Below are positions 1-64,000 of a stretch of DNA of 64,000 nucleotides, piece after piece; positions within the stretch are counted from its first letter, which is position 1, and the number at the start of each line of letters is the position of its first letter. The translations under genes were made by a program, and so were the position numbers. The stretch covers positions 64,001 to 128,000 of the IMG/VR virus record IMGVR_UViG_3300036985_007703; one strand, given 5' to 3'. Origin of the DNA: a virus. The notes beneath the pieces were generated by a model, which ran no database searches, was not told the DNA's origin, and worked only from the letters and a program-made list of their open reading frames with translations.

Positions 1-1870
1 TCGTCGACGCGCGAACCGTGCCCAACGCGATGCGCATCTTGGCGATCTTTCCAAGGAATGGATACGTCAGATCCGCCCGCCACCCTATTGTCAACGGGGA
101 AAACGAATGCGGGATCGTAGGGCTGCCCGTGAAGGTCTCGGGAATCCCATCAATCGTGATGGCCCAATTGCTTCCATCCCGGATCACCGCGACGTGATAC
201 CAGCGATTAAAACTCAGTTGGCGCGTACTCGTGAAAGTCGTCCCCGCCGCATCGAACACCATGTAACGGGACGAGGTCAGATACCACTGCCATGATGTCC
301 CATAGGTGGCATCCCACACGGCTGCAATCGTGGCCTGCGTGCTCACGCCTGTAGCGAAAATAAACGCCTCGATGGTAAACGCCGTGGCCCCCCGCAAGGT
401 GTAAGAGGTGAAGGGGCCATTGTGCCGATTCTTGACCGCCGATCCTCCCACAACCGTGATCGCTTTCGGCACATCGTCGTACGGAAACGTCAAATTGCCG
501 CCGATCCCGAAGTCCTGGTCGAACTTCATCAGCATCTTTGTGTACGAGGTGACAGGATACTCCGTCCGCGTGGGAGGCGTGAAAGAGGTGCCCGTCCACA
601 ATGCCTGTCCTACTGTCGTGCGCAGATGCGAAACATAGTTATAACCATCCCCTATTTGGATCGTCTGAGATGTATTAAAAATAGTGCTACTAAACGCCTG
701 ATCTGCCCCCAATTGGACCCCATCCTGGAACATGCGCATGACGTTCCCCGTGCGGACGATGGCCATGTGCACCCACCGATGTGGGGACACGTCTATACCC
801 GGACGATACACATTCTGGGAGTTCGTGCCGTCGGTCGTGTAGTAGAAGATACAGGCTGCTGCCTGATTGCTTGGCATCAACGTGAGACTCCAACACCGCG
901 ATCCTGCTGCTCCCCACTTAGTGATGGTCAACGCCGTGTAGGAAATCAGCCAAAAGTCAATAGTGAAGTCCCCACTACCCAGGTTGTGAGCCATATCTGC
1001 ATTGACCGTGAGATACCCCCCCGCTGTTAAATGCAGGACAGGATCAGCCACCCCCGTGTAGTGACTACCCGTGAACTTCCAATACTGACAGGCGGGTTCC
1101 GAAGACCCCGACGTGGCCATGCTATTGGTGGGCTCCATGTAGTAAAAGGCCGCCCCCGCATCGTTGAGATCCCAGTTGTAATAGACCGCACATCCCTGGG
1201 GGATCGGCGCCTTCACCTTGCGCCGGGGTCGATTGAAGTTGGCCGTCCACAGGGCCTTGCCGTTGATGACCCGTATCGCCCCTACCTGTCCCTGGTAGTA
1301 GCTCGTGGAGTAGTGGCCGATGGCCACGCCCGTAGGGGAACCCGAGGACCCGGAGACGGTCTGCGTCGCCACCTGTGCCCCGTTCAAAAAGAGGCGGTGC
1401 ACGTCCCCACTGCGCGTCACCGCCACGTGGTGCCAGGTATTAGCCTTCATGGGGTAGCCGGTCGCGCTGAGCGTCGCGATCGGCGTGTAGACCACGAGGT
1501 TGAACGCCTTATCGTAGGTGCCCGTCGTAAAAAAGAAGGAGGTCCCTAGCGAGAGGAAGTACTGGTTGCCCGCCGTAATCGCGGGGTTGATCCACGCATC
1601 GATCGTGTAGTCGTTCGTCCCAAAAACCATCTGGTAATTTTCGCCCGCAGTCTCGTCCACCGCGGAGGAAGTCCCATTGAGCAGGACTCCACCCCCCTCG
1701 GGCGGCACCAGACGCCCGAGGTCCGTCTCCACATCCTGCTTGATGTTGGTCGCTGTGAAACTATAGTACGCAGAACCACCCCGACGATTACCCTGCGTAA
1801 AATTGAGATCCGCCACAGCGGGAATGCCATTGGGCACCTCACGAGTCCATCGCTTTGCACCACCGGGCAT
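1..1870 (-). CDS. Multi-LamG (concanavalin A-like) domain virion adhesin, 3' end runs off the window
   Basis: Not in the ORF track because it has no stop inside the window. ATG at 1870 follows GAGGAGG. The hand translation stays in frame and gives three LamG-type units: DYTIDAWI...WHHVAVTRSG..RLFLNG; DFTIDFWL...WVHMAIVRTG; AFTIEAFI...WYHVAVIRDG...FLGKIAKMRI. Confidence 0.8.
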   Translation of the reverse strand, partial: MPGGAKRWTREVPNGIPAVADLNFTQGNRRGGSAYYSFTATNIKQDVETDLGRLVPPEGGGVLLNGTSSAVDETAGENYQMVFGTNDYTIDAWINPAITAGNQYFLSLGTSFFFTTGTYDKAFNLVVYTPIATLSATGYPMKANTWHHVAVTRSGDVHRLFLNGAQVATQTVSGSSGSPTGVAIGHYSTSYYQGQVGAIRVINGKALWTANFNRPRRKVKAPIPQGCAVYYNWDLNDAGAAFYYMEPTNSMATSGSSEPACQYWKFTGSHYTGVADPVLHLTAGGYLTVNADMAHNLGSGDFTIDFWLISYTALTITKWGAAGSRCWSLTLMPSNQAAACIFYYTTDGTNSQNVYRPGIDVSPHRWVHMAIVRTGNVMRMFQDGVQLGADQAFSSTIFNTSQTIQIGDGYNYVSHLRTTVGQALWTGTSFTPPTRTEYPVTSYTKMLMKFDQDFGIGGNLTFPYDDVPKAITVVGGSAVKNRHNGPFTSYTLRGATAFTIEAFIFATGVSTQATIAAVWDATYGTSWQWYLTSSRYMVFDAAGTTFTSTRQLSFNRWYHVAVIRDGSNWAITIDGIPETFTGSPTIPHSFSPLTIGWRADLTYPFLGKIAKMRIALGTVRAST

Positions 1871-1881
1871 GGATCCCTCCT

Positions 1882-4800
1882 CTATTCCAGCACGAAGACG
1901 AGTTGCACACTCGCCGTCATCGCGTCGTCGTTGGTCCCGTTTGCGTCCGTGGATAATTCTAGGGCTTGCGCGTTCGCCACCACGTAGTTGGTCGTGCTGA
2001 TGTCCACGGCCGAGGAGACCCACGCGCTACCGCTGACATCCCACCCGTTGTTGCTGTTCGCCGTCCCCACCTTGTTGCCGTTCACCACCGTATTGAGCCG
2101 TGGCTGTGAGGCCCCCGTGTCGATGCTCTCGACGCGGTGCACCACGCGCACGAGGTACGCCGTGCCATGCTCCCAGCGCGCCCACTGGCCCATGATGTCA
2201 GCGAGTAGTTGGGTGCTGGCGACGGGCGCGAAGTAACCGTCCAGGCGGAACTCCCGCATGACCACGTTGGAGAGCGCCGCGTACGCCAACTCGTCGTCGT
2301 CGTTCGTGGTCATCGGCGCCCCGGCGATCGTCACCGTGCCCGCGCTGTACGTCGTCACGATCCCGTAGCGCCACGTGCTCGCCGTCGCACGATACCGCAG
2401 GGGCCGCCCCGGTACGAAGATCCCCTGGTTCGTGCCGTTGTCCGTCACCGTGAACGTGCTGTCCGCCGTCCGCGTGAACGGCGTCATCGCCGTCCAGGAA
2501 CTCGCGCCGCCCCCGCTGCTGCTCGCGGGCTGGTCGTACCACCCCTTGGTGCCCGAGGCGTTCGTCCCGTAGAGCTTCGTGTTGCCCGGCGTCGCACTAT
2601 CGTTGACGAGGTTGACCGTCGTGGTCCCCGTGAGCGAATACTGGAACGTCGTGGCCGCCTGGTAGTCGCTCCCCGCCGAGGCCGCGCTCACCACGCCCGC
2701 CGTCGCCTTGAGGAGCCCGCTGAGGCTCGTCGCCAGCGTCGTGGTGCCCGCCACCTCCACGTTCCCATCCAGGTACGTGATCCCGTTGACCTCCAGCCGC
2801 CCCGCCACGAGCAGATCTGCGTCTGTGTTGAAGGTATGCGAGGTCGTCCCGCTGAGCCCGATGCGCGCGTAGCCCGTGCCCGCGCCCGCGAGACTGAGGA
2901 TCGTGTTGTTGTAGCTCGTGAACTGCTGCGCGGTGCCCCGCAGGCTGACCGCCCCGTCGTCCCCCACGATCACCGTCGAATCCAACGCGCTGGTCCCCGT
3001 CGTGCTATTCCACCGCACGAGGGCGTGGTCCGTGCTGCTCCCCGGCCCCACCACGGCCCCATCCAGGTTCATCTGGATGATGTCCCAGTAGGCCCCGACC
3101 GTCGCGTGGTCCCCCGTGGGCGTGCTGTCCGTCGTGCAGACCATCATGTCGCCCGCCTCGACGTTCGGCCCGCTATTGCCACCGATCTTGCCCGCTACGC
3201 TCACGCGGTAGGTGTCCCCGGCATCCGCTGCGGGGTAGTTCGGATAGTCCCCGAGCACCATCGTGTAGAGGCGACCGCCACTGACACCGACCAACAGATT
3301 ACTGCCATCCCCATCCGAAGCTGACGAAATCCACGCCTTGACCGTCGCTCCGGCTGGTTGCCGCTCGGACCACGTCGCACCACTATCGGACGAGGTGTAG
3401 ACCTTGCCGTCGCTGTTGCCATTCTCGCGGATCACCGCGATCATGTTGCTACCGTCCGAGTCACACGAGACCGAATCCCAGTTGCGGTTGGAGTTGCCTG
3501 CTGGTTGTCGCTCCGTCCAGTTGGCCCCACTATCGGTCGAGATGTAGAGCCGCCCACTACTAGCCGCCGCCATCAACACACTACCGTCCGAGTCGGACGC
3601 CACCTTGAGCCAGTTCAGGTTGGTGGCCCCCCCCGGTTGAACCTCCGTCCAGTCCGTCCCGCTGTTCGAGGAGATATAGAGCCGTCCCGCGTTGACCGCT
3701 GCGATCAGGTTCGTCCCATCGTAGTCGCAGGCCACCGCCATCCAGTTCTTGTTGACATCCCCCGCCGGACGCTTCTCCGCCCAATTCGCCCCACTATCCC
3801 CCGAGGTGTAGAGCCGCCCCCCGTAGATCGCCGCAATCAGGTTCGTTCCCCCCTGCCCCGAGTTGACACCAATCCAGTTCTGATCGGACGCCCCCGCTGG
3901 TTGGCGTTCCGTCCACCCCACCCCGCTGTTCGCCGAGGTGTAGAGCCGTCCTCCATAAACGGCTGCGATCAGGTTGATCCCCTCGCTCGCATCCGAGGCG
4001 ATCGATCGCCAAGACTTATCCGCATCCCCCGCCGGTTGCCGCTCGGTCCACCCCGCCCCGCTGTTCGAGGAGGTATAGAGCCGCCCGCCATAGGCCGCAG
4101 CCACCAAGTTGGTGCCACTCGCATCCGAGGCGATTGCGCGCCATGTCTTGTCTACCGCCCCCGCAGGCTGCCGCTCCGTGTAGGTCCATGGCCTCGCACA
4201 ATTTAGCGCGCCCTTGTAGGTCATGGGGTCCGTCACGTCGACGCCGACATTCTTCCAGACCGCCCCCGTGTACCACCGCACGTTCGTGCCGTTCCACTCC
4301 ACGGTCCCCGCGATGGCCGTCGCGTTCTCGTGCGCCCCGATCACGATCGCCCCGTTGCCGGAGCCGTCCTTGAGGTGCAGGCGCTCGCCCGGCGCGGCCT
4401 GGCCGATGCCCGTATAGCCCGACGCCTTGAGCTGGTAGACCGTCGAGACCGCCCACGCCCCCGTATCGTTGTAGATGAGCCGCGTGTCCCCGCTGGGCGG
4501 CGCGTGGGTGTGCGCGTCGAGCGTCCCCAGGGCCGTCTGCACGTCCACGTCCGTCGCGCTGAGCTTGCCCGCGAACCCCGAGGCGTCCACCGTGATCGCG
4601 CTCGCGGGGTGCGCCCCGAGCAGGCCCCGGTTCGTCATGCTGTTGTGGTCCGTCGCCACGTAGGTCCCCGACGAGACCACCGCCATGCTGCGCAGGTCCT
4701 GCGTCTCCTCGTACGGCGTCGCGTCGTTGCGCAGGATCACGCGGAAGAGGACCTTCATCTCCGCGAAGGGCAGGTTCGTCAGCGAGAGCTGGTCGTAGGT

Positions 4801-5979
4801 GTTGTTCGTGCGCGCATCGGCCAGCGTGGTGTCCGTCCGCTGCCCCATGATCACGTAGATCGGGCACGTGGGGTCGTTCCCTACGAAGAACCAATAGGCC
4901 ACATACGCGTTCGCCCCCATCTCGGTGAGCGTCCCCGCGTTGTCGTAGCAGATGTTCGTGCTCTGCGTGACGTAGTAGTCCGCCCCCTTCGCCGTCCACG
5001 TCCAATACCCCCCCGACCGCCGCAGCACGCGGCACTGCGTCTGCTCCCCGATGACCATGCGCATATCCTCGTCGCGATATACGCCCTCGGTGATCGTAAA
5101 GGTCGTGTTGCCGAAGGTCCCGCCAAACCCATTCACGTACCGCGATCCCAGGCACTCATGGAAATACTGGTGCGTGGCCCAGTCCATGACGAGCCCGTGG
5201 CGCTCCTCACCCGGACGCCCATCGGCCAGCGCGCTGTTCCAGTACACCGTGTAAACAGGCACGATCCCGCCGTCGATCGTCCACGGCGTCGAGGATTTCT
5301 GAAGCACCCCACTGGCGTCAAAGTAGATGTACCAGAGCCCCGTGGTGTCATCGATCGTCACCGTCTGGGCCACGCTCTTCGTATACTTGGTGCCCTTTGT
5401 GTAGAAGTCGAAGCTCGTCACGGTCGGGGCGATCGTGAACTCGCGCGATGTCGTGTTGAAGCTGATCGTGGAATCCGTGCGGTTCGGGAACCCCGTGGGC
5501 TCCGCCTGGAGCGTCGCGAACAGCGTCGAGGGCGTGTAGTCCCACGTGGCGTCGCCCCGCAGGAACTTGGTCGCATCGTTCGGCGCCTTAGGCGCAAACC
5601 CATGCCGTGAGGTCGTCACGTCCGCCGTCACCACGTCGATAAGGCTCAGCGCCCCCTCGGCGATAGCCGCACCATCCCCGTCGATATGGTCGTGGCTGTT
5701 GCCATTGGTCACGAGGCGGGCCGTGAGGTTGGTCTCGACCCCCGCGCTGTCGAGCGTGAAGATCTCCGTCGCGCTGCTGACCGCCTTCACGTACAGGCGC
5801 AACTTCGTGGCGACGGGATCGGCGGGCTTCGTGATCTCCGTCAGCTCGACCCACGTCGACGCCTTGACCGCCGCCGCCGTCGTGGCCCCCAGGGCGACGA
5901 CCCCCGCCGCATCCCGCCGCACCTCGGCGTCGCCGCCATACACCGTCTTGTTGTTCGCCGCGTCGTGAATCAGCGCCAT
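1882..5979 (-). CDS. Tail fibre / receptor-binding protein with an inserted 7-repeat BNR/Asp-box beta-propeller
   Basis: 1365 aa, G/T/S-rich fibre modules. Seven W.E.QPAG...W..IASD..G.NL.AA..GGRLYTS.NSG repeats. Shares modules with neighbouring fibre genes. RBS GGAGAGG. Confidence 0.8.
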   Translation of the reverse strand: MALIHDAANNKTVYGGDAEVRRDAAGVVALGATTAAAVKASTWVELTEITKPADPVATKLRLYVKAVSSATEIFTLDSAGVETNLTARLVTNGNSHDHIDGDGAAIAEGALSLIDVVTADVTTSRHGFAPKAPNDATKFLRGDATWDYTPSTLFATLQAEPTGFPNRTDSTISFNTTSREFTIAPTVTSFDFYTKGTKYTKSVAQTVTIDDTTGLWYIYFDASGVLQKSSTPWTIDGGIVPVYTVYWNSALADGRPGEERHGLVMDWATHQYFHECLGSRYVNGFGGTFGNTTFTITEGVYRDEDMRMVIGEQTQCRVLRRSGGYWTWTAKGADYYVTQSTNICYDNAGTLTEMGANAYVAYWFFVGNDPTCPIYVIMGQRTDTTLADARTNNTYDQLSLTNLPFAEMKVLFRVILRNDATPYEETQDLRSMAVVSSGTYVATDHNSMTNRGLLGAHPASAITVDASGFAGKLSATDVDVQTALGTLDAHTHAPPSGDTRLIYNDTGAWAVSTVYQLKASGYTGIGQAAPGERLHLKDGSGNGAIVIGAHENATAIAGTVEWNGTNVRWYTGAVWKNVGVDVTDPMTYKGALNCARPWTYTERQPAGAVDKTWRAIASDASGTNLVAAAYGGRLYTSSNSGAGWTERQPAGDADKSWRSIASDASEGINLIAAVYGGRLYTSANSGVGWTERQPAGASDQNWIGVNSGQGGTNLIAAIYGGRLYTSGDSGANWAEKRPAGDVNKNWMAVACDYDGTNLIAAVNAGRLYISSNSGTDWTEVQPGGATNLNWLKVASDSDGSVLMAAASSGRLYISTDSGANWTERQPAGNSNRNWDSVSCDSDGSNMIAVIRENGNSDGKVYTSSDSGATWSERQPAGATVKAWISSASDGDGSNLLVGVSGGRLYTMVLGDYPNYPAADAGDTYRVSVAGKIGGNSGPNVEAGDMMVCTTDSTPTGDHATVGAYWDIIQMNLDGAVVGPGSSTDHALVRWNSTTGTSALDSTVIVGDDGAVSLRGTAQQFTSYNNTILSLAGAGTGYARIGLSGTTSHTFNTDADLLVAGRLEVNGITYLDGNVEVAGTTTLATSLSGLLKATAGVVSAASAGSDYQAATTFQYSLTGTTTVNLVNDSATPGNTKLYGTNASGTKGWYDQPASSSGGGASSWTAMTPFTRTADSTFTVTDNGTNQGIFVPGRPLRYRATASTWRYGIVTTYSAGTVTIAGAPMTTNDDDELAYAALSNVVMREFRLDGYFAPVASTQLLADIMGQWARWEHGTAYLVRVVHRVESIDTGASQPRLNTVVNGNKVGTANSNNGWDVSGSAWVSSAVDISTTNYVVANAQALELSTDANGTNDDAMTASVQLVFVLE
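3255..4190 (-). repeat. Seven tandem ~44-aa Asp-box/BNR coding repeats
   Basis: Repeated TERQPAG/AEKRPAG/TEVQPGG and S.NSG..W / S.DSG..W motifs in the 1365-aa protein; boundaries approximate. Confidence 0.85.
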
Positions 5980-5994
5980 CGGTCAATCCCTCTC

Positions 5995-6014
5995 CTGCGC
6001 ATGCGCATGCGCAG
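5995..6014. promoter_or_regulatory. Conserved 20-bp palindrome, copy 1 (CTGCGCATGCGCATGCGCAG)
   Basis: Perfect palindrome between the stop at 6020 and the RBS of the 5979 gene. Confidence 0.75.
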
Positions 6015-6019
6015 CGTCG

Positions 6020-9000
6020 TCACGCGAAGGTGTGCTTGGTCGTCCAGGTGCCCGCGATCCGCTTCTCGACCACGAGGTCATCTCCGGTGCGCCCCGTACG
6101 CCACGACCCATTCGTGGTCGGATCGCCGTAGTAGGTCCACGCATCGCTGGCGACCTCGATGTCCCCGCCCACGTCGAGCCGCGAGCTGGGCGCCGCCACG
6201 TTGATGCCGACCCGCTTGTTCGTATCGTCCCACACCCACTCCGAGGTCTCGGCGTAGGTCCACTTGGTGTTCCCGTTGTCCCAGAAGAGGAGCTGCCCGG
6301 CCGCCGTGCCCGCATCCACCGTGGTGCCGCCCCCCGCCGCGATCCAACTGCACACGCCCGCCGTCGTCGCGCTGAGCACGTAGCCCGTCACGCCCGGCGC
6401 CGCCGCTGGCAGCGTCATCGTCCACGACCCCGCCGCGTCCGCGACCTTGAGCGTCACGGCCCCCGAGGTCGTGCCCAACAGGTCGATCCGACCCGTGACC
6501 CCGCCCGCCTTGCCGATCTGCACGACGCCCGCGTCCGTGATCCGCACGCGCTCGACCGAGGTCGCGGTGTCACTGGGCGTCGTGTTGAACGTCAGATGCC
6601 CGCCGTTCGCTCCAGAGGCCCAGGTCTGCGCCGCAAAGGCCCCGATCCACGCCGTCCCCCTGAATCCCGCCTCGTAACCGCAGAAATACAGGGCACCCAA
6701 GGCATCCCCACTGGAGACCACCGAGGGCGACGCATCGCTCGTCCCGCGCGCCCGCCCTACCAACAAGGTCCCCTGATCGGATGCCGTGTTGCTGACCCCA
6801 AACACCGCATGATAGGCGCTACCCACCCGCGTGAGTTGGAAATCAAACGTCGGCGTGTAGGCGCCCATCCGCAACTTGTTGTCGCTGGTGAGCCGCATCC
6901 GTTCAACAAAGGTCCCTGCCCCACTCATCGTCGAGAAAACGATGCGCCCCGGCACGTAGATCCCTGACAGCGCCGCGTCGACCTCGAACCCGACACCGGA
7001 CGACACGCGGTAGCACGCTGAGGTGTTCGTGTTCCACCCGTAGGCGTAGAAACCACCGATGGTGTCCCCACTGGTCACGACTGTCTTAGAAGCGACCGTT
7101 CCGTTACACCGCAGGAACTCGTAGTAGGCCGCCCCCGCCGACGACTCGTTGGCGATGCTGTTGTAGCCCGCTGCCCCCGATACCACGAGGCGCCGATTCT
7201 GGGCCGCCCCTTCAATGACCGGATCCGTCGCCGTGTTGATCTGCACGTACCCCGCACTCGTGATCCGCATGCGCTCCGATGGCGCATCGTTTATCCCTGC
7301 ATGGAAAGTCAATCTGCCAGGGACATTGTTATTGCTAACAGTTCCATCTATTTCTAAATAAATACCACCGGCGTTCGCATAATCAGTCCCATCATAACCC
7401 CAACCTTGAATACCAAAAACAACCTCAGTGTTTACAACCGCAGTCTTACTGGTCAACGTCCCGTTTGCTCTTAGCATACGCAGGGTTGTTGTTGTTCCAA
7501 CACCATCGACATGAATGCCAGGCAAATACGTCCCGGAAACAGCACCTGCAACATACAACGGAACAGTGTATGACGTTCCACTCAGTGTTGCAGCTCCAGT
7601 CGAAGATCCAAAGCTAGCTATTGGAGTTGCCGTGTCTATGTAATAAAAACTAGACGCGCCACCAAATGCCCCGGCGTTGTTGTATTGAATCTGATGATCC
7701 GAACCTGCTGGTGTCGCCGAGACCGCCGCCCACGAGGTCACGCCGCTGCCGCTCGTCTGGAGGAACCACCCGTTGGTCCCGTTGGTGGTGGGGAACTGGA
7801 ACACGGTCCCCGTGCCCGCCGCCGCCGCCGCCTTGAGCGTGACTGTCCCCGAGGTGGTCCCGTACAAATCGATCTGGCCCGTTGCGCCCCCCGCCACGCC
7901 GATCCGCACGATGCCCGCGCTCGTGATCCGCATGCGCTCGGTCATCGAGGCCGCCCCATCGGCCGTCGTGTAGAAGACCATGTTGCCAGGCATGTCCGAG
8001 GCGCCTGGCGTGGCATCGACGTTCACCCCGATCGCTGCCGCCGGGCGGTATGTACTTCCGTCGTAGCCGCCCCAGTTCAGCGACCCGCAATTGTCCCCCG
8101 ACTGCACGATCTGCTTAGTCCCCACCGTGTTGCGCGCCCGATAGAAGTACATGCTAGCGCCGTTCGACGCGCCAATGGCCTCTACCGCGATGCCCGGCAG
8201 GTTGTTCGTCTGCTCCGTCTGCACCAACAACGGGACCGAGTACGAGGCCCCTCCGATACTGATCGTCTGCGCCGCGCCGATGCTCACGCGGGGCTCGTAC
8301 TGGCTCGCACTCGCGATGCGGAACTTCTCCGCCAAGGTCCCCGCCGCGTCCATCGTGTCGAACCGCAGGTACGAGGACACAAGGTTCGTCCCCACTGCGT
8401 CGGCGATCACCTGGATCTGCGTCGTCTTGCGCCAGTCGGCGTTCTTATAGGCCCAGACCGCCGCCAATTCCGCCAGCACGTCCGCCGCCGCCACGTCCGT
8501 CTTCGAGGCCGACGACCCCCGGCTCTTCATGTACGAGAAGATCCCGTAGGCCGGGTTGCCGAATGACTCCAGCGCGATGCTGCTGTAGGAATCCTTGGTG
8601 ATCGCCAGGTTGTTGCCGGAGGCGGTGTTGGCCACATCCCCGATGCGCACCTGGCCCGCGCTCGTGATCCGCACGCGCTCCACCGGGGACGCGCTCCCCG
8701 AGGGCGTGGTCTCCAAGGTGAGGTACCCCGGCGCACTCGAATCCGAGAACGTGCCATCGGCCACGACGGTCATGCGCCCGCCGGTCACCCACGTGCTTGT
8801 CCCAAATCCCGCACCAACGTGCGCCACCAAGGTGTTACCGCTGACCGCCGCCGTGCGCGAGGCCGCCGACCCGTTCGCGTGGAGCCCTGAGAAATACGAG
8901 TAGTACCCTGTGCCAAAGGTATGCACGCCCACACCGCAAAACGCCTGATCCATCGCGACGACCAGATTGTTTTGGTTGTGGTTCGCCACGCTCGCCATCG

Positions 9001-12000
9001 CGTTGGTGATGAACACCTGTCCCCCACTCAAGATGCGCATCCGCTCGACCTCGGTCGTGCTCCCCGAGGGCGTGGTCAGGAAACTCATGTACCCCGGCGA
9101 GCTAGAGTTCGTGAACGTGCCATCCGCATGCACGCGGATCCTACCCGCATACACCCACGTGTTGTCGCCGTACCCGCCACCGATGAAGGCCGCCAGGTTG
9201 TCTCCCGCCACGGCCGCCGTCGGCGTCCCTAGCGTGCCGTTCGCGTGGTATCCGGCAAAATACGAGTAGTAGGTCGTGCCGAACGTCTGCGTGCTCACCC
9301 CCGCGTAAGCCTGGTTCATCGCGACCGAGAGCGGGATGCCCACGATGTTCGCGGCGTTCGCCATGTTGTTGCTGACGTACAGGTACCCCGCCGAGGTGAG
9401 CCGCATGCGCTGGAGCGGCGACGTGCTCCCCGAGGGCGTCGTGTAGAAGTCGAGGTAGCCGGGACTTGAGGAGTCCGTAAACGTGCCATCCGCCCCCGCC
9501 CAGATGATCGCCGCTGTGTACGAGGACGTGGCCCCACGCCCCAGGAAGCCGATGCTGCCAATCCCGTCCCCCGCTGCCAGCGCCGTCGGCGTGGCCAGCG
9601 TCCCGCGCGAGCGGTAGTACGAGGTGTTGGCATAGCCCACACCCGCCCCCGCTGCGCAGATCATGTACTGATTGAGGTAGCCGCCCTCCCCCTGGATGTT
9701 GAGGAGCCGCCCGCTGTTGCTCCAGGTGAAGTTAGCGTCCGCCCCGAAGGCCCCCGCGTTGTTGTACTGGATCTGCGTGGAACTCCCCGCCGGGGAACCC
9801 CCGCCGAAGGCCGTCCACCCGCTGCCCGTGTAGCCCTGAAACGCCGTCCCCGTCCACCGGATCGTCCCCGCGTTGGTCCCCGTGGTGTTGCCCACGCGGA
9901 TCGCCCCGTTGCCACTGCCGTCGTAGAGGTCGAGACGCTCCGTCGGCGCCGTCTTGCCGATACCCAGGCTGCCATTCGCGATCAAGCGCATGCGCTCGGC
10001 CCACGAGGTCACATTGGTCGTATAGAAGGCCATATACGCCGACTGGTCCGTTCCACTCCAGTTCACCGACGCCGCCGAGATGATCGTGGCCGCGTGCTGC
10101 GCGTTGCTCGCGTCGTAGTAGCCCATGAAGTAGAGGCCACCCGTATAGTCCCCGCTCTGGACCGCCGTGCGCGCGGCCCGCGTGCCCCGGCTGCGCACGC
10201 ACATGAGGCCGGGATTCACGCCGGGGGTATCACTGGCCCCGGAGGCGATGACCGTCCCCCCACCGCTGTCCACGAACACCTCCAGCGTCCCGCCGGGGTT
10301 CGTACACCCGATGCCCACCTTGCCATCCTGGTTGATCCGCATCCGCTCCAGATGCGTCGTCGTCGCGTTGGGCGTCGTGTTGAACGTCATCATCGTCCCA
10401 CTCGCCGACGCCCCCCAGTTCTCCGTCGCGACGCCCCGGATACAGGCCCCGACGCGCCCATTGGCTCCGTCGTAGAGCCCTCCCCATTGGAGCTGCCCGA
10501 TGATGTCCGCCGACAGGATCGCCGAGGGCGACGCCTGCGTCCCGTTCGCCTTGTTCATCGTCAACGTCGGGAACACCGTGGTCCCGAACGAATACACTCG
10601 GATGTAGGCGTAGGTGTTGCTCTGCACGTCGAGATCGATCGCCGGGGTGCAGCCGATGCCCAGGTACCCCGCGCTGGTCAATCGCATGCGCTCGGCGAAC
10701 GTCCCGCCCGTGTTCCGCGTCATGAACACGAGGCGCCCCGGCACGTTGTCCTCGGCGACCGTCCCGTCCACCTCGCCCTTGATCTGGGTCGCCACGATGT
10801 ACGAGGGCGTCGTGCCCCCATCCCACCCGTACGTCCCCCAACTGCCAATCTGATCACCGCTGGCGACGGCCGTCTTGCTGGCCAGCGTCCCGCCGCACCG
10901 ATACGACTCGAAACGCGCCGCATCCGCCGCGACCTCAGCCGCGATCCCGCCAATGGTGGCATCGCCTGAGGCGATCAACCGCCGCCCCACGGTCGCCCCA
11001 CTGACCGTCGGCGCCGTCGTCAGCCCGATGTACAGGTGCCCCGCCTGCGTGATCCGCATGCGCTCGGACACCACCGTCGCGCGGTTCGCCGTCGTACCGA
11101 ACAGCAGGTTGGCCCCCGACCCGCTGGCGTCCCACCCCTCGGCCGCCTCACCCGTGATCTGCGCGCCCTCACGCTGGGTCGTCGTGTTGTAGAACCCCGC
11201 CCACTGCATGATGCCGAGGTAGTTCCCGTTGGTCACCGCCGTCGGGCTCGCCATCGTGCCGTTGGCGCGATTCACGGACACCGTCGCGTACGCCGCTCCA
11301 TAGGCGATGGCCCGGATCGCCGTGAACCCGTTCCACTGCACGTCGAGGGGCACGCCGGGCGCCGCCGTCCCGATCCCCAGGAAGCCCACGCTCGTGAGGC
11401 GCATGCGCTCCGCGAAGGTCGTCCCGTCCAGCGTGCTGATCGTGACGTGCGTCTTCTTCGCCGTCGTGCCGTCCGCCACGACCCCGATCTGCGCCCCCAC
11501 GTAGTCCGCCGAGGCGCTGCGCCCCGAGATCGAGATGAGCCCTAAGGTGTCCCCCGTGTTGATGTCCGCTGGCGTCCCCGCCGTGCCCCGCGCCCGATAG
11601 AGCGCCAGGACCGCCGGGGCATCCGCCGTCGCGCTGTAATTCCGCTGCTTGATCCCCCGTGCCGCATCACTGGCCGTCACCACATCGAAGTCGACCGTCG
11701 GCGTACTCGTCCCGAGCCCCAGGCGACTATTCCCGTGGTCCCAATACAGCGTCGCCGCCCCGTTCAGGGATCCGCCATCGTTGAACTGGACCTGATGGTC
11801 ACTGCCGCCCGCCCCAGCCGGGTCCGTCGTGTAGGCGATCCCCTTCCACGCCGCGTTCGCGAAAACCTTGAAGCGGTCGGCCACCGTGTCGTAGAAGAAC
11901 ATCCCCTCCTGGGGAGAGCCCGTCCCGTCACCCGTGCTGTCCCACTCGTTCGAGCGGATCCACTCCAGGACCGACCCCGTGCCGGTCTCCGCCGCGTACT

Positions 12001-12043
12001 CGCCCTGGTAGTTGTTCTGCCGGTAGGGATTGGTCAGGCCCAT
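6020..12043 (-). CDS. Very long repetitive tail fibre / adhesin
   Basis: 2007 aa with 13 repeats of ~120 aa ending in ERMRITSAG-like motifs, in three blocks each opened by a GS..Q(V/I)Q(F/Y)N linker. Lies downstream of the baseplate genes. Confidence 0.8.
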   Translation of the reverse strand: MGLTNPYRQNNYQGEYAAETGTGSVLEWIRSNEWDSTGDGTGSPQEGMFFYDTVADRFKVFANAAWKGIAYTTDPAGAGGSDHQVQFNDGGSLNGAATLYWDHGNSRLGLGTSTPTVDFDVVTASDAARGIKQRNYSATADAPAVLALYRARGTAGTPADINTGDTLGLISISGRSASADYVGAQIGVVADGTTAKKTHVTISTLDGTTFAERMRLTSVGFLGIGTAAPGVPLDVQWNGFTAIRAIAYGAAYATVSVNRANGTMASPTAVTNGNYLGIMQWAGFYNTTTQREGAQITGEAAEGWDASGSGANLLFGTTANRATVVSERMRITQAGHLYIGLTTAPTVSGATVGRRLIASGDATIGGIAAEVAADAARFESYRCGGTLASKTAVASGDQIGSWGTYGWDGGTTPSYIVATQIKGEVDGTVAEDNVPGRLVFMTRNTGGTFAERMRLTSAGYLGIGCTPAIDLDVQSNTYAYIRVYSFGTTVFPTLTMNKANGTQASPSAILSADIIGQLQWGGLYDGANGRVGACIRGVATENWGASASGTMMTFNTTPNATTTHLERMRINQDGKVGIGCTNPGGTLEVFVDSGGGTVIASGASDTPGVNPGLMCVRSRGTRAARTAVQSGDYTGGLYFMGYYDASNAQHAATIISAASVNWSGTDQSAYMAFYTTNVTSWAERMRLIANGSLGIGKTAPTERLDLYDGSGNGAIRVGNTTGTNAGTIRWTGTAFQGYTGSGWTAFGGGSPAGSSTQIQYNNAGAFGADANFTWSNSGRLLNIQGEGGYLNQYMICAAGAGVGYANTSYYRSRGTLATPTALAAGDGIGSIGFLGRGATSSYTAAIIWAGADGTFTDSSSPGYLDFYTTPSGSTSPLQRMRLTSAGYLYVSNNMANAANIVGIPLSVAMNQAYAGVSTQTFGTTYYSYFAGYHANGTLGTPTAAVAGDNLAAFIGGGYGDNTWVYAGRIRVHADGTFTNSSSPGYMSFLTTPSGSTTEVERMRILSGGQVFITNAMASVANHNQNNLVVAMDQAFCGVGVHTFGTGYYSYFSGLHANGSAASRTAAVSGNTLVAHVGAGFGTSTWVTGGRMTVVADGTFSDSSAPGYLTLETTPSGSASPVERVRITSAGQVRIGDVANTASGNNLAITKDSYSSIALESFGNPAYGIFSYMKSRGSSASKTDVAAADVLAELAAVWAYKNADWRKTTQIQVIADAVGTNLVSSYLRFDTMDAAGTLAEKFRIASASQYEPRVSIGAAQTISIGGASYSVPLLVQTEQTNNLPGIAVEAIGASNGASMYFYRARNTVGTKQIVQSGDNCGSLNWGGYDGSTYRPAAAIGVNVDATPGASDMPGNMVFYTTADGAASMTERMRITSAGIVRIGVAGGATGQIDLYGTTSGTVTLKAAAAAGTGTVFQFPTTNGTNGWFLQTSGSGVTSWAAVSATPAGSDHQIQYNNAGAFGGASSFYYIDTATPIASFGSSTGAATLSGTSYTVPLYVAGAVSGTYLPGIHVDGVGTTTTLRMLRANGTLTSKTAVVNTEVVFGIQGWGYDGTDYANAGGIYLEIDGTVSNNNVPGRLTFHAGINDAPSERMRITSAGYVQINTATDPVIEGAAQNRRLVVSGAAGYNSIANESSAGAAYYEFLRCNGTVASKTVVTSGDTIGGFYAYGWNTNTSACYRVSSGVGFEVDAALSGIYVPGRIVFSTMSGAGTFVERMRLTSDNKLRMGAYTPTFDFQLTRVGSAYHAVFGVSNTASDQGTLLVGRARGTSDASPSVVSSGDALGALYFCGYEAGFRGTAWIGAFAAQTWASGANGGHLTFNTTPSDTATSVERVRITDAGVVQIGKAGGVTGRIDLLGTTSGAVTLKVADAAGSWTMTLPAAAPGVTGYVLSATTAGVCSWIAAGGGTTVDAGTAAGQLLFWDNGNTKWTYAETSEWVWDDTNKRVGINVAAPSSRLDVGGDIEVASDAWTYYGDPTTNGSWRTGRTGDDLVVEKRIAGTWTTKHTFA

Positions 12044-12188
12044 CGATCACACCTCTCAGCGCCGCACAGTCAGGCAGCCCTCTACATCGAGCCTAAAAGA
12101 GCCGAGGTGCCCCGCGTGCGCCTAGAGAGGGAGGGTCCAATTCCTGACCCCAGACCCACGCGGGGACACCTCCGCATCCGATCCGATC

Positions 12189-13391
12189 TCAGACCACGAA
12201 CCACACCGCCGCCGCCGCGATGCCCGCCGTCTTGCAGACGTAGAGAATGTCGTTGGTCGTGTCCATGGCGAACTCGCCCTTGACGCCCGCGACGTTGGTG
12301 TTCGGGTTGCCCGCGTAGAACTGCATGGAGCGCACGCCGTCGCTGTCGACCGCGAGGCCGCCCTTGGTCGCCGTGGCCGCCGCGACGACGCTGAGCGCCG
12401 TGCCGCCGCCACCCGTGATGCCGTTCCCGGCGACGGAGGCGTTGAGCTGCGTGGCGGTGATCCCGCCGTTCTTGACGATGAGGGAGCCCGGCCCGGTGCC
12501 GCTCACGCCGATCGTGCTGTTGTCGTAGTTGACGGCGATGTCGTCGCTGCCCACCGTGATCGCGCCGGTGCTCGCCGCGCCGATGTTCAGGGTGTTGCCG
12601 TCCTTCGTGAGGCCCGCGCCCGCGTTGATCTGCCCGGCGCCCGTGAACTGGACCCACACGGAGCCGCTGTACACGTAGCCCCAGTTCTCGTAGAGGCTGC
12701 CGTCGGCGCTGACGATCACGGCGTCGGCATCGACCGCCGCCACGAAGCTCCAGGCCGAGCCGCTGTACTGCGCGAACTTCTTGCCATGGCCCGTGAAGGA
12801 CCCCGCCGCCGTGCCGCTGAGGCCCGTAATGACCGCGCGGGTGCCCGCCCCGATAGCCCCGAGATCCGTCCACACCGTGCCGCTCCACTCGTACATGTGG
12901 CCGTCGGTGTACAGGGTCGGGGTCTCCTCCCAGTTGTTGGCGATGTGCGTCTCGCCCTTGACGCCCGTCGGCACCACATGGCTGGTGTCCGCGTCACTGA
13001 CGAGGTTGATCACCTTCACGGGCTGCTTCCACGCGAGGCCGCTCGCCACGCTGTCCACGTAGCTCTTGTTCGCGGCGTCGGTCGCATCATCGGGCGACAG
13101 CAGCCCGGTGATCTTGTGGGTGTTCATGTCGATGGTGTAGGACCCGGCGCTGTTGCCCGCCGCCAACACGTTGGCGAGCGTCGGCGTGCTCGCCGTGATG
13201 TCCGACCACGCCGTGCCGTTCCACACCATCACGCGGCCCGTGCCCGTGTTGAAGAACTGGACGCCGAGGCCGACCGACGCGCCGAGCGTGCCCCACCCGA
13301 GGGTAGTCTCGAAGAACGTGGTCGCTGCGCCGCTCGTCGCGTGATCGCCGATGAACGCGTGCTGTCTGTACGGACTGGTGAAACCTGCCAT
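12189..13391 (-). CDS. Fibre protein, paralog of 57269..58666
   Basis: Shares HKITGL..P....DA..K.Y.D....GL.W and WVQF.GAGQINAG.GL.KDGN with the 465-aa protein. N-terminal T.PYRQ motif shared with the 2007-aa fibre. Confidence 0.7.
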   Translation of the reverse strand: MAGFTSPYRQHAFIGDHATSGAATTFFETTLGWGTLGASVGLGVQFFNTGTGRVMVWNGTAWSDITASTPTLANVLAAGNSAGSYTIDMNTHKITGLLSPDDATDAANKSYVDSVASGLAWKQPVKVINLVSDADTSHVVPTGVKGETHIANNWEETPTLYTDGHMYEWSGTVWTDLGAIGAGTRAVITGLSGTAAGSFTGHGKKFAQYSGSAWSFVAAVDADAVIVSADGSLYENWGYVYSGSVWVQFTGAGQINAGAGLTKDGNTLNIGAASTGAITVGSDDIAVNYDNSTIGVSGTGPGSLIVKNGGITATQLNASVAGNGITGGGGTALSVVAAATATKGGLAVDSDGVRSMQFYAGNPNTNVAGVKGEFAMDTTNDILYVCKTAGIAAAAVWFVV

Positions 13392-13450
13392 CTGCCTTCT
13401 CCTTGTGTCAGTGCGCCGGTTTCCCCGGTCGCCTCATTGGGGCCGCCGAC

Positions 13451-16240
13451 CTATTCGACGACCCACACCGTCCCGCCACTCGTGTTCAGCCAGAACACCC
13501 CGTTGGTGCTCTGGTAGTACAACTGCCCCTGCACCCCCGTCACCGTGCCGTTCGGGTTCACCGCCCCCGTGAGCGTCCCCGGCGCGATGACCAACTGATC
13601 GATCGTCGCCAGCGCGCGCTGCACCGTGGTGTCCGCCGCCGTGAGGTTGCGCGAGAAGGTCCCCGCCGTCACCCCCACGTAGGCCGCCTTGTCCGTGAAC
13701 GCGTAGCCCGGCGCCGTGAGGTTGTCGAAGGTCGCCCCCGCCTGGAGGAGGGGCCGCGCGCTGGGGGCATCGAACGCCACCTGCGCGGGGGCCGCCCCCG
13801 TCACGCCGTCCCACCCGAACTTGTAGCTCCCCAGCGCGCTCAGCTCGCAGTCGCTGAGCCCCTGGCCGTCCCCCGTGGGGCCGCCCAGCTTGCCCGCGTA
13901 GCCCCCCGGCGTCCCGCGCGGGTGCACGTCCCACCGGATCGCCCCGCTGAGGATGGTCCCGCGCACCGCCTGGAGCTGCACGCACCCCCGCACGTCCTGC
14001 GCGAACTCGCACCCCCGCACCGTGAGCCACAGCATGTTCTCGGCCGTCAGCACCGTGGCCTCGCGCTCGCCGCCGAGCACGCCCCCGCTGCCCACGCACC
14101 CATTGGCCACCACCTTGAGGGGCCCCGTCCGGCGCCCCGCCGTGAGGCCCCCGCTGGCCGCCGCCAGGATGCTGCCGTCAAGGCGCACCCCCTCGGCGAC
14201 GAGGGTCCCCACCACGTCCCCCAGCGTCGCCGGGTTCGCGTTCTGGTACTCCAGCCCCGCGAGGAGCCCCGCCTGGCGGGCCGTTCCCGTCGCGAGCACG
14301 CACGCCAGGGGGTACGTCGTCAGGCTCTGCCCGTACCAGTCCTCGGGCCGGTAGTACCACTGCACGAGCCCGCTCAGGAGCCAGCGGTCGCCCACCAGGG
14401 CAATCGTCCGCCGGCGCGGGAGCGCGATGGGCCCCGCATAGGTCCCCGGCGCGAGCACGAACTGCACCGGCGCGTCAAACTCCGCGAACGAGGTCGGCGC
14501 CGCCACCGTCCCCACCGCGTGCGTCAGCGTCTGGTAGGGCTTCTGGACCGTCCCGTTGCCCGTCGTGTCGCTGCCATTGTGCCCGTCCACGTGGACGTTG
14601 CCGAACCCCGTGGGGATCGGCGCCCCGCTGGGGCTCAGCGCGTCGAGCGTCACCAGGGCCTTCTGCACCGTGTCGTCCGCGGCGCTCAGGTTCCCGCTGA
14701 ACCCCGCGCTGTCCACGTGCGTGCCGAGCGCGCGCTCCGTAAAGGCATAGCCCCGGCCTCCCGGCGTGGCCCCCGCGTCAAAGTTGTCGAACTGCGGCAC
14801 GCCCCCGCTGGTCAGCACGCGCCACGAGTAGCTGTCGCACCACACGGCCTCGGGCTCGTCCATCGTCGGGTCGGTCCCCGCGTAGCCTGCTTGGAAGGTG
14901 CCCCCGTTGGCGGCCGTGTGCGCGAGCCCCGGCGCGGGGCCATCGATCCACCCGCGCGCGTAGGCCGCCCCGCTCGGCTGCAGGGCGTGGCTCACCACGC
15001 CGAGCTGGCAGTGGTCGAGGGCCCGCAGGCGCACGTTGCCGAGCAGACGCCACCCGCTGAAGTCGCTCCAGCTCGCCACGAGGTCGACCGCGTTGGGGCT
15101 CCACGCCGCCGCCGCGGGCTCCGCCTCGCCGAAGATGCAGGGATAGGGGCTCGTCCCCAGCGTATCCACGAACCGGCACCGCTCGACCGCCAGGGCCATC
15201 GTCCCGCAGGCATCGCCCGCTGTCACCGACCCCGACGCCTGGTTCGTGATGCGCCCATCCCGCCACTCGATCCCCGCCAGCACGAGGCGCTTCTGGGCGG
15301 GCATCGTCGCGCCAGAGCCCACGTTCTGGTTGAAGGCGCGCAGCTGGCCCACCACCCGCGCCGTCACCGCCATGCCAGCTTGCGCGCCATAAAGCACACC
15401 CGCGTCGCCGTAGATCCCCACCGTGGGCTGGTCCGCCACCAGGTCGAGGCCCAGGCTCGCGTACTGCGTCGGGCTGATCCCCCACTCCAGGTCGCCGCTG
15501 ATCACGTAGGCGGCGCCCCGCAGGATCACCGCCTGGCGCCGCGGCAGCGTCACCGCCCCCGCATAGGTGCCCGGCGCGAGCACGAAGATCAGGGGCACCC
15601 GGAAGGCCTCTGCCGTCGCCGCCACGGGCTGCGCGTTCGCCGCCACCACCAGCGTCTTGTAGGGCTTCGCCGGCGTACCGTCCCCGCTCGTGTCGCTCCC
15701 GTACACCGCATCGACGTAGACCACGCCGTAGCCGCCGGGGATCGTGCCCCCGCCGCCGCCGCCGCTGCCCGCATGGGCGAACAGCACCGCCGCGACGCCC
15801 GGCACCATCTTCGCCGCGTTCCACCACGTGATGCTGTAGTCGCCGTTGACGTAGCCCAGCACGCGGTAGTCGGGGTCGATGGGGACGCCGTTCTGCCACA
15901 GCTCCAGGAGGACGGTGGTCTCCGTCGTGGATCCCGCGGGCACGCGCGCCACCACCATCCAATCCGGCTGGAGGGTCAGGGGCACCGCGCTGCTGATGAT
16001 CATGGTGGTCTGCAGGGTGCGGCTCACGAGCCGCGCATCCCCCGCCAACACCAGGCGAAAGCCGCCGCCATGGGGCGCGATCGTCGCCTCGGGCAGATCC
16101 TGGAAGACCCACGCCGCGGCCTCCAGCTGCTCGAAGATCAACGCGTCGATGGCCACGGCAAAGTCGCTAAACTGGTGCCACCACCCCTGGGCGTTCTCGT
16201 TCGGGTAGGGGACCTTGAATCGCGGGGTCTTCGCCGGCAT
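13451..16240 (-). CDS. Tailspike-like protein with shared N-terminal module (A3) and two tandem beta-helix-like units
   Basis: N-terminus TPRFKVPYP...LELWQNGVP..PDYRVLGYV is shared with the 21956 and 26644 genes. Two copies of (Y/H)VD...GSDT.G.GT..KPY.TL...FVLAPGTYAG, a motif typical of the start of pectin-lyase-like beta-helices. Confidence 0.7.
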   Translation of the reverse strand: MPAKTPRFKVPYPNENAQGWWHQFSDFAVAIDALIFEQLEAAAWVFQDLPEATIAPHGGGFRLVLAGDARLVSRTLQTTMIISSAVPLTLQPDWMVVARVPAGSTTETTVLLELWQNGVPIDPDYRVLGYVNGDYSITWWNAAKMVPGVAAVLFAHAGSGGGGGGTIPGGYGVVYVDAVYGSDTSGDGTPAKPYKTLVVAANAQPVAATAEAFRVPLIFVLAPGTYAGAVTLPRRQAVILRGAAYVISGDLEWGISPTQYASLGLDLVADQPTVGIYGDAGVLYGAQAGMAVTARVVGQLRAFNQNVGSGATMPAQKRLVLAGIEWRDGRITNQASGSVTAGDACGTMALAVERCRFVDTLGTSPYPCIFGEAEPAAAAWSPNAVDLVASWSDFSGWRLLGNVRLRALDHCQLGVVSHALQPSGAAYARGWIDGPAPGLAHTAANGGTFQAGYAGTDPTMDEPEAVWCDSYSWRVLTSGGVPQFDNFDAGATPGGRGYAFTERALGTHVDSAGFSGNLSAADDTVQKALVTLDALSPSGAPIPTGFGNVHVDGHNGSDTTGNGTVQKPYQTLTHAVGTVAAPTSFAEFDAPVQFVLAPGTYAGPIALPRRRTIALVGDRWLLSGLVQWYYRPEDWYGQSLTTYPLACVLATGTARQAGLLAGLEYQNANPATLGDVVGTLVAEGVRLDGSILAAASGGLTAGRRTGPLKVVANGCVGSGGVLGGEREATVLTAENMLWLTVRGCEFAQDVRGCVQLQAVRGTILSGAIRWDVHPRGTPGGYAGKLGGPTGDGQGLSDCELSALGSYKFGWDGVTGAAPAQVAFDAPSARPLLQAGATFDNLTAPGYAFTDKAAYVGVTAGTFSRNLTAADTTVQRALATIDQLVIAPGTLTGAVNPNGTVTGVQGQLYYQSTNGVFWLNTSGGTVWVVE

Positions 16241-16254
16241 CCGCCACCATCTCC

Positions 16255-16273
16255 TTGAGTGTCATCCACTCAA
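16255..16273. promoter_or_regulatory. Inverted repeat overlapping the RBS of the 16240 gene
   Basis: Minus strand reads TTGAGTG-GATGA-CACTCAA, running directly into AAGGAG. Confidence 0.4.
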
Positions 16274-16300
16274 AATAGGCTTCCCCCCCACACTACCCGA

Positions 16301-16567
16301 TCACGGCACCGCGCGCACGATTTGAGGCACCTCGCGGTTGGCCGGACCACTATCCGGCGGGCACGCGATCCCCTCGCCCGCCTGCACCAGCCCCCCCGAC
16401 ACGTACATGGCCCACCCCCCGATCGTCCGCTCCACCCCCGCCGCATCCAACACCAGGGAGGTCGTCCCCGGCACGCCCTGCGGGGCCTCGGCATCCGTGG
16501 CCAGGGAGGTCGTCCCCGGCACGCCCTGCGCCATCCCCCCGAGCACCGCCCCGTTGTAGCTCGCCAT
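16301..16567 (-). CDS. Small cassette partner protein s3
   Basis: 88 aa, RBS GAGG, internal QGVPGTTSL duplication. C-terminal QIVRAVP matches QIIRAVP of 18644..18871. Confidence 0.65.
   Translation of the reverse strand: MASYNGAVLGGMAQGVPGTTSLATDAEAPQGVPGTTSLVLDAAGVERTIGGWAMYVSGGLVQAGEGIACPPDSGPANREVPQIVRAVP
16453..16530. repeat. Exact 30-bp direct repeat with a 48-nt period inside s3
   Basis: ccagggaggtcgtccccggcacgccctgcg at 16453-16482 and 16501-16530. Confidence 0.9.
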
Positions 16568-16580
16568 CGCTCACCTCGCC

Positions 16581-16600
16581 CTGCGTACGCGCATGCGCAG
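16581..16600. promoter_or_regulatory. Conserved 20-bp palindrome, copy 2 (CTGCGTACGCGCATGCGCAG)
   Basis: Between the stop at 16603 and the RBS of the 16567 gene. Confidence 0.7.
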
Positions 16601-16602
16601 CC

Positions 16603-17583
16603 TCACGGGATGGCCGGCTGGCTGCCATCCCATCCGATCAGCAGGTCGCCCATGACGATCCAGTCCCAGGGGTCGCCCGTCCCGCGCGCGTAGGCCCCGT
16701 CCGGCAGCACGCTCGGCGCCAGGTACATGTCCCAGGGCTCGCCCGGCTTGCCCCGCGACGCCGTGTTCTCCGAGATGAACCCCGTGGGCAGGAAGTTCCA
16801 GCACCCGTCCCCGTCCGGCCGGTTCAGCAGCGTCTCCGTGACGAGCCCGCCCTTCGCGGTCTCCCCGCTGAGCCGCAGCGTCGTCGTCGAGGCCGCCAGC
16901 GTCGTCTTGGGGCCCGCCGCCGCCGTCTGCACGAGGTTCGCGATCGTCGGCGCCTTGATGAATCCCACGTAGGGGTTGGTCCAGTACGTCTCGGGGTTCC
17001 GCGCCTTCTCGAGCCACAACATCGCCTGGACTACCCCGCCGTTGCAGAGGAAGGCCCGCGTACTCTGTCCATCCGACGCCATGACCCGCAGACATCCCCC
17101 ACTGGCCGTCGTCGGCAACGTCGTCGGAAGAATCGCTCCTGCGAGCAGGGACACGGCATCGGTCGCTGTCGGTGCTGCCGTCGTACTGCCGCCCGTGAAT
17201 CCGGCGGCGGGCGAGATCGAGATGTTCATGGACTGGCCCTGCGCTGACGCGATCGAGCAGTCGAGGAGGAGCTGCATGTAGCCCGGCGCCACCCCGACGT
17301 TCGCCTGCTGAAGCACGATCCACGACCGTGCGCCACTCGTCGCGAACGTGATCTTCGAGTAGTCCGTCCAGCGGTCCACCGTGTCACTGACGCTCGCCGT
17401 GACGCCATCGCTGGACCCCCGCACCGCCCACGCATTCGGCCCCGCCTTGACCCCATTGTTCCCGTACTGGAGAGACTCCTTGAGGTCCCACCAAATCCAC
17501 TTGTTCAGCGTCAGAATCACGTAACTTGCATCCGCGTGGTAGAGATTCTTAGCCACCCACGACTTGACCCGCGTCAACGCCAT
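16603..17583 (-). CDS. Paralog family protein P7 (putative virion/tail protein)
   Basis: 326 aa with family motifs K.W, W.V.GS.DG, D.W, SWIVL, GFTGG....PTA.D and C-terminal G...D....P.....G..........GD......DG. Closest to P5. Confidence 0.75.
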   Translation of the reverse strand: MALTRVKSWVAKNLYHADASYVILTLNKWIWWDLKESLQYGNNGVKAGPNAWAVRGSSDGVTASVSDTVDRWTDYSKITFATSGARSWIVLQQANVGVAPGYMQLLLDCSIASAQGQSMNISISPAAGFTGGSTTAAPTATDAVSLLAGAILPTTLPTTASGGCLRVMASDGQSTRAFLCNGGVVQAMLWLEKARNPETYWTNPYVGFIKAPTIANLVQTAAAGPKTTLAASTTTLRLSGETAKGGLVTETLLNRPDGDGCWNFLPTGFISENTASRGKPGEPWDMYLAPSVLPDGAYARGTGDPWDWIVMGDLLIGWDGSQPAIP

Positions 17584-17592
17584 CGCGCCCTC

Positions 17593-18642
17593 CTAGTCGA
17601 GCACGACGGCCCCGCCGTCGCTCGCGTGCATGATGTCCCCGACGACCACCCACTGGCGGGTTCCGTCGTTCGGGTAGTAGTCGCCATTCGCCATGTTCTG
17701 GTGCACCCAGTAAGCATCTGCCAACAATCCTATGTAGCCCGTCGACAGCCCCAACGTACCAACACATCCCACGGGACTGCACATCCAGTTACCATTCGGG
17801 TCCGCCCCACCCAGGATCGCCTGCTTTCCCAAGGCCCCCGCCGTCCCAAGCCCATCTGCGCTGAGGTACACCGGTACCCCCCTAGCCCCTGATATGCGCG
17901 TATACAGCCCCACCGCCTCGTTGCAATTGGCATACAGTGGGAATGGCCCCCCTGCGACATACGTGCGATCCAACCATGTCTTTGGACTTTGCATGTGCTC
18001 GAAACACCACATCGCTACACGCGTCCCACCGTTGGAGGAGAACAAGATCCGCGTCATCTTGCGATCGGGTGTTACCAACAGATTGAACCCACGCGGAACA
18101 TCGGCTGTATCGAAGGTGAAGTTGCCAGCCCCATCTGTCGTTGACAGCAATAATACCTCATCGCTTGCTGTCGGCCGCGCATTGACCGCCCCTCCTACAA
18201 ACCCACCGCCGTCAGATTCCATGATCTCAGTCGGAGAAACATTCTCTCGATAAAAGTTAAACTTCACACTGATGCAGATCTGATACCCCGCCCCAACCGC
18301 ACTAATGGCCGTATTCCGCAACACAATCCAAGAAAAATTGTCAAAATATCCGTTGATGTACGGTCTTCCCCCCACATTGTCCGCTGTCACCCAGCGATCC
18401 ACCCCATCCATCCCGGCAACGAACGGCGGCGATCCACTTGGCGTGTACCCACAACTTCCCATGACCACCCACCCCTTGGCCACGAGCGCTTCCTTGGTCA
18501 GGAAAAGCAACTTGCGCGTGGCACGACGAAACAGGTCCTCTGTCCCGTTACTGCATGGCTGGGCTACCGGAAGATTCAACCCCCCTGCTGCCACGCCCCC
18601 GTACACCCGTTCCCACGTGAACTCGCGCACTGGCGCCGCCAT
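17593..18642 (-). CDS. Paralog family protein P6
   Basis: 349 aa. GW.V.GSCGY...GMDGVDRW and FSWIVLRNTAI.A.G.GYQICI are shared with P4. Confidence 0.75.
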   Translation of the reverse strand: MAAPVREFTWERVYGGVAAGGLNLPVAQPCSNGTEDLFRRATRKLLFLTKEALVAKGWVVMGSCGYTPSGSPPFVAGMDGVDRWVTADNVGGRPYINGYFDNFSWIVLRNTAISAVGAGYQICISVKFNFYRENVSPTEIMESDGGGFVGGAVNARPTASDEVLLLSTTDGAGNFTFDTADVPRGFNLLVTPDRKMTRILFSSNGGTRVAMWCFEHMQSPKTWLDRTYVAGGPFPLYANCNEAVGLYTRISGARGVPVYLSADGLGTAGALGKQAILGGADPNGNWMCSPVGCVGTLGLSTGYIGLLADAYWVHQNMANGDYYPNDGTRQWVVVGDIMHASDGGAVVLD

Positions 18643-18643
18643 C

Positions 18644-18871
18644 TCACACCTCCCGGCGCGGCCATCGCCGCGTCAAATAGGGCACCGCCCGGATGATCTG
18701 CGCGTACCACGCCGGACACGTCGCCCCGAGCGTCCCCTGGGCCGGATCCAGCGCGTAGCTCTCCATGCCCACCTGGGCTCCACCCACCGCCGGGTCCACC
18801 GCGCAACTCGCGATCGTGATCATCGCGCCGCTGCTGGCGGGATTGACCTCGTACGCGTTGACGTTCGCCAT
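18644..18871 (-). CDS. Small cassette partner protein s2
   Basis: 75 aa, RBS GAGGGG, tightly packed; QIIRAVP motif as in s3. Confidence 0.65.
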   Translation of the reverse strand: MANVNAYEVNPASSGAMITIASCAVDPAVGGAQVGMESYALDPAQGTLGATCPAWYAQIIRAVPYLTRRWPRREV

Positions 18872-18880
18872 CGACCCCTC

Positions 18881-19924
18881 CTAAGGCAGCATCAAGTGCG
18901 TGCCGTCCCACGGGACGATCATGTTGTAGAGATTGATGAACTGACGCTCGCCCCCGCCCGTCGAGGCGATGTACTCGCCCAGCGGCATGCTCTGGGGCGC
19001 CAGCCACAGATCGAAGAACTCCCCGAGGCGCCCGCGCATCACCGTCGAGCAACTGATGATGCCCGCTGGGGAGACCACCCACTCCCCGTTGAAGTCCGGC
19101 CGCTGTAGGGGCGCCTTGTTGATGATCCACCCGTAATAGAACCCGCCGGGACCGATCCCCGAGATCCCCGTCCCCTCGGCCGTGAACCGCGCCGTGATCG
19201 GCGTGGTCCCCACGCGCGCCTTGAGGGGCTCGACCGCCGTGGAACTGCCATGGGAGTACCACTGCCACACCGCATAGGAATAGGGATACCCCACGGCAAA
19301 CACGCACGGGTTGGCCCACCAACTCACGGGATCCTTCGCCTTCTCCATGAGCAACAACACTGTCGGCGGCCACAAACTCGAATCCACGGCCCCCGCCTGG
19401 GAGAAGAACACCCGCGTGACCTCGCCATCCGTGCTCTTCACGCAATTCACGCCCACCGTATAGGGCGCATACAGGTTGCTCGACGTGTGGTTGGTGTTCA
19501 GCCACGTCGCCTCATCGCTGGCCGTCGGCCGCACGATCGTCGTGCCCCCCGAGAACCCCACGCTGAAGCTCACCGCGAAGTTCGCATACGAGTGTGAGGC
19601 CACCTTCAGGTCGATGAGGAGCTGGTAGTACCCCGGCGCGAGGCCCATCGCAGGCTGCTGGAGAATGATCCAGGAGTGCGCCGTCGTCGCGTGGGCGATG
19701 AACTTGGTGTAGTCCGTCAGGCGGTCCACGCCGTCCATGCCGTAGGTCGTCCCATCACAGGACCCCACCACCGTCCAGGCCCCCGGCCCGCCCTTGACGC
19801 CCCCGCTACCGTACTGCAGGGCCTCCTTGAGCGCCCAGAGGTTCCCCTTGCCGATGTCCGTCCCACTGGGGAACTGCACGGACACCATCTTGGTGAAGTA
19901 GGTCTTGACCTTCGTCAGCGCCAC
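18881..19924 (-). CDS. Paralog family protein P5
   Basis: Start reassigned to GTG 19924 (RBS GAGGAGG; MALTKVKTY matches the family N-termini). LKE.LQYG..GVK.GP.AW and WI.LQQ...G.APGY.QLL.D are shared with P7. Confidence 0.75.
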   Translation of the reverse strand: MALTKVKTYFTKMVSVQFPSGTDIGKGNLWALKEALQYGSGGVKGGPGAWTVVGSCDGTTYGMDGVDRLTDYTKFIAHATTAHSWIILQQPAMGLAPGYYQLLIDLKVASHSYANFAVSFSVGFSGGTTIVRPTASDEATWLNTNHTSSNLYAPYTVGVNCVKSTDGEVTRVFFSQAGAVDSSLWPPTVLLLMEKAKDPVSWWANPCVFAVGYPYSYAVWQWYSHGSSTAVEPLKARVGTTPITARFTAEGTGISGIGPGGFYYGWIINKAPLQRPDFNGEWVVSPAGIISCSTVMRGRLGEFFDLWLAPQSMPLGEYIASTGGGERQFINLYNMIVPWDGTHLMLP

Positions 19925-19934
19925 GCCATCCTCC

Positions 19935-20990
19935 TCAGTCCAGCGGTACGGGGTTGCCGTCATTCGGCAACAACAGATCGCCGAACACGAAGAAATCGAA
20001 GGTCGCTGTCGGTAGATACTCGCCCGTCGCCATCGACTGGGGGATGTACCAGAGATCCTCGCGCCGCCCGAACCACCCCGCAATCGCGCCGAACGCACTG
20101 ACCCCCACGCGCGTCGCGATCCAATTACCCCCGCCGTCGACCGTCTGCGTGTAGTCCAACTGGCCCAGCGCCGCCCGCTCGTAGTAGTTGTTCGCGAACC
20201 CCGTCGTCTCGGAGGTGTTGGCCACGTGGACCTTGTAATCGCCCATCCGTGTGACCATGCGATCGAGATTGTCCGTCTGTCCCGCCCCGTCGAACGACCC
20301 CGAACGATAGTATGGCCCTGCCACCTGCGCGATGTACGGCTTATCCCACCACGCCCGGCGCCCCGCTGTGGCCGACAGCTCGAAGCACCACACGTAATTC
20401 AGATAGTGATCCGCCCCCTCATGCTGCGTCATGAGGATCCGCGTCATCGTGTGATCGGTGGTCCACAGGCAGTTGACCCCTACGGTGCCATAACTGCCGT
20501 AACACGCCGATCGGTAGTATGCGTACTCCCACTTATCCATAATCAGGTGCTCGTCACTCGCCGTGGGCCGCGTCGTCGTCGAGCCCCCCGTGAACCCTCC
20601 GCCCCACGAGTCCACGAGCGTCATGTAGTGCGACTGGTTCACCGTCGCATTACACGCGATGCAGATCTGATACCCGTTTCCACTCGCGTTGATCGCCGTG
20701 TTCCGCAGCACGATCCACGAGAAATACCCGCCCGTCGTCTCGGTCCAGCGCACCGCCACAGCATCCGGCCAACGGTCCACGCCATCCATGCCGCTGGCCC
20801 ACGCCGCCCCCACGTAGCCGCAACTGCCCACGACGGTCCACCCCGCGCCGAGCAGCAGCGTCTTGATGGCCCACATGTTCGCGCGGTGCCCCGGCGAGAA
20901 GTTCGTCTGCCCCGCCTGCGCCGGGGGCACGTCCGCCAGCGTCACCTGGCGGTACGCCCGCTGCCACGTCTTGACCTTCGTGATCGCCAT
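19935..20990 (-). CDS. Paralog family protein P4
   Basis: 351 aa starting MAITKVKTW, with family motifs. Confidence 0.75.
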   Translation of the reverse strand: MAITKVKTWQRAYRQVTLADVPPAQAGQTNFSPGHRANMWAIKTLLLGAGWTVVGSCGYVGAAWASGMDGVDRWPDAVAVRWTETTGGYFSWIVLRNTAINASGNGYQICIACNATVNQSHYMTLVDSWGGGFTGGSTTTRPTASDEHLIMDKWEYAYYRSACYGSYGTVGVNCLWTTDHTMTRILMTQHEGADHYLNYVWCFELSATAGRRAWWDKPYIAQVAGPYYRSGSFDGAGQTDNLDRMVTRMGDYKVHVANTSETTGFANNYYERAALGQLDYTQTVDGGGNWIATRVGVSAFGAIAGWFGRREDLWYIPQSMATGEYLPTATFDFFVFGDLLLPNDGNPVPLD

Positions 20991-20993
20991 CGC

Positions 20994-21956
20994 CTACACC
21001 TCGAAGCCCAGGCCGCGCAGGGCCACGTGGACCGTCACGGGGGTGGCCCCCGCGTTGCTGACCCGCCAGTAGAGGGTGCCCCCCGTGAGCCCCTCGATCC
21101 CCGCCGGGTTGCGGTCCACCCAGGGGCCGTCCACCGCCGGGTTCCACCGCGCCTCGACCCCCGCGTAGCCGATCTGGTAGAGCAGGGTCGGCCCGCCCGT
21201 GAAGGCCGCGTCCCCCAGCTCGATGTCGACCGCCTCGGAGGCCCCCGCTGTCACCGTCGCCACGAGGCTGTAGAGGACTCCCTCGCCCACCCCGATGACG
21301 ACCGCCCCCAGCGCCACCTCGCCGTTCGGCACGGCCGCCTCGAACGTCGCCGCCCAGCGCCGCGCATGCAGGTCCCCGTCGTCCAGGTGCTCGCGCACCT
21401 CCTGGGCCATCGACACGTGGGCGGTGCCCCCATCGCTGGAGAGCCCGCGCGCCCAGATCGCCTCCGTCGCCACGCCGCCCCCCGCGTGCGAGAAGAGCCG
21501 CGCGGTCTCCCCGACCGTCAGGACGCTCGCGTTCCACCACGCGATCGAGGAGTCCGCCCGCACGTAACCCAGCACGCGGTAGTCCGCCTCGATGGGCACC
21601 CCGTTCTGCCGCAGCTCCAGGGCCGTCGTCGCCGCGGCCCGCGCCCCGCTCGTCACGCGCACCACCACGACCCACCCCGGCACGAGGGCCAGGGGGCTCG
21701 CATAGCCGATGGTCACCTGCGTCTGGTAGGTGCGGCTCAGCGCGATGCAGGGCCCCAGCAGGCGCAGCTGATAGCCGCCCCCCGCAGCCTCGATCGTCGC
21801 CTCGGGCAGCGCCACGAAGGTCCACGCGTTGGCCTCCAGCCCCCCCAGCATGGCCGTGTCGATGCTCGTCGCGAAGTCCTGGAAGACCTCCCACCAGCTC
21901 TCCGCCGTGCTGCCCGGATAGGGGAACCTGAACCGCGGGGTCTCCTGGCGCGCCAT
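20994..21956 (-). CDS. Tail protein with shared N-terminal module (A2)
   Basis: The first ~160 aa are highly similar to those of 25130..26644 (RQETPRF..PYP..TA.SWWE.FQDFA.SIDT...), then a GGG linker and an unrelated C-terminus. Confidence 0.75.
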   Translation of the reverse strand: MARQETPRFRFPYPGSTAESWWEVFQDFATSIDTAMLGGLEANAWTFVALPEATIEAAGGGYQLRLLGPCIALSRTYQTQVTIGYASPLALVPGWVVVVRVTSGARAAATTALELRQNGVPIEADYRVLGYVRADSSIAWWNASVLTVGETARLFSHAGGGVATEAIWARGLSSDGGTAHVSMAQEVREHLDDGDLHARRWAATFEAAVPNGEVALGAVVIGVGEGVLYSLVATVTAGASEAVDIELGDAAFTGGPTLLYQIGYAGVEARWNPAVDGPWVDRNPAGIEGLTGGTLYWRVSNAGATPVTVHVALRGLGFEV

Positions 21957-21957
21957 C

Positions 21958-22143
21958 CTAGTCTCCCGGCTCCTCGACCCTCGTGAGGATCCCGCCGTAG
22001 CCCCCCGCCTGGTTGATCGTCAGCTCGACGAGGATCGGGGATCCCCCCCCCGTGTCCGTGGGGTCGTTGGCGATGGTCTGGATCTGCTCCAAGGGGAGAT
22101 CATCCAGCCACGCACTAGGGATCCAACTGGTCCGATTAGCCAT
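21958..22143 (-). CDS. Small cassette partner protein s1
   Basis: 61 aa, RBS GGAGG, fills the gap exactly; same position in the cassette as s2 and s3. Confidence 0.6.
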   Translation of the reverse strand: MANRTSWIPSAWLDDLPLEQIQTIANDPTDTGGGSPILVELTINQAGGYGGILTRVEEPGD

Positions 22144-22152
22144 CGCCACCTC

Positions 22153-23061
22153 CTACAACGTGAGCGCCGTGCCGTCGTTGCCCAACACGAGGTTGCCGAT
22201 CACGATCTGCTGCCGCGAGCCATCCCCCGGAAAGGCATCGCCCACAGCCAGCGAGGCCAGGACAAACCACAGGTCCTGGAGATGTCCAAGGTGCCCATGC
22301 CGGGGCACCCCAGAGCACTGGATCTGCGCGTAATCCACTGGCCAGGATCCCTGGTTGTCTCCCGCAGCGCCGGCCATGGACGCACTGAGGCGATGCCACA
22401 CGTAGTGCGACATCCGGTTGGACCCCACGATCGCTTGGCTCGCACTGCTGCCGAAGTCAGCATACACCCCGCTCCCCAAGCTCATCAGCACGAAGTTCGG
22501 CGCGGTGTACCACGGCTGGACCGTGTGCGGCCGATCGAAGATCATGAACCCCGTCACCGTCGTCGGCCCCATGAAGATCCGCGTGCACTGGTAGTCCGAT
22601 GAGCTGAACACGTTGGCGGACACCGTCGTCGCGGCCACGTAGGTCTTCCACCCGATGGCCGCCTGCTTGTACCCGAACGTCGAGGTCGGCGCGTTCGTCA
22701 GGGATCCCCCCGTGAAGCCCACCAGCGAGAACGTGCAGTCGCAATAGATCGCGCTCGACGCCGAGGTGAAGTTCCAGAGCACCTGGAACCCCGTCGCAAT
22801 GTGGTCGTTCTGGAGCAGCACCCAGGAGTGGTTGATGCCCTCCGCCGCCGGCACGAGGTGCGCGGGATCATCCGCCGTGATGCGGTCCCCCGCGCCCGCG
22901 GAATCCACGCCGTTGCTCGTCGCCACGCAGGCCCACCCGCAGTTGGCCACGAGGTGCTTGTAGATGCGCTCGAACAGGATCCGCGCGGCGTTTTCCGCCG
23001 TCGACCCCGTGGCGGTCAGCCGCGTCTTCGCCCAGGTCTTGGCGTTGGAAATCTCAGCCAT
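22153..23061 (-). CDS. Paralog family protein P3
   Basis: Start reassigned to ATG 23061 (MAEISNAKTW). Motifs HSWVLL.N, GFTGG....PT, GHLQDLWF, GDAFPGDGSRQ. Confidence 0.75.
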   Translation of the reverse strand: MAEISNAKTWAKTRLTATGSTAENAARILFERIYKHLVANCGWACVATSNGVDSAGAGDRITADDPAHLVPAAEGINHSWVLLQNDHIATGFQVLWNFTSASSAIYCDCTFSLVGFTGGSLTNAPTSTFGYKQAAIGWKTYVAATTVSANVFSSSDYQCTRIFMGPTTVTGFMIFDRPHTVQPWYTAPNFVLMSLGSGVYADFGSSASQAIVGSNRMSHYVWHRLSASMAGAAGDNQGSWPVDYAQIQCSGVPRHGHLGHLQDLWFVLASLAVGDAFPGDGSRQQIVIGNLVLGNDGTALTL

Positions 23062-24100
23062 TGAACACCTTGATCGTCCCGTCGCCACCCCACAGGAAGT
23101 CACCGTACGCAAACCACCCCAAGTCGAGCGTCGGCGATGGCAGGTAGTAGAACGCGGTGATCACGCTCTGCGAGTTGCCCCCCGCGCGCCACCGGAACTG
23201 ATAGGGGTGGAAGTAGATGTCGTACAGCTGCCCCACGATCCCCTTGATCGTCGCGTGTAGCGAGTATGGGCAGACCGGCTCCAACAAAACCTTCCCCGTG
23301 TAATCCGCACGATCCGCGAAGGCGTTCCGCAACGTAGACAACGCCATGGTCACGGGGATTGCCGCCGTGTGATAGCACCGCCCCACGCACTGCCCAGAAC
23401 TGTAGTACGTCCAATCGGAGGACCCCGGCGTCCGCCCCACTCCATCGCTGGACAGGAAGTTCCACACGGTCCCCGTCGTCGACGTGGGGTACAGGATCAC
23501 GAGGTAGGGCACCGTGAGCCACGGCACGGGGTCGCGCAGCCGCTCGAACATCCACGGCCCGCAGTGCCCCGTAGCCACGCCATCGGGGTTCTGCCACAGC
23601 ACGCGCGTGCACTCCCCATCCGAGGAGATCAGCAGGATCGCGCTGAGCGCCGAGGTCGTCGCGTTGAAGACATCGAGGTTGGTCGTGATCGTCTGCTCGC
23701 TCCCCACCGCCGTGGGGCGCGTCGTCAGCGTGCCGTTGCTGTTGTAGCCCTGGTGCGTGACGTACGTGCACATGTACTGCTTGTTCGTGGCCGTCGCGTT
23801 GATCCACTCGAAGCACACCGAGAAGTCCGGCGCGATGGCCGAGTTCTTGAGCACGATCCACGAGTGGGCGGTCCCCGCCGCCGCGCAGTAGATGTCCGCC
23901 GGCACCTGGAGGTAGTCGGTCAGCAACCCCACGGAGACCCGGTTGCTCGACGCCACCACGCTCCAATGCCCCGTCGCCACCATCGCGTTCTTGACGCCGA
24001 TGAAGGCCATGGCCCACGTGTCACCAATCGTCGGCGCCGTCACCCCGCGATAGGGGCCCAAACTGATCGACTCCCACGTCTTGGCCAAGGTCAGCGCCAT
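23054..24100 (-). CDS. Paralog family protein P2
   Basis: MALTLAKTW; TGATG overlap with P1; motifs HSWIVLKN, RPTA.G.E, GQLYDIY. Confidence 0.75.
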   Translation of the reverse strand: MALTLAKTWESISLGPYRGVTAPTIGDTWAMAFIGVKNAMVATGHWSVVASSNRVSVGLLTDYLQVPADIYCAAAGTAHSWIVLKNSAIAPDFSVCFEWINATATNKQYMCTYVTHQGYNSNGTLTTRPTAVGSEQTITTNLDVFNATTSALSAILLISSDGECTRVLWQNPDGVATGHCGPWMFERLRDPVPWLTVPYLVILYPTSTTGTVWNFLSSDGVGRTPGSSDWTYYSSGQCVGRCYHTAAIPVTMALSTLRNAFADRADYTGKVLLEPVCPYSLHATIKGIVGQLYDIYFHPYQFRWRAGGNSQSVITAFYYLPSPTLDLGWFAYGDFLWGGDGTIKVFNG

Positions 24101-25119
24101 CAAAACACCTCAACGATCGCGTCCGGGCACCCCGTCGCCATGCTGCCCAACTTGATGAGCCCCCGCGCGTTCCCCACGGTCGGATACCGCATGCAGTTGA
24201 TGTGGTGGAGCGGCGCTGCAAACAGGTCGGCGGCCCGCCCTAAGATCCCCACGGCCTGCCCGCTCTCCCCCAGGAAAAACATGGGATAAAAGTCAACCGA
24301 CCCGTTAGTCGCGGCCCCCGCGTGGCGCACCGTGCGGCAGAACCACCGCGCCGACAGGTTCCCGCGCCCCATGTTGGTGCTGAGGACCATCACGCACGAG
24401 ACTCCCTTCACGATCGCCCGCGCATAGAGGTTGGAATCGCTCACCGTCTGATAGGACCATCCCCCCAGTGACCCCGACTGCGCCTGGTAGACGCAGAGGA
24501 CAAAGGGGTTCGTCCACGCGTCATCCGGGTTCAATGGCCGCTCGATCATGATCACTGCGCCCCCGTAGGCGCTGTACGACCCAAAATTGTCCCCGCAGTA
24601 TCCATTCATCGTCGTGAACAGCCGGAAGCACTGGGCATCCGCCGAATAGAGCAGCGTGGTCCCGTAACTGTACTGCTGGGGATCGAAGAACACCTTGTCC
24701 GCCAGCAGCGCCTCGACCCCCGCCGCCGTGGGCCGCACCTGGTAGGTGCCGTCCGTGTTGTACCCGCTGGGGCAGGCCCCGAAGTTCGCGTTGCCCTTGT
24801 TCGTGTTGTTCGTCGCGGGGCCATAATCCAAGAGGATCTGAAACCCCGCCAGGAATCCCACGTTGCTGAGCACCGCCCACGCGTGCGCCACGCCGGCGAG
24901 GCCGTACAGCAGGTCCGCGCGGGTCGCCCAGTGGTCCCCGCTGCCCGTGCCGCCGGGCGTCCCATTGCTGCTCTGCTCGACGACCCACCCGGCCCCCACG
25001 AGGAGGTTCTTGTAGGCCAGCATCGTAGACGCCGTGCGCATCTGGACCGTGGTGTCGGTGAAGTAGTCAATCGGCGTCGCCGCCGTGAGCCAGGTCTTCT
25101 TGAGCGTGATCTGGGGCAC
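24100..25119 (-). CDS. Paralog family protein P1
   Basis: 339 aa; ITLKKTW, GWVV..SSNG, HAW.VL.N, GYN.DGT...RPTA.G.E as in P2. Confidence 0.75.
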   Translation of the reverse strand: MPQITLKKTWLTAATPIDYFTDTTVQMRTASTMLAYKNLLVGAGWVVEQSSNGTPGGTGSGDHWATRADLLYGLAGVAHAWAVLSNVGFLAGFQILLDYGPATNNTNKGNANFGACPSGYNTDGTYQVRPTAAGVEALLADKVFFDPQQYSYGTTLLYSADAQCFRLFTTMNGYCGDNFGSYSAYGGAVIMIERPLNPDDAWTNPFVLCVYQAQSGSLGGWSYQTVSDSNLYARAIVKGVSCVMVLSTNMGRGNLSARWFCRTVRHAGAATNGSVDFYPMFFLGESGQAVGILGRAADLFAAPLHHINCMRYPTVGNARGLIKLGSMATGCPDAIVEVF

Positions 25120-25129
25120 CGCCTACCTC

Positions 25130-26644
25130 CTACTTGTTGTAGACCGCCCAGCCGATCGAGAGGCCCGCCTGCCCCGTCACGGTCACGCGCATGGTGTCAT
25201 CCCCATCGTTGATCGCCAGCGCGATGTCCCAGTCCGCCGTGCCCCCACTGGCGTCCGTCTGATCGACCACGGTGTAGGTCGGCGTCACGCGCACCCACGA
25301 GGAGACCCCCGCGAGGGTCCGCGTCGCCACCGCCCGGATCTCCCAGACCTTCGTCTTGTCGGTGATCGCCTCGCGGGCCACCGCCGTCAGCGCGAACGAG
25401 GTCACCGAGTTGCCGGTCAGCGCGTACCGCGTCGTGGGCACCCCTCCGAGGAAGATCTCCGTCGGCGTGTTGCTCCCCGTGACGCCCGACCAGCAGAGGG
25501 ACCCCGCGCCGATGTACGCCTTGTTGATCGCGTCGATGAGCGAGCTGCACGCGAAGATGAAGTCCAGGACCCCCGTGTTCGTCATGGGCAAGTTGGTCAC
25601 CGGCCCAAACCCGCCCGTGTAGCGCCCATCCTCAAGCGTCAACTCGCCGTCGGCCTTGAGGGCCATCGCCCCGCCCGCCGTGAGGTCCAGCGTGGTCCCC
25701 GCTGCCACCGCGAGCGCGGCATCCGAGTAGACGTCCCGCGTGCCCGTGCCCCCCAGTTGGAGCGCGTGCCCCGTCGCATCGTCGTTCGTGACCTTGACGG
25801 GCTCCCCACCATCGGGGATCACGATCTCGTGGCCCAGGTCATAGGCCTCCTGCAGCGAGCCCCCGCCCCGCTGGAGCTTCCAGCGCCAATGCAGCAAGTC
25901 GGGGTCGTTCAGGAAGACCGCGTCTAGCAGGTCCGCCCGCACATAGGCCGCCCAGCCCTCCACCGCGTGCTCGTGCTCCCATGCGGTGCCCGTCCACTCC
26001 ACGATGTCGTTGACCAGGGCCTCGGCCCCCCACCCCGCATGCACGGGGGCCGCCGCGTAATCGAGGATGTACCGATCCCCCACCGTCGGGCCCACCGGCG
26101 GCGCCGCCGTGGGGTCCACGATCGCCAGCACGCCGGGGCGCCGCACGCTGACCTCGCCCCCGCCCCCGCCCGCGAAGGCGAAGAGCTGGCGCGTCTCCCC
26201 CGGCGCGAGGACGCTCGCGTTCCACCACGCGATACTGTAGTCGTCGAGGACGCAGCCCAACACGCGATAGTCGGGGTTGACCGGCACGCCGTTCTGCCAC
26301 AGCTCCAGGGCCGTCTCCGCACTCGCCTTGGCCCCGCTCGTCACGCGGGCCACCACCATCCACGCCGGCGTCAGCGCCAGGGGCGTCGCGTGCGCGATCG
26401 TCAGGTAGCTCTGGAAGGTGCGGCTCGCCACCACGCAGGGGCCCAGCAGGCGCAGCTGATAGCCACCCCCCGCGGCCTCGATCGTCGCCTCCGGCAGGGC
26501 CACGAAGGCCCAGGCGTTGCCCTCCATGACCCCCAGGAAGGTCGTGTCGATGCTCAGCGCGAAGTCCTGGAAGGTCTCCCACCAGCTCTGCGCCGTGTCC
26601 GTGGGGTAGGGCAGCTTGAACCGTGGGGTCTCCTGGCGTGACAT
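25130..26644 (-). CDS. Baseplate-proximal tail protein with shared N-terminal module (A1) and a DUF2793-like segment
   Basis: Directly follows the baseplate J/gp6 gene. PP..P..GDRYIL...WG....NDIVEWTGTAW...EGWAAYV resembles DUF2793-type fibre modules. Confidence 0.7.
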   Translation of the reverse strand: MSRQETPRFKLPYPTDTAQSWWETFQDFALSIDTTFLGVMEGNAWAFVALPEATIEAAGGGYQLRLLGPCVVASRTFQSYLTIAHATPLALTPAWMVVARVTSGAKASAETALELWQNGVPVNPDYRVLGCVLDDYSIAWWNASVLAPGETRQLFAFAGGGGGEVSVRRPGVLAIVDPTAAPPVGPTVGDRYILDYAAAPVHAGWGAEALVNDIVEWTGTAWEHEHAVEGWAAYVRADLLDAVFLNDPDLLHWRWKLQRGGGSLQEAYDLGHEIVIPDGGEPVKVTNDDATGHALQLGGTGTRDVYSDAALAVAAGTTLDLTAGGAMALKADGELTLEDGRYTGGFGPVTNLPMTNTGVLDFIFACSSLIDAINKAYIGAGSLCWSGVTGSNTPTEIFLGGVPTTRYALTGNSVTSFALTAVAREAITDKTKVWEIRAVATRTLAGVSSWVRVTPTYTVVDQTDASGGTADWDIALAINDGDDTMRVTVTGQAGLSIGWAVYNK

Positions 26645-28771
26645 TTACTTGATCTCGCTGAGCGCGAGCGTCCCGCGCTTGATGATGTAGCTCGCCGGGG
26701 TCATCACGTTGCCGTCCACGTCCACGAAGCCCTCGTGGCCCGGCGCCGCCAGCGTCACGTTCGCGTAATCCATGCCCTTCGTCGCCGCCTTGATGATGTC
26801 ATGCACGGTCTGCTTGTAGAGGGGCTGGTTGAAGTCGCGCCCCCGCAAGACCTCCAGCAGCGCCTGCTCGATGTCCGCGAGCACCTCGGCCGCCACGTAG
26901 CTCGGCAGCACCTTGACCGCCACCGCCACGTCCACCGGCACGAGCATCGCGCTGCCGTCCGTCACCTGCACGAGCTGCGTGACCTCCTTGATCCCGTCGA
27001 TGTAGGCCTGCATCCCGTAGATGAGGCCCGCCGCCGGCGCCACGTAGTCCCCGTCCCCGTTCACGCTCACGATGGGGACCTGCACGTAGTTCGCCTTGCA
27101 GTCCGCATCGAACAGCGTCGAGAGGTGCGCTTGGAGGTCGACGAGCACCGCGAGGATGTCCGCCTGGAGCTGCGCCGCGCTCCCCGGCAGGGGCGCGATG
27201 GCCTCGGCCGCGTTGCCCACCGCCGTCACGGCCGTGCCCGCGAGGCCCAGCAGCGTGGTCAGGTACTGCGCCATCGTGACCTGGCCCTCGCCCGTCGGCG
27301 TGAGCAGCTGCTGCATGGCGAACCCATAACCGTCGAGCTTGGTCGCCGCCGCCCCGCCGTTGCTGAGGCTCGTGCTGATCGTGCCCCCCTGCGCCGCCAG
27401 CGTCCGCGAGTAGTTCGCCAGCGTCGTGTCGCTGGGGTAGGTGGCCTTGATGTAGTTGTCGAGGTCCGTCAGCGTCGTGCCCATCGCCTTATAGGCCGCG
27501 TCCCCCGTCGTCATCTCCACCTGGAGCTGCTGCGCCACCGCCCGCACGTTGGCCGCCTGGACCTCCAGGGCGCTCTTCAAGAACCCCATCTCGGCGAGAA
27601 GCCCCTGCATCTCCGCAAGGATGCCCTGCGCCGTGGCGATGTCCGCCGCCGCCGCCGCCTCGGCCGGCCCCACGAGCAGCAGGTAGTTCGCCAGGTAGCC
27701 ATCGATCTGCTCGCACTCCCCGACCAGGATCGCGTCCTCCTCGGAGGCCCGCACGTTGATCGCGTAGCCCTTCGCCACGCGCCCGTAGAGGGGGTCGCTG
27801 AACCCGTTGACCTGCGCCTGGTAGTCGGTCTGCGTGATGGCCGCCCCGCGCGCCGCAAAGGCGTAGGGGGCCAGCTTGCGGGCCTCATCCGGGGTCTCGG
27901 GGTCCGCCCCGCCGCTCGCCCCCAGCGGGTTCGTGCAGGCGATCTTGATGGCCGCCCCGCCGACGCTCAGCACGTCGGTCGCGCTCGCCACGGTGCCCGC
28001 CGCGGCCCGCCCCGTGGCCCCGTGGATCAGCGTGTACTGGATCTTCACATCCGACCCGGCCTCGGGGATGTTCCCCGCCACGCCATCCCCGCACGCCACG
28101 GCCGGGGGGTCGTAGAGGTAGTCCACCTCGTACTGGTTCGTCTGCGCAAAATCGAGGAAGTCGTTCTCGGCCCACTCCGCGCCGTCGATCCACACGCGCA
28201 CGCTCCCCTGCGCGACCCAGATCCCGTTCGCGGGGTCCCCGCCCTGCATGCGGAAGCGCTGGTTCTGCGCCCCGTCCCCCGTGTAGCCCACGGTCCGCGT
28301 GGTGCCCTCGCGGCACGCCACGGTGATCGTCGCGGTGCCCGGCGCGAGGAAGGTCGGCGCCACGGTCTCGAAGACCAGCCCCGAGGGCCCCGCGAAGCGG
28401 AACCCCGCCTGGAGCTGCGCGGGCGCCGGGATCGCCGGGGTGAACGTCAGGTCGAGGTCGACCGTCGCCGCTGCCGCGGGCCGCATCTTGTAGCCGACCT
28501 GCTTGACCAGCTTGGCCACCGCGGAGTGCGTGCGCGCCGTGTCGAGGTAGCAGTCGCTCGCCACGCGGTCCATGTACCAGCAGAGCTGCCCCACCGCGTT
28601 CGCCACGAGGTCGATGAGCATGATGCCCACGCTCGTCGAGGCGTAGTCGTTGTAGACGCTCACGTATTCGACCTTGAGCCGCCGCAGCAGGCTGTCGAAG
28701 ATCGAGGCGTAGTCCTTCGCCGCAAACTTTACGGCATTCAGAGGCTTGCGGTCCGCTACGGGGACTCCCAT
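26645..28771 (-). CDS. Baseplate wedge protein (T4 gp6 / P2 gpJ-like) with a helical insertion
   Basis: KDY.SI...L, YNDY..TSVG.MLIDL.A, YLDTART..AV.KL..QVGY, GDG..G.IP, N...ASGGADPET, A+T..DY motifs; adjacent to the gp25-like gene. Confidence 0.9.
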   Translation of the reverse strand: MGVPVADRKPLNAVKFAAKDYASIFDSLLRRLKVEYVSVYNDYASTSVGIMLIDLVANAVGQLCWYMDRVASDCYLDTARTHSAVAKLVKQVGYKMRPAAAATVDLDLTFTPAIPAPAQLQAGFRFAGPSGLVFETVAPTFLAPGTATITVACREGTTRTVGYTGDGAQNQRFRMQGGDPANGIWVAQGSVRVWIDGAEWAENDFLDFAQTNQYEVDYLYDPPAVACGDGVAGNIPEAGSDVKIQYTLIHGATGRAAAGTVASATDVLSVGGAAIKIACTNPLGASGGADPETPDEARKLAPYAFAARGAAITQTDYQAQVNGFSDPLYGRVAKGYAINVRASEEDAILVGECEQIDGYLANYLLLVGPAEAAAAADIATAQGILAEMQGLLAEMGFLKSALEVQAANVRAVAQQLQVEMTTGDAAYKAMGTTLTDLDNYIKATYPSDTTLANYSRTLAAQGGTISTSLSNGGAAATKLDGYGFAMQQLLTPTGEGQVTMAQYLTTLLGLAGTAVTAVGNAAEAIAPLPGSAAQLQADILAVLVDLQAHLSTLFDADCKANYVQVPIVSVNGDGDYVAPAAGLIYGMQAYIDGIKEVTQLVQVTDGSAMLVPVDVAVAVKVLPSYVAAEVLADIEQALLEVLRGRDFNQPLYKQTVHDIIKAATKGMDYANVTLAAPGHEGFVDVDGNVMTPASYIIKRGTLALSEIK

Positions 28772-28785
28772 CGCTCAGCTCCTTC

Positions 28786-29202
28786 TCACAGCCCGGTCGG
28801 GGCGCCCTGGATCGGCACCTGCTGCTGGTACACCTGGTTGTTGATCCGGTACACCACGTCGAGCACGATCGCCGTGTCCTCCAGGCCCACGTCCTTGCCT
28901 GTCCGCGCCTCGACTGACAATACCTCAGCGCGGGGCTCGAACAAAGCGATGGCCCGCGCCGTCACGGCCCCCACGCGCGCCTGCGTGAGCGGATCGAGGT
29001 TGTCAAAGACGAACGCCTGCACGCTCGTCCCGAGGGCCCCGCGCATCACGCGCTCCCCCACGCTCGTCGTCATGAGCGCCTTGATCGAGTTGAAGACCAC
29101 GGCGTCCAGCCCCTGCACCATCATCGGGAAGGCCTGGCTCCCCACCCGGAAGGGGTACGCGATGCTCCGCAGCACCATCGGCGTCGTCGTCGGCACCGGC
29201 AT
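28786..29202 (-). CDS. Baseplate wedge / sheath initiator (T4 gp25 / P2 gpW-like)
   Basis: SIK.L..TS.GERVMR..LGT.V..FVFD...AI..FEPR signature. Confidence 0.92.
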   Translation of the reverse strand: MPVPTTTPMVLRSIAYPFRVGSQAFPMMVQGLDAVVFNSIKALMTTSVGERVMRGALGTSVQAFVFDNLDPLTQARVGAVTARAIALFEPRAEVLSVEARTGKDVGLEDTAIVLDVVYRINNQVYQQQVPIQGAPTGL

Positions 29203-29360
29203 CAGACGGCCGCCTCGTCGGGGTCATCCAGGGGGCACGCCGGCAGCTTGGGCAGCTCCGGGATCTTGGGCAGCGCCGGGAGGTCGAAGGGGAGCCCCGG
29301 CATCGGGATCGCCAGCGCCGGCAGCGCCGGCAGGGGCGGGATCTTGCACTTGGTCGCCAT
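29202..29360 (-). CDS. 52-aa proline-rich protein between spike and gp25 (not in ORF track)
   Basis: MATKCKIPPLPALPALAIPMPGLPFDLPALPKIPELPKLPACPLDDPDEAAV; RBS GAGGAGG; TGATG coupling to gp25. Confidence 0.7.
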   Translation of the reverse strand: MATKCKIPPLPALPALAIPMPGLPFDLPALPKIPELPKLPACPLDDPDEAAV

Positions 29361-29371
29361 CGTCGTCCTCC

Positions 29372-29391
29372 TCGCGCATGCGCATACGCAG
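29372..29391. promoter_or_regulatory. Conserved 20-bp palindrome, copy 3
   Basis: TCGCGCATGCGCATACGCAG between the spike stop and the next RBS. Confidence 0.7.
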
Positions 29392-29396
29392 CGCCG

Positions 29397-30365
29397 TCAC
29401 CCGATCGATACCACCTCGGACAGCTCCTTGTAGAGCATCGGCGGGGGGGTCGGCCCCGGCGTGCTGGGGGCCCCCGGCGCCGCGCACATGTGCTGGTGGA
29501 TCATCGACCACGCCAGGAACTTCATGCCCCGCACCGCGGGCTCGAACACCGGCCCAGCCCCGAGGCAGACCTTGCCCGCGTTCAGCCACGCCTTGCCCCC
29601 CGCCATCACCGTGGCATCCCCCGGCGCGCTCAGCGTCGCGGCCTTCCCGTCGAGCGCCAGCATGGCCCCGCTCTGGTTCGCCAGCGTGATCTTGTCCTTG
29701 CCCAGCGTGAGCCACGCGAGCACCTGGTTGGTGTCGGGGTCCACGTTCATGATCGTGACGCTCGCGTTCTTCGCGTCGATCGCGAGGTGCGTGCCGCTCT
29801 CCGCCATGAGGAGGATCCCGCCGTCCTTGTCCAGCGTGATCACGCTCCCGCTCTCCACCCCGCTGCCGTCGCCCTTGGCCAGCGTGATGTGCAGGTCCTC
29901 GGGCTTGTCGCCGAACCGCAGGTAGTGTCCCGCCGGCGTCTTGAACCCCTTGCGGAAGGCCTCCCCGCTCGCCGTCAGGGCCGTCCCCGCGGCGTCCTTG
30001 GGCAGCCACCCCCCGAGGTACACGGGCACCGTCTGGTCCCCGTGCTCGAACATCACCCACACGGCGTCCCCCACCTCGGGCGGCACGAAGAGGCCGTGCA
30101 TCTGCCCCGCCGCCCCCTTCGCGAGCCCCGGCCAGCAGGGGAGCGCCCAGTAGCCCTTCGGCACCTCGGCCTCCGTCGCCATGCCCAACGCCGGCACCTG
30201 GATGCGGCAGCGCCCCCGCTTCTCCTCGTCCTTGTTGTCGACGACGAGCCCCGTATAGAGCCCGTAGTAGCGGTTCGCGTGGTTCTCCAGGCCGTCCGCG
30301 TGGATCGCGTCCATCACGTAGCCCGCGGGGTCGTTCTTGCGGCGGCTGTCGGAGAGGTCGAACAT
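29397..30365 (-). CDS. Central baseplate spike (gp5/gpV/VgrG-type OB-fold plus beta-helix)
   Basis: YYG.Y.G.VVDN.D....GR..IQVP, WA.P, PPEVGD.VWVMFE.GD...PV.LG; C-terminal HQH, like the metal-binding HxH of P2 gpV-type spikes. Confidence 0.9.
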   Translation of the reverse strand: MFDLSDSRRKNDPAGYVMDAIHADGLENHANRYYGLYTGLVVDNKDEEKRGRCRIQVPALGMATEAEVPKGYWALPCWPGLAKGAAGQMHGLFVPPEVGDAVWVMFEHGDQTVPVYLGGWLPKDAAGTALTASGEAFRKGFKTPAGHYLRFGDKPEDLHITLAKGDGSGVESGSVITLDKDGGILLMAESGTHLAIDAKNASVTIMNVDPDTNQVLAWLTLGKDKITLANQSGAMLALDGKAATLSAPGDATVMAGGKAWLNAGKVCLGAGPVFEPAVRGMKFLAWSMIHQHMCAAPGAPSTPGPTPPPMLYKELSEVVSIG

Positions 30366-30368
30366 CGT

Positions 30369-31781
30369 TCAGGCCTCCTTCATGGGCTGCGCCTGGGTCT
30401 GCGTCTGCGCCAGGTTGCTCGTCTGCGTGGAGCCCCACTTCACCAGCTCCAGCACCGTCTTCCAATCCCCCGGCGCGTAGTTGTGCGTGAGCTTGTTCAC
30501 CACGTAGGTCGAGTTGATCATCGAGCTGCACCCCGCCACCGCCACCACCGCGGCCGGCTGGATCTTGGGCAGGCCCAGGGTCGTCACCGTGAGCTGGATC
30601 GCCATGCGGTCCGCCGCCCCCACGCCCTGCGCCGCCAGCTCCGAGGCCGCCTTGGCCCCCGCCACGCCGCCCGGCGCCGCCACCGCCCGGTTCGCCGGCA
30701 CGCCCTTCTTGCCACCGGGATCCACCTTGACGTCCGCCTGCAGGTCCCCCCGCTTGTCGTCCTGCGCCTCGGCCGCCACGGCGCTCCCCTTGGGGTCGCC
30801 CGGCCGCTCCCCGTCCTTCGGCCAGTTCCACACCGGCTCCAGGACGAGCCCCGTGTCCTTCTCCAGCATGATCGCCCGCGTCCCCGCCGTGGCCCCCGGC
30901 ACGGGCACCTGGTCCCACTTGCGGCCCTCCGCCCACATCGCCGCCCCCCCGCTGAACGACACGTCCAGGATCGGGTACTGCGCCGGCGTCGCCGTGGGGT
31001 CGAAGAGCCCCCGCAGCACCAGGCTGTACGTCGTGCTCTGCGTCGCGGAGTACCCCTTGGGGTAGTAGAAGATCGCCGGCTTGAAGCTCGACACCGAGGC
31101 AATCGCGTAGCCGAAGTGAAAGTCCAGGTTCGCCAGGCTCAGGATGCGCCGCACCGTGCGCATCAGCGCCATGCTGCCCATCACCGCGTAGGCCGCCCCC
31201 TCCAGGTCCTTGCCCCCCACGCTGATCTGCTTGGACAGCGCATCCAGCTTCGCCGCGCCATCCCCCAGCGGGATCGCCGTGTACCCCATGGCCAGCGCCA
31301 GCCCCTCGAAGATCGCCTTGGCCGAGGTCAGCGCGAGGTCGTCCCCCGGCTTCACGTACTCCATCTGCCGCGCGTCCCGGAAGCTCGCCGTGAGCGACCC
31401 GCTCAGCTTGTCGCTGCTCAGCGCGAGCCCATCCCCGCCCTTGCCCAGGAACCCCGCGTAGTCCTCCGTGACCTCCGTCGCGCTGCCCGCGAGGTAGCCG
31501 ATGCGCGCGCGCACGAGGTTGCCGAAGTCGAACGCGCCCTGCTCCAGCAGGTAGATGCCCTCCTGGTAGGGGGCCTCAATGCCGATCGTGAGCCCGTCGT
31601 GCGTCCCCCCCTTGCTCATGGTCACGCTCACCGAGGTCACGAAGGGGCCGCCCATCACGGCGTCGCTCGACGGGGCGTTCCCCGTGGGCCAGCGCCCCAC
31701 GTCGAAGACCCAGGCCTTGCCCGCCTTGTTGCGGATCTCCACCTGCGCGAAGGGGGCAAAGAAGTCCGCGGTCCCCGCCAT
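30369..31781 (-). CDS. Baseplate hub (gp27 / P2 gpD-like)
   Basis: Lies between the LysM-like gene and the spike; C-terminal T.G.P.I.P...V.V.G......TY.V..LTH......W.T.LEL. Confidence 0.75.
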   Translation of the reverse strand: MAGTADFFAPFAQVEIRNKAGKAWVFDVGRWPTGNAPSSDAVMGGPFVTSVSVTMSKGGTHDGLTIGIEAPYQEGIYLLEQGAFDFGNLVRARIGYLAGSATEVTEDYAGFLGKGGDGLALSSDKLSGSLTASFRDARQMEYVKPGDDLALTSAKAIFEGLALAMGYTAIPLGDGAAKLDALSKQISVGGKDLEGAAYAVMGSMALMRTVRRILSLANLDFHFGYAIASVSSFKPAIFYYPKGYSATQSTTYSLVLRGLFDPTATPAQYPILDVSFSGGAAMWAEGRKWDQVPVPGATAGTRAIMLEKDTGLVLEPVWNWPKDGERPGDPKGSAVAAEAQDDKRGDLQADVKVDPGGKKGVPANRAVAAPGGVAGAKAASELAAQGVGAADRMAIQLTVTTLGLPKIQPAAVVAVAGCSSMINSTYVVNKLTHNYAPGDWKTVLELVKWGSTQTSNLAQTQTQAQPMKEA

Positions 31782-32144
31782 CTAGCGCCCTCCCAGGATC
31801 CGGTTGCGCACGTAGTCCGCCGCCGGCACGTAGAGCGTCATCCCCGGATAGATCTCGTTGTCCGGCAGGTCGAGCCCGTTGCGCAGGGCGAGCACCCACC
31901 ACAAGGCCTCGTCCTGGTAGTACTCCAGCGCGATCTGGTCCAGGCGCTTGGCGCGCCCCTCGATCACCACCGCCGACTCATGGTTGGCCACGTCCGGCAG
32001 CGCGGGGGGCTCGAACGGCGTGTAGAACCGCACGTAGGCGTCCGCCTCGCTGTCGAATACGTACTCCTCGGCCATGCGGCGCATGGGCGAGGAGACCGGC
32101 GCCTGGAGCGTCCGCAGCGTGTTGCCCTTCCCGAGATCCGCCAT
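31782..32144 (-). CDS. LysM-like baseplate protein (gp53 / P2 gpX-like)
   Basis: RLDQIA.EYY.D..LWWVLA..N.L......I.PG..L.VP. Confidence 0.85.
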   Translation of the reverse strand: MADLGKGNTLRTLQAPVSSPMRRMAEEYVFDSEADAYVRFYTPFEPPALPDVANHESAVVIEGRAKRLDQIALEYYQDEALWWVLALRNGLDLPDNEIYPGMTLYVPAADYVRNRILGGR

Positions 32145-32152
32145 CGCCTACC

Positions 32153-35100
32153 TCACTTCGGCGGGGGCGCCGCCGCCCCGTTGCCCTGCGGGATCTGCGC
32201 CCACCCGCTGCCCGCCCCCGGCGTCCAGCCCTTGAGCCCCGCCGTGTTGTCCTTGATCTCCGTGAGCACCTTGCGCGTCTCCACGCCATCCAACACCACC
32301 GCGTTGATGACCCCGTAGAGCCCGCTCATGTCGAGGCTCGACTTGAGGACCTTCTTGTCGTCCTCGGTCAAGATGCCCGCATACTGCGCCGTGATCTTCC
32401 CGAAGATCTCCTGGTTGATCGGGCTGTTCTTGAACTCCTCCAAGGCCTTGGCCTGGAAGGCGTCGATCGCGAACACGGCCGACTGCTCCAGCACCGTCGC
32501 GAAGCCCGTCTCGAAGGAGGCCTGCGCCCCCGTGATGCCGTCCATGAGGCACTCCAGGACGTTCGCGCCGGCGTCCCATAGCACGTAGCCCGACAGCGGC
32601 CCCTCCTTCGGGGGGCTGTTGCCGAAGATCTGGTTGCCAATGCTCTTCGTGAAGGTGTCCCCCACCGTCTTCGTCATCTGCGGCTCGGCCTCGACCACCC
32701 CCTTGCCGACCTCGCCCAGGATCGTGATGCCCGCCGCCGCGGCCTTCGCGATCAGCTCCTGCGAGGGCCCCGCCACGCTCTGCCCATAGGCCTCGGCGAG
32801 CCGCACCTGCAGGTTGTTCGCCTGAATCATCATCTGGTCGATGTCGGCCTGGCCCTTGGCGGCCCACGCCTTCTGCAGCGTGTCGAGCTGCTCGTACCGG
32901 AACTGGTCCTTGCGCTGCTGGATCTGCCACGGGGCGAAGTCCTTGCTCCCGAACTCCCCCGCCTTCTCCTTCGCCGCGGCCTTCTGCTCGATCTCCGCGG
33001 CCTGCATCTGGAAGGCCGGCAGCGCCTGGACCTTGGAGAAGGTCGCCGCCATGCGGCCCATGTCGATCTTCTGCCCCGAGACCCCGCTGACGTAGTTGCT
33101 CCCCTTCAGGCGCCCCGTCTCGCCCGCGTAGTCCTTCTGGGTGCGTAGGGCGCTCTTGAGCGTCTGGTCCATCTTGGTCACGTCGCCCGTGGTGCCCGTC
33201 CGCCCAAAGTCCTCGGTGATGTTCTGCCGGTCGATGCGCGTGGCCTCCTGGAGGCCCTTAACCTTCTTGTACTGCGCGTCGATCTTCGCCTCGGCCTTGG
33301 CAATCTGCTCGTCGAGCCCCTTGTTCAGGTAGTCAAACCACGCGTTGATCGCCACCACGCCGATCCCCGTGATGATCCCCGCGAGCCCGAGCAGGCCGGG
33401 GCTCGCCTGGGCCGCGGCCCCGATCCCGTTGAACGCCAGGCCCAGGGCGCCCCCCACCACCTTCGTGATGAGCGTCCCCACGCCGGGGATCTGCGCGGCG
33501 AGGCCCCCGACCACCCCCACCATCGCGACCTTCCCGAGGACGCCCGCGTTGTCCCACATCTTGCCGAAGAACTCCTTGAGCTTGGCAATCCCCTGGTCGA
33601 TGGGGCCGCCCTCGCTCGTGAGGTAGGCCCACGCGTCCTCCCCCGCCTTCGCGATGGCCGGCCACACCGACTCCTTGAACCACTTGGTGAAGTCCGTCCA
33701 CCCCGCCTTCACGTGCGGCACGATCTTGTCCCAGACCGCCCACGCCTGCTCCTTGATCTTCACCCACATGGGCTCGAACTGCTTCCAAATCTCGTCCCGC
33801 GTGGCCTGCGGCAGCATGAACCACCCCGCGATGCCCCCGACGATCCCCGCGAAGGGCCCCATGCCCAGGGTCTCCATGAGCGGCGCGATCGACTCGCGGA
33901 CCTTGCCCACGCCGTCCATCGCCAGCTCCAGGCCGATCCCGAACTTCTGGGCCTCCTTGGTGTTCATCCCCATCTGCTTGCCGAAGTGGAGCATCACCCC
34001 CTTGGCGCCCATCTGGTCGAACACGCTGTAGGCCTTGATGAGCGGCCCCCACGTGGCGTCGCTGGCCATCAGCTTGGCCTGCTTGCCCATCTCCTTGTAG
34101 CTCGCGATCTCCTCCTTCACGAACCCCTTGACCTCGGGGCGCGTGATCGCGCGGATGCGCGTCTGGAACATCTCCTTGGCCATGTCGAGGCCCTCCTGCA
34201 GGGTGCGCCCGCTGGAATAGGAGTCGTTCGCGAACTTCTTGAGGGCCCCGTCCGCCTTGACCGTGGCCGTGCTCATCTTCGCCAGGGCGTCCGCGCCCTG
34301 CGTCGTGCTCATGGCCAGGTAGACCGCGTTGCTGCCGGCCTCCCCGAAGGTCTCCGTGAGGTCGCCGAGGACCGCAGCGTCGAGCTGCTTCCCGCTCGCC
34401 TGCGCGGCCTTCATCCACTTGCCCATCTCGGCCATGCCGGCCGCGGAGTCCTGCGAGCCGAGGGCGATCATGCGCATCGCCTCCTCGGTCCCCATCCCGA
34501 GGGCGCTGAGCTTCGTGAAGATGTCCGGCATCTCCCCGAGGCCGAGCTGCGCGCGCTCCACCGCCACCTGCCACTCGAGGAACTTGTTGGATGTCTCCGA
34601 GGCCGCCTTCGAGGCCTCCTCCCCGCTGAGCCCCATCTGGTGGTAGGCCCCCGCGAGGCGCACCGAGGCCTGCACCGTGCTCTGGATCTCGTCCGCCGAG
34701 CGCATGTGCGTGGCCACCTGCTTGGCGAGGATCGTGTTGAGGCCGCCCATCTGCTCGCCCATCTGGGTGAACATCTGCGCGCCGATCCCGCCCTGGTTGC
34801 CCATGGCGACCATGTACTCCAAGGTCTGCTTGGCCTGCTTGCCCGTGAAGCCCCACGACGCCACGAGGTCCCCGCCCAGGGCCCCGAGCTGCTCCGTGGC
34901 CATGCCCGTGCCCTCGGCGAGCTTCACGAACTCCTGCGTGCTCATCCCCAGCTCCTTGAACACGCTCTTCGAGGCCTCGCCCGCGTTGCGCAGGGCCCCC
35001 ATCGTCTTGACGACGGTCTCCACGCCCACGTTCATGCCGTAGGCCATGCCCGAGGCCTGCCCCGTGAGCTTCTTTAGCTCCGCCCCCGTGACGCCCATCA

Positions 35101-35479
35101 TCGCCAGGGCGGGCCGCGCCTGCTGCGCGTAGCTCGCCCCGATGCTCTCCATGCTATTGCTGAGGTTCCCGCTGTCCTGCGTGAGGCTGCGGACGCCGCT
35201 CGCGATCGTCGAGAGGTTGAAGCTGTTGACGCGGTTCCTGACGCTATTGGAGAAGGCCCCCGCGAGGCCCTTGGCCATGCCCCCCACCCCCAACGCGGCC
35301 CGGCCCGCGCCGCCCGCCACGGCCTTGAGGGCCCCCGCGAGCTTGCCCCCCGCCGCGAGGCCGTTCTGCGTGGCCAACCCCTTGTTGATCTTGGTGATCG
35401 AGTCGAGCGCGGACCCCATGGCCCGGCCCATGCCGTCGTCCCGCGCCCCAAAGCTAAAGGCGAACCCGAGCTTGGCCAT
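32153..35479 (-). CDS. Tail tape measure protein
   Basis: 1108 aa, Ala/Gly/Met-rich and helical, with Trp-periodic and hydrophobic segments; follows the frameshifted chaperone. Confidence 0.88.
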   Translation of the reverse strand: MAKLGFAFSFGARDDGMGRAMGSALDSITKINKGLATQNGLAAGGKLAGALKAVAGGAGRAALGVGGMAKGLAGAFSNSVRNRVNSFNLSTIASGVRSLTQDSGNLSNSMESIGASYAQQARPALAMMGVTGAELKKLTGQASGMAYGMNVGVETVVKTMGALRNAGEASKSVFKELGMSTQEFVKLAEGTGMATEQLGALGGDLVASWGFTGKQAKQTLEYMVAMGNQGGIGAQMFTQMGEQMGGLNTILAKQVATHMRSADEIQSTVQASVRLAGAYHQMGLSGEEASKAASETSNKFLEWQVAVERAQLGLGEMPDIFTKLSALGMGTEEAMRMIALGSQDSAAGMAEMGKWMKAAQASGKQLDAAVLGDLTETFGEAGSNAVYLAMSTTQGADALAKMSTATVKADGALKKFANDSYSSGRTLQEGLDMAKEMFQTRIRAITRPEVKGFVKEEIASYKEMGKQAKLMASDATWGPLIKAYSVFDQMGAKGVMLHFGKQMGMNTKEAQKFGIGLELAMDGVGKVRESIAPLMETLGMGPFAGIVGGIAGWFMLPQATRDEIWKQFEPMWVKIKEQAWAVWDKIVPHVKAGWTDFTKWFKESVWPAIAKAGEDAWAYLTSEGGPIDQGIAKLKEFFGKMWDNAGVLGKVAMVGVVGGLAAQIPGVGTLITKVVGGALGLAFNGIGAAAQASPGLLGLAGIITGIGVVAINAWFDYLNKGLDEQIAKAEAKIDAQYKKVKGLQEATRIDRQNITEDFGRTGTTGDVTKMDQTLKSALRTQKDYAGETGRLKGSNYVSGVSGQKIDMGRMAATFSKVQALPAFQMQAAEIEQKAAAKEKAGEFGSKDFAPWQIQQRKDQFRYEQLDTLQKAWAAKGQADIDQMMIQANNLQVRLAEAYGQSVAGPSQELIAKAAAAGITILGEVGKGVVEAEPQMTKTVGDTFTKSIGNQIFGNSPPKEGPLSGYVLWDAGANVLECLMDGITGAQASFETGFATVLEQSAVFAIDAFQAKALEEFKNSPINQEIFGKITAQYAGILTEDDKKVLKSSLDMSGLYGVINAVVLDGVETRKVLTEIKDNTAGLKGWTPGAGSGWAQIPQGNGAAAPPPK

Positions 35480-35499
35480 CGTACCCTCTCCGCCCCCGG

Positions 35500-35519
35500 T
35501 TGCGCATGCGCATGCGCGG
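35500..35519. promoter_or_regulatory. Conserved 20-bp palindrome, copy 4
   Basis: TTGCGCATGCGCATGCGCGG between the stop at 35522 and the tape measure RBS. Confidence 0.7.
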
Positions 35520-35521
35520 CC

Positions 35522-35719
35522 CTATCGCCGCCGCCGTGCTCGCGCCGTGTTCGCCTCGCGCTGCCCCGCGCGCCGCTGCTCCATCTCCATCTTCTCCCGC
35601 AGCAGCCGCTGGCGCCGGCTGTAGGGCATCGCCATCGCGTCGGTGTAGTTCAACCCCATGTGTTCGATGAGGGAGAACACATCCGACTCTAGCGCCCCGA
35701 CGCTGCCGACGGGAAGAAA
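35522..35719 (-). CDS. -1 frameshift extension of the tail assembly chaperone (gpT/E'-like)
   Basis: The -1 frame after the slippery site reads FLPVGSVGALESDVFSLIEHMGLNYTDAMAMPYSRRQRLL...; no obvious RBS/start of its own. Confidence 0.8.
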   Translation of the reverse strand, partial: FLPVGSVGALESDVFSLIEHMGLNYTDAMAMPYSRRQRLLREKMEMEQRRAGQREANTARARRRR

Positions 35720-36552
35720 AAACCCGGCTGTGACACGTCCAGGCTCGCCGTCCACTCGTGCTCGCACGCCGCGCACGCGAACTCCACCTTGTCGTCGATC
35801 CCGCCCTCGCGCTCGTCGAACGCGACCCGCAGGCGCTCGCGGTCCCGCAGGGGCAGCGCCTTGAGCGCCCGGAGGGTCTCCGCCCACCCGCGGTCGCGGT
35901 CCAGGGGCCGCCCATCCACGTGCGTCACGCGGGCCGCCAGCGACAGCGTGGCGAGGTCGTCATCGCTGCCCTTGCGCTTACGCGCCGCCCACTCCTCGTC
36001 CTCCACCCCCATCACGCGCCACACCGCGGTGCGCCCGCTGGGGAGGGGCTCCTCGAAGATCCGCACCGCGCGATCCGGCATCGCCGTGATCGCCAGCTCG
36101 CTGAGGTCCACCGCAAACGGGGTCTCCTTCCCGCACTTCGGGCAGACCACCCGCATGTCGTAAAGGTCGCCCAGGGAAGCCCGCCGCACCGCGATCAGCA
36201 GCACCGAGCGGTCCATCGAGGTCAAGACGTGCGCCACCCCCCGCAGGGCCCCGCGCCCCGTGAGGGTCCCCAGCTGCACCAGGCAGTTGCCGATCATGCG
36301 GTTCAACCGCGCGATCACCGGCCCCTTGCCCGCCAGAATGTCCTCCTCCGTGCCCGACATCTCCTGCACGATATACGTGAAGTGGATCTGGCCCTCCGCG
36401 TCGATGTGCCCGCACGGCAGCTCGCCGCCGATCGTCGCCGCGCGCGGGTCGTGCAGGTTCACGCCCGCCTTCCCCTGCTCGACCACGGGCGCCGGCGCCG
36501 GCCCCGCTCCTTGCTCCGCTGGCTGCTCTTCCACGTGCTGCTCCGTCATCAT
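35689..36552 (-). CDS. Tail assembly chaperone with CxxC pairs
   Basis: E+SG.EEDIL, DR..LL.A+RR.SLG, CPKC, CAAC and a terminal FFFP; directly upstream of the tape measure. Confidence 0.85.
   Translation of the reverse strand: MMTEQHVEEQPAEQGAGPAPAPVVEQGKAGVNLHDPRAATIGGELPCGHIDAEGQIHFTYIVQEMSGTEEDILAGKGPVIARLNRMIGNCLVQLGTLTGRGALRGVAHVLTSMDRSVLLIAVRRASLGDLYDMRVVCPKCGKETPFAVDLSELAITAMPDRAVRIFEEPLPSGRTAVWRVMGVEDEEWAARKRKGSDDDLATLSLAARVTHVDGRPLDRDRGWAETLRALKALPLRDRERLRVAFDEREGGIDDKVEFACAACEHEWTASLDVSQPGFFFPSAASGR
35716..35725 (-). other. Programmed -1 ribosomal frameshift site G GGT TTT TTC
   Basis: Overlapping in-frame X XXY YYZ heptamers G-GGT-TTT and T-TTT-TTC near the chaperone stop. Confidence 0.85.
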
Positions 36553-36755
36553 GCTCCGCCTTCCGCTGGTTGCTTCTCCTCAGTCAACATGGTCGGGGCC
36601 CCCACCGCCCGCAGCCGCGCCTCGACCGCGCGTTCCTCCAGGCAGTACGCGTACATGCGCTCCCGCACCACATCGGAGACCGTGCGCCCGGACCGCGCCG
36701 CGTGCCGCGTCAGCTCCTCGTAGATGTCCTGCTTGATCTCGACGTTTAACCGCAT
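36549..36755 (-). CDS. Ribbon-helix-helix (CopG/Arc-like) DNA-binding protein
   Basis: MRLNVEIKQDIYEELTRHAARSGRTVSDVVRE fits the RHH pattern; ATG 36755 follows AAGGAG. Confidence 0.8.
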   Translation of the reverse strand: MRLNVEIKQDIYEELTRHAARSGRTVSDVVRERMYAYCLEERAVEARLRAVGAPTMLTEEKQPAEGGA

Positions 36756-36774
36756 GGTGGGGCTCCTTGTGTCG

Positions 36775-36803
36775 ATCTTACTCAAGGCCCCCGCCGCCCG
36801 CAA
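36775..36803 (-). promoter_or_regulatory. Putative sigma70-type promoter for the RHH gene
   Basis: TTGCGG-17 nt-TAAGAT about 20 nt upstream of the ATG. Confidence 0.5.
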
Positions 36804-36813
36804 GTTTGTGGGA

Positions 36814-37794
36814 TCAGGCCTGCGCCACCGGCTGCTGTTGGGCGCGCCCCGCCGCCGCCTCGCGGTCGATTGCCGCCCCGCGCTTGGTCAGCTCCGCATC
36901 CGCGGCCTTCGCGCGCTGCTTCGCCGCCGCCTTGGCCTTCAGGCGCTCCTTCGCCGCCGCCGCATCCCGCTTGGTGGGCGCCGCGGCCTTCTTCTTGGCG
37001 CCCTGGCTCGCCAGCGCCTTGGCCGCGTGCTTGCTCGGGCCCGTGCCCCCACCAGCCCGGTGCTTGGCGATCAGCTTGAGGGCCGCCGCCGCCGCCTTCA
37101 CGCGCTTCGCATCGCCCCGCCCCATGCCCTGCTGCATCATGGAGAGGGCCCGCACCAGCTCCTTGTCGCCGCCCTTGCGTGCCGCCTTCAGCGCCTTGCC
37201 CACCTTCGCGGTGGTCTCCTGCGCCTTCGCCGTCTGGTAGGCCGCGTGGACCGTGCGCGCGCTCGCCGCCACGCCCCGCCCCAACGTCTTGAGCCCGCGC
37301 CCCGTGGCCCGCAGGGCCTTGCCGAAGCGCGACTTCATGAGCTGCTTGCCCTTCTTCTTGAGGGCCTTCTTGACCACCTTGAGCTTGTGCTTGCCCCGCC
37401 GCTTGAGGGCCGCCGCCTTGCCGCCCAGCACCGCGATCTTGTGCCGCATCTCGGGCGACATCGCGTCCTTGGCCGCGCCCCAGCCCTTCTTGGCCAGCCG
37501 CGCCGTGCCCTGGGCCGCCGCCTTGCCCACCGCGGCCCCCGCCCGGCCCAGCCCCTTGGCCGCCGCCTGGCCGAGGATGCCCGCCATGCGCGTCCCCACG
37601 CCCTCGTCAAGTTGCTGGCCCGCCGGCGTCAGGGCCTCCACGCGCACGAGCCCCTTGCGCATGCGCATGCGCGCCCCGCGCCCCGGCAGCGCCCCCGCCG
37701 CCACGAGCCCCGGCCGGATCGTCCCCGGCCGCTTGCGGGGCATCCGGCTCCCCAGCGGCACGGGGACCCCCGCCACGTTTGCGCTCGTGATCAC
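36814..37794 (-). CDS. Highly basic Lys/Ala/Arg-rich (histone H1-like composition) protein, putative internal head protein
   Basis: 326 aa, extreme K/A/R content, LDE|G site before the basic region. Confidence 0.65.
   Translation of the reverse strand: MITSANVAGVPVPLGSRMPRKRPGTIRPGLVAAGALPGRGARMRMRKGLVRVEALTPAGQQLDEGVGTRMAGILGQAAAKGLGRAGAAVGKAAAQGTARLAKKGWGAAKDAMSPEMRHKIAVLGGKAAALKRRGKHKLKVVKKALKKKGKQLMKSRFGKALRATGRGLKTLGRGVAASARTVHAAYQTAKAQETTAKVGKALKAARKGGDKELVRALSMMQQGMGRGDAKRVKAAAAALKLIAKHRAGGGTGPSKHAAKALASQGAKKKAAAPTKRDAAAAKERLKAKAAAKQRAKAADAELTKRGAAIDREAAAGRAQQQPVAQA
37655..37674. promoter_or_regulatory. Conserved 20-bp palindrome, copy 5 (intragenic)
   Basis: TTGCGCATGCGCATGCGCGC, read as ARMRMRK in the ORF. 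Confidence 0.55.
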
Positions 37795-38141
37795 GGGACG
37801 CCCTCAGCCCCGATCGGCTGTAGGACCACAATGGCCCCGCGCCGGTCGCGCTCCACGACGGCCCGCCAGCCGGCCTCGCGCTCGAAGCGCCGCGCCACCT
37901 GCCGCGCCACCGCCGCCGCGTCGTGCCCCTCCAGGACCGCCCGCAGGCCGCCCCCCTCCTCGATGAAGCGGCAGGCGCGGCCCTTGGTCGCGCGCTCCGC
38001 CTCCATGCGTAGGAGGCGCCCCACGCGCCGCTCCTCGGGGCCCAACCCCGTCGACAGCACCGGGGCCACGGTCTCGTGGGCCCGCACGGCCCGTGGGGTC
38101 GCCACGATCTCGCGCAGCTTCGATGATAGCCGTCCGCGCAT
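37791..38141 (-). CDS. Hypothetical protein with a leader-like N-terminus
   Basis: Start reassigned to ATG 38141 (RBS GAGG; MRGRLSSKLRE); GTGA overlap with the next gene. Confidence 0.6.
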   Translation of the reverse strand: MRGRLSSKLREIVATPRAVRAHETVAPVLSTGLGPEERRVGRLLRMEAERATKGRACRFIEEGGGLRAVLEGHDAAAVARQVARRFEREAGWRAVVERDRRGAIVVLQPIGAEGVP

Positions 38142-38167
38142 GGTCACCTCGTGCGCCCGCAGGCGCG

Positions 38168-38971
38168 CTACTTCTTCGCCTTCGCCCGCCGCGCCAAGAC
38201 GCCCTTCATCCCCTTCTTGGCCGACTTGCGGAACTTCCCGCTCTTCTTCGTCCAGCCGGGCCGCGCCGGGGACCCGCCCCAGGGCCCGCTCCCATCCTGC
38301 GGGTAGAACACGTGCTTGCCCCCCACGGTGCGCCACACGCCCTTCTTGCCCGGAGGCTTCACGTTCCACACCTTGCCGCCCTTGCCGCTCGGCGTCGTGC
38401 TCCACCCCGGCGTCTTGTACTCCGCGAGGATGCCCGTCAGGGCCTCGCTCAGGCACCGCCCCCCGTAGGTGCGGGCCTCGTGCTTCTTCTTGCCCCGCCC
38501 AATGCCGGGGAGCCCGAGCTGGCCCTTCTGCGGCATCACGCCGCGGGCCGCGCGGAACTTCCCGCCCTTGCCCGCCCAGCCCGGCCGGAACGGCGCGCCG
38601 CCCCAGGGGCCCTCGGGGACGTCCCCGCCCGGCTTGTCCGGGAAGAAGAGGCGCTTGCCGTTGACCGTCACCCACCGCCCGTCGACCGCGCCCTTGGGCC
38701 CCGGCATCGTGGCCTCGCCCCCGGCGCTCTTGCCGCTAGGGGCATCGCGGTCCTGCGCCATCTTCTTGCGCCGCAGCTGGCCCATCGGCGTGCTGTGGTA
38801 GTCGCCGACGGAGGGCGCGAGGGCCCGGTGCGCCGCCGCCCGCTTGCGGAACTCCGCGACCGGCACGCCCGCCGTCGTGCTCTGGTGCGCTGGCGCCTTG
38901 GCCTTGGCCGCCTTGCGCGCCTCGACCACCATCCCCCGCAAGCCCTCGATCAGCTGTCGCACTGTCCGCAT
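38168..38971 (-). CDS. Basic protein with leader and duplicated W.TV.GK module
   Basis: Leader MRTVRQLIEGLRGMVVE|A; two G.W.TV.GK..F.P....GPWGG.P.RPGW..K.GKFR units. Confidence 0.7.
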   Translation of the reverse strand: MRTVRQLIEGLRGMVVEARKAAKAKAPAHQSTTAGVPVAEFRKRAAAHRALAPSVGDYHSTPMGQLRRKKMAQDRDAPSGKSAGGEATMPGPKGAVDGRWVTVNGKRLFFPDKPGGDVPEGPWGGAPFRPGWAGKGGKFRAARGVMPQKGQLGLPGIGRGKKKHEARTYGGRCLSEALTGILAEYKTPGWSTTPSGKGGKVWNVKPPGKKGVWRTVGGKHVFYPQDGSGPWGGSPARPGWTKKSGKFRKSAKKGMKGVLARRAKAKK

Positions 38972-38983
38972 GGGGTCCTCCGT

Positions 38984-39280
38984 TCAATACTCGCTGTGGA
39001 TCTTATCGAAGTACACGATCTGGGAGTTGTTGCGCCCATCACGGCGCCGTTCTCCGGGTAATCCCATAAAGATCCGCACAAAGGCCCTGCCCGTCTTGGT
39101 CAGCGCCGCCGCCGTTTCAAGCTGCCGCTTTACGACCCCATCCTCGCCCATGACCAAGATCGTGTCGCCAGGCTCGTACTTCTTGTTGAACGCCGCCACA
39201 TCCTCCGCGTCCTCCGCGTTGCCCCGGATTGTGGCCTCCGCCAGCTGCCTAATCAGATCGCGCATCGTCCGCATGGTCAT
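38984..39280 (-). CDS. Small protein with leader
   Basis: MRTMRDLIRQLAE|A; RBS GAGGAG. Confidence 0.7.
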   Translation of the reverse strand: MTMRTMRDLIRQLAEATIRGNAEDAEDVAAFNKKYEPGDTILVMGEDGVVKRQLETAAALTKTGRAFVRIFMGLPGERRRDGRNNSQIVYFDKIHSEY

Positions 39281-39341
39281 CGCTCCTCGCGTCGGTCGTC
39301 CTCGTCTCGTTATAGCGCGCGCACCCGCCCCCGTCGCGCTT

Positions 39342-40007
39342 TTAGCCGCATCGCCCCATCACAAATTCCAACGGGTATCTCCCATCGGCGTGGTTCGCGA
39401 AGTCCCGGTGCGCGACCACGCCGGGCCCCGGAACCGCCGCCGGCCGCCGGTCCCAGCCGGGGATCTTCCGCAGCTTGGGCCCCAGCCCCGCCGTGGGGAA
39501 CGCCACCGGGATGCCCAGCGCCCCGCAGAGCCACGGCACCAGCGCCTTGAGCACCATGAGCTGCGTCGGCGTCGGCAGCACGTAGGCCTTGACCCCGCCC
39601 GCCGGCACCCACGTCCACCACTCCGCCGGGATCGTTGCCCCAAACGGCTTGCGCGCGTAGGCCGGCGCGTACGGATTGCATACCTCGATCCCGAGGCTCG
39701 TCGGGTTCACCTGGTTCGCGTGGACCATCACGGCCGCCCCGAGGTCCCCGTGGCAGCTCAGGCGCCCATCCGGCCCCAGGATGAGCTGGACGCCGTACCC
39801 CTTGCGGATCAGGGTGTCCTTGCACCCGCTCGCCGTGTTCCCGCAGGTCTCGTGCAGCACGAAGTGCTGGAGGGGCCGCACGCGGGCCTTGGCCTTGAAC
39901 GCGGGCTCCCCGTCGTCCAGGTAGTTCGCCGCGCTGCCCCCCGCCGCGCGCACGGCGTCCGGCAACGGCACGCGCGCCCCGAAGATGATCACCGCGTTCG
40001 ACGGCAT
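39342..40007 (-). CDS. N-acetylmuramoyl-L-alanine amidase (Amidase_2-like), probable endolysin
   Basis: FVLHET, HA...N..SLGIEV.N, PT..Q...L..L and VVAHRDF motifs of Zn-amidases. Confidence 0.8.
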   Translation of the reverse strand: MPSNAVIIFGARVPLPDAVRAAGGSAANYLDDGEPAFKAKARVRPLQHFVLHETCGNTASGCKDTLIRKGYGVQLILGPDGRLSCHGDLGAAVMVHANQVNPTSLGIEVCNPYAPAYARKPFGATIPAEWWTWVPAGGVKAYVLPTPTQLMVLKALVPWLCGALGIPVAFPTAGLGPKLRKIPGWDRRPAAVPGPGVVAHRDFANHADGRYPLEFVMGRCG

Positions 40008-40673
40008 CTAGCGCCCCCGTCCCATGCGCTGGAACTTCTCCTCGCGGTCCGCCTCGGCCCACCCCTCGGGGTGCCGCTTGAGGTACTGCGTGACGTATAC
40101 CCGCGCCTTCGTCAGCATCTCGTCGATGGTCCTCCCATAGAGAGGGACGACCTGCGCCGCATCGCCAGTGGCGTTGTACGGCGACTCGTCATCATAGATA
40201 GACAGTTCCCACTCCTCTGCCGTGCGCCCCGGCAAGGCCTCAACATGCACCCCCGGCCGCGGCTCCGAGCGGAACCCCTTGCCCGTGCGCTGCGCCTGGA
40301 ACGTCACGACCCCCTCGGTCATGGCCCGCATGCCCCGCCCGGTCGCCTCGCGCACGGCCCGCCCCTTCTGCCCCAGGTACTTCAGGGTCACCTCGATCGC
40401 GGCCTCCTCGGCCTCGTCCTGCGTGAGCCCCTTCGCGAAGGCATGCCCGCCTACGATGCCGTCGGGGCTGTCCTCCGCGTCCACATCATCGAGGATCGTC
40501 GCGTGCCAACGGTCCGTCTGTGCGTAGTGCTCCAGCTCCACGCTGACCGTCTTCGTGGGCTTCGCCACCAGCTTCACGTCCGGGCCAAAGCTCGCGTTGC
40601 CCAGCTTTTCCGGCTTGAAGATGAACCGATAGCGCCCCGTGAGGCGCTCTAGCAACATGCGCATGGTGCCCAT
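40008..40673 (-). CDS. Two-module protein with leader
   Basis: Start reassigned (MGTMRMLLERL); internal VRE|ATGRGMRAMTE|G linker. Confidence 0.65.
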   Translation of the reverse strand: MGTMRMLLERLTGRYRFIFKPEKLGNASFGPDVKLVAKPTKTVSVELEHYAQTDRWHATILDDVDAEDSPDGIVGGHAFAKGLTQDEAEEAAIEVTLKYLGQKGRAVREATGRGMRAMTEGVVTFQAQRTGKGFRSEPRPGVHVEALPGRTAEEWELSIYDDESPYNATGDAAQVVPLYGRTIDEMLTKARVYVTQYLKRHPEGWAEADREEKFQRMGRGR

Positions 40674-40675
40674 GG

Positions 40676-41248
40676 TCACGCCCCTTCGATCCGCTGCGCG
40701 GCGACCACCTGCTCCTCGGCCGTCTCCAGATCGCCCGCCCGCAACGCCTTGAGCGCCACGAGGGCCGCCCCCTGCGCCTTGGGGCTCCACTCAGCCATCC
40801 AGTTGTCCCCCGCGGCCACGTGCCCATGGAACTTCCGCATCGCGTTGAGCGCCTTAGCGTCCGCCGCCGTGAGGACCCATGCCTTATCCGCTGGCCCCAT
40901 CCGGCCGCCCCACTTATTCCCCTCTGCCTCAATCATCGCGCGCATGCCAGCATAGTCCTGGCTCTCGCCGAAGGCCCGCGCAAGCCCCTTTGAGGAGTGC
41001 CGCTGGGCCGCGGGGACCTTCACCAAGATCCCCTTGGGGGACCGCATGACCTTGAACTTCGGCTTTTCCGCTGCAGCCTGCCGCTTGATCCGCTTGCGCA
41101 TGCCCTTGCTGGTCTTTACCCACTTGCCAAAGACCATCTTCTCGTCTGCGCCATGCTGCGCCAGCTCCTCGGGCGCGTGCTTCTGCGCCACGTCCCGCAG
41201 GGTCATGGCCTCTTGGAGATCCTCGATCAATCGCCTCATGCTTCGCAT
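40676..41248 (-). CDS. Two-module protein with leader
   Basis: MRSMRRLIEDLQE|A, RBS AGGAG; internal FGE|SQDYAGMRAMIE|A linker. Confidence 0.7.
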   Translation of the reverse strand: MRSMRRLIEDLQEAMTLRDVAQKHAPEELAQHGADEKMVFGKWVKTSKGMRKRIKRQAAAEKPKFKVMRSPKGILVKVPAAQRHSSKGLARAFGESQDYAGMRAMIEAEGNKWGGRMGPADKAWVLTAADAKALNAMRKFHGHVAAGDNWMAEWSPKAQGAALVALKALRAGDLETAEEQVVAAQRIEGA

Positions 41249-41261
41249 CGTCGTCTCCTGC

Positions 41262-41717
41262 TCACACGGCCTTGAGGCCGCTCGCAAAGGCGCGGTCCCG
41301 CGCCGGTTGTACCCGCTCCGTCCGGTAGGCCCGGTTGAGGCTCTTGCGGATCACGCTCCGGTCCACGCTGCGCCCCACGTCCGCGAGGGCCGCGCGCATC
41401 CGGCCGTCGTCCGCCAGGGCCTCCGCGTCCCGCAGGCGCCAGCGCGCCGTCCACCAGTAGCCCAGGGGGCTGCGCGTCCACCGCAGGAGGACCCACGGGG
41501 TCCCGCCCGCCCAGCGGGGGGCCCGCACCGTGAGGCGCACCTCGCCCCCGCCCAGGCGCCCCCGGATCGGGGCCCGCAGCCGCCCCTGCACCCAGCCCGC
41601 CGTGCGCTCCAGGGGCGCCGTCCACCGCGCAGGCGCATTGGGCCGCACACGCCCCCCGTGCGTCAGCACGGTCAGCACGTGGTCCAGGGCCAGCTGCACG
41701 GCGTCATCGGGGGTCAT
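41262..41717 (-). CDS. Arg/Trp-rich hypothetical protein
   Basis: ATGA overlap with the upstream gene; fills the gap. Confidence 0.55.
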   Translation of the reverse strand: MTPDDAVQLALDHVLTVLTHGGRVRPNAPARWTAPLERTAGWVQGRLRAPIRGRLGGGEVRLTVRAPRWAGGTPWVLLRWTRSPLGYWWTARWRLRDAEALADDGRMRAALADVGRSVDRSVIRKSLNRAYRTERVQPARDRAFASGLKAV

Positions 41718-42118
41718 CGGCGGCGCTTGTCCCGCATGCTATCCGGTGGCCAGTCCATGCGATCCGCCGGGTCGCTCGGCTGCTTGGGCTCCTCATGGCG
41801 CACGTCCACCGTGAGGCCGTCGCGCCCCGGCAGCGTGATGCGCTTGCCCAGCTTCCCGGCCAGCATCTTCTGGACCTTGGCCGCGGGGACGTCCGCGCGC
41901 TCCAGCGCGGCGCGGAGGTCATCCTCGTCTACCGGCCACTGCTCGATGGCGCCCTCGCTGACATCGTAGATCTCCTCGTCGCTCAGGTCGGCCACCCACC
42001 CCTCGTCCGGGTCCAGCACGAAGGCCGTGACCTTGACCCGCGTGTGGCTCGTGACCGTCTCCATGCGCCCCGCGCGCCCCTCGACCAGCGCCCGCAGGCG
42101 GCTGCTCAGCGTGCCCAT
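41714..42118 (-). CDS. Acidic small protein with leader
   Basis: MGTLSSRLRALVE|G; RBS AAGGAGG. Confidence 0.7.
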   Translation of the reverse strand: MGTLSSRLRALVEGRAGRMETVTSHTRVKVTAFVLDPDEGWVADLSDEEIYDVSEGAIEQWPVDEDDLRAALERADVPAAKVQKMLAGKLGKRITLPGRDGLTVDVRHEEPKQPSDPADRMDWPPDSMRDKRRR

Positions 42119-42131
42119 CGTCGCCTCCTTG

Positions 42132-42740
42132 CTACATCCCGCGGCGGTCGCCCGCTGCGTTCTTGCCCGCCGTCGTCAGGCTCAGCGCCCCCGCCTTGTT
42201 CTTAGCCAACATCTTCTTGGCCACCAGGGCATCGATCTCGTCCGAGGTCACCTTGTTGTCCGCCAACAGCTCCTTCCGGTACGCCGACGTGAAGCCCATC
42301 ATGGCCAGGATGCGCGCCTCGCGCTCCGTCACGTCCGCGTTGCCCGGCAGCAGGGGCGCCAGCGCGCTCGGGTGCACGTAGATGCTCGCCGAGGTCCCGT
42401 GGTAGCCCGTGGTCCCCACGATCGCCGCCCCGTCCGGCGGCAAGGGATAGCGCTCCTGCACGGTGTCGATCGACCGGCTCGTAAACATGTTGGCCCCGCC
42501 CCAGGAGCCCTCGGAGGCCTTGTAAACCCCGGTCGCCAGGTTGACGACCACAGCAAAGCCCTTCTGGCCGTCCCCCGCGTAGGGGTTCAGGTCGACATCC
42601 GTGCGCGCCGACACGTGGATGTCCCGGCGCCCGTAGCCCACGCTCTTCAGGGCCTTCTGCAGGGGCGCCGGCAGCTCCTTCACCGCCACCGCCGTGCCGC
42701 CGCTAAGCCCCTCTTCCAGTCGCTCCAACAACGCTCTCAT
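42132..42740 (-). CDS. Hypothetical protein with leader
   Basis: Start reassigned to ATG 42740 (RBS GAGGA; MRALLERLEE|G); globular-looking body. Confidence 0.7.
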   Translation of the reverse strand: MRALLERLEEGLSGGTAVAVKELPAPLQKALKSVGYGRRDIHVSARTDVDLNPYAGDGQKGFAVVVNLATGVYKASEGSWGGANMFTSRSIDTVQERYPLPPDGAAIVGTTGYHGTSASIYVHPSALAPLLPGNADVTEREARILAMMGFTSAYRKELLADNKVTSDEIDALVAKKMLAKNKAGALSLTTAGKNAAGDRRGM

Positions 42741-42973
42741 GGCTTCCTCACCACGCGGTCCATCCGGCCGCGCCGCTCCAGCTCCGCCAGCATCTCGTCC
42801 TTCGCCGCCCCCACCCAGACCTGGCCCGTGCTCGGCGACCACAGGATCTCCTCGCCCGCCGCGTAGGCCCCGCCGATCCCCGTGCCCGCGCGGGGCGCCG
42901 GTTTTAGCTCCATGGGCAGGCCCTCGCGGCGGACCCGGAAACCCTCCTCCAAGCGGGTCAGCAGGGCGCGCAT
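42737..42973 (-). CDS. Small protein with leader, paralog of 42979..43245
   Basis: MRALLTRLEE|G; AGT...G.AY..GEE.L..P......GA.KD shared with the neighbour. Confidence 0.65.
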   Translation of the reverse strand: MRALLTRLEEGFRVRREGLPMELKPAPRAGTGIGGAYAAGEEILWSPSTGQVWVGAAKDEMLAELERRGRMDRVVRKP

Positions 42974-42978
42974 CGCCC

Positions 42979-43245
42979 TCAGTAGCCCCCGCCCATGAAG
43001 GCCTCGTCGTCCCGCGCCGCCTGGAACTCGCGCCACGCCTTGTCCTTGTTGGCGCCCGCCAGGATGAGCTTGTCGTTGGGGTAGTAGAGGACCTCCTCGC
43101 CCTTCTTGTAGGCCAGGCCCTTGGCATCGGTCCCCGCGGCCTTCGCCTTCATCAGGTAGGGGTCACGCCCGCGCCCGCCGCTGCGCCCCCCCCACTCCAC
43201 GATCGTCCGCAGGTCCGCCGCCAAGGCCCGTAGGTTCCGTGCCAT
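42979..43245 (-). CDS. Small protein with leader
   Basis: MARNLRALAADLRTIVE; RBS AAGGAG right after palindrome copy 6. Confidence 0.65.
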   Translation of the reverse strand: MARNLRALAADLRTIVEWGGRSGGRGRDPYLMKAKAAGTDAKGLAYKKGEEVLYYPNDKLILAGANKDKAWREFQAARDDEAFMGGGY

Positions 43246-43257
43246 CGTCATCGCTCC

Positions 43258-43277
43258 TTGCGCATGCGCATACGCAG
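43258..43277. promoter_or_regulatory. Conserved 20-bp palindrome, copy 6
   Basis: TTGCGCATGCGCATACGCAG; on the minus strand its last AA forms part of the AAGGAG RBS. Confidence 0.72.
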
Positions 43278-43285
43278 CGCCGTTG

Positions 43286-43717
43286 TCACTTGTCCTCGAC
43301 CAGCAGCCCCGGCTTGGGGCCGTCGACCACCGTGCGGTCCGCCGAGGGGCTGTCCTCACGGTCGGCCGCCTCCTGGTCCGCCACGTCCATGGCGCTCGTG
43401 TCCGCCCACTGGGGCTGCGCCGCATCGGGGTCCCCCGCCGGCGCCGCCACCGGCGCCCGGCTGAGGGCCGCCGTGACCGCCATGGCCACGGCCTCGCCCT
43501 GCTTGGCCGCCCGGCGCACCGCGATGGCCGCGCCCTGTTGCCCGTGGTCCGCGATGCCCTGCGCGAGGAGCCACGCCCCGACGAGCCCAAGGACCGTCAG
43601 CATGGTCTCCTCGTCGATGCGCTTTCCCGTCAGCGCGTTGGTCAGGTACGCCGCCACGCTGATGAGCATCACGATCAACTTCCGGCTCTCGATCTTCAGC
43701 TTCGCCAGCCACGTCAT
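43286..43717 (-). CDS. Putative holin
   Basis: N-terminal SRK followed by two hydrophobic helices and a charged tail; an amidase gene lies ~3 kb downstream. Confidence 0.55.
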   Translation of the reverse strand: MTWLAKLKIESRKLIVMLISVAAYLTNALTGKRIDEETMLTVLGLVGAWLLAQGIADHGQQGAAIAVRRAAKQGEAVAMAVTAALSRAPVAAPAGDPDAAQPQWADTSAMDVADQEAADREDSPSADRTVVDGPKPGLLVEDK

Positions 43718-43725
43718 GGATCACC

Positions 43726-44382
43726 TCACGCAGTCTTGACCAACGCCGCGATGCCCAACCCGATGGGCGCCGCTGCCGCCATCATATCCGACTTGCTGGC
43801 CCCCAGCACGATCTCCTCGATCGCGTGGGGCTGCAGCTCCAGCTCCATCATGCTCACCTCGGCGCTGTTCGCGTCGAAGTCCGTCCCCGCCTTGTACCGC
43901 GTGGGGAGGCAGTCCCAGAGGACCCAGACGCGCCCCGGCACGAACGAGGCGCCCTCCCAGGTCTCCAGGGGGGCCGGGAGGTCGAGGTTGTAGCCCCCCG
44001 CCTCCTGGAAGGCGTTCACGCCCGTGTAGTGGATGAGGAGCAGGGTGCGCTGCACCATGTCGGAGCCGCGCATCGCCCGCTTCACCCAGTCGTACAGCGT
44101 GTCGTCGTTCATGCGGGCCCCGCGCGTCAGCGAGATCGGCCCGCAGCCGCCCCCCTCGTAGGCCACCGTGGTCCACATGGAGTTGAGCTGCTTGATCTCC
44201 CGCGTCTGCAGGGTGATCTCCGGGGCCGTGATGCTCGCGAACCCGTACATGGGCGAGCCCAACACGAAGAAGGGGAAGGTCGTCGAGGGGATCAGGTCCA
44301 GCAGCCAGAAGCGGTGCGCCTGCAGCAGGTCGAACATGCGACTCTTGCTGACCGCCTTGAGCGTGTTCCGCACATCGACCAC
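43726..44382 (-). CDS. Tail tube-family protein (tube initiator, gp19/gp54-like)
   Basis: F.SITAPEI, ISL.RG.....LYDW, CLP.RYK...DFDA.S.EVS..ELEL; paralogous to the adjacent tube gene. Confidence 0.85.
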   Translation of the reverse strand: MVDVRNTLKAVSKSRMFDLLQAHRFWLLDLIPSTTFPFFVLGSPMYGFASITAPEITLQTREIKQLNSMWTTVAYEGGGCGPISLTRGARMNDDTLYDWVKRAMRGSDMVQRTLLLIHYTGVNAFQEAGGYNLDLPAPLETWEGASFVPGRVWVLWDCLPTRYKAGTDFDANSAEVSMMELELQPHAIEEIVLGASKSDMMAAAAPIGLGIAALVKTA

Positions 44383-44430
44383 TGCCTACCTCATGGCCCC
44401 GCGCCCCCCGCCGCGGGGAGGCCGCAGGGA

Positions 44431-44949
44431 TCAGACCGTCTCACCGTTGATCTTCAGCTCGACCGACTCGACCGCGAGGCCGAACTCGGCGATCGACACG
44501 TCGCCGCTCGTCGCGTCCATGTCCGCCGCGAGCTTCACGCGGATCGGCACGCACTCCCGGCAGATGTACTCGCGCGTCGCGCCGCTGGCCGCCACGAGGT
44601 TGGCGCCGAAGGCGTCCTCGCGGCTGAAGTGCAGGATCTGGAGGTCGGCGCGGTACTCGCCGCCCTTCGCCGCGCTCTGGCCCCAGCGCCAGAAGTCGCT
44701 ATCCAGGGCCGTGATGCCGCGGGTCAGGGTGACCTCGCTGAACGTCGGGATGCCGCTGAGCTTCTTCGTGAAGATCGTCGTGCCCTCACGGTACTCCACG
44801 GCGTCCATCGTCAGCTCGGGGATGCTCAGCGTGTTGAAGCCCGCCTGGACCTTGAACACGTCCCCCTGCGACCCGATGGGCGAGCCGTCGATGACCCGCG
44901 CGTGGTAGCGGAAATTCTGAAAGAAGTCGGTCGTGATTGCCCGTGCCAT
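44431..44949 (-). CDS. Tail tube protein (T4 gp19-like)
   Basis: NFRY, AGF..LS.PE....VEYREG....KL.G...F..VTL.RG.....F..W, C.P......+DA...DV.I.E..L.VE. Confidence 0.92.
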   Translation of the reverse strand: MARAITTDFFQNFRYHARVIDGSPIGSQGDVFKVQAGFNTLSIPELTMDAVEYREGTTIFTKKLSGIPTFSEVTLTRGITALDSDFWRWGQSAAKGGEYRADLQILHFSREDAFGANLVAASGATREYICRECVPIRVKLAADMDATSGDVSIAEFGLAVESVELKINGETV

Positions 44950-44980
44950 ATCTGCTCCTTTTGTCCTTCTAGCCCGGCCC

Positions 44981-45436
44981 TCAGCCCGGCAGCGTTTCCG
45001 TCCCGATGACGCCCGGCAGCGTCTGCGGCCAGCCCCTGAACGCGCACACCACCACGCGCCCCAGCGCGGTGCAGGCGAGCGAACTCTCCACCTTGAGCTT
45101 CCACCCCGGCGGCACGAGGACCCCGTTGCTGCCGAAGCGCAAGGAGCCCGTCCCCGCCGCGAGGCTCTCGACCTTGTAGACGTTGTTGGTGCCGTCCACG
45201 AGGCTCACCGTGATCGTCGGGGATCCCCCCGTGGGGAGGTTCCACGCCACGTACTCCACCCGCATGCCGACGCGCGCGTGGGCCGGGAAGAGCCCACCCT
45301 TGGTCCCCGCCGTGAAGACCTGGATGCGCCCGCGCTCGATCGTCTCCTCCGAGCTGACGCCATCCGTGGCCGTCCCATCGATGTGGCCCGAGGTCGCCAC
45401 CTCATGGATTTTCATCACCGCAAATACATCCGTCAT
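44981..45436 (-). CDS. Beta-rich hypothetical virion protein between sheath and tube
   Basis: 151 aa; RBS GAGGAGG. Confidence 0.6.
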   Translation of the reverse strand: MTDVFAVMKIHEVATSGHIDGTATDGVSSEETIERGRIQVFTAGTKGGLFPAHARVGMRVEYVAWNLPTGGSPTITVSLVDGTNNVYKVESLAAGTGSLRFGSNGVLVPPGWKLKVESSLACTALGRVVVCAFRGWPQTLPGVIGTETLPG

Positions 45437-45477
45437 CGCCGCCTCCTCTGGCTGCGCCTACCGCCCGCCGCGCTCGC

Positions 45478-48027
45478 TCACACCAGGGCCTTCTGCGAGA
45501 AACGGAACACTATGAACTCCGCGGGCTTGTTCGACGCGAGGCCCACGTCAACGAACATGAGGCCCTGGTCCACGGTGTTCTGCGGGTTGTTGGTCTTGTC
45601 GCAGATCACGAAGAAGGCCTCCTTGGGCGAGGTCCCCGCGAAGTACCCTTGCTGGAAGAGGCCGAGCAGGAACGTGTCGAGCTGGAGCTTCACGCGGCCC
45701 CACAACTGGGGCCCATTGTTCTCGAAGACATGCACGTGAGTCGCGTTGAACACGCTCTTCTCCACGAACTGGAACAAGCGCGTCATCTGGATGTAAGGCC
45801 AATCGCCGCCCGCGATGTCGAGGGTCTTGGCGCCCCAGATCACGCGGCCCGTCTGCGGCCAGCTCACGAGGCAGTTGAGCTTGTCCTGGTAGCAGATGCC
45901 CACCTGCAGCGGGGTGAGGTCGCGCTCCAGGCCGATCTGCCAGCTCAGCGCGCCGTCGCCCGTGCCGGCCGGCGCCTTGCCGACGTTCTTGTTGATGTCG
46001 GTCGTCGCGTAGCGTCCCGCCACGTGGCCGCCGCAGGGCAGGTTGATGGCCGCCTGGGTCACGGGGTCGATCACGCGCACGTGCGGGTAGTACACCGCGG
46101 CGTACTTCGTGAAGCGGCCCAGGGTGAACTTCTTCCAGTTCACGGCCTCTTGCGGTTCCAGGCCCTCCGGCGCGGTGAAGATCGCGAACTTGTCCTTGCG
46201 GAGCATGGCGTAGTCGATGACGTCCGTGCAGACCAGCTCGTCGGTTTGGAAGTCGGCGACCACGACGCTCATCATCGCGTCCACTTGGTCGAGGGCGTAG
46301 AGGCCCTTGTAGTCCGCGACGAGCGTGGCGCCCGTCACGTCGCTGCGGTCGAGGGCCGAGCCGTCGGCGCCGTCGAAGAACTGCACGACCACGGCCGCGC
46401 CGGGCTGCGTGTAGTAGGTCGCGGTCTGCGGCTTCGTGATCGGGGCCTGGGCGGGGTAGGTGTCCGCCGTGGGGCCCGCGGCCGGGTTGCCCGCGATCTT
46501 CCACGTCAGCGTGCAGGCGCCCGTGGTGTAGTCCACGCGGTTCGTGCCGTTGCTGTTGAGGGCGTAGGCGCCGCAGGGGCGCTGCAGGCTGAGGTTGCCG
46601 TTGCCGTCGTCGATCACGACGGGCCCGTAGTAAAGCTGCGTGATGCGCACCGCCGCCACCCCGTCGAACGTGTCGGCGAGCCCGCTCACATCGAGGGCCA
46701 GGGCCCCTGTCAGGTAGTTCACGGTGCCCACGGTGGTGCCCGTGCAGTTGCCGGCCACGACCAGCTTGAGGTTGCCCGCGCCGTCGTCGCCCGCGATCTT
46801 GGCGCCGTCCCCGTCCAGGGTAAAGCTCACGAGCACGCCCGCGGCCACCGAGGTCTTCGCGGTCGAGGTGTTGGGGTGGAGCTGGGTCGGCGTCGCCGGG
46901 GTCCATGCCCACGTGGTGTCCGTGACGAGCGGGATCGTCGTGATGATCGGCAGCGGGCTGTGCTTGAAGCCGAACTGCATCGCCAGGGTGGTCTTCGCCA
47001 CCGATGTGCCGATCTGGTACACGAACTCCTTGTTGGCGCCGTTGTAGGCCGGGGAGTTGCTGACGTCCCTGGACGCGTAGTGCGTGCCCGCCAGCTCGGG
47101 GGGCAGCTCGCGGTTGAAGGCCACGACCGCGGCGATGTCGGAACCCGCGTTGAGGTCGTTCAGCACCGTGGCGATGAACTGCGGGCTGCTCGCGTCATCG
47201 AGCACCACGCCCTGATAGGTCTCGAACGTGTTCCAGCCCTGGATTTTCTCGATGTACTCATCGATGGTCACGTCGAAGCGCGTGTAGCTCGCCGTGGCGG
47301 CCACGTAGTAGTCGGGGGTCCCGCTGACCACGGCGCGGTAGTTGTTGCCCGCGAGGCCCGGCCACTTCAGGTCGAAGCGGAAGGTCTCGTAGACCCAGCT
47401 TGCCGTGAGGAACTGGCCCGCCGGGAAGTCGGCCGGCGTGCCGAAGGTGAGGTGCACCTCGCCGGTCTCGTAGTCGATCGAGCCCGTGGTGTCCACGCCA
47501 TCGTCGAACCCGCCCGTGCCCGTGACGGTGAAGGTCCCATCGCCGTTGTCGGTGAAGGTGCCGATCTTCGGCACGACCTCGCCATCCGTCGTCGTCAGCA
47601 CCAAGGAGGCGGCCAGCGTGTAGGGGCTGGGGCCGTAGCTGCCGTGCGGGACCACCGGGGTCTTGGGCAGGCTGAAGCTGTAGCTCGCCGCGCTGTCGCC
47701 CTCCACCACGTCCATGCCCTGGACGTCTTTGGTGAGGAAGCAGCGCGCCTTCACGGCGTCGACCTCGTGGACCACGCGCACGAAGTACAAAGTGGTGCCG
47801 CCGTTCTGGAAGAACGCGTAGGCCTCGGTCGGGGCCAGCGAGGCCGCGGTGAAGTCGCCGAACTTGGCCGTGAACTCCTGGAAGGAGGTCACGATAGTCG
47901 GCTTGTTCGTCGGGCCTTTCTTGGAGAACCCGATCAGGCCGAGGTTGCTGGTGCTCACGCCCTGGATGGGGCCCGGCCCGCTGCTGCGCTCCTCGATGTA
48001 CACGCCCGGATAGTTACGCTCTGGCAT
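45478..48027 (-). CDS. Contractile tail sheath protein (gp18-like) with inserted domains
   Basis: YPGVYIEE, G...KGP...P..VTS..EF...FG, YAAVYYP, KAPAG, IWGAKTL, FE.N...LW..V, EAFFV.CD..NN, VGLA..KPAEFIV. Confidence 0.96.
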   Translation of the reverse strand: MPERNYPGVYIEERSSGPGPIQGVSTSNLGLIGFSKKGPTNKPTIVTSFQEFTAKFGDFTAASLAPTEAYAFFQNGGTTLYFVRVVHEVDAVKARCFLTKDVQGMDVVEGDSAASYSFSLPKTPVVPHGSYGPSPYTLAASLVLTTTDGEVVPKIGTFTDNGDGTFTVTGTGGFDDGVDTTGSIDYETGEVHLTFGTPADFPAGQFLTASWVYETFRFDLKWPGLAGNNYRAVVSGTPDYYVAATASYTRFDVTIDEYIEKIQGWNTFETYQGVVLDDASSPQFIATVLNDLNAGSDIAAVVAFNRELPPELAGTHYASRDVSNSPAYNGANKEFVYQIGTSVAKTTLAMQFGFKHSPLPIITTIPLVTDTTWAWTPATPTQLHPNTSTAKTSVAAGVLVSFTLDGDGAKIAGDDGAGNLKLVVAGNCTGTTVGTVNYLTGALALDVSGLADTFDGVAAVRITQLYYGPVVIDDGNGNLSLQRPCGAYALNSNGTNRVDYTTGACTLTWKIAGNPAAGPTADTYPAQAPITKPQTATYYTQPGAAVVVQFFDGADGSALDRSDVTGATLVADYKGLYALDQVDAMMSVVVADFQTDELVCTDVIDYAMLRKDKFAIFTAPEGLEPQEAVNWKKFTLGRFTKYAAVYYPHVRVIDPVTQAAINLPCGGHVAGRYATTDINKNVGKAPAGTGDGALSWQIGLERDLTPLQVGICYQDKLNCLVSWPQTGRVIWGAKTLDIAGGDWPYIQMTRLFQFVEKSVFNATHVHVFENNGPQLWGRVKLQLDTFLLGLFQQGYFAGTSPKEAFFVICDKTNNPQNTVDQGLMFVDVGLASNKPAEFIVFRFSQKALV

Positions 48028-48112
48028 CTGTCGATCCTCCCGTCGCCCGCGCCATCCGGGCGGGCCGTCTTGCTAGTTCCCCGCGCCTCACGCGCGCGCT
48101 GTTGCCCGTCGT

Positions 48113-48556
48113 CTACCGCTTGCGCCGCCGCCCCCCCTCGGGGCTCTCCGCAGCGTCCCCCGCCTCCGCTGGCTGCTCCTGGTCCACCGTATCACCGGAC
48201 GGCGGGGCGATCACCTTTTCCCCCGCCGCCACGGCCCGCTCCAGGGCCGTGGGCTCGACCACGCCCACACTCACGGGGGGAAGATCGGGGTTGCGCGTGA
48301 CGCCGCGCTCCGAGAAGTAACCCGCGAACTTCGTGGGGGTCAGCGCCGTGCCGCCCCCCTCCACCTGCATGGGGTGCACGCCGGGCTTCGCGTCCGCGGG
48401 CCGCCCGCAAGGGCGCAGGACTCCGCGCTTCACCATGGACTCCGTGCTGGGCACGAGCTGGTGGACCTCCACCTTGCCGTACGGCGGCACCGCCACCGTG
48501 TTGCCCATGCCCGTTGCGACCGACTGCACCCGACTGCCCGTATAGAGGTACCACAT
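48113..48556 (-). CDS. Hypothetical protein upstream of the sheath
   Basis: Start reassigned to ATG 48556 (TAATG overlap; MWYLYTG). Confidence 0.6.
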   Translation of the reverse strand: MWYLYTGSRVQSVATGMGNTVAVPPYGKVEVHQLVPSTESMVKRGVLRPCGRPADAKPGVHPMQVEGGGTALTPTKFAGYFSERGVTRNPDLPPVSVGVVEPTALERAVAAGEKVIAPPSGDTVDQEQPAEAGDAAESPEGGRRRKR

Positions 48557-49272
48557 TAGAACTTCGCTCCTTGCCCGCCCACCGCAGGCCGGTAGTTGTA
48601 CATCGCCAAATCCACGACCTGCAGCGCCGGCCAATTCTCCGACTCGCAGAGGTCGATCTCCGCCCGCACCGTCCACGACACCGTGAAGCCCACCGAGCGG
48701 TTCGCGATGTCCGTGAGGTCGGACACGTCCGAGATGTTCAGGTCGCCCGTGTCGTAATGCCGCACGTCCCCCTTGCTGTCGGTGACGGCCAGGGGGAACC
48801 ACGGCGGCTTGCACGCCCGCAGGATCTGCATGAGCATCCGCGTGGAGTCCGTGCGCAGGCGCGCGAAGCCCTGCACGTCATAGGCGAAATTGAAGGGGTG
48901 CGCGTTCCAGCGCTCCGCATACTGGTCATAGCCGCGCTCGCCCGTGGGGAGGACCACGGGGCGCGCCCCCGGCGCCGCGATGCGCTCGGTGCCGTACCAC
49001 GGCGCCCGGTCGTAGGCCACGTCCAGGCTGTTCCGCTTGATCACGTACGCCGGCAGGATGTGGTGCTGGTAGGCGTCGTCCGGCGCGCCCCAGAAGATGG
49101 GCACGCGCCCCCCGAGGTGGGCGAGGTCCGTGGGGAGGTCGCGCACGGTCACCGCATAGGCCTGGCGCTGCGTGCCGTCCACGGCGTAGCTCACCAGCTC
49201 GCCGCCGAAGGCCCGCATCACGCCCTCATCAAAGGCGCGGATGCCCACGGTGCTAAACGCGCTCTCGACCAC
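48556..49272 (-). CDS. Tail terminator / sheath stabiliser (T4 gp15-like)
   Basis: VPI.WG.P, LPA..I.R.....D..R, PFN..Y.V...AR......ML.QIL; synteny upstream of the sheath. Confidence 0.7.
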   Translation of the reverse strand: MVESAFSTVGIRAFDEGVMRAFGGELVSYAVDGTQRQAYAVTVRDLPTDLAHLGGRVPIFWGAPDDAYQHHILPAYVIKRNSLDVAYDRAPWYGTERIAAPGARPVVLPTGERGYDQYAERWNAHPFNFAYDVQGFARLRTDSTRMLMQILRACKPPWFPLAVTDSKGDVRHYDTGDLNISDVSDLTDIANRSVGFTVSWTVRAEIDLCESENWPALQVVDLAMYNYRPAVGGQGAKF

Positions 49273-49291
49273 CTCGGCTCCTCACCGCGGG

Positions 49292-49311
49292 CTGCGCATG
49301 CGCATGCGCGG
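49292..49311. promoter_or_regulatory. Conserved 20-bp palindrome, copy 7
   Basis: CTGCGCATGCGCATGCGCGG between the stop at 49313 and the RBS of the 49272 gene. Confidence 0.72.
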
Positions 49312-49312
49312 C

Positions 49313-49495
49313 CTACTCGTCGTCGTCATCGGGGGCATCGTCCCCCTCGTCGTCATCGTCGTCGTCGTCATCCTCGTCCCCCTCCTCGCCGGTCGCCACC
49401 GCGAGCGCCGTCTGCAGCGCGCCGTTCTGGCGCCGCAGCAACTCCGTCTCGATGTCCCCGAGCGTGCGATTCAACTGATCCAGCTTGTTCGGCAT
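49313..49495 (-). CDS. Small coiled-coil protein with a poly-Asp/Glu tail
   Basis: MPNKLDQL...EEGDEDDDDDDDDEGDD; RBS AAGGAG. Confidence 0.6.
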   Translation of the reverse strand: MPNKLDQLNRTLGDIETELLRRQNGALQTALAVATGEEGDEDDDDDDDDEGDDAPDDDDE

Positions 49496-49534
49496 GATGC
49501 TCTCCTTGGCTGTGCAACCCGACAACAGTCCGCA

Positions 49535-50461
49535 TTAGAACTTCCGACGCGGCGCAAACGGCGCGATGCGCCTGGTGAAGGCCTCCGCCGCCCCGCCCAG
49601 ATCACTTATACCGAGGGAATCCGCCTCCGGCAACGAATGGCCCGTCCAACGCCCCGTTTCTACATAGCGCACGTAGGCCTTCAGCAGCTTCGGGATGGCC
49701 TTCCCCAGGGCCTCCAGCGCGGGGCGCCAGTGGGCCTTGCCCTCGCCCCCGCCCAGCCCGAACTCGGCCCGCAGGACGGCCCACGCCACGTCCTGGTGCA
49801 CCTCGGCCCCCACGCCCTCGCCCGGCGGCGCCACCTGCGCGTTGATCACCCCCATCGCGCGCAAGCTCGACTCGATGAGGTCGGCCTCGCGCCGGCGCTC
49901 CGCCACGAAGTACGCCACCTCGTCGGGGCGCGCGGCCCGCGCCACGAGCGTCGCATCCTGGGGGTCCGGCCGGATCGGCAGCCAGTCCGGCGGCCACGGG
50001 CTGTACCGCGCCAGCACCTCGACGAAGGGCCGCGCGCCGGGCCGCGGCACCACGAACAGCAGCGTGGTCCCCACCTGCTGCTCCGTGAGCCCCTCGGGCT
50101 GCCCCTCGAAGTACACCGCGACGCCCTCCCCCGCGTCGACGCCCTCCAGCAGGGCGATCTGGAGCTGCTCCGCATAGGGGATCGTCCCGAGGCTCGGCGC
50201 ACGGGCGCGCACCTCCTCGCGCAGCACGTCGGCCAGCGCCAGCAGGAACAGCTCGCGCCCCTTCGCCATGCGCTTGGGGTAGAGCGTGAAGAACCGCTTG
50301 ATGTCCCGCCCCGTCTGGGGGGCCCACCCGAAGACCGGCACCGGCGAGGCCTGCGCGCGCGGGGCGTTCCCCGCCTTGGTCCCCGCCGGGGGGCGGACGC
50401 GCTTCAGGGGGACGTTGCGCCCCTTGAACCGCTGTCCCGTGCCCGTGAACGCCTTGCCCAC
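49535..50461 (-). CDS. Putative neck/tail completion protein (HK97 gp10-like C-terminal motif)
   Basis: LRAEFG......HWRPAL resembles the EFG...RP..RPA motif; lies before the tail terminator. Confidence 0.5.
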   Translation of the reverse strand: MGKAFTGTGQRFKGRNVPLKRVRPPAGTKAGNAPRAQASPVPVFGWAPQTGRDIKRFFTLYPKRMAKGRELFLLALADVLREEVRARAPSLGTIPYAEQLQIALLEGVDAGEGVAVYFEGQPEGLTEQQVGTTLLFVVPRPGARPFVEVLARYSPWPPDWLPIRPDPQDATLVARAARPDEVAYFVAERRREADLIESSLRAMGVINAQVAPPGEGVGAEVHQDVAWAVLRAEFGLGGGEGKAHWRPALEALGKAIPKLLKAYVRYVETGRWTGHSLPEADSLGISDLGGAAEAFTRRIAPFAPRRKF

Positions 50462-50462
50462 G

Positions 50463-51155
50463 CTAGGCGCCCTGGGCCTGCCCCTGGGGCTTGCGCTTGG
50501 TGGGCACCTGGGCCTGCGCCTTCAGCGCCCGCCGCGTCTCGTGCCCCTTCTTTGCCGCCGCGCTGCGCTTGGCCGCCACCTGCTGCACCGCCAAGGCCTT
50601 GGCCGCCTTCTTCTGCGTGCGCTGCGCGCTGATCAGCTTCGCCGCCATCGTGACGCGGCCCTCGCGCTGCTTCTCGGCCGGCTTCAACCGCTCCATCCCC
50701 ATACGCCGCGAGGCGCCCTTGAGGTGCTGGCGGATGCCCTCCATCATGCTCTGGCGCTTGGTGCGCTTGGGCCGGAAGCCGTAGTGGCGCTTCACCTGGT
50801 TCTTCCAGAAGCGCATGGCCTGCTCGTAGTTCGGCTTGCCCTTGGCCACGATCCGCCCCTCGGTCGCCATGCGCGCCACCGCGCTCCACCAGAAGGCCGC
50901 GGAGTCTGGGAACGGGATCTGCGCGGGGTCGATCAGGTACCACGGCGGCTGCAGGTAGCGCCCGTACTTGGCCTTGGCCTGCTCCATCGTCAGCTTCTCG
51001 GGCCGCGGGTTGCGCGTCGGCATGCGGGGCTGGATCGCGCGCTCCTCCAGCAGGGCCGCAAGGCGCCCCGCCAGCCCCTCGTTGCGTACGCGCATACGCA
51101 GGGGAGAGCCCGTGATCGCCCGCAGGGCCCCCGCGAGTTGCCCCGCCGTCCTCAC
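50463..51155 (-). CDS. Highly basic protein, putative internal/DNA-binding virion protein
   Basis: GTG 51155 overlaps the upstream TGA; K/R/A-rich C-terminus; LLEE and MME|G sites. Confidence 0.6.
   Translation of the reverse strand: MRTAGQLAGALRAITGSPLRMRVRNEGLAGRLAALLEERAIQPRMPTRNPRPEKLTMEQAKAKYGRYLQPPWYLIDPAQIPFPDSAAFWWSAVARMATEGRIVAKGKPNYEQAMRFWKNQVKRHYGFRPKRTKRQSMMEGIRQHLKGASRRMGMERLKPAEKQREGRVTMAAKLISAQRTQKKAAKALAVQQVAAKRSAAAKKGHETRRALKAQAQVPTKRKPQGQAQGA
51082..51101. promoter_or_regulatory. Conserved 20-bp palindrome, copy 8 (intragenic, near the 5' end)
   Basis: TTGCGTACGCGCATACGCAG, with a symmetric change in both arms. Confidence 0.6.
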
Positions 51156-51526
51156 AACTGCACCGCCGGCATCGGCACGTGCGCGAGGGCCGGGCGGCCG
51201 TCCGCCATCCCCTTGGGCACGTACTGGTGCACGAGGGGCTCGTGCCCCGCGCAGACCCCGATGAGGCCGGGCTGGCCCGCCACGCGGATCCCCGCATGCG
51301 AGGCCGCCCCGCACAGGAAGCAGTAGCCCGCGAGGTGCCCGAGGAGCGGCCCCTTATACCAGGGGTAGGTGCCCCCGCCCCAGGGCCCGCAGCAGGCCTC
51401 CCCGCGCGCCGTGGCCTCGCAGTAGGGGAGGCCGCGCTCGCGCCCCCACCAGTAGCGGTCGCACATCGCGCACGCCCAGACGACGCCCTCCCGGAGCGCC
51501 GCCCCCACGTCCCGCGCCGCGCTCAC
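51152..51526 (-). CDS. Cys-rich putative zinc-binding protein
   Basis: CAMC, C......CC, CFLC, C..H; GTGA overlap. Confidence 0.6.
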   Translation of the reverse strand: MSAARDVGAALREGVVWACAMCDRYWWGRERGLPYCEATARGEACCGPWGGGTYPWYKGPLLGHLAGYCFLCGAASHAGIRVAGQPGLIGVCAGHEPLVHQYVPKGMADGRPALAHVPMPAVQL

Positions 51527-51825
51527 GCGAACCTCGCGCTCACGCGGAACCGCGTGGTGTCCCCGTGCCCCCGCCAGCCCGCCATCTCCACGTAGGCCTG
51601 CACGCGGTAGTCCCCGGCCTGATCCCAGTCCCCCGCCTGCACGAAGTAGGCGATGCTCGTGGTGCCCTCCAGGGCCCCCACCCACGTCACCAGCGTGCCG
51701 TCCGGCTTCTGCACGTGCAGCTCGCGCGTGGTCGCCGCCGTGATGTCCACGCAGGCGTCCACGACGATCTTCGTGCCGATGTCGCCGACGTAATACTTCG
51801 AGATGCCATCGCAACAGTCAGCCAT
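51523..51825 (-). CDS. Ig-like (BppU N-terminal-like) virion protein
   Basis: GD.GT.I, KPDGT...W, Y....GD.DQAG.Y.VQ. Confidence 0.6.
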   Translation of the reverse strand: MADCCDGISKYYVGDIGTKIVVDACVDITAATTRELHVQKPDGTLVTWVGALEGTTSIAYFVQAGDWDQAGDYRVQAYVEMAGWRGHGDTTRFRVSARFA

Positions 51826-52006
51826 CGGCCGGATCCTCCTCTAGCCCGAGCTTCGAGCACATCGCCAGCGTGCGCGCCACGCACCCCACCAGCGCCAGCC
51901 CCGGCGCCGCGGGCCCCCGCAGCGCCACCAGCGTAGCGCAGGGCGAGCACGCGGCCAAGGTTTGCGCCACGCACGAGGTCAGGCACAGGCGGTCCTCGTC
52001 AGCCAT
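51818..52006 (-). CDS. Small Cys-containing hypothetical protein
   Basis: RBS GGAGG, tightly packed. Confidence 0.45.
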   Translation of the reverse strand: MADEDRLCLTSCVAQTLAACSPCATLVALRGPAAPGLALVGCVARTLAMCSKLGLEEDPADG

Positions 52007-52007
52007 C

Positions 52008-52172
52008 CTAGCAGTCCTCCGTCCGCTTGGGCGCGCTGATCAGGCCCAAGCGCAGCGCGATCCGCGAGCACAGGCGCACGATCTCCCGCAGGTGCCCCAC
52101 CCAGGCCCCCGCGTAGCCCTGCGTCGCCATCAAGCTCTTGGGCCCGAGCCCGCGCGTCACGATGCGGTTCAC
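52008..52172 (-). CDS. Small hypothetical protein
   Basis: GTGA overlap; MNRIVTRGLG...; fills the gap. Confidence 0.45.
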   Translation of the reverse strand: MNRIVTRGLGPKSLMATQGYAGAWVGHLREIVRLCSRIALRLGLISAPKRTEDC

Positions 52173-52642
52173 GCGGGCACCCGCTCGAAGACGTTCTCCA
52201 TCGTGGGGAGCCCCGCCTGGTCCTTCAAATCGAACGTCAAGATCGGCGTGGTGTCGTCCGCCCCGTAGAAGATCATCTGGTCGCCGATGATGCGCCAGCG
52301 CCCCGTCTCCACCTGCCGCACGAGCGCGAGGTCCGCCTGGAGCGCGAGGTCGTGCACCGTCACGTCCTCGACCACCACGCACAGCACGCCATTGGCGTCG
52401 ACGAGCTGGTACTCCGCCACGTACTGCTCCACGGGGAGCGCCGGGGGGAGCCACACGAGGCGCCACGTGCTCGATGCCCCCACCTGCGCGAGGTCCGTCA
52501 GGGGGAGGTCCTCGACCTCGCCGCCCCCCGCCACGTGGTATACGCGCACCGCGGCCCCCGCCACGTCGAGCTTGGGCGTCCCGTCCAGGTCCACCGCGAG
52601 CACCTGGAGCACCACCTGCGCCGGGTTCGGCCGTAGCAGCAT
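52169..52642 (-). CDS. Hypothetical virion structural protein
   Basis: 157 aa, beta-rich; RBS GAGGAGG. Confidence 0.6.
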   Translation of the reverse strand: MLLRPNPAQVVLQVLAVDLDGTPKLDVAGAAVRVYHVAGGGEVEDLPLTDLAQVGASSTWRLVWLPPALPVEQYVAEYQLVDANGVLCVVVEDVTVHDLALQADLALVRQVETGRWRIIGDQMIFYGADDTTPILTFDLKDQAGLPTMENVFERVPA

Positions 52643-52651
52643 CCCGCCTCC

Positions 52652-53134
52652 TCAGCGCGTCAGCGCCAGCCCCGTGACGATCGCCCCGAGCACCACGGCG
52701 GCCCCCGCCGCGACGCCCGCAAGGATGCCCATGCGCTTGGCCCGCGCGCGCTCCGCCTCCGTCTTCCCCAGCGCCTCGCGCGCCCGCTCCTCCGCCAGCG
52801 CCTCGCGCGCGAGGGCCGCGTCCGTGGCGCCCTTCTGCACCTCTGCCTGCGCCTCGTTCAGCGCGGTCCGCGCCACCTGCGTGGCGTACAACGTCTCCGC
52901 ACGGGCCGCCCAGTCGAGCAAGGCGCGGTAGTCGAGCACGATGTGCCCGAGGTCCCGCCACTCATCGAGCGTGAAGCACTTCTGGTCCGCGCTACCGATG
53001 TGGCAGATCGCCCCCGGCGGGAGCGCGCGCTCCACCATCGGCCGCGGGGGCAGCTCCTCCGCCCACGCCGGCATGCTCACGGCCATACAGCACAGCATCC
53101 ACAGCCCCAAGGCTCGTCGCGCCATCAATCGCAT
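52652..53134 (-). CDS. Exported coiled-coil protein with a C-terminal TM helix (spanin-like)
   Basis: Signal peptide-like N-terminus (AWA|EE), two Cys, coiled coil and hydrophobic C-terminus; overlaps the upstream membrane gene. Confidence 0.5.
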   Translation of the reverse strand: MRLMARRALGLWMLCCMAVSMPAWAEELPPRPMVERALPPGAICHIGSADQKCFTLDEWRDLGHIVLDYRALLDWAARAETLYATQVARTALNEAQAEVQKGATDAALAREALAEERAREALGKTEAERARAKRMGILAGVAAGAAVVLGAIVTGLALTR

Positions 53135-53396
53135 CGTGTCCTCCCTGCGTGTCCGCCGCCACCGCCGCGCCCCCCGCCCGCGTCGCCGCGTCCGCGGCGT
53201 CCAGCGCCCCCTCCGCGACCTTGATCGGCCCCAGGGCCGGCGTGGGGTCGGGTAGGGGCCCCGGCGCGGGCTGAGGTGCCACGGGCACCTTGGTGCGCCG
53301 CACGCGCACCGCGATCAGGATGCCCATCACCAGCCCCATGACTGCCGAGGTGAGCACCTGCCAGTGGTCCTTCGCCCAATCCCATACCGCGCTCAT
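52992..53396 (-). CDS. N-terminally membrane-anchored Pro/Ala-rich protein (spanin-like)
   Basis: ATGA overlap, RBS GGAAAGAG; MSAVWDWAKDHWQVLTSAVMGLVMGILIAV, then a Pro-rich linker. Confidence 0.5.
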   Translation of the reverse strand: MSAVWDWAKDHWQVLTSAVMGLVMGILIAVRVRRTKVPVAPQPAPGPLPDPTPALGPIKVAEGALDAADAATRAGGAAVAADTQGGHDAIDGATSLGAVDAVLYGREHAGVGGGAAPAADGGARAPAGGDLPHR

Positions 53397-53755
53397 GCGT
53401 GTCTCTTTCTGGGGGGGATCGGCCCGGTCTGCCCCACGTTCCCCCGCCTGCGTAGCAGCCACCAGATCGCGAGCCCCCCGAGGGTGTTGGCGATCATGTC
53501 GCGCCAGCTCGCCCCGTACCGGAAGCACCCGTCCCAGAGGACCTCCCAGAGCCCCATCATCGCGGCCCACGCCACGAGAGGCCCCCACCACTTGCCAAGC
53601 CAGCGGCTCAGCAGCCAACCGAGGAAGAACACGATGAGGAAGTGCATCAGCTTGTCGGGCAGCGCCACGTTCCACGCCTCTGGGAGCCCCAGCTCGTCGA
53701 GCCGCAGCATCTCCCACCAATAGTCCTCCCCCTCCCAGCGAAATTGCATCGTCAC
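53393..53755 (-). CDS. VanZ-like membrane protein
   Basis: DKLMHF....LG, G..E, SWRDMIANTLG signature; three hydrophobic segments. Confidence 0.75.
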   Translation of the reverse strand: MTMQFRWEGEDYWWEMLRLDELGLPEAWNVALPDKLMHFLIVFFLGWLLSRWLGKWWGPLVAWAAMMGLWEVLWDGCFRYGASWRDMIANTLGGLAIWWLLRRRGNVGQTGPIPPRKRHA

Positions 53756-54258
53756 GCCTCCTTGCCCATCGCCTCAAAGTCCGCCCCGTGCGCGCGACAG
53801 AAATCCCGGATGTCCTCGGGAGTCGTCAGCTCGGGCGGCAACTCCCCCTCCACCGCCACCCCGGCCGCCCGCAGGAAGATCGCGATCAGCTCGGAGCACT
53901 TCACCGACGAGGTCTGCCACCGGATCCGCGTCACCTTCACGCGGAACCACTCCTTGAGCATGAGCGCCCACGCGATCACGAGGAGGCCCTCGTAGTCGTA
54001 GCGCGCCCCCATCTCGTCGGAGATCGCCGCGAGCCCCGCCCGCGCCCCAAACTTGCACCGATACTCCGCCACGACGTGGTGCCGCGCCCGGATCGACGGC
54101 ACCATGCGCACGCCCCCGATGCGCGCCTCCGCCACCATGCGGCGCCCCCACACCGGGAACTCGATCATGCAGTGCGAGACCGGGCTACGGGTGATCCACC
54201 GGATCACCGCACCCAGCGGCGTCTTGGAGGCAGTCAGCACGATGCGCACGTCGTCCAT
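53752..54258 (-). CDS. Permuted papain-like amidase (YiiX/YaeF, NlpC/P60 superfamily)
   Basis: IRW.T.S..SH, EA...GV, G..YD, CSEL+A, TP.D, with His before Cys (permuted order). Confidence 0.8.
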   Translation of the reverse strand: MDDVRIVLTASKTPLGAVIRWITRSPVSHCMIEFPVWGRRMVAEARIGGVRMVPSIRARHHVVAEYRCKFGARAGLAAISDEMGARYDYEGLLVIAWALMLKEWFRVKVTRIRWQTSSVKCSELIAIFLRAAGVAVEGELPPELTTPEDIRDFCRAHGADFEAMGKEA

Positions 54259-54266
54259 GCCACTCC

Positions 54267-55214
54267 CTAGTTAAGCGCGTTGGCCCGCGCCCGGTAGAGC
54301 GTCGCCGCCACCTGGATCAGCTTCGCGCTTGTGTTGTGCAACGTCACCTTGAACCGCCAGTGCGCGAGCACGCGGATCGGCTTCACGGCGGGCACGATCA
54401 GGGGGTAGTGGTCCGTTCCGAGCAGCGGCAACTTGGTGACGAACTCGTTGAGGGCCACATCCGCATCGAAGAGGTGATACCCCCCCGTGCCCGCCGCGTT
54501 GAGCGTCACGGCCTCGGTCACGGGATCCCAGTCAAAGTAGCCGTGCCCCCCCGGCGCGGGCACCGGCCGCACCTTAGTGAACGCCACGTTCGCGTTCTCC
54601 TTGGCGGTCAAATCGAGGTCCCAGTTGCCCGTCCCTGGGGTCGCCGGGACGAACACATGCGCCCCGCCCCCCACCGCCACCTTGTTGTAATTGCCCGCCC
54701 CCAGATGCTCCGTCCCCGCCGTTGCAGGGCAGTACACCGTGAGCGAAACATGATCGCCGAGCGCGAACCCCGTGTGGCCGAGGTGCCCGCCCGCGAGGTA
54801 CGACCACTGCACGAACTGGAACTCCTGCACGTCGGCCCCCTGGGCGTCCGCCTCGAACGCCAACAGCTCCGTGCCGATGGTCCCTGCCGCCACGTCATCG
54901 CTGGCCCCGCAGAAGTTCGTCAGCACGCCGAGCGGGAAGAGGTTGGGCGCCGTGTACTTGCGCCCGTCCACGTCCTGGGGCTCCACGAGCGCCGCCAACG
55001 GCACCCCGCTGTGCGCCGCCACCAACGCGGCCAGCACGCCGACTTCCCCCTCGCTGAGCGTCGCCTTGAACCACAGATCGCAGGCATCTCCCGCGGTGTC
55101 GATCCGCGCTAACGCCACCGTGATCGCGCTGGTCCCCACCTCTTGGGCAAGCCGATCGGGCGCCACGCAGTGATTAAGGAAATCGCCTGAAATAGAAAAC
55201 TCGTACTTCTGCAT
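54267..55214 (-). CDS. Hypothetical virion structural protein
   Basis: 315 aa; RBS GAGGGAG; in the structural cluster. Confidence 0.6.
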   Translation of the reverse strand: MQKYEFSISGDFLNHCVAPDRLAQEVGTSAITVALARIDTAGDACDLWFKATLSEGEVGVLAALVAAHSGVPLAALVEPQDVDGRKYTAPNLFPLGVLTNFCGASDDVAAGTIGTELLAFEADAQGADVQEFQFVQWSYLAGGHLGHTGFALGDHVSLTVYCPATAGTEHLGAGNYNKVAVGGGAHVFVPATPGTGNWDLDLTAKENANVAFTKVRPVPAPGGHGYFDWDPVTEAVTLNAAGTGGYHLFDADVALNEFVTKLPLLGTDHYPLIVPAVKPIRVLAHWRFKVTLHNTSAKLIQVAATLYRARANALN

Positions 55215-55245
55215 GAATACGCTCCCTCTGCCCCACCGGAACCGA

Positions 55246-55878
55246 TCAGATCTTGCGATCTTCCACCAACAGCGACCCGTGATAGATCGCTGGATTCGTC
55301 ACCGCCGAGATGCGCGCCGTCCCGCCCGTGGTCTTCCACTGGATCTTCACCGTGTGCGAAGCCGCCGTCGCACTACGCCGCAACACAATCGACCCCGACT
55401 GGAGCTGTCCCGTTGTGACACGCATCTGGATGCCCCGCTGCACCGCCCCATCAATCAACACCTGGAAGGCGATGTCCTGGAGCGCCGAGGCATCCGCACC
55501 TACCGAGAACCAGATGTGCAGGTATCCCGCTGTCGCCACCGTCAACGTCACGCTGAGCGCCGTCAAATCTACGAACGACGTGGAAGTCGTCGTGACATCC
55601 GTCGTTACCTCGGCGAACCCCACCTGCCGGATCTCCGGCGCCGCGAGGTGGGCGTCGATCTGGGCGTGCGTGTTCGTCCCCCGATCGGCGATGTTCAGAT
55701 GCGAGAGCTGATCCGATGCCCCCTGGGAGTGGCTCGCCGCATGCGCCGTCGCCAGCGTCTCCTCGGTCCCGTCGTCCTTCTTCGAGTACCAGACGCCATC
55801 CAGCTTGGGATAGAGCTTCTGGAACCCCGTCGAAGGCGTGGCGTGCGTGTCGCTCTTGCTGATATTCAACTCACCCAT
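55246..55878 (-). CDS. Short fibre-like protein with a beta-sandwich C-terminus
   Basis: Start reassigned to ATG 55878 (RBS AGGAGG); HAASH..G.SD, HAQIDAHL and TTSTSFVDL fibre motifs. Confidence 0.65.
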   Translation of the reverse strand: MGELNISKSDTHATPSTGFQKLYPKLDGVWYSKKDDGTEETLATAHAASHSQGASDQLSHLNIADRGTNTHAQIDAHLAAPEIRQVGFAEVTTDVTTTSTSFVDLTALSVTLTVATAGYLHIWFSVGADASALQDIAFQVLIDGAVQRGIQMRVTTGQLQSGSIVLRRSATAASHTVKIQWKTTGGTARISAVTNPAIYHGSLLVEDRKI

Positions 55879-55889
55879 CGTGCCGCCTC

Positions 55890-56270
55890 CTACAGGATGA
55901 ACACGCGCCCCTCGACGCGTAGTTCCCCCTCCAACGTCAACTGATCCGCGATGATGAACTGATACGGAATCCGCACCCACGCCACTTCATCCGCATAGAC
56001 CCACTCGCGCATGTAGGCGAGCCCCGTCCCCCCGTGCGCCAGCTCCTTGAGCGTCATGGGCTCGGGCACCGCCACGTCCTGGAACGTCAGGTTGTCGTCC
56101 GCATCCCGCGTGACGAGCACCTGGGCATCGTTCGAGATGTCGCTCTGGATCGCCACGCCCCGGCAATCGAGGAAGTCCTCGTGCACGTCGATCTCGGACG
56201 GCGACAGATCCGTCTCTGTCCCCCCGTGGGTCGGATCCTCCCACTTCAGCGCCTGTGTACGATCTACCAT
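55890..56270 (-). CDS. Hypothetical virion protein
   Basis: 126 aa; terminal LTLEGELRVEG beta motif. Confidence 0.6.
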   Translation of the reverse strand: MVDRTQALKWEDPTHGGTETDLSPSEIDVHEDFLDCRGVAIQSDISNDAQVLVTRDADDNLTFQDVAVPEPMTLKELAHGGTGLAYMREWVYADEVAWVRIPYQFIIADQLTLEGELRVEGRVFIL

Positions 56271-56276
56271 AGGCCC

Positions 56277-56285
56277 AGCCTATCA
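56277..56285 (-). promoter_or_regulatory. Putative extended -10 promoter (TGaTAGGCT) for a leaderless transcript
   Basis: TG-N-TAGGCT 6 nt before ATG 56270, which has no clear SD. Confidence 0.35.
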
Positions 56286-56309
56286 CCGGGCGGGGATCAA
56301 CTCCAAGGT

Positions 56310-57194
56310 TCAGGCGAGGGATGATGTCGACTCATCCGCGATGTGCTGGTGCGTGCGACGGTTGATGACGTTATAAATAGTCACCGTCGTCACCCCAAAG
56401 ATTTGCGCCAACTCGACCACGGAATGGGAATCGCAAAGTCTAGCTTTTCGGATAAACAGAACATCCCCGTCATCAAAAATTGAATTTCTCGCTCTAAATT
56501 TAACGACCATGTCCCGTGCATTGTCCACGTGCGTTCCCAAAAACAGATGTTCTGGGTTCACACACGCCGGATTGTCACACCGATGCAGGACGTTCTGTCC
56601 CTCTAGGATCGCCCCGTGATGGATCTCCCAAGACACACGGTGTGCCATCACCTTCTCCTTGTGCGCCACATCGTAGATCCGCCCATACGTCACCCCCTCC
56701 ACCGCCCCCTTCCATAGCCAACACCCATCCGTCTTCTCCACATACTTCCAAAACCGCTCCTCTATCGGCACCGGCACCGGGCCATTACGCGACCCCATCC
56801 TAATCTTGGATGCCTGTGTCTTCTGAATACGCTCCTCAGACTGCCTAACCCCCGTGTTCCAGTGCCGATCCCCACTGTAGGTCCGATGCTCCTCGTAGAT
56901 CCCCTGACGCCGCAACTGCGACACAATGCGCCGCTGTGTGGTCCCAAAGTGCTCCGCCAACAATTGCGGAGATCCCCCCGCTTGATACACTGCCGCCAAC
57001 TCCTTGGCATCCACCTCCTGCTCACGCGCAACAAGCAACTGTGCCTCCCCTCGTGACCGCACTGGGATCCCCACCTTGGCCAACCGAGCCCGTATTGTGT
57101 TTGGCTTCAACCCCACCTCGTTGGCAATCTCCACCGAGGTCTTCTTTTCCACCACATACCGCATCCACAAAAACTCACGCGTCAACTCCAGCAT
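56310..57194 (-). CDS. Free-standing HNH homing endonuclease with HTH domains
   Basis: RFW..V.K...CW.W.G, YG, AHRVSW..HHG.I, LHRCDNP.CVNP.HL..GT..DN..DM; visibly lower GC than the flanks. Confidence 0.92.
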   Translation of the reverse strand: MLELTREFLWMRYVVEKKTSVEIANEVGLKPNTIRARLAKVGIPVRSRGEAQLLVAREQEVDAKELAAVYQAGGSPQLLAEHFGTTQRRIVSQLRRQGIYEEHRTYSGDRHWNTGVRQSEERIQKTQASKIRMGSRNGPVPVPIEERFWKYVEKTDGCWLWKGAVEGVTYGRIYDVAHKEKVMAHRVSWEIHHGAILEGQNVLHRCDNPACVNPEHLFLGTHVDNARDMVVKFRARNSIFDDGDVLFIRKARLCDSHSVVELAQIFGVTTVTIYNVINRRTHQHIADESTSSLA

Positions 57195-57268
57195 CGCTTC
57201 CTCCTTGGGTTCGTTGCCGGATCCGCCGTATCAATTTTTGTGTGTAAAGTAAAGGCTGGATTTAAACC

Positions 57269-58666
57269 TTACGCCAATTTTCGCCCATAATCCGCGATGG
57301 CCACGTCGAGGTCCGTCGCGTTCTTGGCGTAGCCCACGCGGATGACCTGCCCCGGCTTGGGCACGTTCGCGTAGGTCACGAGGGCGCCCGTGGTGCCGAG
57401 GTAGTAGGGCTCGCCCACGGTCGCGCCGGTCAGGCAGCCCGTGCACACGCCGCTCTTCACGACCTCGGAGGTGCCGGGGTTCGCCGCGCCGCCCGTGCGG
57501 GCCACGCCGATCGCGCGCCCGTGCGGGGCCGTGTCGTTGTCGGCGACGGCGATCTCGTTATTGGTGCCCGCCCAGCGGACCACCTTGCCCGTCGCCACGA
57601 CCTCGGTGTTGAGGTGCGTGTCCTCGACGCGCTTCGCCTCGTCGACCGCCGTCACGGAGTGCGTGTGCAAGGCATCCGCGTTCGAGCTGCTGCCCGCCGT
57701 GAGGGTGCCGAGGTTGGTCGCCGTCACGTTCGCCGACACCGCGCTGTCGTTGATCTTGAACAGCGAGGGGAGACCCACGACTCGGAGGCCATCGCCGTCC
57801 ACGTCGAGGGTGTCCGGCGTGTCGTCGATCTTGACCGAGACACCCGCTGCGACCACTTGCAGGCCGCCCAACGGCGCCGCGAGCACCGACACGACCTTCG
57901 TCGGCGAGGTACCCGTAAGCTGGAGGCCCGGATCGGTCCCGAGCGCCAAGCTGATCGCATCCGACGCAATCGCGATACCGTCACCCGCGCCCACGCCGAT
58001 GAGGTTGCCGTCCTTGTAGAGGCCGGGCCCCGCGTTGATCTGGCCCGCACCGGAGAACTGGACCCACGTCGTGTTATTGTAGGTCCACGCGGTATCCGCC
58101 CACATCCCCGCATCGCCGTTGATGAGCGCGGCCCACCCGTCCGTGGGCACCTCGAACGACCATGTGTTCAACGTGGCATTATAGGTCGCGATCTGGTTGG
58201 CCTTCGCACTGAAGGACCCCGTGGCGCCCGACGCCTTCACGATCACGCGCGTCCCGTTGGCGGGCTCGCCCGCCGTGTTCACCTGCACGATGGTCCACGC
58301 GGTGCCCGACCACTCCACGATGTCGCCATCGGTGTAACCCACGCCCCACGTGTTCACCACATAGCAGTCACCCTTTGTCGGCGTAGCTGGTGGGGCTCCA
58401 GATGGCGTGGGAACCGCATCGCTGACCATATTGAGGACGAGGGCAGGCGCCCGCCACGTGAGCCCGCTGACCGCGTTGTCGAGGTACTGCTTGGTCACCG
58501 CGTCCTGCGGATTGTCAGGATTCCCCAGACCCGTGATCTTGTGGGTGGCCATGGCGATGTTGCCGCCCATGGTGAGGCCGAACAGCGTCATGGTGTCGGA
58601 GAGGGTGTCCTGCTCCTCGTGGTAGCCGTAGGTCGGGTTGAAGAAGATGAATTTACGCTCGGTCAT
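57269..58666 (-). CDS. Head/neck fibre protein with a C-terminal cement-like (DUF2190-like) domain
   Basis: Paralogous to 12189..13391. C-terminal AD......AIGVA...V...G...G...G.PYYL...G.L.......I.VG.A. Confidence 0.65.
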   Translation of the reverse strand: MTERKFIFFNPTYGYHEEQDTLSDTMTLFGLTMGGNIAMATHKITGLGNPDNPQDAVTKQYLDNAVSGLTWRAPALVLNMVSDAVPTPSGAPPATPTKGDCYVVNTWGVGYTDGDIVEWSGTAWTIVQVNTAGEPANGTRVIVKASGATGSFSAKANQIATYNATLNTWSFEVPTDGWAALINGDAGMWADTAWTYNNTTWVQFSGAGQINAGPGLYKDGNLIGVGAGDGIAIASDAISLALGTDPGLQLTGTSPTKVVSVLAAPLGGLQVVAAGVSVKIDDTPDTLDVDGDGLRVVGLPSLFKINDSAVSANVTATNLGTLTAGSSSNADALHTHSVTAVDEAKRVEDTHLNTEVVATGKVVRWAGTNNEIAVADNDTAPHGRAIGVARTGGAANPGTSEVVKSGVCTGCLTGATVGEPYYLGTTGALVTYANVPKPGQVIRVGYAKNATDLDVAIADYGRKLA

Positions 58667-58720
58667 CGTGATCCTCCTGGGTTGGCCCGTCGCACGCGGC
58701 GTGGGCCTCTAGCGCCGGCC

Positions 58721-59200
58721 TCAGCCGACGAGCGTGCCCTCTACCGTGATCATCACGCGCGCCGTCGCGGTGGTGTCCGCACTGGTCACCGTGCCGTGCA
58801 GCGTCGCGTTGCCCGCGATAGCCGGCATGACGCCGCTCACCGGCGCCAGGGGCAGGCTCTTGCCCGCCGCCGTGACGCCCGTCAGCGCCGTCGCCGCGAG
58901 GAGGTCCACCCCGCTGACCGTGGTGCCCACGGAGACCTCGGCATCGCCCGTCCCCGCGGTCAGGCCCGTGGCCACGATGCGGCTCGGCACGAACTTGCGC
59001 GTGCCCTCGCCCTTGAGGGTGAGCGTGAAGGCCCCGGTGCCGCCCGTGAGGACGCTGGCCGCGACGGCCGCGACCTCGATGGCCATCTTGCCGCCCACGC
59101 TGGGGACCTCGAACAGCAGCTTCTCCGCCGCCGCCGTGGGGTCCGCGTCGTCGCTGAAGTGGTGCGTCGGGTTGAAGAAATTAAACTGCTTGTCTGGCAT
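58721..59200 (-). CDS. Putative capsid decoration protein
   Basis: Beta-rich, T/A/G-rich; N-terminal K.F.FFNPT shared with the 58666 gene. Confidence 0.55.
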   Translation of the reverse strand: MPDKQFNFFNPTHHFSDDADPTAAAEKLLFEVPSVGGKMAIEVAAVAASVLTGGTGAFTLTLKGEGTRKFVPSRIVATGLTAGTGDAEVSVGTTVSGVDLLAATALTGVTAAGKSLPLAPVSGVMPAIAGNATLHGTVTSADTTATARVMITVEGTLVG

Positions 59201-59237
59201 GGATGCCTCCTTCGCCCCCGACGCCCGCGACGCCGGG

Positions 59238-59639
59238 TCAGTTGTTCGTAGGGGCCGGCACGAGCCGCCCCGAATCCTGCACCAAATACTCGTCCAGGCT
59301 CACGCCCAGGCGCCCTTGGATGCGCTCCCGCAGCGCGTTGTACTCGCCTCGGATCCGCTCGATCGACGCCGTGTTCTCCGTCTGCTGCTTGCGGAACTGG
59401 TCGCGCTTGGCCTGGTACTCGATCATGAGCAGCTGCTCCTGCACCGCCAGCTTGTCCCGCACCGCCACGTTCATCTCGATGCGCGCCGTGTGCAGCTCCA
59501 ACAGGGCTATCTCCTCGCCCGTCATGTACAAGGCATCCGCTTCTGGGCCCTCAGGAGCCGCGGGGGCCGCCGCTGCCGTCACTGCCTTCAACGCCTTCGC
59601 CGCCCGCCGCACGCCTTTTTTCATCTCGTCGCTCATCAC
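59238..59639 (-). CDS. Coiled-coil hypothetical protein (possible fibre chaperone)
   Basis: Heptad-rich core; RBS AAGGAGGAG. Confidence 0.55.
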   Translation of the reverse strand: MMSDEMKKGVRRAAKALKAVTAAAAPAAPEGPEADALYMTGEEIALLELHTARIEMNVAVRDKLAVQEQLLMIEYQAKRDQFRKQQTENTASIERIRGEYNALRERIQGRLGVSLDEYLVQDSGRLVPAPTNN

Positions 59640-59659
59640 AGCTCTCCTCCTTCAGCTCG

Positions 59660-60091
59660 TCACGTCTCAGCCATGGCCCGCTTCGTTAAGGGGCCGATTT
59701 CACCCGTCAAAAATAGCACATCAGCCGCGATCGGCGCACCAAATCGCTGGATAATTACCGCGCCAGCGTCAGACCAGGGGCAGGTCTGCGTGGGCCGCCC
59801 ATCGAGCCCCACCCACACGGGGCGCGCCGGGTTCAGCCCCGCGAAGAGCCCGCGCACGAGCCCCACGCGCTGCATCAGCCCCGTAGTCGGGGTGTCCTTG
59901 CGCACGAGCACGCCCAGGGCCGGCATCCGCGCGTCCAGCGCGGGGTCCGCCCGCGTCACGCGCCAGCGCCCGGTCCCCGTCGCCCCGTCGCGCAGCGCCA
60001 GGCAGTCCCCCACAGCGTCGCCCGCGAGGCACGCCACTGGGATGGCCTCCTCCGCGTCGGTCCCGAAGCCGAAGCGCGCAACAACCGCCAC
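59660..60091 (-). CDS. Stand-alone cement-like domain protein
   Basis: RAD......PALGV...GL.P..PVWV..DG......P.....IIQR.G resembles the C-terminal domain of 57269..58666. Confidence 0.55.
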   Translation of the reverse strand: MAVVARFGFGTDAEEAIPVACLAGDAVGDCLALRDGATGTGRWRVTRADPALDARMPALGVLVRKDTPTTGLMQRVGLVRGLFAGLNPARPVWVGLDGRPTQTCPWSDAGAVIIQRFGAPIAADVLFLTGEIGPLTKRAMAET

Positions 60092-60115
60092 ACTGCGCCC
60101 CTATCCGCGCCCGCC

Positions 60116-60619
60116 CTACGGCAGGCGGCGCTCCGGCGCGAAGTGCTCGCGCCGCTTTACGTTGATCGTCCACGCCACCGTCGTGGGGGTGTCCAGGACG
60201 TTCCCACTCCGTCCCACCTTCACGACGTCCCAGTAGTGCTCGAACACCGCCACCACGTCGTCCTCCTTGGGGACCGCGCCCGCGGGGGCCGCCTGCTCCC
60301 ACGCGAGGGCCGCCACGCGCATGATCGCGTCGTACTCGACCTCCTGGCCCTCCTCGCGCACGCTGGGCTCGCGGTTCTCGCTCTCCTGGTACTCGATCAG
60401 GCACACCACGTCGAAGGGCGCGAACCAGCCCCAGGCCTCGCGGCCCGGCGCGGGCCCCCCGCCGTACACGGGGTCGCTCGGCTCGTTGTAGAGCGCGTCC
60501 ACGTTGGCCCCGCGGTTCAGGCGGTAGTACTCCGCCGTCGGGCCCACCATGGCCTGCCGCTCGGCCTCCAGCCGCTTGAGGTAGGCCGCGTCCTCTGCGC
60601 CCCTGCACTTGATCGGCAC
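60116..60619 (-). CDS. Neck / head closure protein (T4 gp14-like)
   Basis: E.....G....YY.L.......D.LY.E and PKEDDVV; near the gp13-like gene. Confidence 0.65.
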   Translation of the reverse strand: MPIKCRGAEDAAYLKRLEAERQAMVGPTAEYYRLNRGANVDALYNEPSDPVYGGGPAPGREAWGWFAPFDVVCLIEYQESENREPSVREEGQEVEYDAIMRVAALAWEQAAPAGAVPKEDDVVAVFEHYWDVVKVGRSGNVLDTPTTVAWTINVKRREHFAPERRLP

Positions 60620-60628
60620 GCCGGCCCC

Positions 60629-61084
60629 CTATGCGTCGATCAGGTCTTTGGCCAACCCGGTCAGGCGCTGCACCACGTCGGGGCGGTCCCGCAGCACCGC
60701 CGGCATCACGTGGACCGAGTACTGCTCGCTCTCCGGCACCAGCGACAGCTGCACCTCGCCCGGCAGCAGCCAGATCAGGGCCGTGCTGTAAAGGGTCTCG
60801 GCCTGCACCGCCGCGGGGAAGCGGAAGACCAATTCGCCGTCCGCCCACTTGCCCTGCAAGTTCGGCATCGGCTTGGCCTGCACGAGCTTGTTGTCGCCGT
60901 GCCAGAACTGGTCGCTCTGGGGGGCATCTGCCACCTCCTGCAGGAGGCGCCCCGGCCCCCCGCGCTCCGCACGCGCCTCGGGGGCCCCGCTCCCGCCCAG
61001 CGCCGCCCGGACGTCCGGGGGCAGCGCCGCGTAGGTGGCCTCCACGTCGCCCATCCAATCATGCACCGGCAATACCATGGTCAC
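60629..61084 (-). CDS. Hypothetical protein
   Basis: RBS GAGG after palindrome copy 9; fills the gap between the neck genes. Confidence 0.55.
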   Translation of the reverse strand: MTMVLPVHDWMGDVEATYAALPPDVRAALGGSGAPEARAERGGPGRLLQEVADAPQSDQFWHGDNKLVQAKPMPNLQGKWADGELVFRFPAAVQAETLYSTALIWLLPGEVQLSLVPESEQYSVHVMPAVLRDRPDVVQRLTGLAKDLIDA

Positions 61085-61092
61085 ACCTCGCT

Positions 61093-61112
61093 CTGCGCAT
61101 GCGCATGCGCAG
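61093..61112. promoter_or_regulatory. Conserved 20-bp palindrome, copy 9 (CTGCGCATGCGCATGCGCAG)
   Basis: Identical to copy 1, including the flanking CGTCGTCA (28 bp identical). Confidence 0.75.
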
Positions 61113-61117
61113 CGTCG

Positions 61118-61828
61118 TCATCCCATAAAGAGCGGGATCGGCGGGGCCAGCTGGCGCGCCTTCTCCTCGCACTTGTCCATGAGCTGCTGCGCGTTGCTCA
61201 GCAGCGTGTCGCCGTTCATGCTCGTGGTCCCGCTCGCCGTCGGGATCTCCGCGAACTTCGTGCGGATGTACCCGAGCGTCTCCATGCACTGCGCCAGCGC
61301 GTAGTCCAGGAGCAGCTGCTGCTCGTAGCCCTTGAGGTAGCTCAGCGCGATCGTCGTGGCGAGGTAGAACACCATCACGCGCTCCCCGCTCGCCGGGGCC
61401 GGGCTCACGATCAGCTTGCGCCGCGCCCGGTCGTAGTCCCACGCGCGCTCCGCGCTCAGTAGCCGCTTGCCCAGCTCCAGGTACTGCATGCGCTGCGCGA
61501 TGTCGACGTAGCCCTGGTTGGGGGACAGCGCCATGAGGTCTGTCGCGTTCACCTCCACCCCCGCCCACCTAAACATATCGAACAGGCTGTCGCTCTGCGC
61601 CTCGAACACGACCTCCACGGGGACCTCGCAGTCCGCGGGGAGGTCCACCTCCGACCCGTTGGTGAAGGTGATCACCGTCGCCTTCTGGTGCCCCACCCAC
61701 TGCTGGAGCCACAGGGAGGCGCGCATCACGGCGTCCGCGAGCTGGTCGTCGGTCAGCTCCACGCAGACCACGCCGTCGCCGAGCTTGCGCTTGATGTAGT
61801 CGTGTACGGCCTGCTCGGTGAGTGCCAT
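61118..61828 (-). CDS. Neck / head-tail adaptor protein (T4 gp13-like)
   Basis: YI.RKLG..V..VELTD.QL.DAV, DYALA...E.LG.IR.KF..IP...G...MNGD.L. Confidence 0.85.
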   Translation of the reverse strand: MALTEQAVHDYIKRKLGDGVVCVELTDDQLADAVMRASLWLQQWVGHQKATVITFTNGSEVDLPADCEVPVEVVFEAQSDSLFDMFRWAGVEVNATDLMALSPNQGYVDIAQRMQYLELGKRLLSAERAWDYDRARRKLIVSPAPASGERVMVFYLATTIALSYLKGYEQQLLLDYALAQCMETLGYIRTKFAEIPTASGTTSMNGDTLLSNAQQLMDKCEEKARQLAPPIPLFMG

Positions 61829-61840
61829 GGCGGCTCCTTG

Positions 61841-62497
61841 TTACTGGGCGCCCAGCGCGTCCATCGCTGCGGCGGCATCGGCCACGGCGCCCTCGGCATC
61901 CGTGTCCTCCGCATCGCTCGCCTCTTCGGCATCCGCCTCCTCGTCCCCGGCCGCATCCGCCGCGGCCTGCGCCGCCTCGTCCGCGACCTTGGCCGCCTCG
62001 TCCGCGTACTTGCCCACGACGCCCATCACGGCCTGCTGGATGGCGTCCACGATGCCGTAGAGGTCCTCGGCCGGCGCGCCGCCCCGCTTGAGGGCGCTCA
62101 TCGCCGCCTCGCCCACGGCCGCGAGCACGAGCTGCACGCCATCCGCGCCGAACTGCGCCTGCGGGGAGACCGCCTGCTGGATGTCGGGGGGGAGGTCCTC
62201 CGCCGACACGGGGCTATCCCCCGGCAGCGTGTCCTTCGCGGCCTGCTCGCGCAGCACCGCGCGGTCCACCCAGAGGTGGCGCGGGACCTCGCCCTCGGGC
62301 GCGCGCGGCAAGAACAAGTAGACGTCCTCCCGGAAGAAGGCCGCCCCGTTGCCGCCCCGCACCACGAGGCCCACGGGCGAGGACATCTCGACGATGCCCT
62401 CCGCCACGGGGTGCCCGAGGCGCGTCACCACGGTCACGCGCTCGCCCGCGCCCAGCGTGGCCGCCGCCGCCGCGCCATCCATGCGCCTGCGCCCCAT
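61841..62497 (-). CDS. Hypothetical protein with an acidic Ala-rich tail
   Basis: 218 aa, packed between neighbours; start uncertain. Confidence 0.55.
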   Translation of the reverse strand: MGRRRMDGAAAAATLGAGERVTVVTRLGHPVAEGIVEMSSPVGLVVRGGNGAAFFREDVYLFLPRAPEGEVPRHLWVDRAVLREQAAKDTLPGDSPVSAEDLPPDIQQAVSPQAQFGADGVQLVLAAVGEAAMSALKRGGAPAEDLYGIVDAIQQAVMGVVGKYADEAAKVADEAAQAAADAAGDEEADAEEASDAEDTDAEGAVADAAAAMDALGAQ

Positions 62498-62500
62498 CGG

Positions 62501-62869
62501 TCAGCGCCCGCGCCGCGCGGCCCGCGCCGCCGCCTTCGCCAGGGGGGCCGCATCGCCGCCCTCGCCGGAGGCCTCGGGCTCCGCGCTCGGGGCCTCGGGC
62601 TCCTCAGCCGGCCCCGGCTCCGGGACGGGCGCCGGCAGGGGCTCCGCCACCGGGAGCGCCGCCTTGAACTTCGCCGCCGCGTCGAAGACCTCGACCACAA
62701 GGCCCTCCTTGATCCACGGACTCAGGTCGAGGTCCGTGTCCACCACCTCGCCGGGGCGGATGAGCACGTCCTTGCGTACCGTCACCGCATACGGGAGCCC
62801 CGGCCGCCGCTCCGGCACGTGCACCGCGAGCGACTGCATCTTCACCCCCTCCGCCAGCTTGTACCTCAT
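62501..62869 (-). CDS. Hypothetical protein downstream of the capsid gene
   Basis: RBS GGAGGAGGAG; Pro/Glu-rich linker. Confidence 0.65.
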   Translation of the reverse strand: MRYKLAEGVKMQSLAVHVPERRPGLPYAVTVRKDVLIRPGEVVDTDLDLSPWIKEGLVVEVFDAAAKFKAALPVAEPLPAPVPEPGPAEEPEAPSAEPEASGEGGDAAPLAKAAARAARRGR

Positions 62870-62916
62870 CGCTGCTCCTCCTCCGTGCGGCCCGCATGGG
62901 GCCTGCGTCTCGCCCC

Positions 62917-62945
62917 ACTATAGCCGCCCCCGCGCGCCTTGTCTA
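62917..62945 (-). promoter_or_regulatory. Putative sigma70-type promoter
   Basis: TAGACA-17 nt-TATAGT (5/6 and 5/6 matches) in the intergenic gap upstream of 62869. Confidence 0.65.
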
Positions 62946-62965
62946 ACAAGCACACAGCGCTGCCG

Positions 62966-62983
62966 CGCCCCCTCGCGGGGGCG
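62966..62983 (-). terminator. GC-rich hairpin downstream of the capsid gene (possible terminator or stabiliser)
   Basis: CGCCCCC-GCGA-GGGGGCG with a GNRA loop on the minus strand; no clear U-tract. Confidence 0.4.
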
Positions 62984-63040
62984 GGCTCTCAGGCTGGATC
63001 GATCGGGGAGGGGGTCACGCCGCTAGGGCGTGGGGATGGC

Positions 63041-64000
63041 TCAGAAGGTCGAGGAGACGCTCGGGAGCCCGCTGACGGTCACGACGCCGTAGTACTCCGG
63101 GCGGAGCAGCTTGGTGGCGAAGCGCGACGCGAAGCCCTTCTTGAAGGTGAAGGTGTGCGGGTCCTGCCAGGTCGGGGTGACCTGCAGCGGGATGTACGGG
63201 GCGAACACGTAGCCCGCGTCGAGGAAGTTCGAGCCGCGGAGCCCGACGAGCACCTTGTTGTCGTCCAGGAACGGATCCTGGTAGACGGTGAACTTCCGCA
63301 TCATGGTGCCGACCATCTGGATGCCGTAGTCGCTCGTGAGCGGGCCGTAGCTCGGGGGCACGACCTGGCTGGCGCCCATGTCGAAGTCCTTGTGGCTCGT
63401 GAGCTGGCTGAGCAGCGACACGACGGCCGGGCTGGCGACGATGAAGTTCGCCGGGGCGCGCAGCGTGGTCTTGTGGATCTTCGCGGCCACCGCGTCGATC
63501 TGGGTCAGCAGCTCGCGGATGCTCTCGATCTCGCCCGGCACCGTCGGGCTGTAGCTGTAGGTCGCCTGGTGCGCAGCGCCGGCCACGAGGTCCGTGATGA
63601 CCTTGCGGTCGATTTCGAGGGCGATCTCGTTGGAGAGGCCGGCGACCAGCTCGGCCTCCATGTTGAGGCCGTGGAGGGCGCGGAGGTCGTCCATGGCCTC
63701 CTGCGACCACGAGGCGCGCAGCTTGTAGGGCTCGGCCGTCACGGTCGACATGGCCATGTCCATGCTGATGCCCGGCACCGCGGCGCCGGAGGTCGTGTTC
63801 ACGAGTTCCCAGTTCACATAGTACTGGGCGTACACGACGTGGTTCGCGCTGAAGTTGCAGGGAGCGCCCGCAGCGGTCTGGGGCGTCAGGGTCCAGGCGC
63901 CCGTGGAGGCGGTGAAGGTGCCCACGGCGTGACCGTGGTTGTCCGTGAGGGTCGTGGTGGCGCCCGTCGGATCGAGCGTGGCGACCTTGTTCTCGGAGCC
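63041..64000 (-). CDS. Major capsid protein (T4 gp23-like), 5' part outside the window
   Basis: VTA...KLRA.WS.EA..DLRA.HGL..EAEL...LS.EI..EIDR, ANFIV.SP.V, VY.DP, G.V+APYIPL, DP.TF....GF.SR+; the frame is open to the window edge. Confidence 0.96.
   Translation of the reverse strand, partial: GSENKVATLDPTGATTTLTDNHGHAVGTFTASTGAWTLTPQTAAGAPCNFSANHVVYAQYYVNWELVNTTSGAAVPGISMDMAMSTVTAEPYKLRASWSQEAMDDLRALHGLNMEAELVAGLSNEIALEIDRKVITDLVAGAAHQATYSYSPTVPGEIESIRELLTQIDAVAAKIHKTTLRAPANFIVASPAVVSLLSQLTSHKDFDMGASQVVPPSYGPLTSDYGIQMVGTMMRKFTVYQDPFLDDNKVLVGLRGSNFLDAGYVFAPYIPLQVTPTWQDPHTFTFKKGFASRFATKLLRPEYYGVVTVSGLPSVSSTF

Follow-up and report, generated by a model that had tools for sequence, protein, structure and literature searches.

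The large T4-like myovirus genome analysed here (G000, 168.5 kb, almost one-stranded) is punctuated by 28 copies of a short palindrome held at fixed gene junctions. Distant relatives carry different symmetric motifs in the same layout at the same orthologous junctions, an observation that is new. The element is real, it keeps its positions through changes of motif, and in one group of relatives (type A, below) the sites bear symmetry signatures of a duplex-DNA kind. From these observations we infer a protein that reads the sites, its encoding by the phage, and an effect of its binding. On the comparative evidence, we regard it as about evenly balanced that the palindromes are duplex-DNA sites for a dimeric, sequence-specific protein, encoded by the phage lineage and co-evolving with its sites.

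Palindromes in the window

An earlier note on a 64,000-nt stretch of this genome (hereafter, the window) had described nine copies of a 20-bp palindrome, (TGCGCA)x3. When the window was searched with the degenerate consensus of that note, all nine were recovered and nothing else matched. The copies, given below as 18-bp cores (each beginning one base after the start of the corresponding 20-bp unit), lie among genes encoded on the minus strand:

Copy 1, 5996..6013, TGCGCATGCGCATGCGCA, between a 2007-aa tail-fibre-like gene, whose stop is 6 nt upstream (minus strand), and a 1365-aa gene (start 5979)
Copy 2, 16582..16599, sense strand TGCGCATGCGCGTACGCA, TGA stop 3 nt before and SD directly after
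Copy 3, 29373..29390, 6 nt past the stop of a baseplate-hub-like gene, then AGGAGG, with ATG 12 nt after the motif
Copy 4, 35501..35518, TAG stop 3 nt before; a 1108-aa gene (32153-35479) starts 21 nt after
Copy 5, 37656..37673, within called ORF 36814-37794; SD-like AAGGGG and an in-frame GTG 8 nt downstream
Copy 6, 43259..43276, TGA stop 9 nt before and AGGAG directly after
Copy 7, 49293..49310, TAG stop 2 nt before; gene 48556-49272 starts 20 nt after
Copy 8, 51083..51100, sense strand TGCGTATGCGCGTACGCA, in the 5' part of called ORF 50463-51155
Copy 9, 61094..61111, TGCGCATGCGCATGCGCA, TGA stop 6 nt before; upstream of gene 60629-61078

The frequency of the motif is not explained by background composition, as dinucleotide shuffles of the window gave 0 matches to the degenerate consensus; with 3 mismatches to (TGCGCA)x3 allowed, the same nine copies were found vs. 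0.25 expected. The sequence details in the note also held: copies 1 and 9 have 28 identical bp in common, a stretch that takes in the upstream TGA stop, all substitutions among the nine are transitions, and copy 8 carries a symmetric change in both arms (T5/A14). Seven copies are intergenic, as claimed: on the minus strand each core follows the stop of a long ORF by 2-9 nt and precedes the next start by 7-21 nt, and GGAG-type SDs come directly after the motif. The other two (37656 and 51083) fall within the 5' parts of called ORFs, although the GTG that follows copy 5, with its SD, may be the real gene start. Beyond an ordinary SD, no further conserved column follows the palindrome. Most copies stand immediately upstream of an SD, a location that would also be apt for an RNA role at translation starts and in that respect speaks against a reading confined to duplex DNA.

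Distribution over the genome

The note had treated the palindrome as a feature of the late operon, but the 28 genome-wide copies of the 16-bp core (GCGYAYGC/GCRTRCGC; type C) extend to the early and the replication regions. Positions 1 and 18 of the 18-bp unit show no covariation and carry a transversion in two genome copies, and thus lie outside the constrained palindrome. Close relatives have 23, 8, and 4 type C copies, while a reversed-pattern control gave 0. Spacing was more even than random in five of six genomes (CV 0.51-0.64 vs. 0.95; P = 0.001-0.04). Certain copies have no translation start downstream: they occupy junctions of convergent genes, the gap between a pair of tRNA genes, or a position immediately before a -35 box. 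Gene calls were home-made (GC3-based for G000, length-based for relatives), so the assignment of single copies in relatives as intergenic or coding is approximate.

Several familiar roles were rejected on these data. A promoter is contradicted by the lack of conserved upstream columns and by SDs that start 0-8 nt after the motif; no T4 late promoter (TATAAATA) was present on the sense strand, early promoters of the TTGACAAAC type exist as a separate motif class, and searches of G000, G001, G005, and G006 for Sigma70_r2 returned no match. Likewise, none of the 28 type C copies has at least 4 T's within 12 nt on the sense strand, as an intrinsic terminator would, and a canonical terminator stands apart, just upstream of the copy at genome position 7259. 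A recombination linker was discarded because alignments of G000 with G001, G002, or G004 do not break preferentially at the sites (2 of 95 HSP ends vs. 5.8 expected).

Motif replacement at orthologous junctions

Among close relatives the sites are retained with transitions. The orthologue of copy 1 in G001 is TGCGTATGCGCATACGCA, a symmetric double transition, while the G001 counterpart of copy 2, the only G000 site with C.A at pair 5-14 (sense strand), is identical. Sites orthologous to copy 3 in G001, G002, and G004 are 0-4 transitions apart. Copy 5 is kept, with transitions, in those three genomes and in L032, which together have four different variants at the site of copy 6; copy 8 is kept, with changes, in G001, G004, and L032. 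Presence/absence polymorphism is almost nil among these close relatives.

Distant relatives (tail sheath 43-59% identical, GC 34-62%) carry other two-fold symmetric motifs in the same order of stop, palindrome, SD, and start. Type A, R-CGAACT-NN-AGTTCG-Y, occurs in 6-30 copies per record (control, 0) and is unchanged in phages of 34-58% GC; type B, GCAAG-YR-CTTGC, occurs in 8-17 copies (control, 0-3). Motif type tracks three deep clades of the sheath tree. A central YR step is common to all three types, and types B and C, counted outward from the centre, differ at one half-site position.

The equivalent junctions in relatives, which the note had proposed to check, are occupied across lineages, each with a lineage-specific motif. 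Upstream of the 1108-aa gene (copy 4), a palindrome is present in all six genomes compared (G000 and G005-G009), its sequence differing by lineage. The baseplate-cluster junction of copy 3 is also occupied in G005, G006, and G007, and the junction of copy 9 is kept in these and in G008 with type A motifs. Copy 7 lies ~1.27 kb upstream of the tail sheath gene, and a type A palindrome is found 1.2-1.35 kb upstream of the sheath gene in 15 related loci. At one in-gene site the position is kept even though the encoded peptide is different. That the same junctions are occupied at 34% to 70% GC, with the motif replaced twice, argues strongly for a trans-acting reader that co-evolves with the sites.

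The type A set is particularly informative about how such a reader would engage its site. Across 112 non-redundant sites the arms are invariant, and start-proximal sites yielded only 3 one-mismatch variants. The flanks are constrained by class, with a purine at -1 in 111 of the 112 and a pyrimidine at +1 in every case, and they do not covary (AT 16, GC 45, AC 30, GT 20; Fisher p = 0.68); A..C makes up 27% of sites, as under independence. Positions 6 (T) and 9 (A) are constrained as well, and the offset from palindrome to SD is near-fixed. The orientation of the centre was tested in type A relatives, the type C centre being symmetric; asymmetric centres were found 24 vs. 19 times on the sense strand (p = 0.54) and hence have no orientation relative to transcription. 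In the G005 sublineage, the centre has turned to CC/GG in both orientations. As RNA, a type A site would form a hairpin of 5 bp at -4.4 kcal/mol. Invariant arms, non-covarying R/Y flanks, a two-way centre, and a weak hairpin are consistent with a symmetric protein that reads duplex DNA and co-evolves with its motif; they do not suit a promoter, Z-DNA, a terminator, or an RNA hairpin acting through its structure. The note's proposal of a dedicated phage cis-element was partly supported: the element is real, selected, and dedicated, and of the three functions the note had offered, an operator or roadblock array would fit these sequence features best.

Covariation and the possibility of an RNA hairpin

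An alternative, possible but in our view doubtful, is that the palindromes act as intercistronic hairpins in polycistronic mRNA. A sequence-specific nuclease or RNA-binding protein would cut or bind the hairpin, or the hairpin would serve as a structural insulator 5' of the SD; in both cases it would determine where the mRNA ends, how stable it is, or how the downstream cistron is translated. Type C provides its best support. Pair 5-14 (CG 21, TA 10, TG 5, CA 1; p = 8e-5) and pair 7-12 (TA 15, CG 13, TG 6, CA 4; p = 0.008) both covary, symmetric double transitions separate orthologous sites, and the predicted RNA stem is stable (-12.7 kcal/mol). A homodimer reading two independent half-sites would not predict such double transitions, which suggest intrastrand pairing, whether selected in RNA or in DNA or arising from hairpin-templated correction or short-patch conversion. 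The hairpin may thus contribute in type C, given this symmetric covariation of inner pairs. Intermediates on the sense strand lean toward G.U (11 vs. 5 for C.A), as expected of RNA, but this excess was not significant (p = 0.21). The location directly before the SD, the near-fixed offset in type A, and a core KhpA-like KH-domain RNA-binding protein in G000, G001, G005, and G006 are also consistent with an RNA device.

Type A, however, is hard to accommodate. Its short, weak stem shows neither variation nor compensatory change across deep divergence, its class-constrained -1/+1 flanks are unpaired, both complementary versions of the loop occur on the sense strand, and the concerted change of the centre in the G005 lineage affected both orientations. 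Copies between convergent genes or ahead of a -35 box also count against an RNA role, and Rfam and tRNA searches of the window returned no family match and no tRNA. The stability or terminator hairpin that the note had suggested is accordingly weakened, considering the T-runs at 0 of 28 copies and, in most of the clade, a stem of only -4.4 kcal/mol whose arms do not covary. Like the palindromes, T4 C(UUCG)G hairpins, REP elements, and T7 RNase III sites are short intercistronic inverted repeats in polycistronic units, and some REP elements are known to lie near stop codons. Those elements act via stable RNA structure and tolerate compensatory change; here, in contrast, the arms are invariant, the 5-bp stem is marginal in most of the clade, no U-tract follows, and the loop is not strand-specific.

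Host regulators, non-B DNA and mobile elements as less likely alternatives

The sites might instead be boxes of a host regulator, in the case of type A the LexA of Gram-positive-type hosts, and would then tie phage expression to SOS or titrate LexA. The LexA operator (Cheo box) of B. subtilis and actinobacteria is CGAAC-N4-GTTCG, and the type A motif is an exact match to this consensus. The fit is unchanged across phages of 34-58% GC, the nearest cultured relatives by sheath are phages of Bacillus and Streptomyces, and G006 encodes a protein with a LexA DNA-binding domain, its genome as a whole giving no Peptidase_S24 match. Nevertheless, we consider the proposal unlikely. Among the genomes searched, a LexA-like gene occurs in G006 only, and a word-based homologue search returned the query alone. 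Types B and C do not fit the Cheo box, and we know of no LexA box that matches type C. Upstream of lexA in four Myxococcota MAGs that contain the 18-mer are GAAC-N4-GTTC-like or GTTCAG-containing boxes, not type C. Moreover, type A is constrained beyond the LexA consensus (R-1, T6, A9, and Y+1), and the sites are not at promoters. LexA was rejected as the reader on the restriction, among the genomes searched, of a phage LexA DNA-binding domain to G006 and on the lack of type C upstream of lexA in Polyangia.

Still less probable, in our judgment, is a non-B DNA site (cruciform, single-stranded hairpin, or Z-DNA) acting in replication, recombination, or supercoiling, e.g., as a target of a RuvC-like resolvase or a topoisomerase. 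Type C is a perfect palindrome held by symmetric changes, it alternates purine and pyrimidine strictly over 18 bp, the sites are evenly spaced, and a core RuvC-like protein is present. On the other hand, types A and B do not alternate, and 5-bp arms are too short for a stable cruciform (DNA hairpin, -3.5 kcal/mol). A GC-rich centre, as in type C, disfavours cruciform extrusion. Homology breakpoints, as noted above, are not enriched at the sites. The Z-DNA option of the note is unsupported because strict alternation is peculiar to the type C lineage and the positionally homologous motifs of relatives lack it.

A selfish miniature mobile element or REP-like repeat, spread without serving the phage, seems very improbable. 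Near-identical copies do sit within otherwise minimal intergenic gaps, several have an upstream stop and the flank TGACGRCGC in common, and the 16-mer occurs 12 times in one Polyangiaceae MAG vs. once for the control. Against this, site positions are conserved, with the motif replaced, across lineages whose sheaths are 43-59% identical; presence/absence polymorphism is nearly absent among close relatives; and the copies in the MAG lie in hexamer-periodic (TGCSCR)n tracts, another kind of element. These tracts, together with bacterial matches to the 18-mer that are mostly (GCGCAT)n coding repeats, also led us to abandon inference of the host from the 18-mer.

Candidate readers and a possible mechanism

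The note had put forward a ribbon-helix-helix (RHH) protein as a candidate binder:

36549..36755, minus strand, 68-aa RHH protein (Pfam RHH_1, E 3.5e-5)

This gene, ~1 kb upstream of the copy 4 junction, is real and clade-wide, being present in every lineage examined (homologues in G001, G002, G004-G009, and L058). Its N-terminal beta-strand, MRLNV(E/D)(I/L)K (MRLNVEIK), is near-invariant across types A, B, and C, and only G005 diverges (MRVNFDII). A DNA-contact strand that stays constant while the motif changes argues against RHH as the reader of specificity, and in that capacity we rejected it. A core HTH_17/MerR-like protein also occurs in all three motif types, with one recognition-helix position that differs among them (N, H, and Q in types A, B, and C, respectively). 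This appears the better candidate, with a correlation between helix and motif that rests on three clades and is confounded by phylogeny. A ParB-type reader was dismissed: the family search found no ParB_N match in G000, and in G005 and G006 the domain lies within an ORF orthologous to a DNA methylase of G000.

Each genome keeps ~25-30 sites at fixed gene junctions, distributed evenly along the entire chromosome. With almost all genes running one way, such a network would most likely affect transcription passing those junctions, perhaps by blocking or insulating it or by offering a processive factor a place to load. A fuller version of this idea, which we offer tentatively and think rather improbable as a whole, is that a clade of large uncultured T4-like phages punctuates its one-directional genome with ~25-30 evenly spaced symmetric sites at fixed junctions, without recognisable T4-type late promoters; a co-evolving phage protein would load or block a processive transcription factor there, and the motif would have been re-specified at least twice (A, B, C) with the sites unmoved. 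The three matched sets of sites and proteomes constitute a natural experiment for finding the reader. Its identification, together with an effect on transcription, would explain the temporal organisation of a large, almost one-stranded phage genome that has no recognisable late-promoter motif, and the reader itself would provide orthogonal operator-protein pairs. Should the palindromes prove to be an RNA device, they would represent a rare genome-wide use of sequence-specific stem recognition by a phage.

Relation to known systems

A literature search found no phage paper with the exact motif sequences. The Cluster A stoperators bound by L5 gp71, the P1 C1 operators, and the RK2 KorB OB sites are examples of many dispersed protein-binding sites in a mobile genome, often located in short intra-operon gaps; they influence transcription at places other than promoters, as roadblocks, as silencers, or through repression over a long range. 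The predicted sites here would resemble them in the many copies of one site, often in short intra-operon intergenic gaps. Stoperators (13-bp) and C1 operators lack symmetry, the former also point in the direction of transcription, and all of these systems come from temperate or plasmid elements whose repressor is known, whereas the sites here are two-fold symmetric and, in type A, random in the orientation of the centre.

Dispersed symmetric phage repeats have been known in Cluster O and Cluster K (ESAS) for more than 10 years without a function. In Cluster K, the RBS forms part of the SAS, an oriented 13-mer without symmetry, and the ESAS has imperfect 17-bp arms 4-13 bp apart (Pope et al., 2011; PMC3203893). 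Like the palindromes, ESAS are inverted repeats just before the ribosome-binding region of a subset of genes; they are conserved by gene family with a subcluster-specific consensus, and the present sites by junction with a lineage-specific one (PMC3203893). Unlike SAS/ESAS, the element here is a single compact, near-perfect palindrome without an SAS-like companion, and certain copies have no start codon.

The closest likeness is to the Cluster O mycobacteriophage repeats, a 17-bp dyad (TGTTCGG-N3-CCGAACA) whose binder was predicted to be a dimeric DNA-binding protein (Cresawn et al., 2015; PMC4351075). Both systems have ~30 copies per genome with invariant inverted arms, mostly intergenic but with about one third in coding sequence, and neither is tied to promoters or involved in rearrangements; type A also has the variable, asymmetric centre of the Cluster O repeats and the lack of orientation relative to transcription (PMC4351075). 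The two differ in sequence, in the geometry of arm and spacer, and in their phages (Mycobacterium siphoviruses vs. large T4-like metagenomic myoviruses). In addition, the sites described here are conserved in position over deep divergence, switch among three motif types, and, in type C, show inner-pair covariation of a kind not reported for Cluster O (PMC4351075).

The palindrome across the phage genome

Nine copies of a (TGCGCA)x3 palindrome had been claimed for the window, and the degenerate consensus matched exactly nine places there. Dinucleotide-preserving shuffles gave 0 matches, and allowing up to three mismatches to (TGCGCA)x3 returned the same nine places, where 0.25 were expected.

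18-bp palindrome cores in the window (start positions; consensus matches; the sense strand is the minus strand)
5996, copy 1
16582, copy 2
29373, copy 3
35501, copy 4
37656, copy 5
43259, copy 6
49293, copy 7
51083, copy 8
61094, copy 9

The stop-palindrome-Shine-Dalgarno (SD) placement was likewise borne out, as seven of the nine copies lay 2-9 nt past the stop of a long ORF on the sense strand, with a GGAG-type SD directly 3' of the motif and the next start 7-21 nt on. The remaining two lay within the 5' parts of called ORFs; the copy at 37656 had an SD and an in-frame GTG 8 nt downstream. Copies 1 and 9 had 28 bp in common, including the upstream TGA stop. The earlier description of the element is accurate, except that it was placed in the late operon: the 16-bp core (GCGYAYGC-GCRTRCGC) also occurs in the replication and early regions, with 28 copies across the whole genome. 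Positions 1 and 18 of the 18-mer showed class constraint only (Y and R) without covariation, and two copies carried a transversion at one of these positions. Besides the SD, no conserved columns were found from -60 nt to +45 nt around the motif, none of the 28 copies was followed by a T-run, and no Rfam family or tRNA was found in the window. The spacing of the sites in this genome was more even than that of random points (CV 0.59 vs. 0.95, P = 0.003), and the same was true of four out of five further genomes examined.

The whole IMG/VR virus record, of which the window covers bases 64001-128000, is 168,532 bp long (69.6% GC), with nearly all genes on the minus strand. Its ends (1-341 and 168192-168532) overlap by 341 nt at 97.7% identity; the record is therefore probably close to complete, and may be nearly complete or circularly permuted (completeness estimate, 83%). 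PHROG and Pfam matches to a tail sheath, a baseplate wedge, a T4-type portal, a prohead protease and a T4 baseplate protein identify it as a large T4-like myovirus. No close cultured phage was found, the best sheath matches being to Bacillus and Streptomyces phages at <35% identity. Inteins were seen in a DnaB-like helicase (with a LAGLIDADG domain; genome 9589-12174, L091) and, with an HNH domain, in a 984-aa protein whose gene immediately precedes the portal gene (genome 134314-137268; L095:6314-9268); we take this protein to be the large terminase.

Other palindromes at the same junctions in distant relatives

With the tail sheath protein as query, we retrieved 29 loci (43-97% identity, 34-68% GC). 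Outside the close clade, the window's motif (type C) was absent from these sheath-found loci, and the main new result of this analysis is that distant relatives instead carry dispersed palindromes of other sequence in the same stop-palindrome-SD-start layout. Type A, CGAAC-N4-GTTCG, was present in 30, 22, 18, 20, and 6 copies in five records (42-195 kb, two of them complete; reversed control, 0), and type B, GCAAG-YR-CTTGC, in 8-17 copies in six further records (control, 0-3). The three motif types match three deep lineages of the sheath tree, in which the type A clade had support of 99/98 and type B was a single long-branch row (L058) whose placement is flagged as uncertain. Counted outward from the centre, the half-sites of types B and C are alike at all but one position (CGCAAGC vs. 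CGYAYGC), and all three types have a central YR step, the exception being a CC/GG sublineage of type A.

When the proteins encoded just downstream of the sites were clustered, junctions proved to be conserved even where the motif had been replaced. The junction before a 1108-aa gene (window copy 4) was occupied in 6/6 genomes, that before the gene at window 60629-61078 (copy 9) in five, and that upstream of a 228-248-aa gene in 5/5 type A genomes. The last of these corresponds to copy 7 by its distance from the sheath gene, the gene of our phage not having been joined in the clustering; 15 related loci have a type A palindrome 1.2-1.35 kb upstream of the sheath gene, where copy 7 lies. A copy inside a gene, at genome 132092, is matched in position within the orthologous gene of four type A relatives (G005-G008), although the encoded peptide differs.

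Type A coincides with what we take to be the Gram-positive LexA operator consensus (Cheo box). In one type A relative, G006, whose genome holds 22 perfect Cheo-box-like palindromes, a 146-aa protein (G006:139271-139708, minus strand; L220:1249-1686) scores strongly (60.7 bits) for a LexA DNA-binding domain. No Peptidase_S24 match was found in the G006 genome, and no homologue of this protein was found in the other genomes searched or by a word-based protein search. Type C fits no LexA box known to us; the lexA upstream regions of four Myxococcota MAGs held GAAC-N4-GTTC-like or GTTCAG-containing boxes, not type C. In a 9.3-Mb Polyangiaceae MAG (G010; L101, L104, L223, L230, L232, L234) the 16-mer occurred 12 times (control, once), in hexamer-periodic (TGCSCR)n intergenic tracts, one copy directly after a tRNA gene; these copies may point to the host lineage or be coincidental.

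DNA site or RNA hairpin

Three IMG/VR contigs at 85-95% DNA identity to our phage hold 23, 8, and 4 copies (reversed-pattern control, 0), and the element is kept at their orthologous junctions. Differences between orthologous sites were transitions at positions 1, 5, 7, 12, 14, and 18, and several were symmetric doubles: at window 5996, TGCGCA...TGCGCA in our phage is TGCGTA...TACGCA in the close relative G001, and genome 139916 shows a double change of the same kind. Counting distinct states per orthologous group, we found that the inner pairs covary.

Pair states at type C sites (distinct states per orthologous group)
Positions 5-14: CG 21, TA 10, TG 5, CA 1; Fisher p 8e-5
Positions 7-12: TA 15, CG 13, TG 6, CA 4; Fisher p 0.008
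Positions 1-18: no association; Fisher p 0.65

This covariation is evidence against a DNA-binding protein and speaks for the main rival explanation, that the element acts as an RNA hairpin, with which the near-fixed palindrome-to-SD offset of type A would also fit. The covariation calls for one of three causes: selection for pairing, short-patch conversion of one copy by another, or hairpin-templated correction, for which only type C, with its long and GC-rich palindrome, is a plausible substrate. Asymmetric intermediates on the sense strand were of the G.U type in 11 cases and of the C.A type in 5 (p = 0.21). The predicted RNA hairpin of type C reaches -12.7 kcal/mol, whereas that of type A is weak (5 bp, -4.4 kcal/mol); as DNA hairpins the two give -9.4 and -3.5 kcal/mol, respectively.

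Type A offers the clearest tests because its centre is asymmetric and its flanks vary. Its arms were invariant in 112 non-redundant sites, and start-proximal variants with one mismatch numbered only three in five genomes. The -1 flank was a purine in 111/112 sites and the +1 flank always a pyrimidine, yet the pairs (AT 16, GC 45, AC 30, GT 20) did not covary (61 complementary vs. 58.7 expected, p = 0.68); two half-sites read independently on a duplex would give this pattern, whereas a base pair would not. Both orientations of the centre were found on the sense strand (24 vs. 19), and in the G005 sublineage it switched from CA/TG to CC/GG in both of them; in a duplex this amounts to a single change, in an RNA to two distinct loops. 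Some copies, moreover, are found where genes converge, between a pair of tRNA genes, or right before a -35 box. The comparison across the clade shifts the balance towards DNA rather than deciding the matter, and we consider the RNA hairpin rather improbable. Together with the positional homology, the type A tests favor co-evolution of the sites with a symmetric DNA-binding protein. The best explanation, which we hold with about as much doubt as confidence, is that these are dispersed operator-type sites that would be bound by a dimeric DNA-binding protein of the phage. Among the three options first proposed, the operator array is favored, while the stability hairpin is weakened and so is Z-DNA, which is rejected as a conserved property since types A and B are non-alternating.

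Stoperators and P1 C1 operators are functional analogues, but they are asymmetric and belong to temperate elements. Of the phenomena described so far, the closest is the 17-bp dyad repeat found in Cluster O mycobacteriophages, which likewise combines invariant arms with a centre that varies and has no orientation, is located both between and within genes, is not associated with promoters, and has no assigned function (PMC4351075). Pre-start position, gene-family conservation, and a lineage-specific consensus are shared with the Cluster K ESAS inverted repeats (PMC3203893). By sequence or geometry, the element belongs to none of these systems.

Candidate reader proteins

Pfam scans of the core proteins and 126 small non-structural ORFs of our phage yielded few nucleic-acid-binding domains. 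The ribbon-helix-helix protein singled out in the earlier note, encoded at window 36549-36755, is present in every lineage. The beta-strand with which it contacts DNA (MRLNVEIK) hardly changes between types A, B, and C, and this speaks against a role for the protein in setting specificity. A 175-aa HTH_17/MerR-like core protein, encoded in the replication module outside the window (genome 4608-5135, minus strand), occurs with all three motif types. At one position of its recognition helix, three type A genomes carry N, three type B genomes carry H, and type C carries Q. Since motif type and phylogeny are confounded, this candidate reader is only a lead. A KhpA-like KH-domain RNA-binding protein, also core, was found among the genomes searched only in our phage, G001, G005, and G006.

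KhpA-like KH proteins
Genome 14190-14447 (L091)
G005:83674-83877
G005:125164-125361
G006:110621-110824

A ParB_N domain was seen in the ORF orthologous to the DNA methylase (N6_N4_Mtase) of our phage in two type A relatives (G005:123006-123230 and G006:73585-73806; L098, L099). Just upstream of this gene, both carry a type A palindrome, a T-run, and a TTGACA box; our phage had no ParB_N match. What we take to be the canonical parS palindrome, TGTTTCACGTGAAACA, occurs once each in L054, L055, and L057, relatives of 34-35% GC, in the tail-gene region.

Promoters and a second intergenic element

A promoter role was rejected, as the motif lacks conserved upstream columns and the sense strand has no T4 late-promoter box, and so was a recombination linker, as homology breakpoints among close relatives were not concentrated at the sites. 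The only other enriched intergenic words were the SD and an early-promoter motif common to the clade, TTGACAAAC, which likewise belongs to the few 8-mers enriched between genes in two distant relatives, G005 and G006.

Sigma-70-like early promoters with the extended -35 box TTGACAAAC (genome coordinates; L091, L092, L096)
2039-2200
4511-4607
16915-17004
27776-27840
30283-30394
158585-158686

In the early-region gaps at genome 16915-17004 and 18577-18757, the palindrome lies between a -35-like box and the start codon, and at 41816 it abuts a TTGATA -35 box. In a type B relative (G015:71929-72111), a 166-aa ORF lying ~330 nt away from a type B palindrome contains a Sigma70_r2 domain; our phage, G001, G005, and G006 gave no match of this kind. 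Finally, a second intergenic element, the inverted repeat CTTGAGT-N7-9-ACTCAAG, runs straight into the SD (…ACTCAAGGAG) at at least three junctions, all without the palindrome.

CTTGAGT-N7-9-ACTCAAG repeats
Window 16241-16300
Window 36756-36813
Genome 60794-60896 (L094:794-896)

Follow-up and report, generated by a model that had tools for sequence, protein, structure and literature searches.

The virus genome analysed here encodes about 28 genes that open with a common short leader, and this leader is probably (at a chance of roughly 0.7) a T4-style capsid-targeting sequence that is removed by the prohead protease and is carried by an unusually large set of internal or ejected proteins. The window examined comprises 64,000 nucleotides (positions 64,001 to 128,000) of the 168.5-kb IMG/VR record IMGVR_UViG_3300036985_007703, and coordinates are those of the window unless stated otherwise. 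According to the proposed mechanism, each newly made protein would be docked on the scaffold/protease core during prohead assembly through a short amphipathic helix whose positions 1, 4, 5, and 8 are hydrophobic. Cleavage by the gp21-family prohead protease would follow, directly behind a Glu that is preceded, two or three positions before it, by a hydrophobic residue. The mature protein set free in this way, small and mostly basic, would remain in the head alongside the DNA and be delivered into the cell when the phage infects. Docking, cleavage, packaging, and ejection, along with any part in countering host defences, taking over the host or condensing DNA, are what we infer for this protein set. 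The original prediction of capsid-targeted cargo is supported, as all of its consequences that can be checked in sequence, namely the protease, the restriction to arrays, the cut motif, the basicity, and the conservation of the tag, turned out as expected.

In the window, the leader genes form an array on the minus strand, for which nine starts had been proposed (43245, 42973, 42740, 42118, 41248, 40673, 39280, 38971, and 38141). The minus-strand GC3 frame plot changes frame at all nine of them, and both the ORF listing and a separate gene caller concur with this placement. For 39280, the gene start holds, with the small correction that the ORF opens with M-T- ahead of the N-terminal residues originally quoted. 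The start of the first gene is likelier to be 43245 than 43251, because AAGGAG lies 8 nt upstream of it and the relatives begin at the same point. The amphipathic leader, M-R-x-L-(L/I)-E-x-L-x-E, is found at 9/9 of these starts. MAFFT aligned the nine N-termini with 19 from elsewhere in the genome without gaps across a 10-residue core and, together with matrix scoring, this bears out the claim of a leader common to the nine small genes. Across the 28 sequences, M, L or V occupies position 1 in every case, R position 2 in 22, L position 4 in 24, I, L or V position 5 in 26, and E position 6 in 17. Two members in the window match poorly, namely 37791-38141 and 42979-43245. The former has the lowest leave-one-out score (-4.9) and resembles the L-S-S-(K/R)-L-R sub-form of the gene starting at 42118.

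The leader is concentrated at N-termini by several measures. Simple patterns describing it are enriched 8-11-fold among the first 20 residues (P 1e-9 to 1e-11). When scored with a leave-one-out matrix, 37 of 50,635 positions reached at least 10 bits, and 27 of these 37 begin within residue 14. A motif-free all-against-all comparison of N-termini yielded 40 genes with at least three partners, compared to 13 in an internal control window. In the whole record the leader genes fall into three arrays, two of them outside the window, and make up about 12% of the called genes. Pattern enrichment and the leave-one-out matrix restrict the motif to these arrays; it does not mark gene starts in general.

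The genes of the window array, all on the minus strand, illustrate how diverse the proteins behind the leader are. The gene at 42979..43245 (88 aa from 43245, 90 aa if 43251; pI 9.5) has an extended leader ending in I-V-E, and its body is a paralogue of the one at 42737..42973 (78 aa). In the latter, a G comes after the canonical leader of 10 residues (22.9 bits leave-one-out), and two relatives, L006 and L007, have a different body behind this leader. Next to these, the gene at 42132..42740 encodes 202 aa (26.5 bits leave-one-out), and the one at 41714..42118 (134 aa) combines an acidic body with the leader sub-form L-S-S-R-L-R-A-L-V-E, which is retained in a homologue of just 36% identity. 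In the ORFan at 40676..41248 (190 aa), the leader recurs internally at residue 102 (14.5 bits); the gene at 40008..40673 (221 aa) joins two leader genes in frame and retains a worn internal leader at residue 115. In L006, the 40676..41248 gene and the following one form one 363-aa ORF that comprises three leader-body modules; in the relative L005, the two leader genes corresponding to 40008..40673 stand separate. Leader genes that are adjacent in one genome thus occur as single ORFs with internal leader copies in another, an arrangement that the phage could afford if the modules are cut apart by a protease. In the gene at 38984..39280 (98 aa), which is missing from L006 and L007, the leader core begins at residue 6 and closes with L-A-E ahead of an A. 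The protein encoded at 38168..38971 (267 aa; pI 11.3) contains the motif G-x-W-x-T-V-x-G-K twice, and its domain is joined to a lysine-rich protein in a relative with 51% GC. The gene with the weak leader, 37791..38141, encodes 116 aa (pI 11.4). Interspersed are two leaderless genes, one at 41262..41717 (151 aa; pI 11.8) that is conserved in relatives and one at 39342..40007 that encodes an N-acetylmuramoyl-L-alanine amidase (Amidase_2, PF01510, E 5e-8).

The genome is that of an uncultured, GC-rich (70% GC) relative of T4. The array had no blastn match among 50,697 GenBank phages, and queries with the capsid and sheath proteins for a cultured relative returned only distant matches (<36% identity). 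In close relatives (sheath 93-97% identical), the leader stays constant while the bodies behind it turn over by gain, loss, and swapping. Since these swaps fall exactly behind the leader, and since rare codons are plentiful in the leaders, as they often are at gene starts, the conserved stretch might be mainly a DNA or translation-start element, that is, a cassette recombination site or a favoured initiation region, with a functionless peptide. We regard this as very improbable, however. The conserved positions are encoded by mixed synonymous codons, up to six per residue, the 30 nt upstream of the leader genes are only 34% identical, and the core begins anywhere from 0 to 12 residues after the start codon and also occurs internally. 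The peptide furthermore persists in the 51%-GC relative, as opposed to 70% GC here. Judging from the mixed codons, the unconserved upstream DNA, and this persistence, selection is acting on the leader peptide. A DNA-level cassette boundary as the main cause was rejected on the first two of these grounds; a role in recombination could exist alongside targeting.

In the 51%-GC relative, whose tube protein is 52% identical, M-(R/K)-x-L-I-E-(K/R) occurs in about 16-18 genes, both in syntenic arrays and in others, and the N-terminus of the protease looks like that phage's own leader. There, K or R and not a small residue comes after the conserved Glu, so this Glu may be part of the docking segment and not the cut site.

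With regard to the cargo, BLASTP among the 28 bodies found a single related pair (42979-43245 with 42737-42973), as anticipated by the description of the bodies as mostly unrelated. The tagged proteins are 53-452 aa long (median 124 aa) with a median pI of 9.5. Twenty of the 28 are basic, compared to 25% of the other genes (Fisher P 2e-6), and neither basicity nor pI played a part in choosing the 28. The one pair of adjacent, detectable paralogues is what might be expected if all leader genes were one ancient family whose bodies had diverged past recognition while the N-terminus was kept for a structural reason. This is the explanation to which we give the least credence, as at least 26 bodies are without similarity and differ in length and charge, and as one body family is widespread without the leader or with others. 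The latter family, that of 42132-42740, has 68 metagenomic homologues, most of which lack this leader; they bear other leaders or none, including in complete phages without PF03420. In addition, the AlphaFold model of this 202-aa protein, which consists of a leader helix (residues 2-14), a beta domain, and a C-terminal winged helix, has lower confidence in the leader helix than in the domain following it.

A Foldseek search of this model against the PDB yielded nothing at E 0.001 or better. VIA-align matched only the winged helix (last 70 residues) at a modest Z of 7.8, and no fold match was found for the beta domain. Pfam and PHROGs searches with all array proteins, and Pfam searches with ten proteins from the other arrays, assigned no family to the body of any leader gene; apart from Amidase_2 on the leaderless gene, the arrays gave only sub-threshold matches, namely CIS_tube on a leaderless protein of array A and two other weak ones. 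The ESM Atlas contained no usable match for two cargo proteins, and homologue searches returned two matches each for the genes at 40676-41248 and 41714-42118.

The machinery for head maturation is encoded next to the window edge. A Gp23-type major capsid gene, as originally proposed, lies at 63041..64000 on the minus strand with its 5′ end past the edge (PF07068, E 4.5e-51). Directly upstream of it, at genome positions 129811-130326 and therefore just outside the window, is the gp21-like protease (Peptidase_S77; PF03420, E 1.9e-19, 66.4 bits, over the cut-off) that the predicted system needs; the record also encodes a portal. The protease has a coiled-coil tail of about 350 residues and an N-terminus resembling T4 gp21's L-I-E-9. 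A hydrophobic-x-E motif ends at residues 6-19 in 9/9 leader proteins of the window and is mostly followed by G or A. In the capsid protein, hydrophobic-x-E-(G/A/S/T) sites occur only at residues 9 and 33, and the mature part contains none where 2.8 are expected. Conversely, such sites are frequent in the coiled-coil tail of the protease and the two core proteins (9 found where 3.0 are expected, and 6 where 1.7 are), an enrichment in scaffold-like proteins that stems partly from shared helical composition. Several leaders offer two candidate Glu positions each, so that the predicted cut site is ambiguous.

The closest known counterpart is the tag of T4 IPI, IPII, IPIII, and Alt, which likewise is an N-terminal sequence of 10-19 residues on unrelated small, mostly basic proteins (PMC9026906, PMC3012670). 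The T4 internal proteins are a variable set with the tag alone in common; in the propeptides, which are 10-19 residues long, residues 4 and 7 serve targeting and residues 8 and 10 processing (PMC9026906, PMC3012670, PMC5694885). The tagged internal proteins of T4 are non-essential (PMC9026906, PMC3012670). Position by position the leader is weakly like the T4 tag, in the order M, basic, x, hydrophobic, x, E, x, hydrophobic, x, E, small residue. In both phages the tag ends in (L/I)-x-E, a gp21-family protease accompanies a gp23 capsid, and the content varies behind a constant tag. A matrix built from the leaders of this phage alone ranked gp67 2nd among 132 T4 ORFs, IPIII and IPII 7th and 8th, gp24 9th, and Alt 11th, which places five known substrates in the top 11 (hypergeometric P 3e-4), although the T4 tags reach just 4-8 bits on it, compared to a median of 16 for the members. 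The processed N-termini of the T4 core proteins gp67, gp22, gp24, and gp21 are nearer to the leader than the IP tag is, gp67 reading M-E-G-L-I-E followed by A; these, however, are essential assembly proteins with conserved bodies, whereas the tagged set here is variable. Further differences from T4 are the distinct tag sequence, the long arrays with about 28 tagged genes instead of four, the internal tag copies that make some ORFs polyprotein-like, and the 350-residue coiled-coil tail of the protease, which stands in for a separate gp22. A set of 28 cargo species would be far beyond any T4 precedent.

Giant phages such as phiKZ and SPN3US contain many head-internal proteins that are cut after the Glu of a short motif by a gp21-related S80 prohead protease, and the propeptides of their ejection or inner-body proteins are thought to serve as targeting signals (PMC5694885). 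Those propeptides mostly exceed 100 residues, their motif is (S/A/G)-x-E, and they include no short leader common to dozens of genes. The phage studied here is T4-like with 168 kb, has leaders of 10-19 residues in which x-E is preceded by a hydrophobic residue, encodes a protease matching S77, and was hence not assigned to the phiKZ-like class.

The window array lies inside the tail module. It is bounded upstream by two tail-tube paralogues (43726..44949, minus strand; phrog_4542) and followed downstream by a baseplate-hub-like gene (35689..36549, minus strand; phrog_150, E 8e-11) and then by the tape measure (32153-35479; 1108 aa). A location between tail tube and tail chaperone had been suggested; the tube was confirmed, but the supposed chaperone matches a baseplate hub. 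Nor is the position as odd as was thought, since the alt cluster of T4 likewise adjoins tail genes, 48 and 54. In the 51%-GC relative, too, the array lies in the tail module between tube and hub genes, and an amphipathic helix of this generic kind can serve many purposes. The leader might accordingly address a site other than the head, such as the tail lumen or baseplate, a membrane or a host target, or be a shared oligomerisation or regulatory tag. Several observations make this unlikely. The other two arrays lie outside the tail module, the 1108-aa tape measure would fill the tube lumen, and the leaders have no hydrophobic signal-peptide character while bearing the gp21-type cut motif common to capsid, protease, and core proteins. 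Moreover, a more distant relative with the same protease family has a different shared leader, x-S-x-D-x-F-G-x-P-x-x-E, on genes beside the portal. In the Photorhabdus PVC, an eCIS, a portable N-terminal signal of about 50 disordered residues loads varied effectors, encoded beside the sheath and tube genes, into the tube lumen of a capsid-less particle. Assignment to this class was rejected, as the record encodes a capsid, a portal, a protease, and a tape measure and the leaders carry a protease-type cut motif.

If the capsid-targeting reading is right, the head's cargo capacity and turnover can reach roughly seven times those of T4 with its four tagged cargo proteins. The leader would also be a second, sequence-distinct targeting tag to compare with that of T4, which is already in use for loading foreign proteins into capsids. 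The different shared leaders in the distant relative, as well as in a 35%-GC contig and a 94-kb contig with homologues of one cargo body, hint that T4-like lineages may each have their own "address code", a leader matched to the scaffold/protease core, behind which leader-body cassettes are exchanged, sometimes as protease-cut polyproteins, here amounting to about an eighth of the genes. We hold this generalization tentatively, at somewhat less than even odds. Should it be true, the injected proteome could be read straight from sequence, and the effector arsenal of this phage would be comparable in size to that of a bacterial secretion system. Because they act ahead of any phage gene expression, proteins that are injected along with the DNA are the natural first line against host defences. 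In T4, IPI blocks GmrSD, and IPIII decides infection of E. coli ECOR17 (PMC3012670; bioRxiv 10.1101/2022.04.14.488369). With the leader as a targeting tag, about 28 candidates would be labelled in this genome alone and further ones in every relative, without any culture. To our knowledge, just a handful of injected phage proteins have been described, because their discovery requires virion proteomics.

The window contains a single T4 late-promoter octamer, which is not near the array, and no sigma-70-like promoter was found in the 35-46 kb region; any timing of array expression would have to be deduced only from the tight, operon-like spacing of the genes. Two leaderless genes flank the leader genes on the same minus strand. 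The one at 43286..43717 encodes 143 aa with two hydrophobic helices, is conserved in the 51%-GC relative, and is possibly a holin-like membrane protein. The other, at 36814..37794, encodes a Lys/Ala-rich protein of 326 aa (pI 11.9) and, despite having no N-terminal leader, is a candidate DNA-binding internal protein.

The array on the minus strand of the window consists of 13 tightly packed genes running from position 43717 to 36814 with intergenic gaps of -4 to 61 nt, and neither a promoter-like site nor a convincing terminator was found on the coding strand of this stretch. A GC3 frame plot changes frame exactly at every gene start given in the original prediction, and the gene model is therefore right. 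The shared N-terminal leader noticed there (M-R-x-L-(L/I)-E-x-L-x-E) was confirmed by frame plot, alignment and enrichment and stands at the start of nine of the 13 genes. Of the four leaderless genes, likewise on the minus strand, 43286-43717 encodes a membrane-like protein with two helices, 41262-41717 a very basic protein of 151 aa, 39342-40007 an Amidase_2 enzyme and 36814-37794 a Lys/Ala-rich protein of 326 aa.

The genome-wide count of leaders rests on our own gene call over the entire record (238 genes). Besides the window's array, there is a second one with 17 leader genes at genome 41.8-54.7 kb, immediately after the fibre genes, and two further leader genes lie at 142.4-143.4 kb. All 28 leaders align gap-free across ten columns in MAFFT (M, R, small, L, I/L, E, x, L, x, E), with 0-12 residues between start codon and leader core. 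The hydrophobic positions 1, 4, 5 and 8 are those of an amphipathic helix, and in the AlphaFold model of the 202-aa member (42132-42740) residues 2-14 form a helix that precedes a confident domain. Simple leader patterns were enriched 8-11 times in the first 20 residues. With a leave-one-out matrix, the members reached a median of 16 bits, and at least 10 bits were found at 37 of 50,635 positions, 27 of which begin within residue 14. A motif-free comparison of N-termini gave at least three partners for 40 genes versus 13 with an internal control window.

A common N-terminus might simply be the remnant of an old paralogue family. The bodies had been described as mostly unrelated, and indeed BLASTP among all 28 returned only one paralogous pair; Pfam and PHROG searches yielded no family for any cargo protein. 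What the tagged proteins do share is a short length (median 124 aa) and a basic character (median pI 9.5; pI >8 in 20 of 28 versus a quarter of the remaining genes, P 2e-6), as do the T4 internal proteins.

An element acting at the DNA level could also place similar sequence at many gene starts. The conserved leader residues use mixed codons (six for Arg, four or more for Leu), and the 30 nt upstream of the leader genes show 34% identity, which is about random for that composition. Furthermore, a relative of 51% GC (complete genome of 176 kb, tube protein 52% identical) carries M-(R/K)-x-L-I-E-(K/R) at the start of about 16-18 genes, part of which form an array at the equivalent place after the tube gene. 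Selection therefore acts on the peptide.

In the array of four contigs with a sheath 93-97% identical, individual genes vary: one body is exchanged behind an unchanged leader, some contigs are without two of the leader genes, and one has three additional ones. Two leader genes that stand apart in one relative are joined in frame in the 221-aa gene 40008-40673, which retains a worn leader in its interior. A single 363-aa ORF of another relative comprises three leader-body modules, and a metagenomic homologue of 40676-41248 has another second module behind the internal leader. With a protease to cut the modules apart, such fusions would do no harm. For the body of 42132-42740, 68 homologues were found, of which only the nearest bear the leader, while the others begin at the domain itself or have different N-terminal extensions; three complete phage genomes with this body are without PF03420.

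The lack of a gp21-like protease had been named as a ground for abandoning a T4-style interpretation, however, a PF03420 (T4 gp21 family) protease was found, its gene lying directly upstream of a capsid gene of the anticipated Gp23 type. In the 534-aa product, a coiled-coil tail of 350 residues follows the protease domain. A separate homologue of gp22 was not seen in the phage. The genes of the capsid protein, the protease and two core proteins occupy genome 127041-132434. In the capsid protein, hydrophobic-x-E-(G/A/S/T) sites are confined to residues 9 and 33, and the remaining 496 residues have none versus 2.8 expected, whereas nine occur in the protease tail (3.0 expected) and six in a 295-aa core protein (1.7 expected). 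The N-terminus of the protease is much like the start of T4 gp21. At its N-terminus, the protease of the 51%-GC relative is almost a copy of that phage's cargo leader, and A-R-A-I-L-E is read at the N-terminus of the capsid protein. Some head genes of other phages seem to contain inteins or inserted domains: in a close relative (G003) the PF03420 match is interrupted for about 1.2 kb within a single 947-aa open frame, another phage has a 1109-aa open frame (G010), and the portal of the 51%-GC relative (G001:C1:43878-47747; 1289 aa) is matched in two segments.

For comparison, N-termini were taken directly from the T4 record. IPII and IPIII begin with MKTYQEFIAE followed by A, gp67 with MEGLIE followed by A, and similar (L/I)-x-E ends occur in gp22, gp24 and gp21. 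A matrix built from this phage's leaders only placed gp67, IPIII, IPII, gp24 and Alt among the 11 best of 132 T4 ORFs (P 3e-4), yet with low scores, and the likeness is therefore one of kind, not homology. While T4 has four tagged cargo genes, this phage has roughly seven times as many candidates, with a different tag sequence, an array organisation and polyprotein-like fusions. The best-supported reading (probability about 0.7) is capsid targeting on the T4 principle, but by another tag; in this reading, packaging and cleavage are predictions.

The remaining alternative is that the leader addresses its proteins to another destination, for which the setting of the array beside tail genes has to be considered. 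The window covers bases 64001-128000 of the source record (IMG/VR; 168,532 bp, completeness estimate 83%) and has about 70% GC and nearly all genes on the minus strand. Along transcription, head genes are followed by the sheath (45478-48027), a 151-aa gene, two tube paralogues (44431-44949 and 43726-44382) and the array, then by a small ribbon-helix-helix-like gene, a baseplate-hub-like gene (35689-36549), a 1108-aa tape measure and baseplate/fibre genes. The array had been placed between tail tube and tail chaperone; the tube genes are upstream as proposed, but the downstream gene is baseplate-hub-like. In T4 (NC_000866, 122742-125502), the packaged Alt gene and three small upstream duplicates directly follow tail genes 48 and 54, and thus provide a precedent for a cargo cluster beside tail genes. 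Even taken together, another destination, a DNA-level element and an old paralogue family appear rather unlikely.

Other phages carry different leaders. A more distant relative with the same protease family (G002, a 149-kb T4-like phage; tube 37% identical) has no M-R-x-L-I-E genes. Seven of its genes beside the portal (genome 32.5-41.7 kb), some of them large (338-870 aa), share the N-terminus x-S-x-D-x-F-G-x-P-x-x-E, and D-F-G is also present in its protease N-terminus. Two unrelated contigs with homologues of the 202-aa body (L037:2021-5925 and L042:3967-8833) have their own common leaders on neighbouring genes, namely an x-L-K-A-L-I-x-E type adjoining a sheath gene in one (35% GC) and a 25-residue M-x-L-R-S-x-L-I-x-L-A type in the other (94 kb). 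These differences hint at lineage-specific tags. DNA and protein searches of GenBank phages found no close cultured relative.

With regard to cargo function, the 202-aa member ends in a winged helix, matched at a modest Z of 7.8, and structure searches gave no fold match for the beta domain that precedes it; searches on further bodies were uninformative. The idea that the cargo might serve anti-defence comes solely from the T4 precedent (PMC3012670; bioRxiv 10.1101/2022.04.14.488369).

The leaderless genes 43286-43717 and 39342-40007, embedded in the cargo array, are both conserved in the 51%-GC relative, whose amidase has an additional N-terminal domain. The two may act together as holin and endolysin; alternatively, the amidase may be a wall hydrolase associated with the virion. 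The motif G-x-W-x-T-V-x-G-K-x-x-F-(F/Y)-P occurs twice in the 267-aa leader protein 38168-38971; in the same relative, a single 254-aa protein (L010:18901-19665) combines this motif with a lysine-rich tail, and its N-terminus matches the Lys/Ala-rich gene 36814-37794. An HNH endonuclease with helix-turn-helix motifs (56310-57194; PF13392, E 3.7e-11) lies among structural genes in a stretch with a GC content of about 0.62, below its surroundings, and is probably a homing endonuclease. Finally, the 18-bp palindrome TGCGCATGCGCATGCGCA occurs eight times in the window with 0-2 mismatches versus 0.01 expected (5996, 16582, 29373, 35501, 37656, 43259, 49293 and 61094). The first leader gene has one copy (43259-43276) immediately before its ribosome-binding site, and the one within the Lys/Ala-rich gene encodes R-M-R-M-R.
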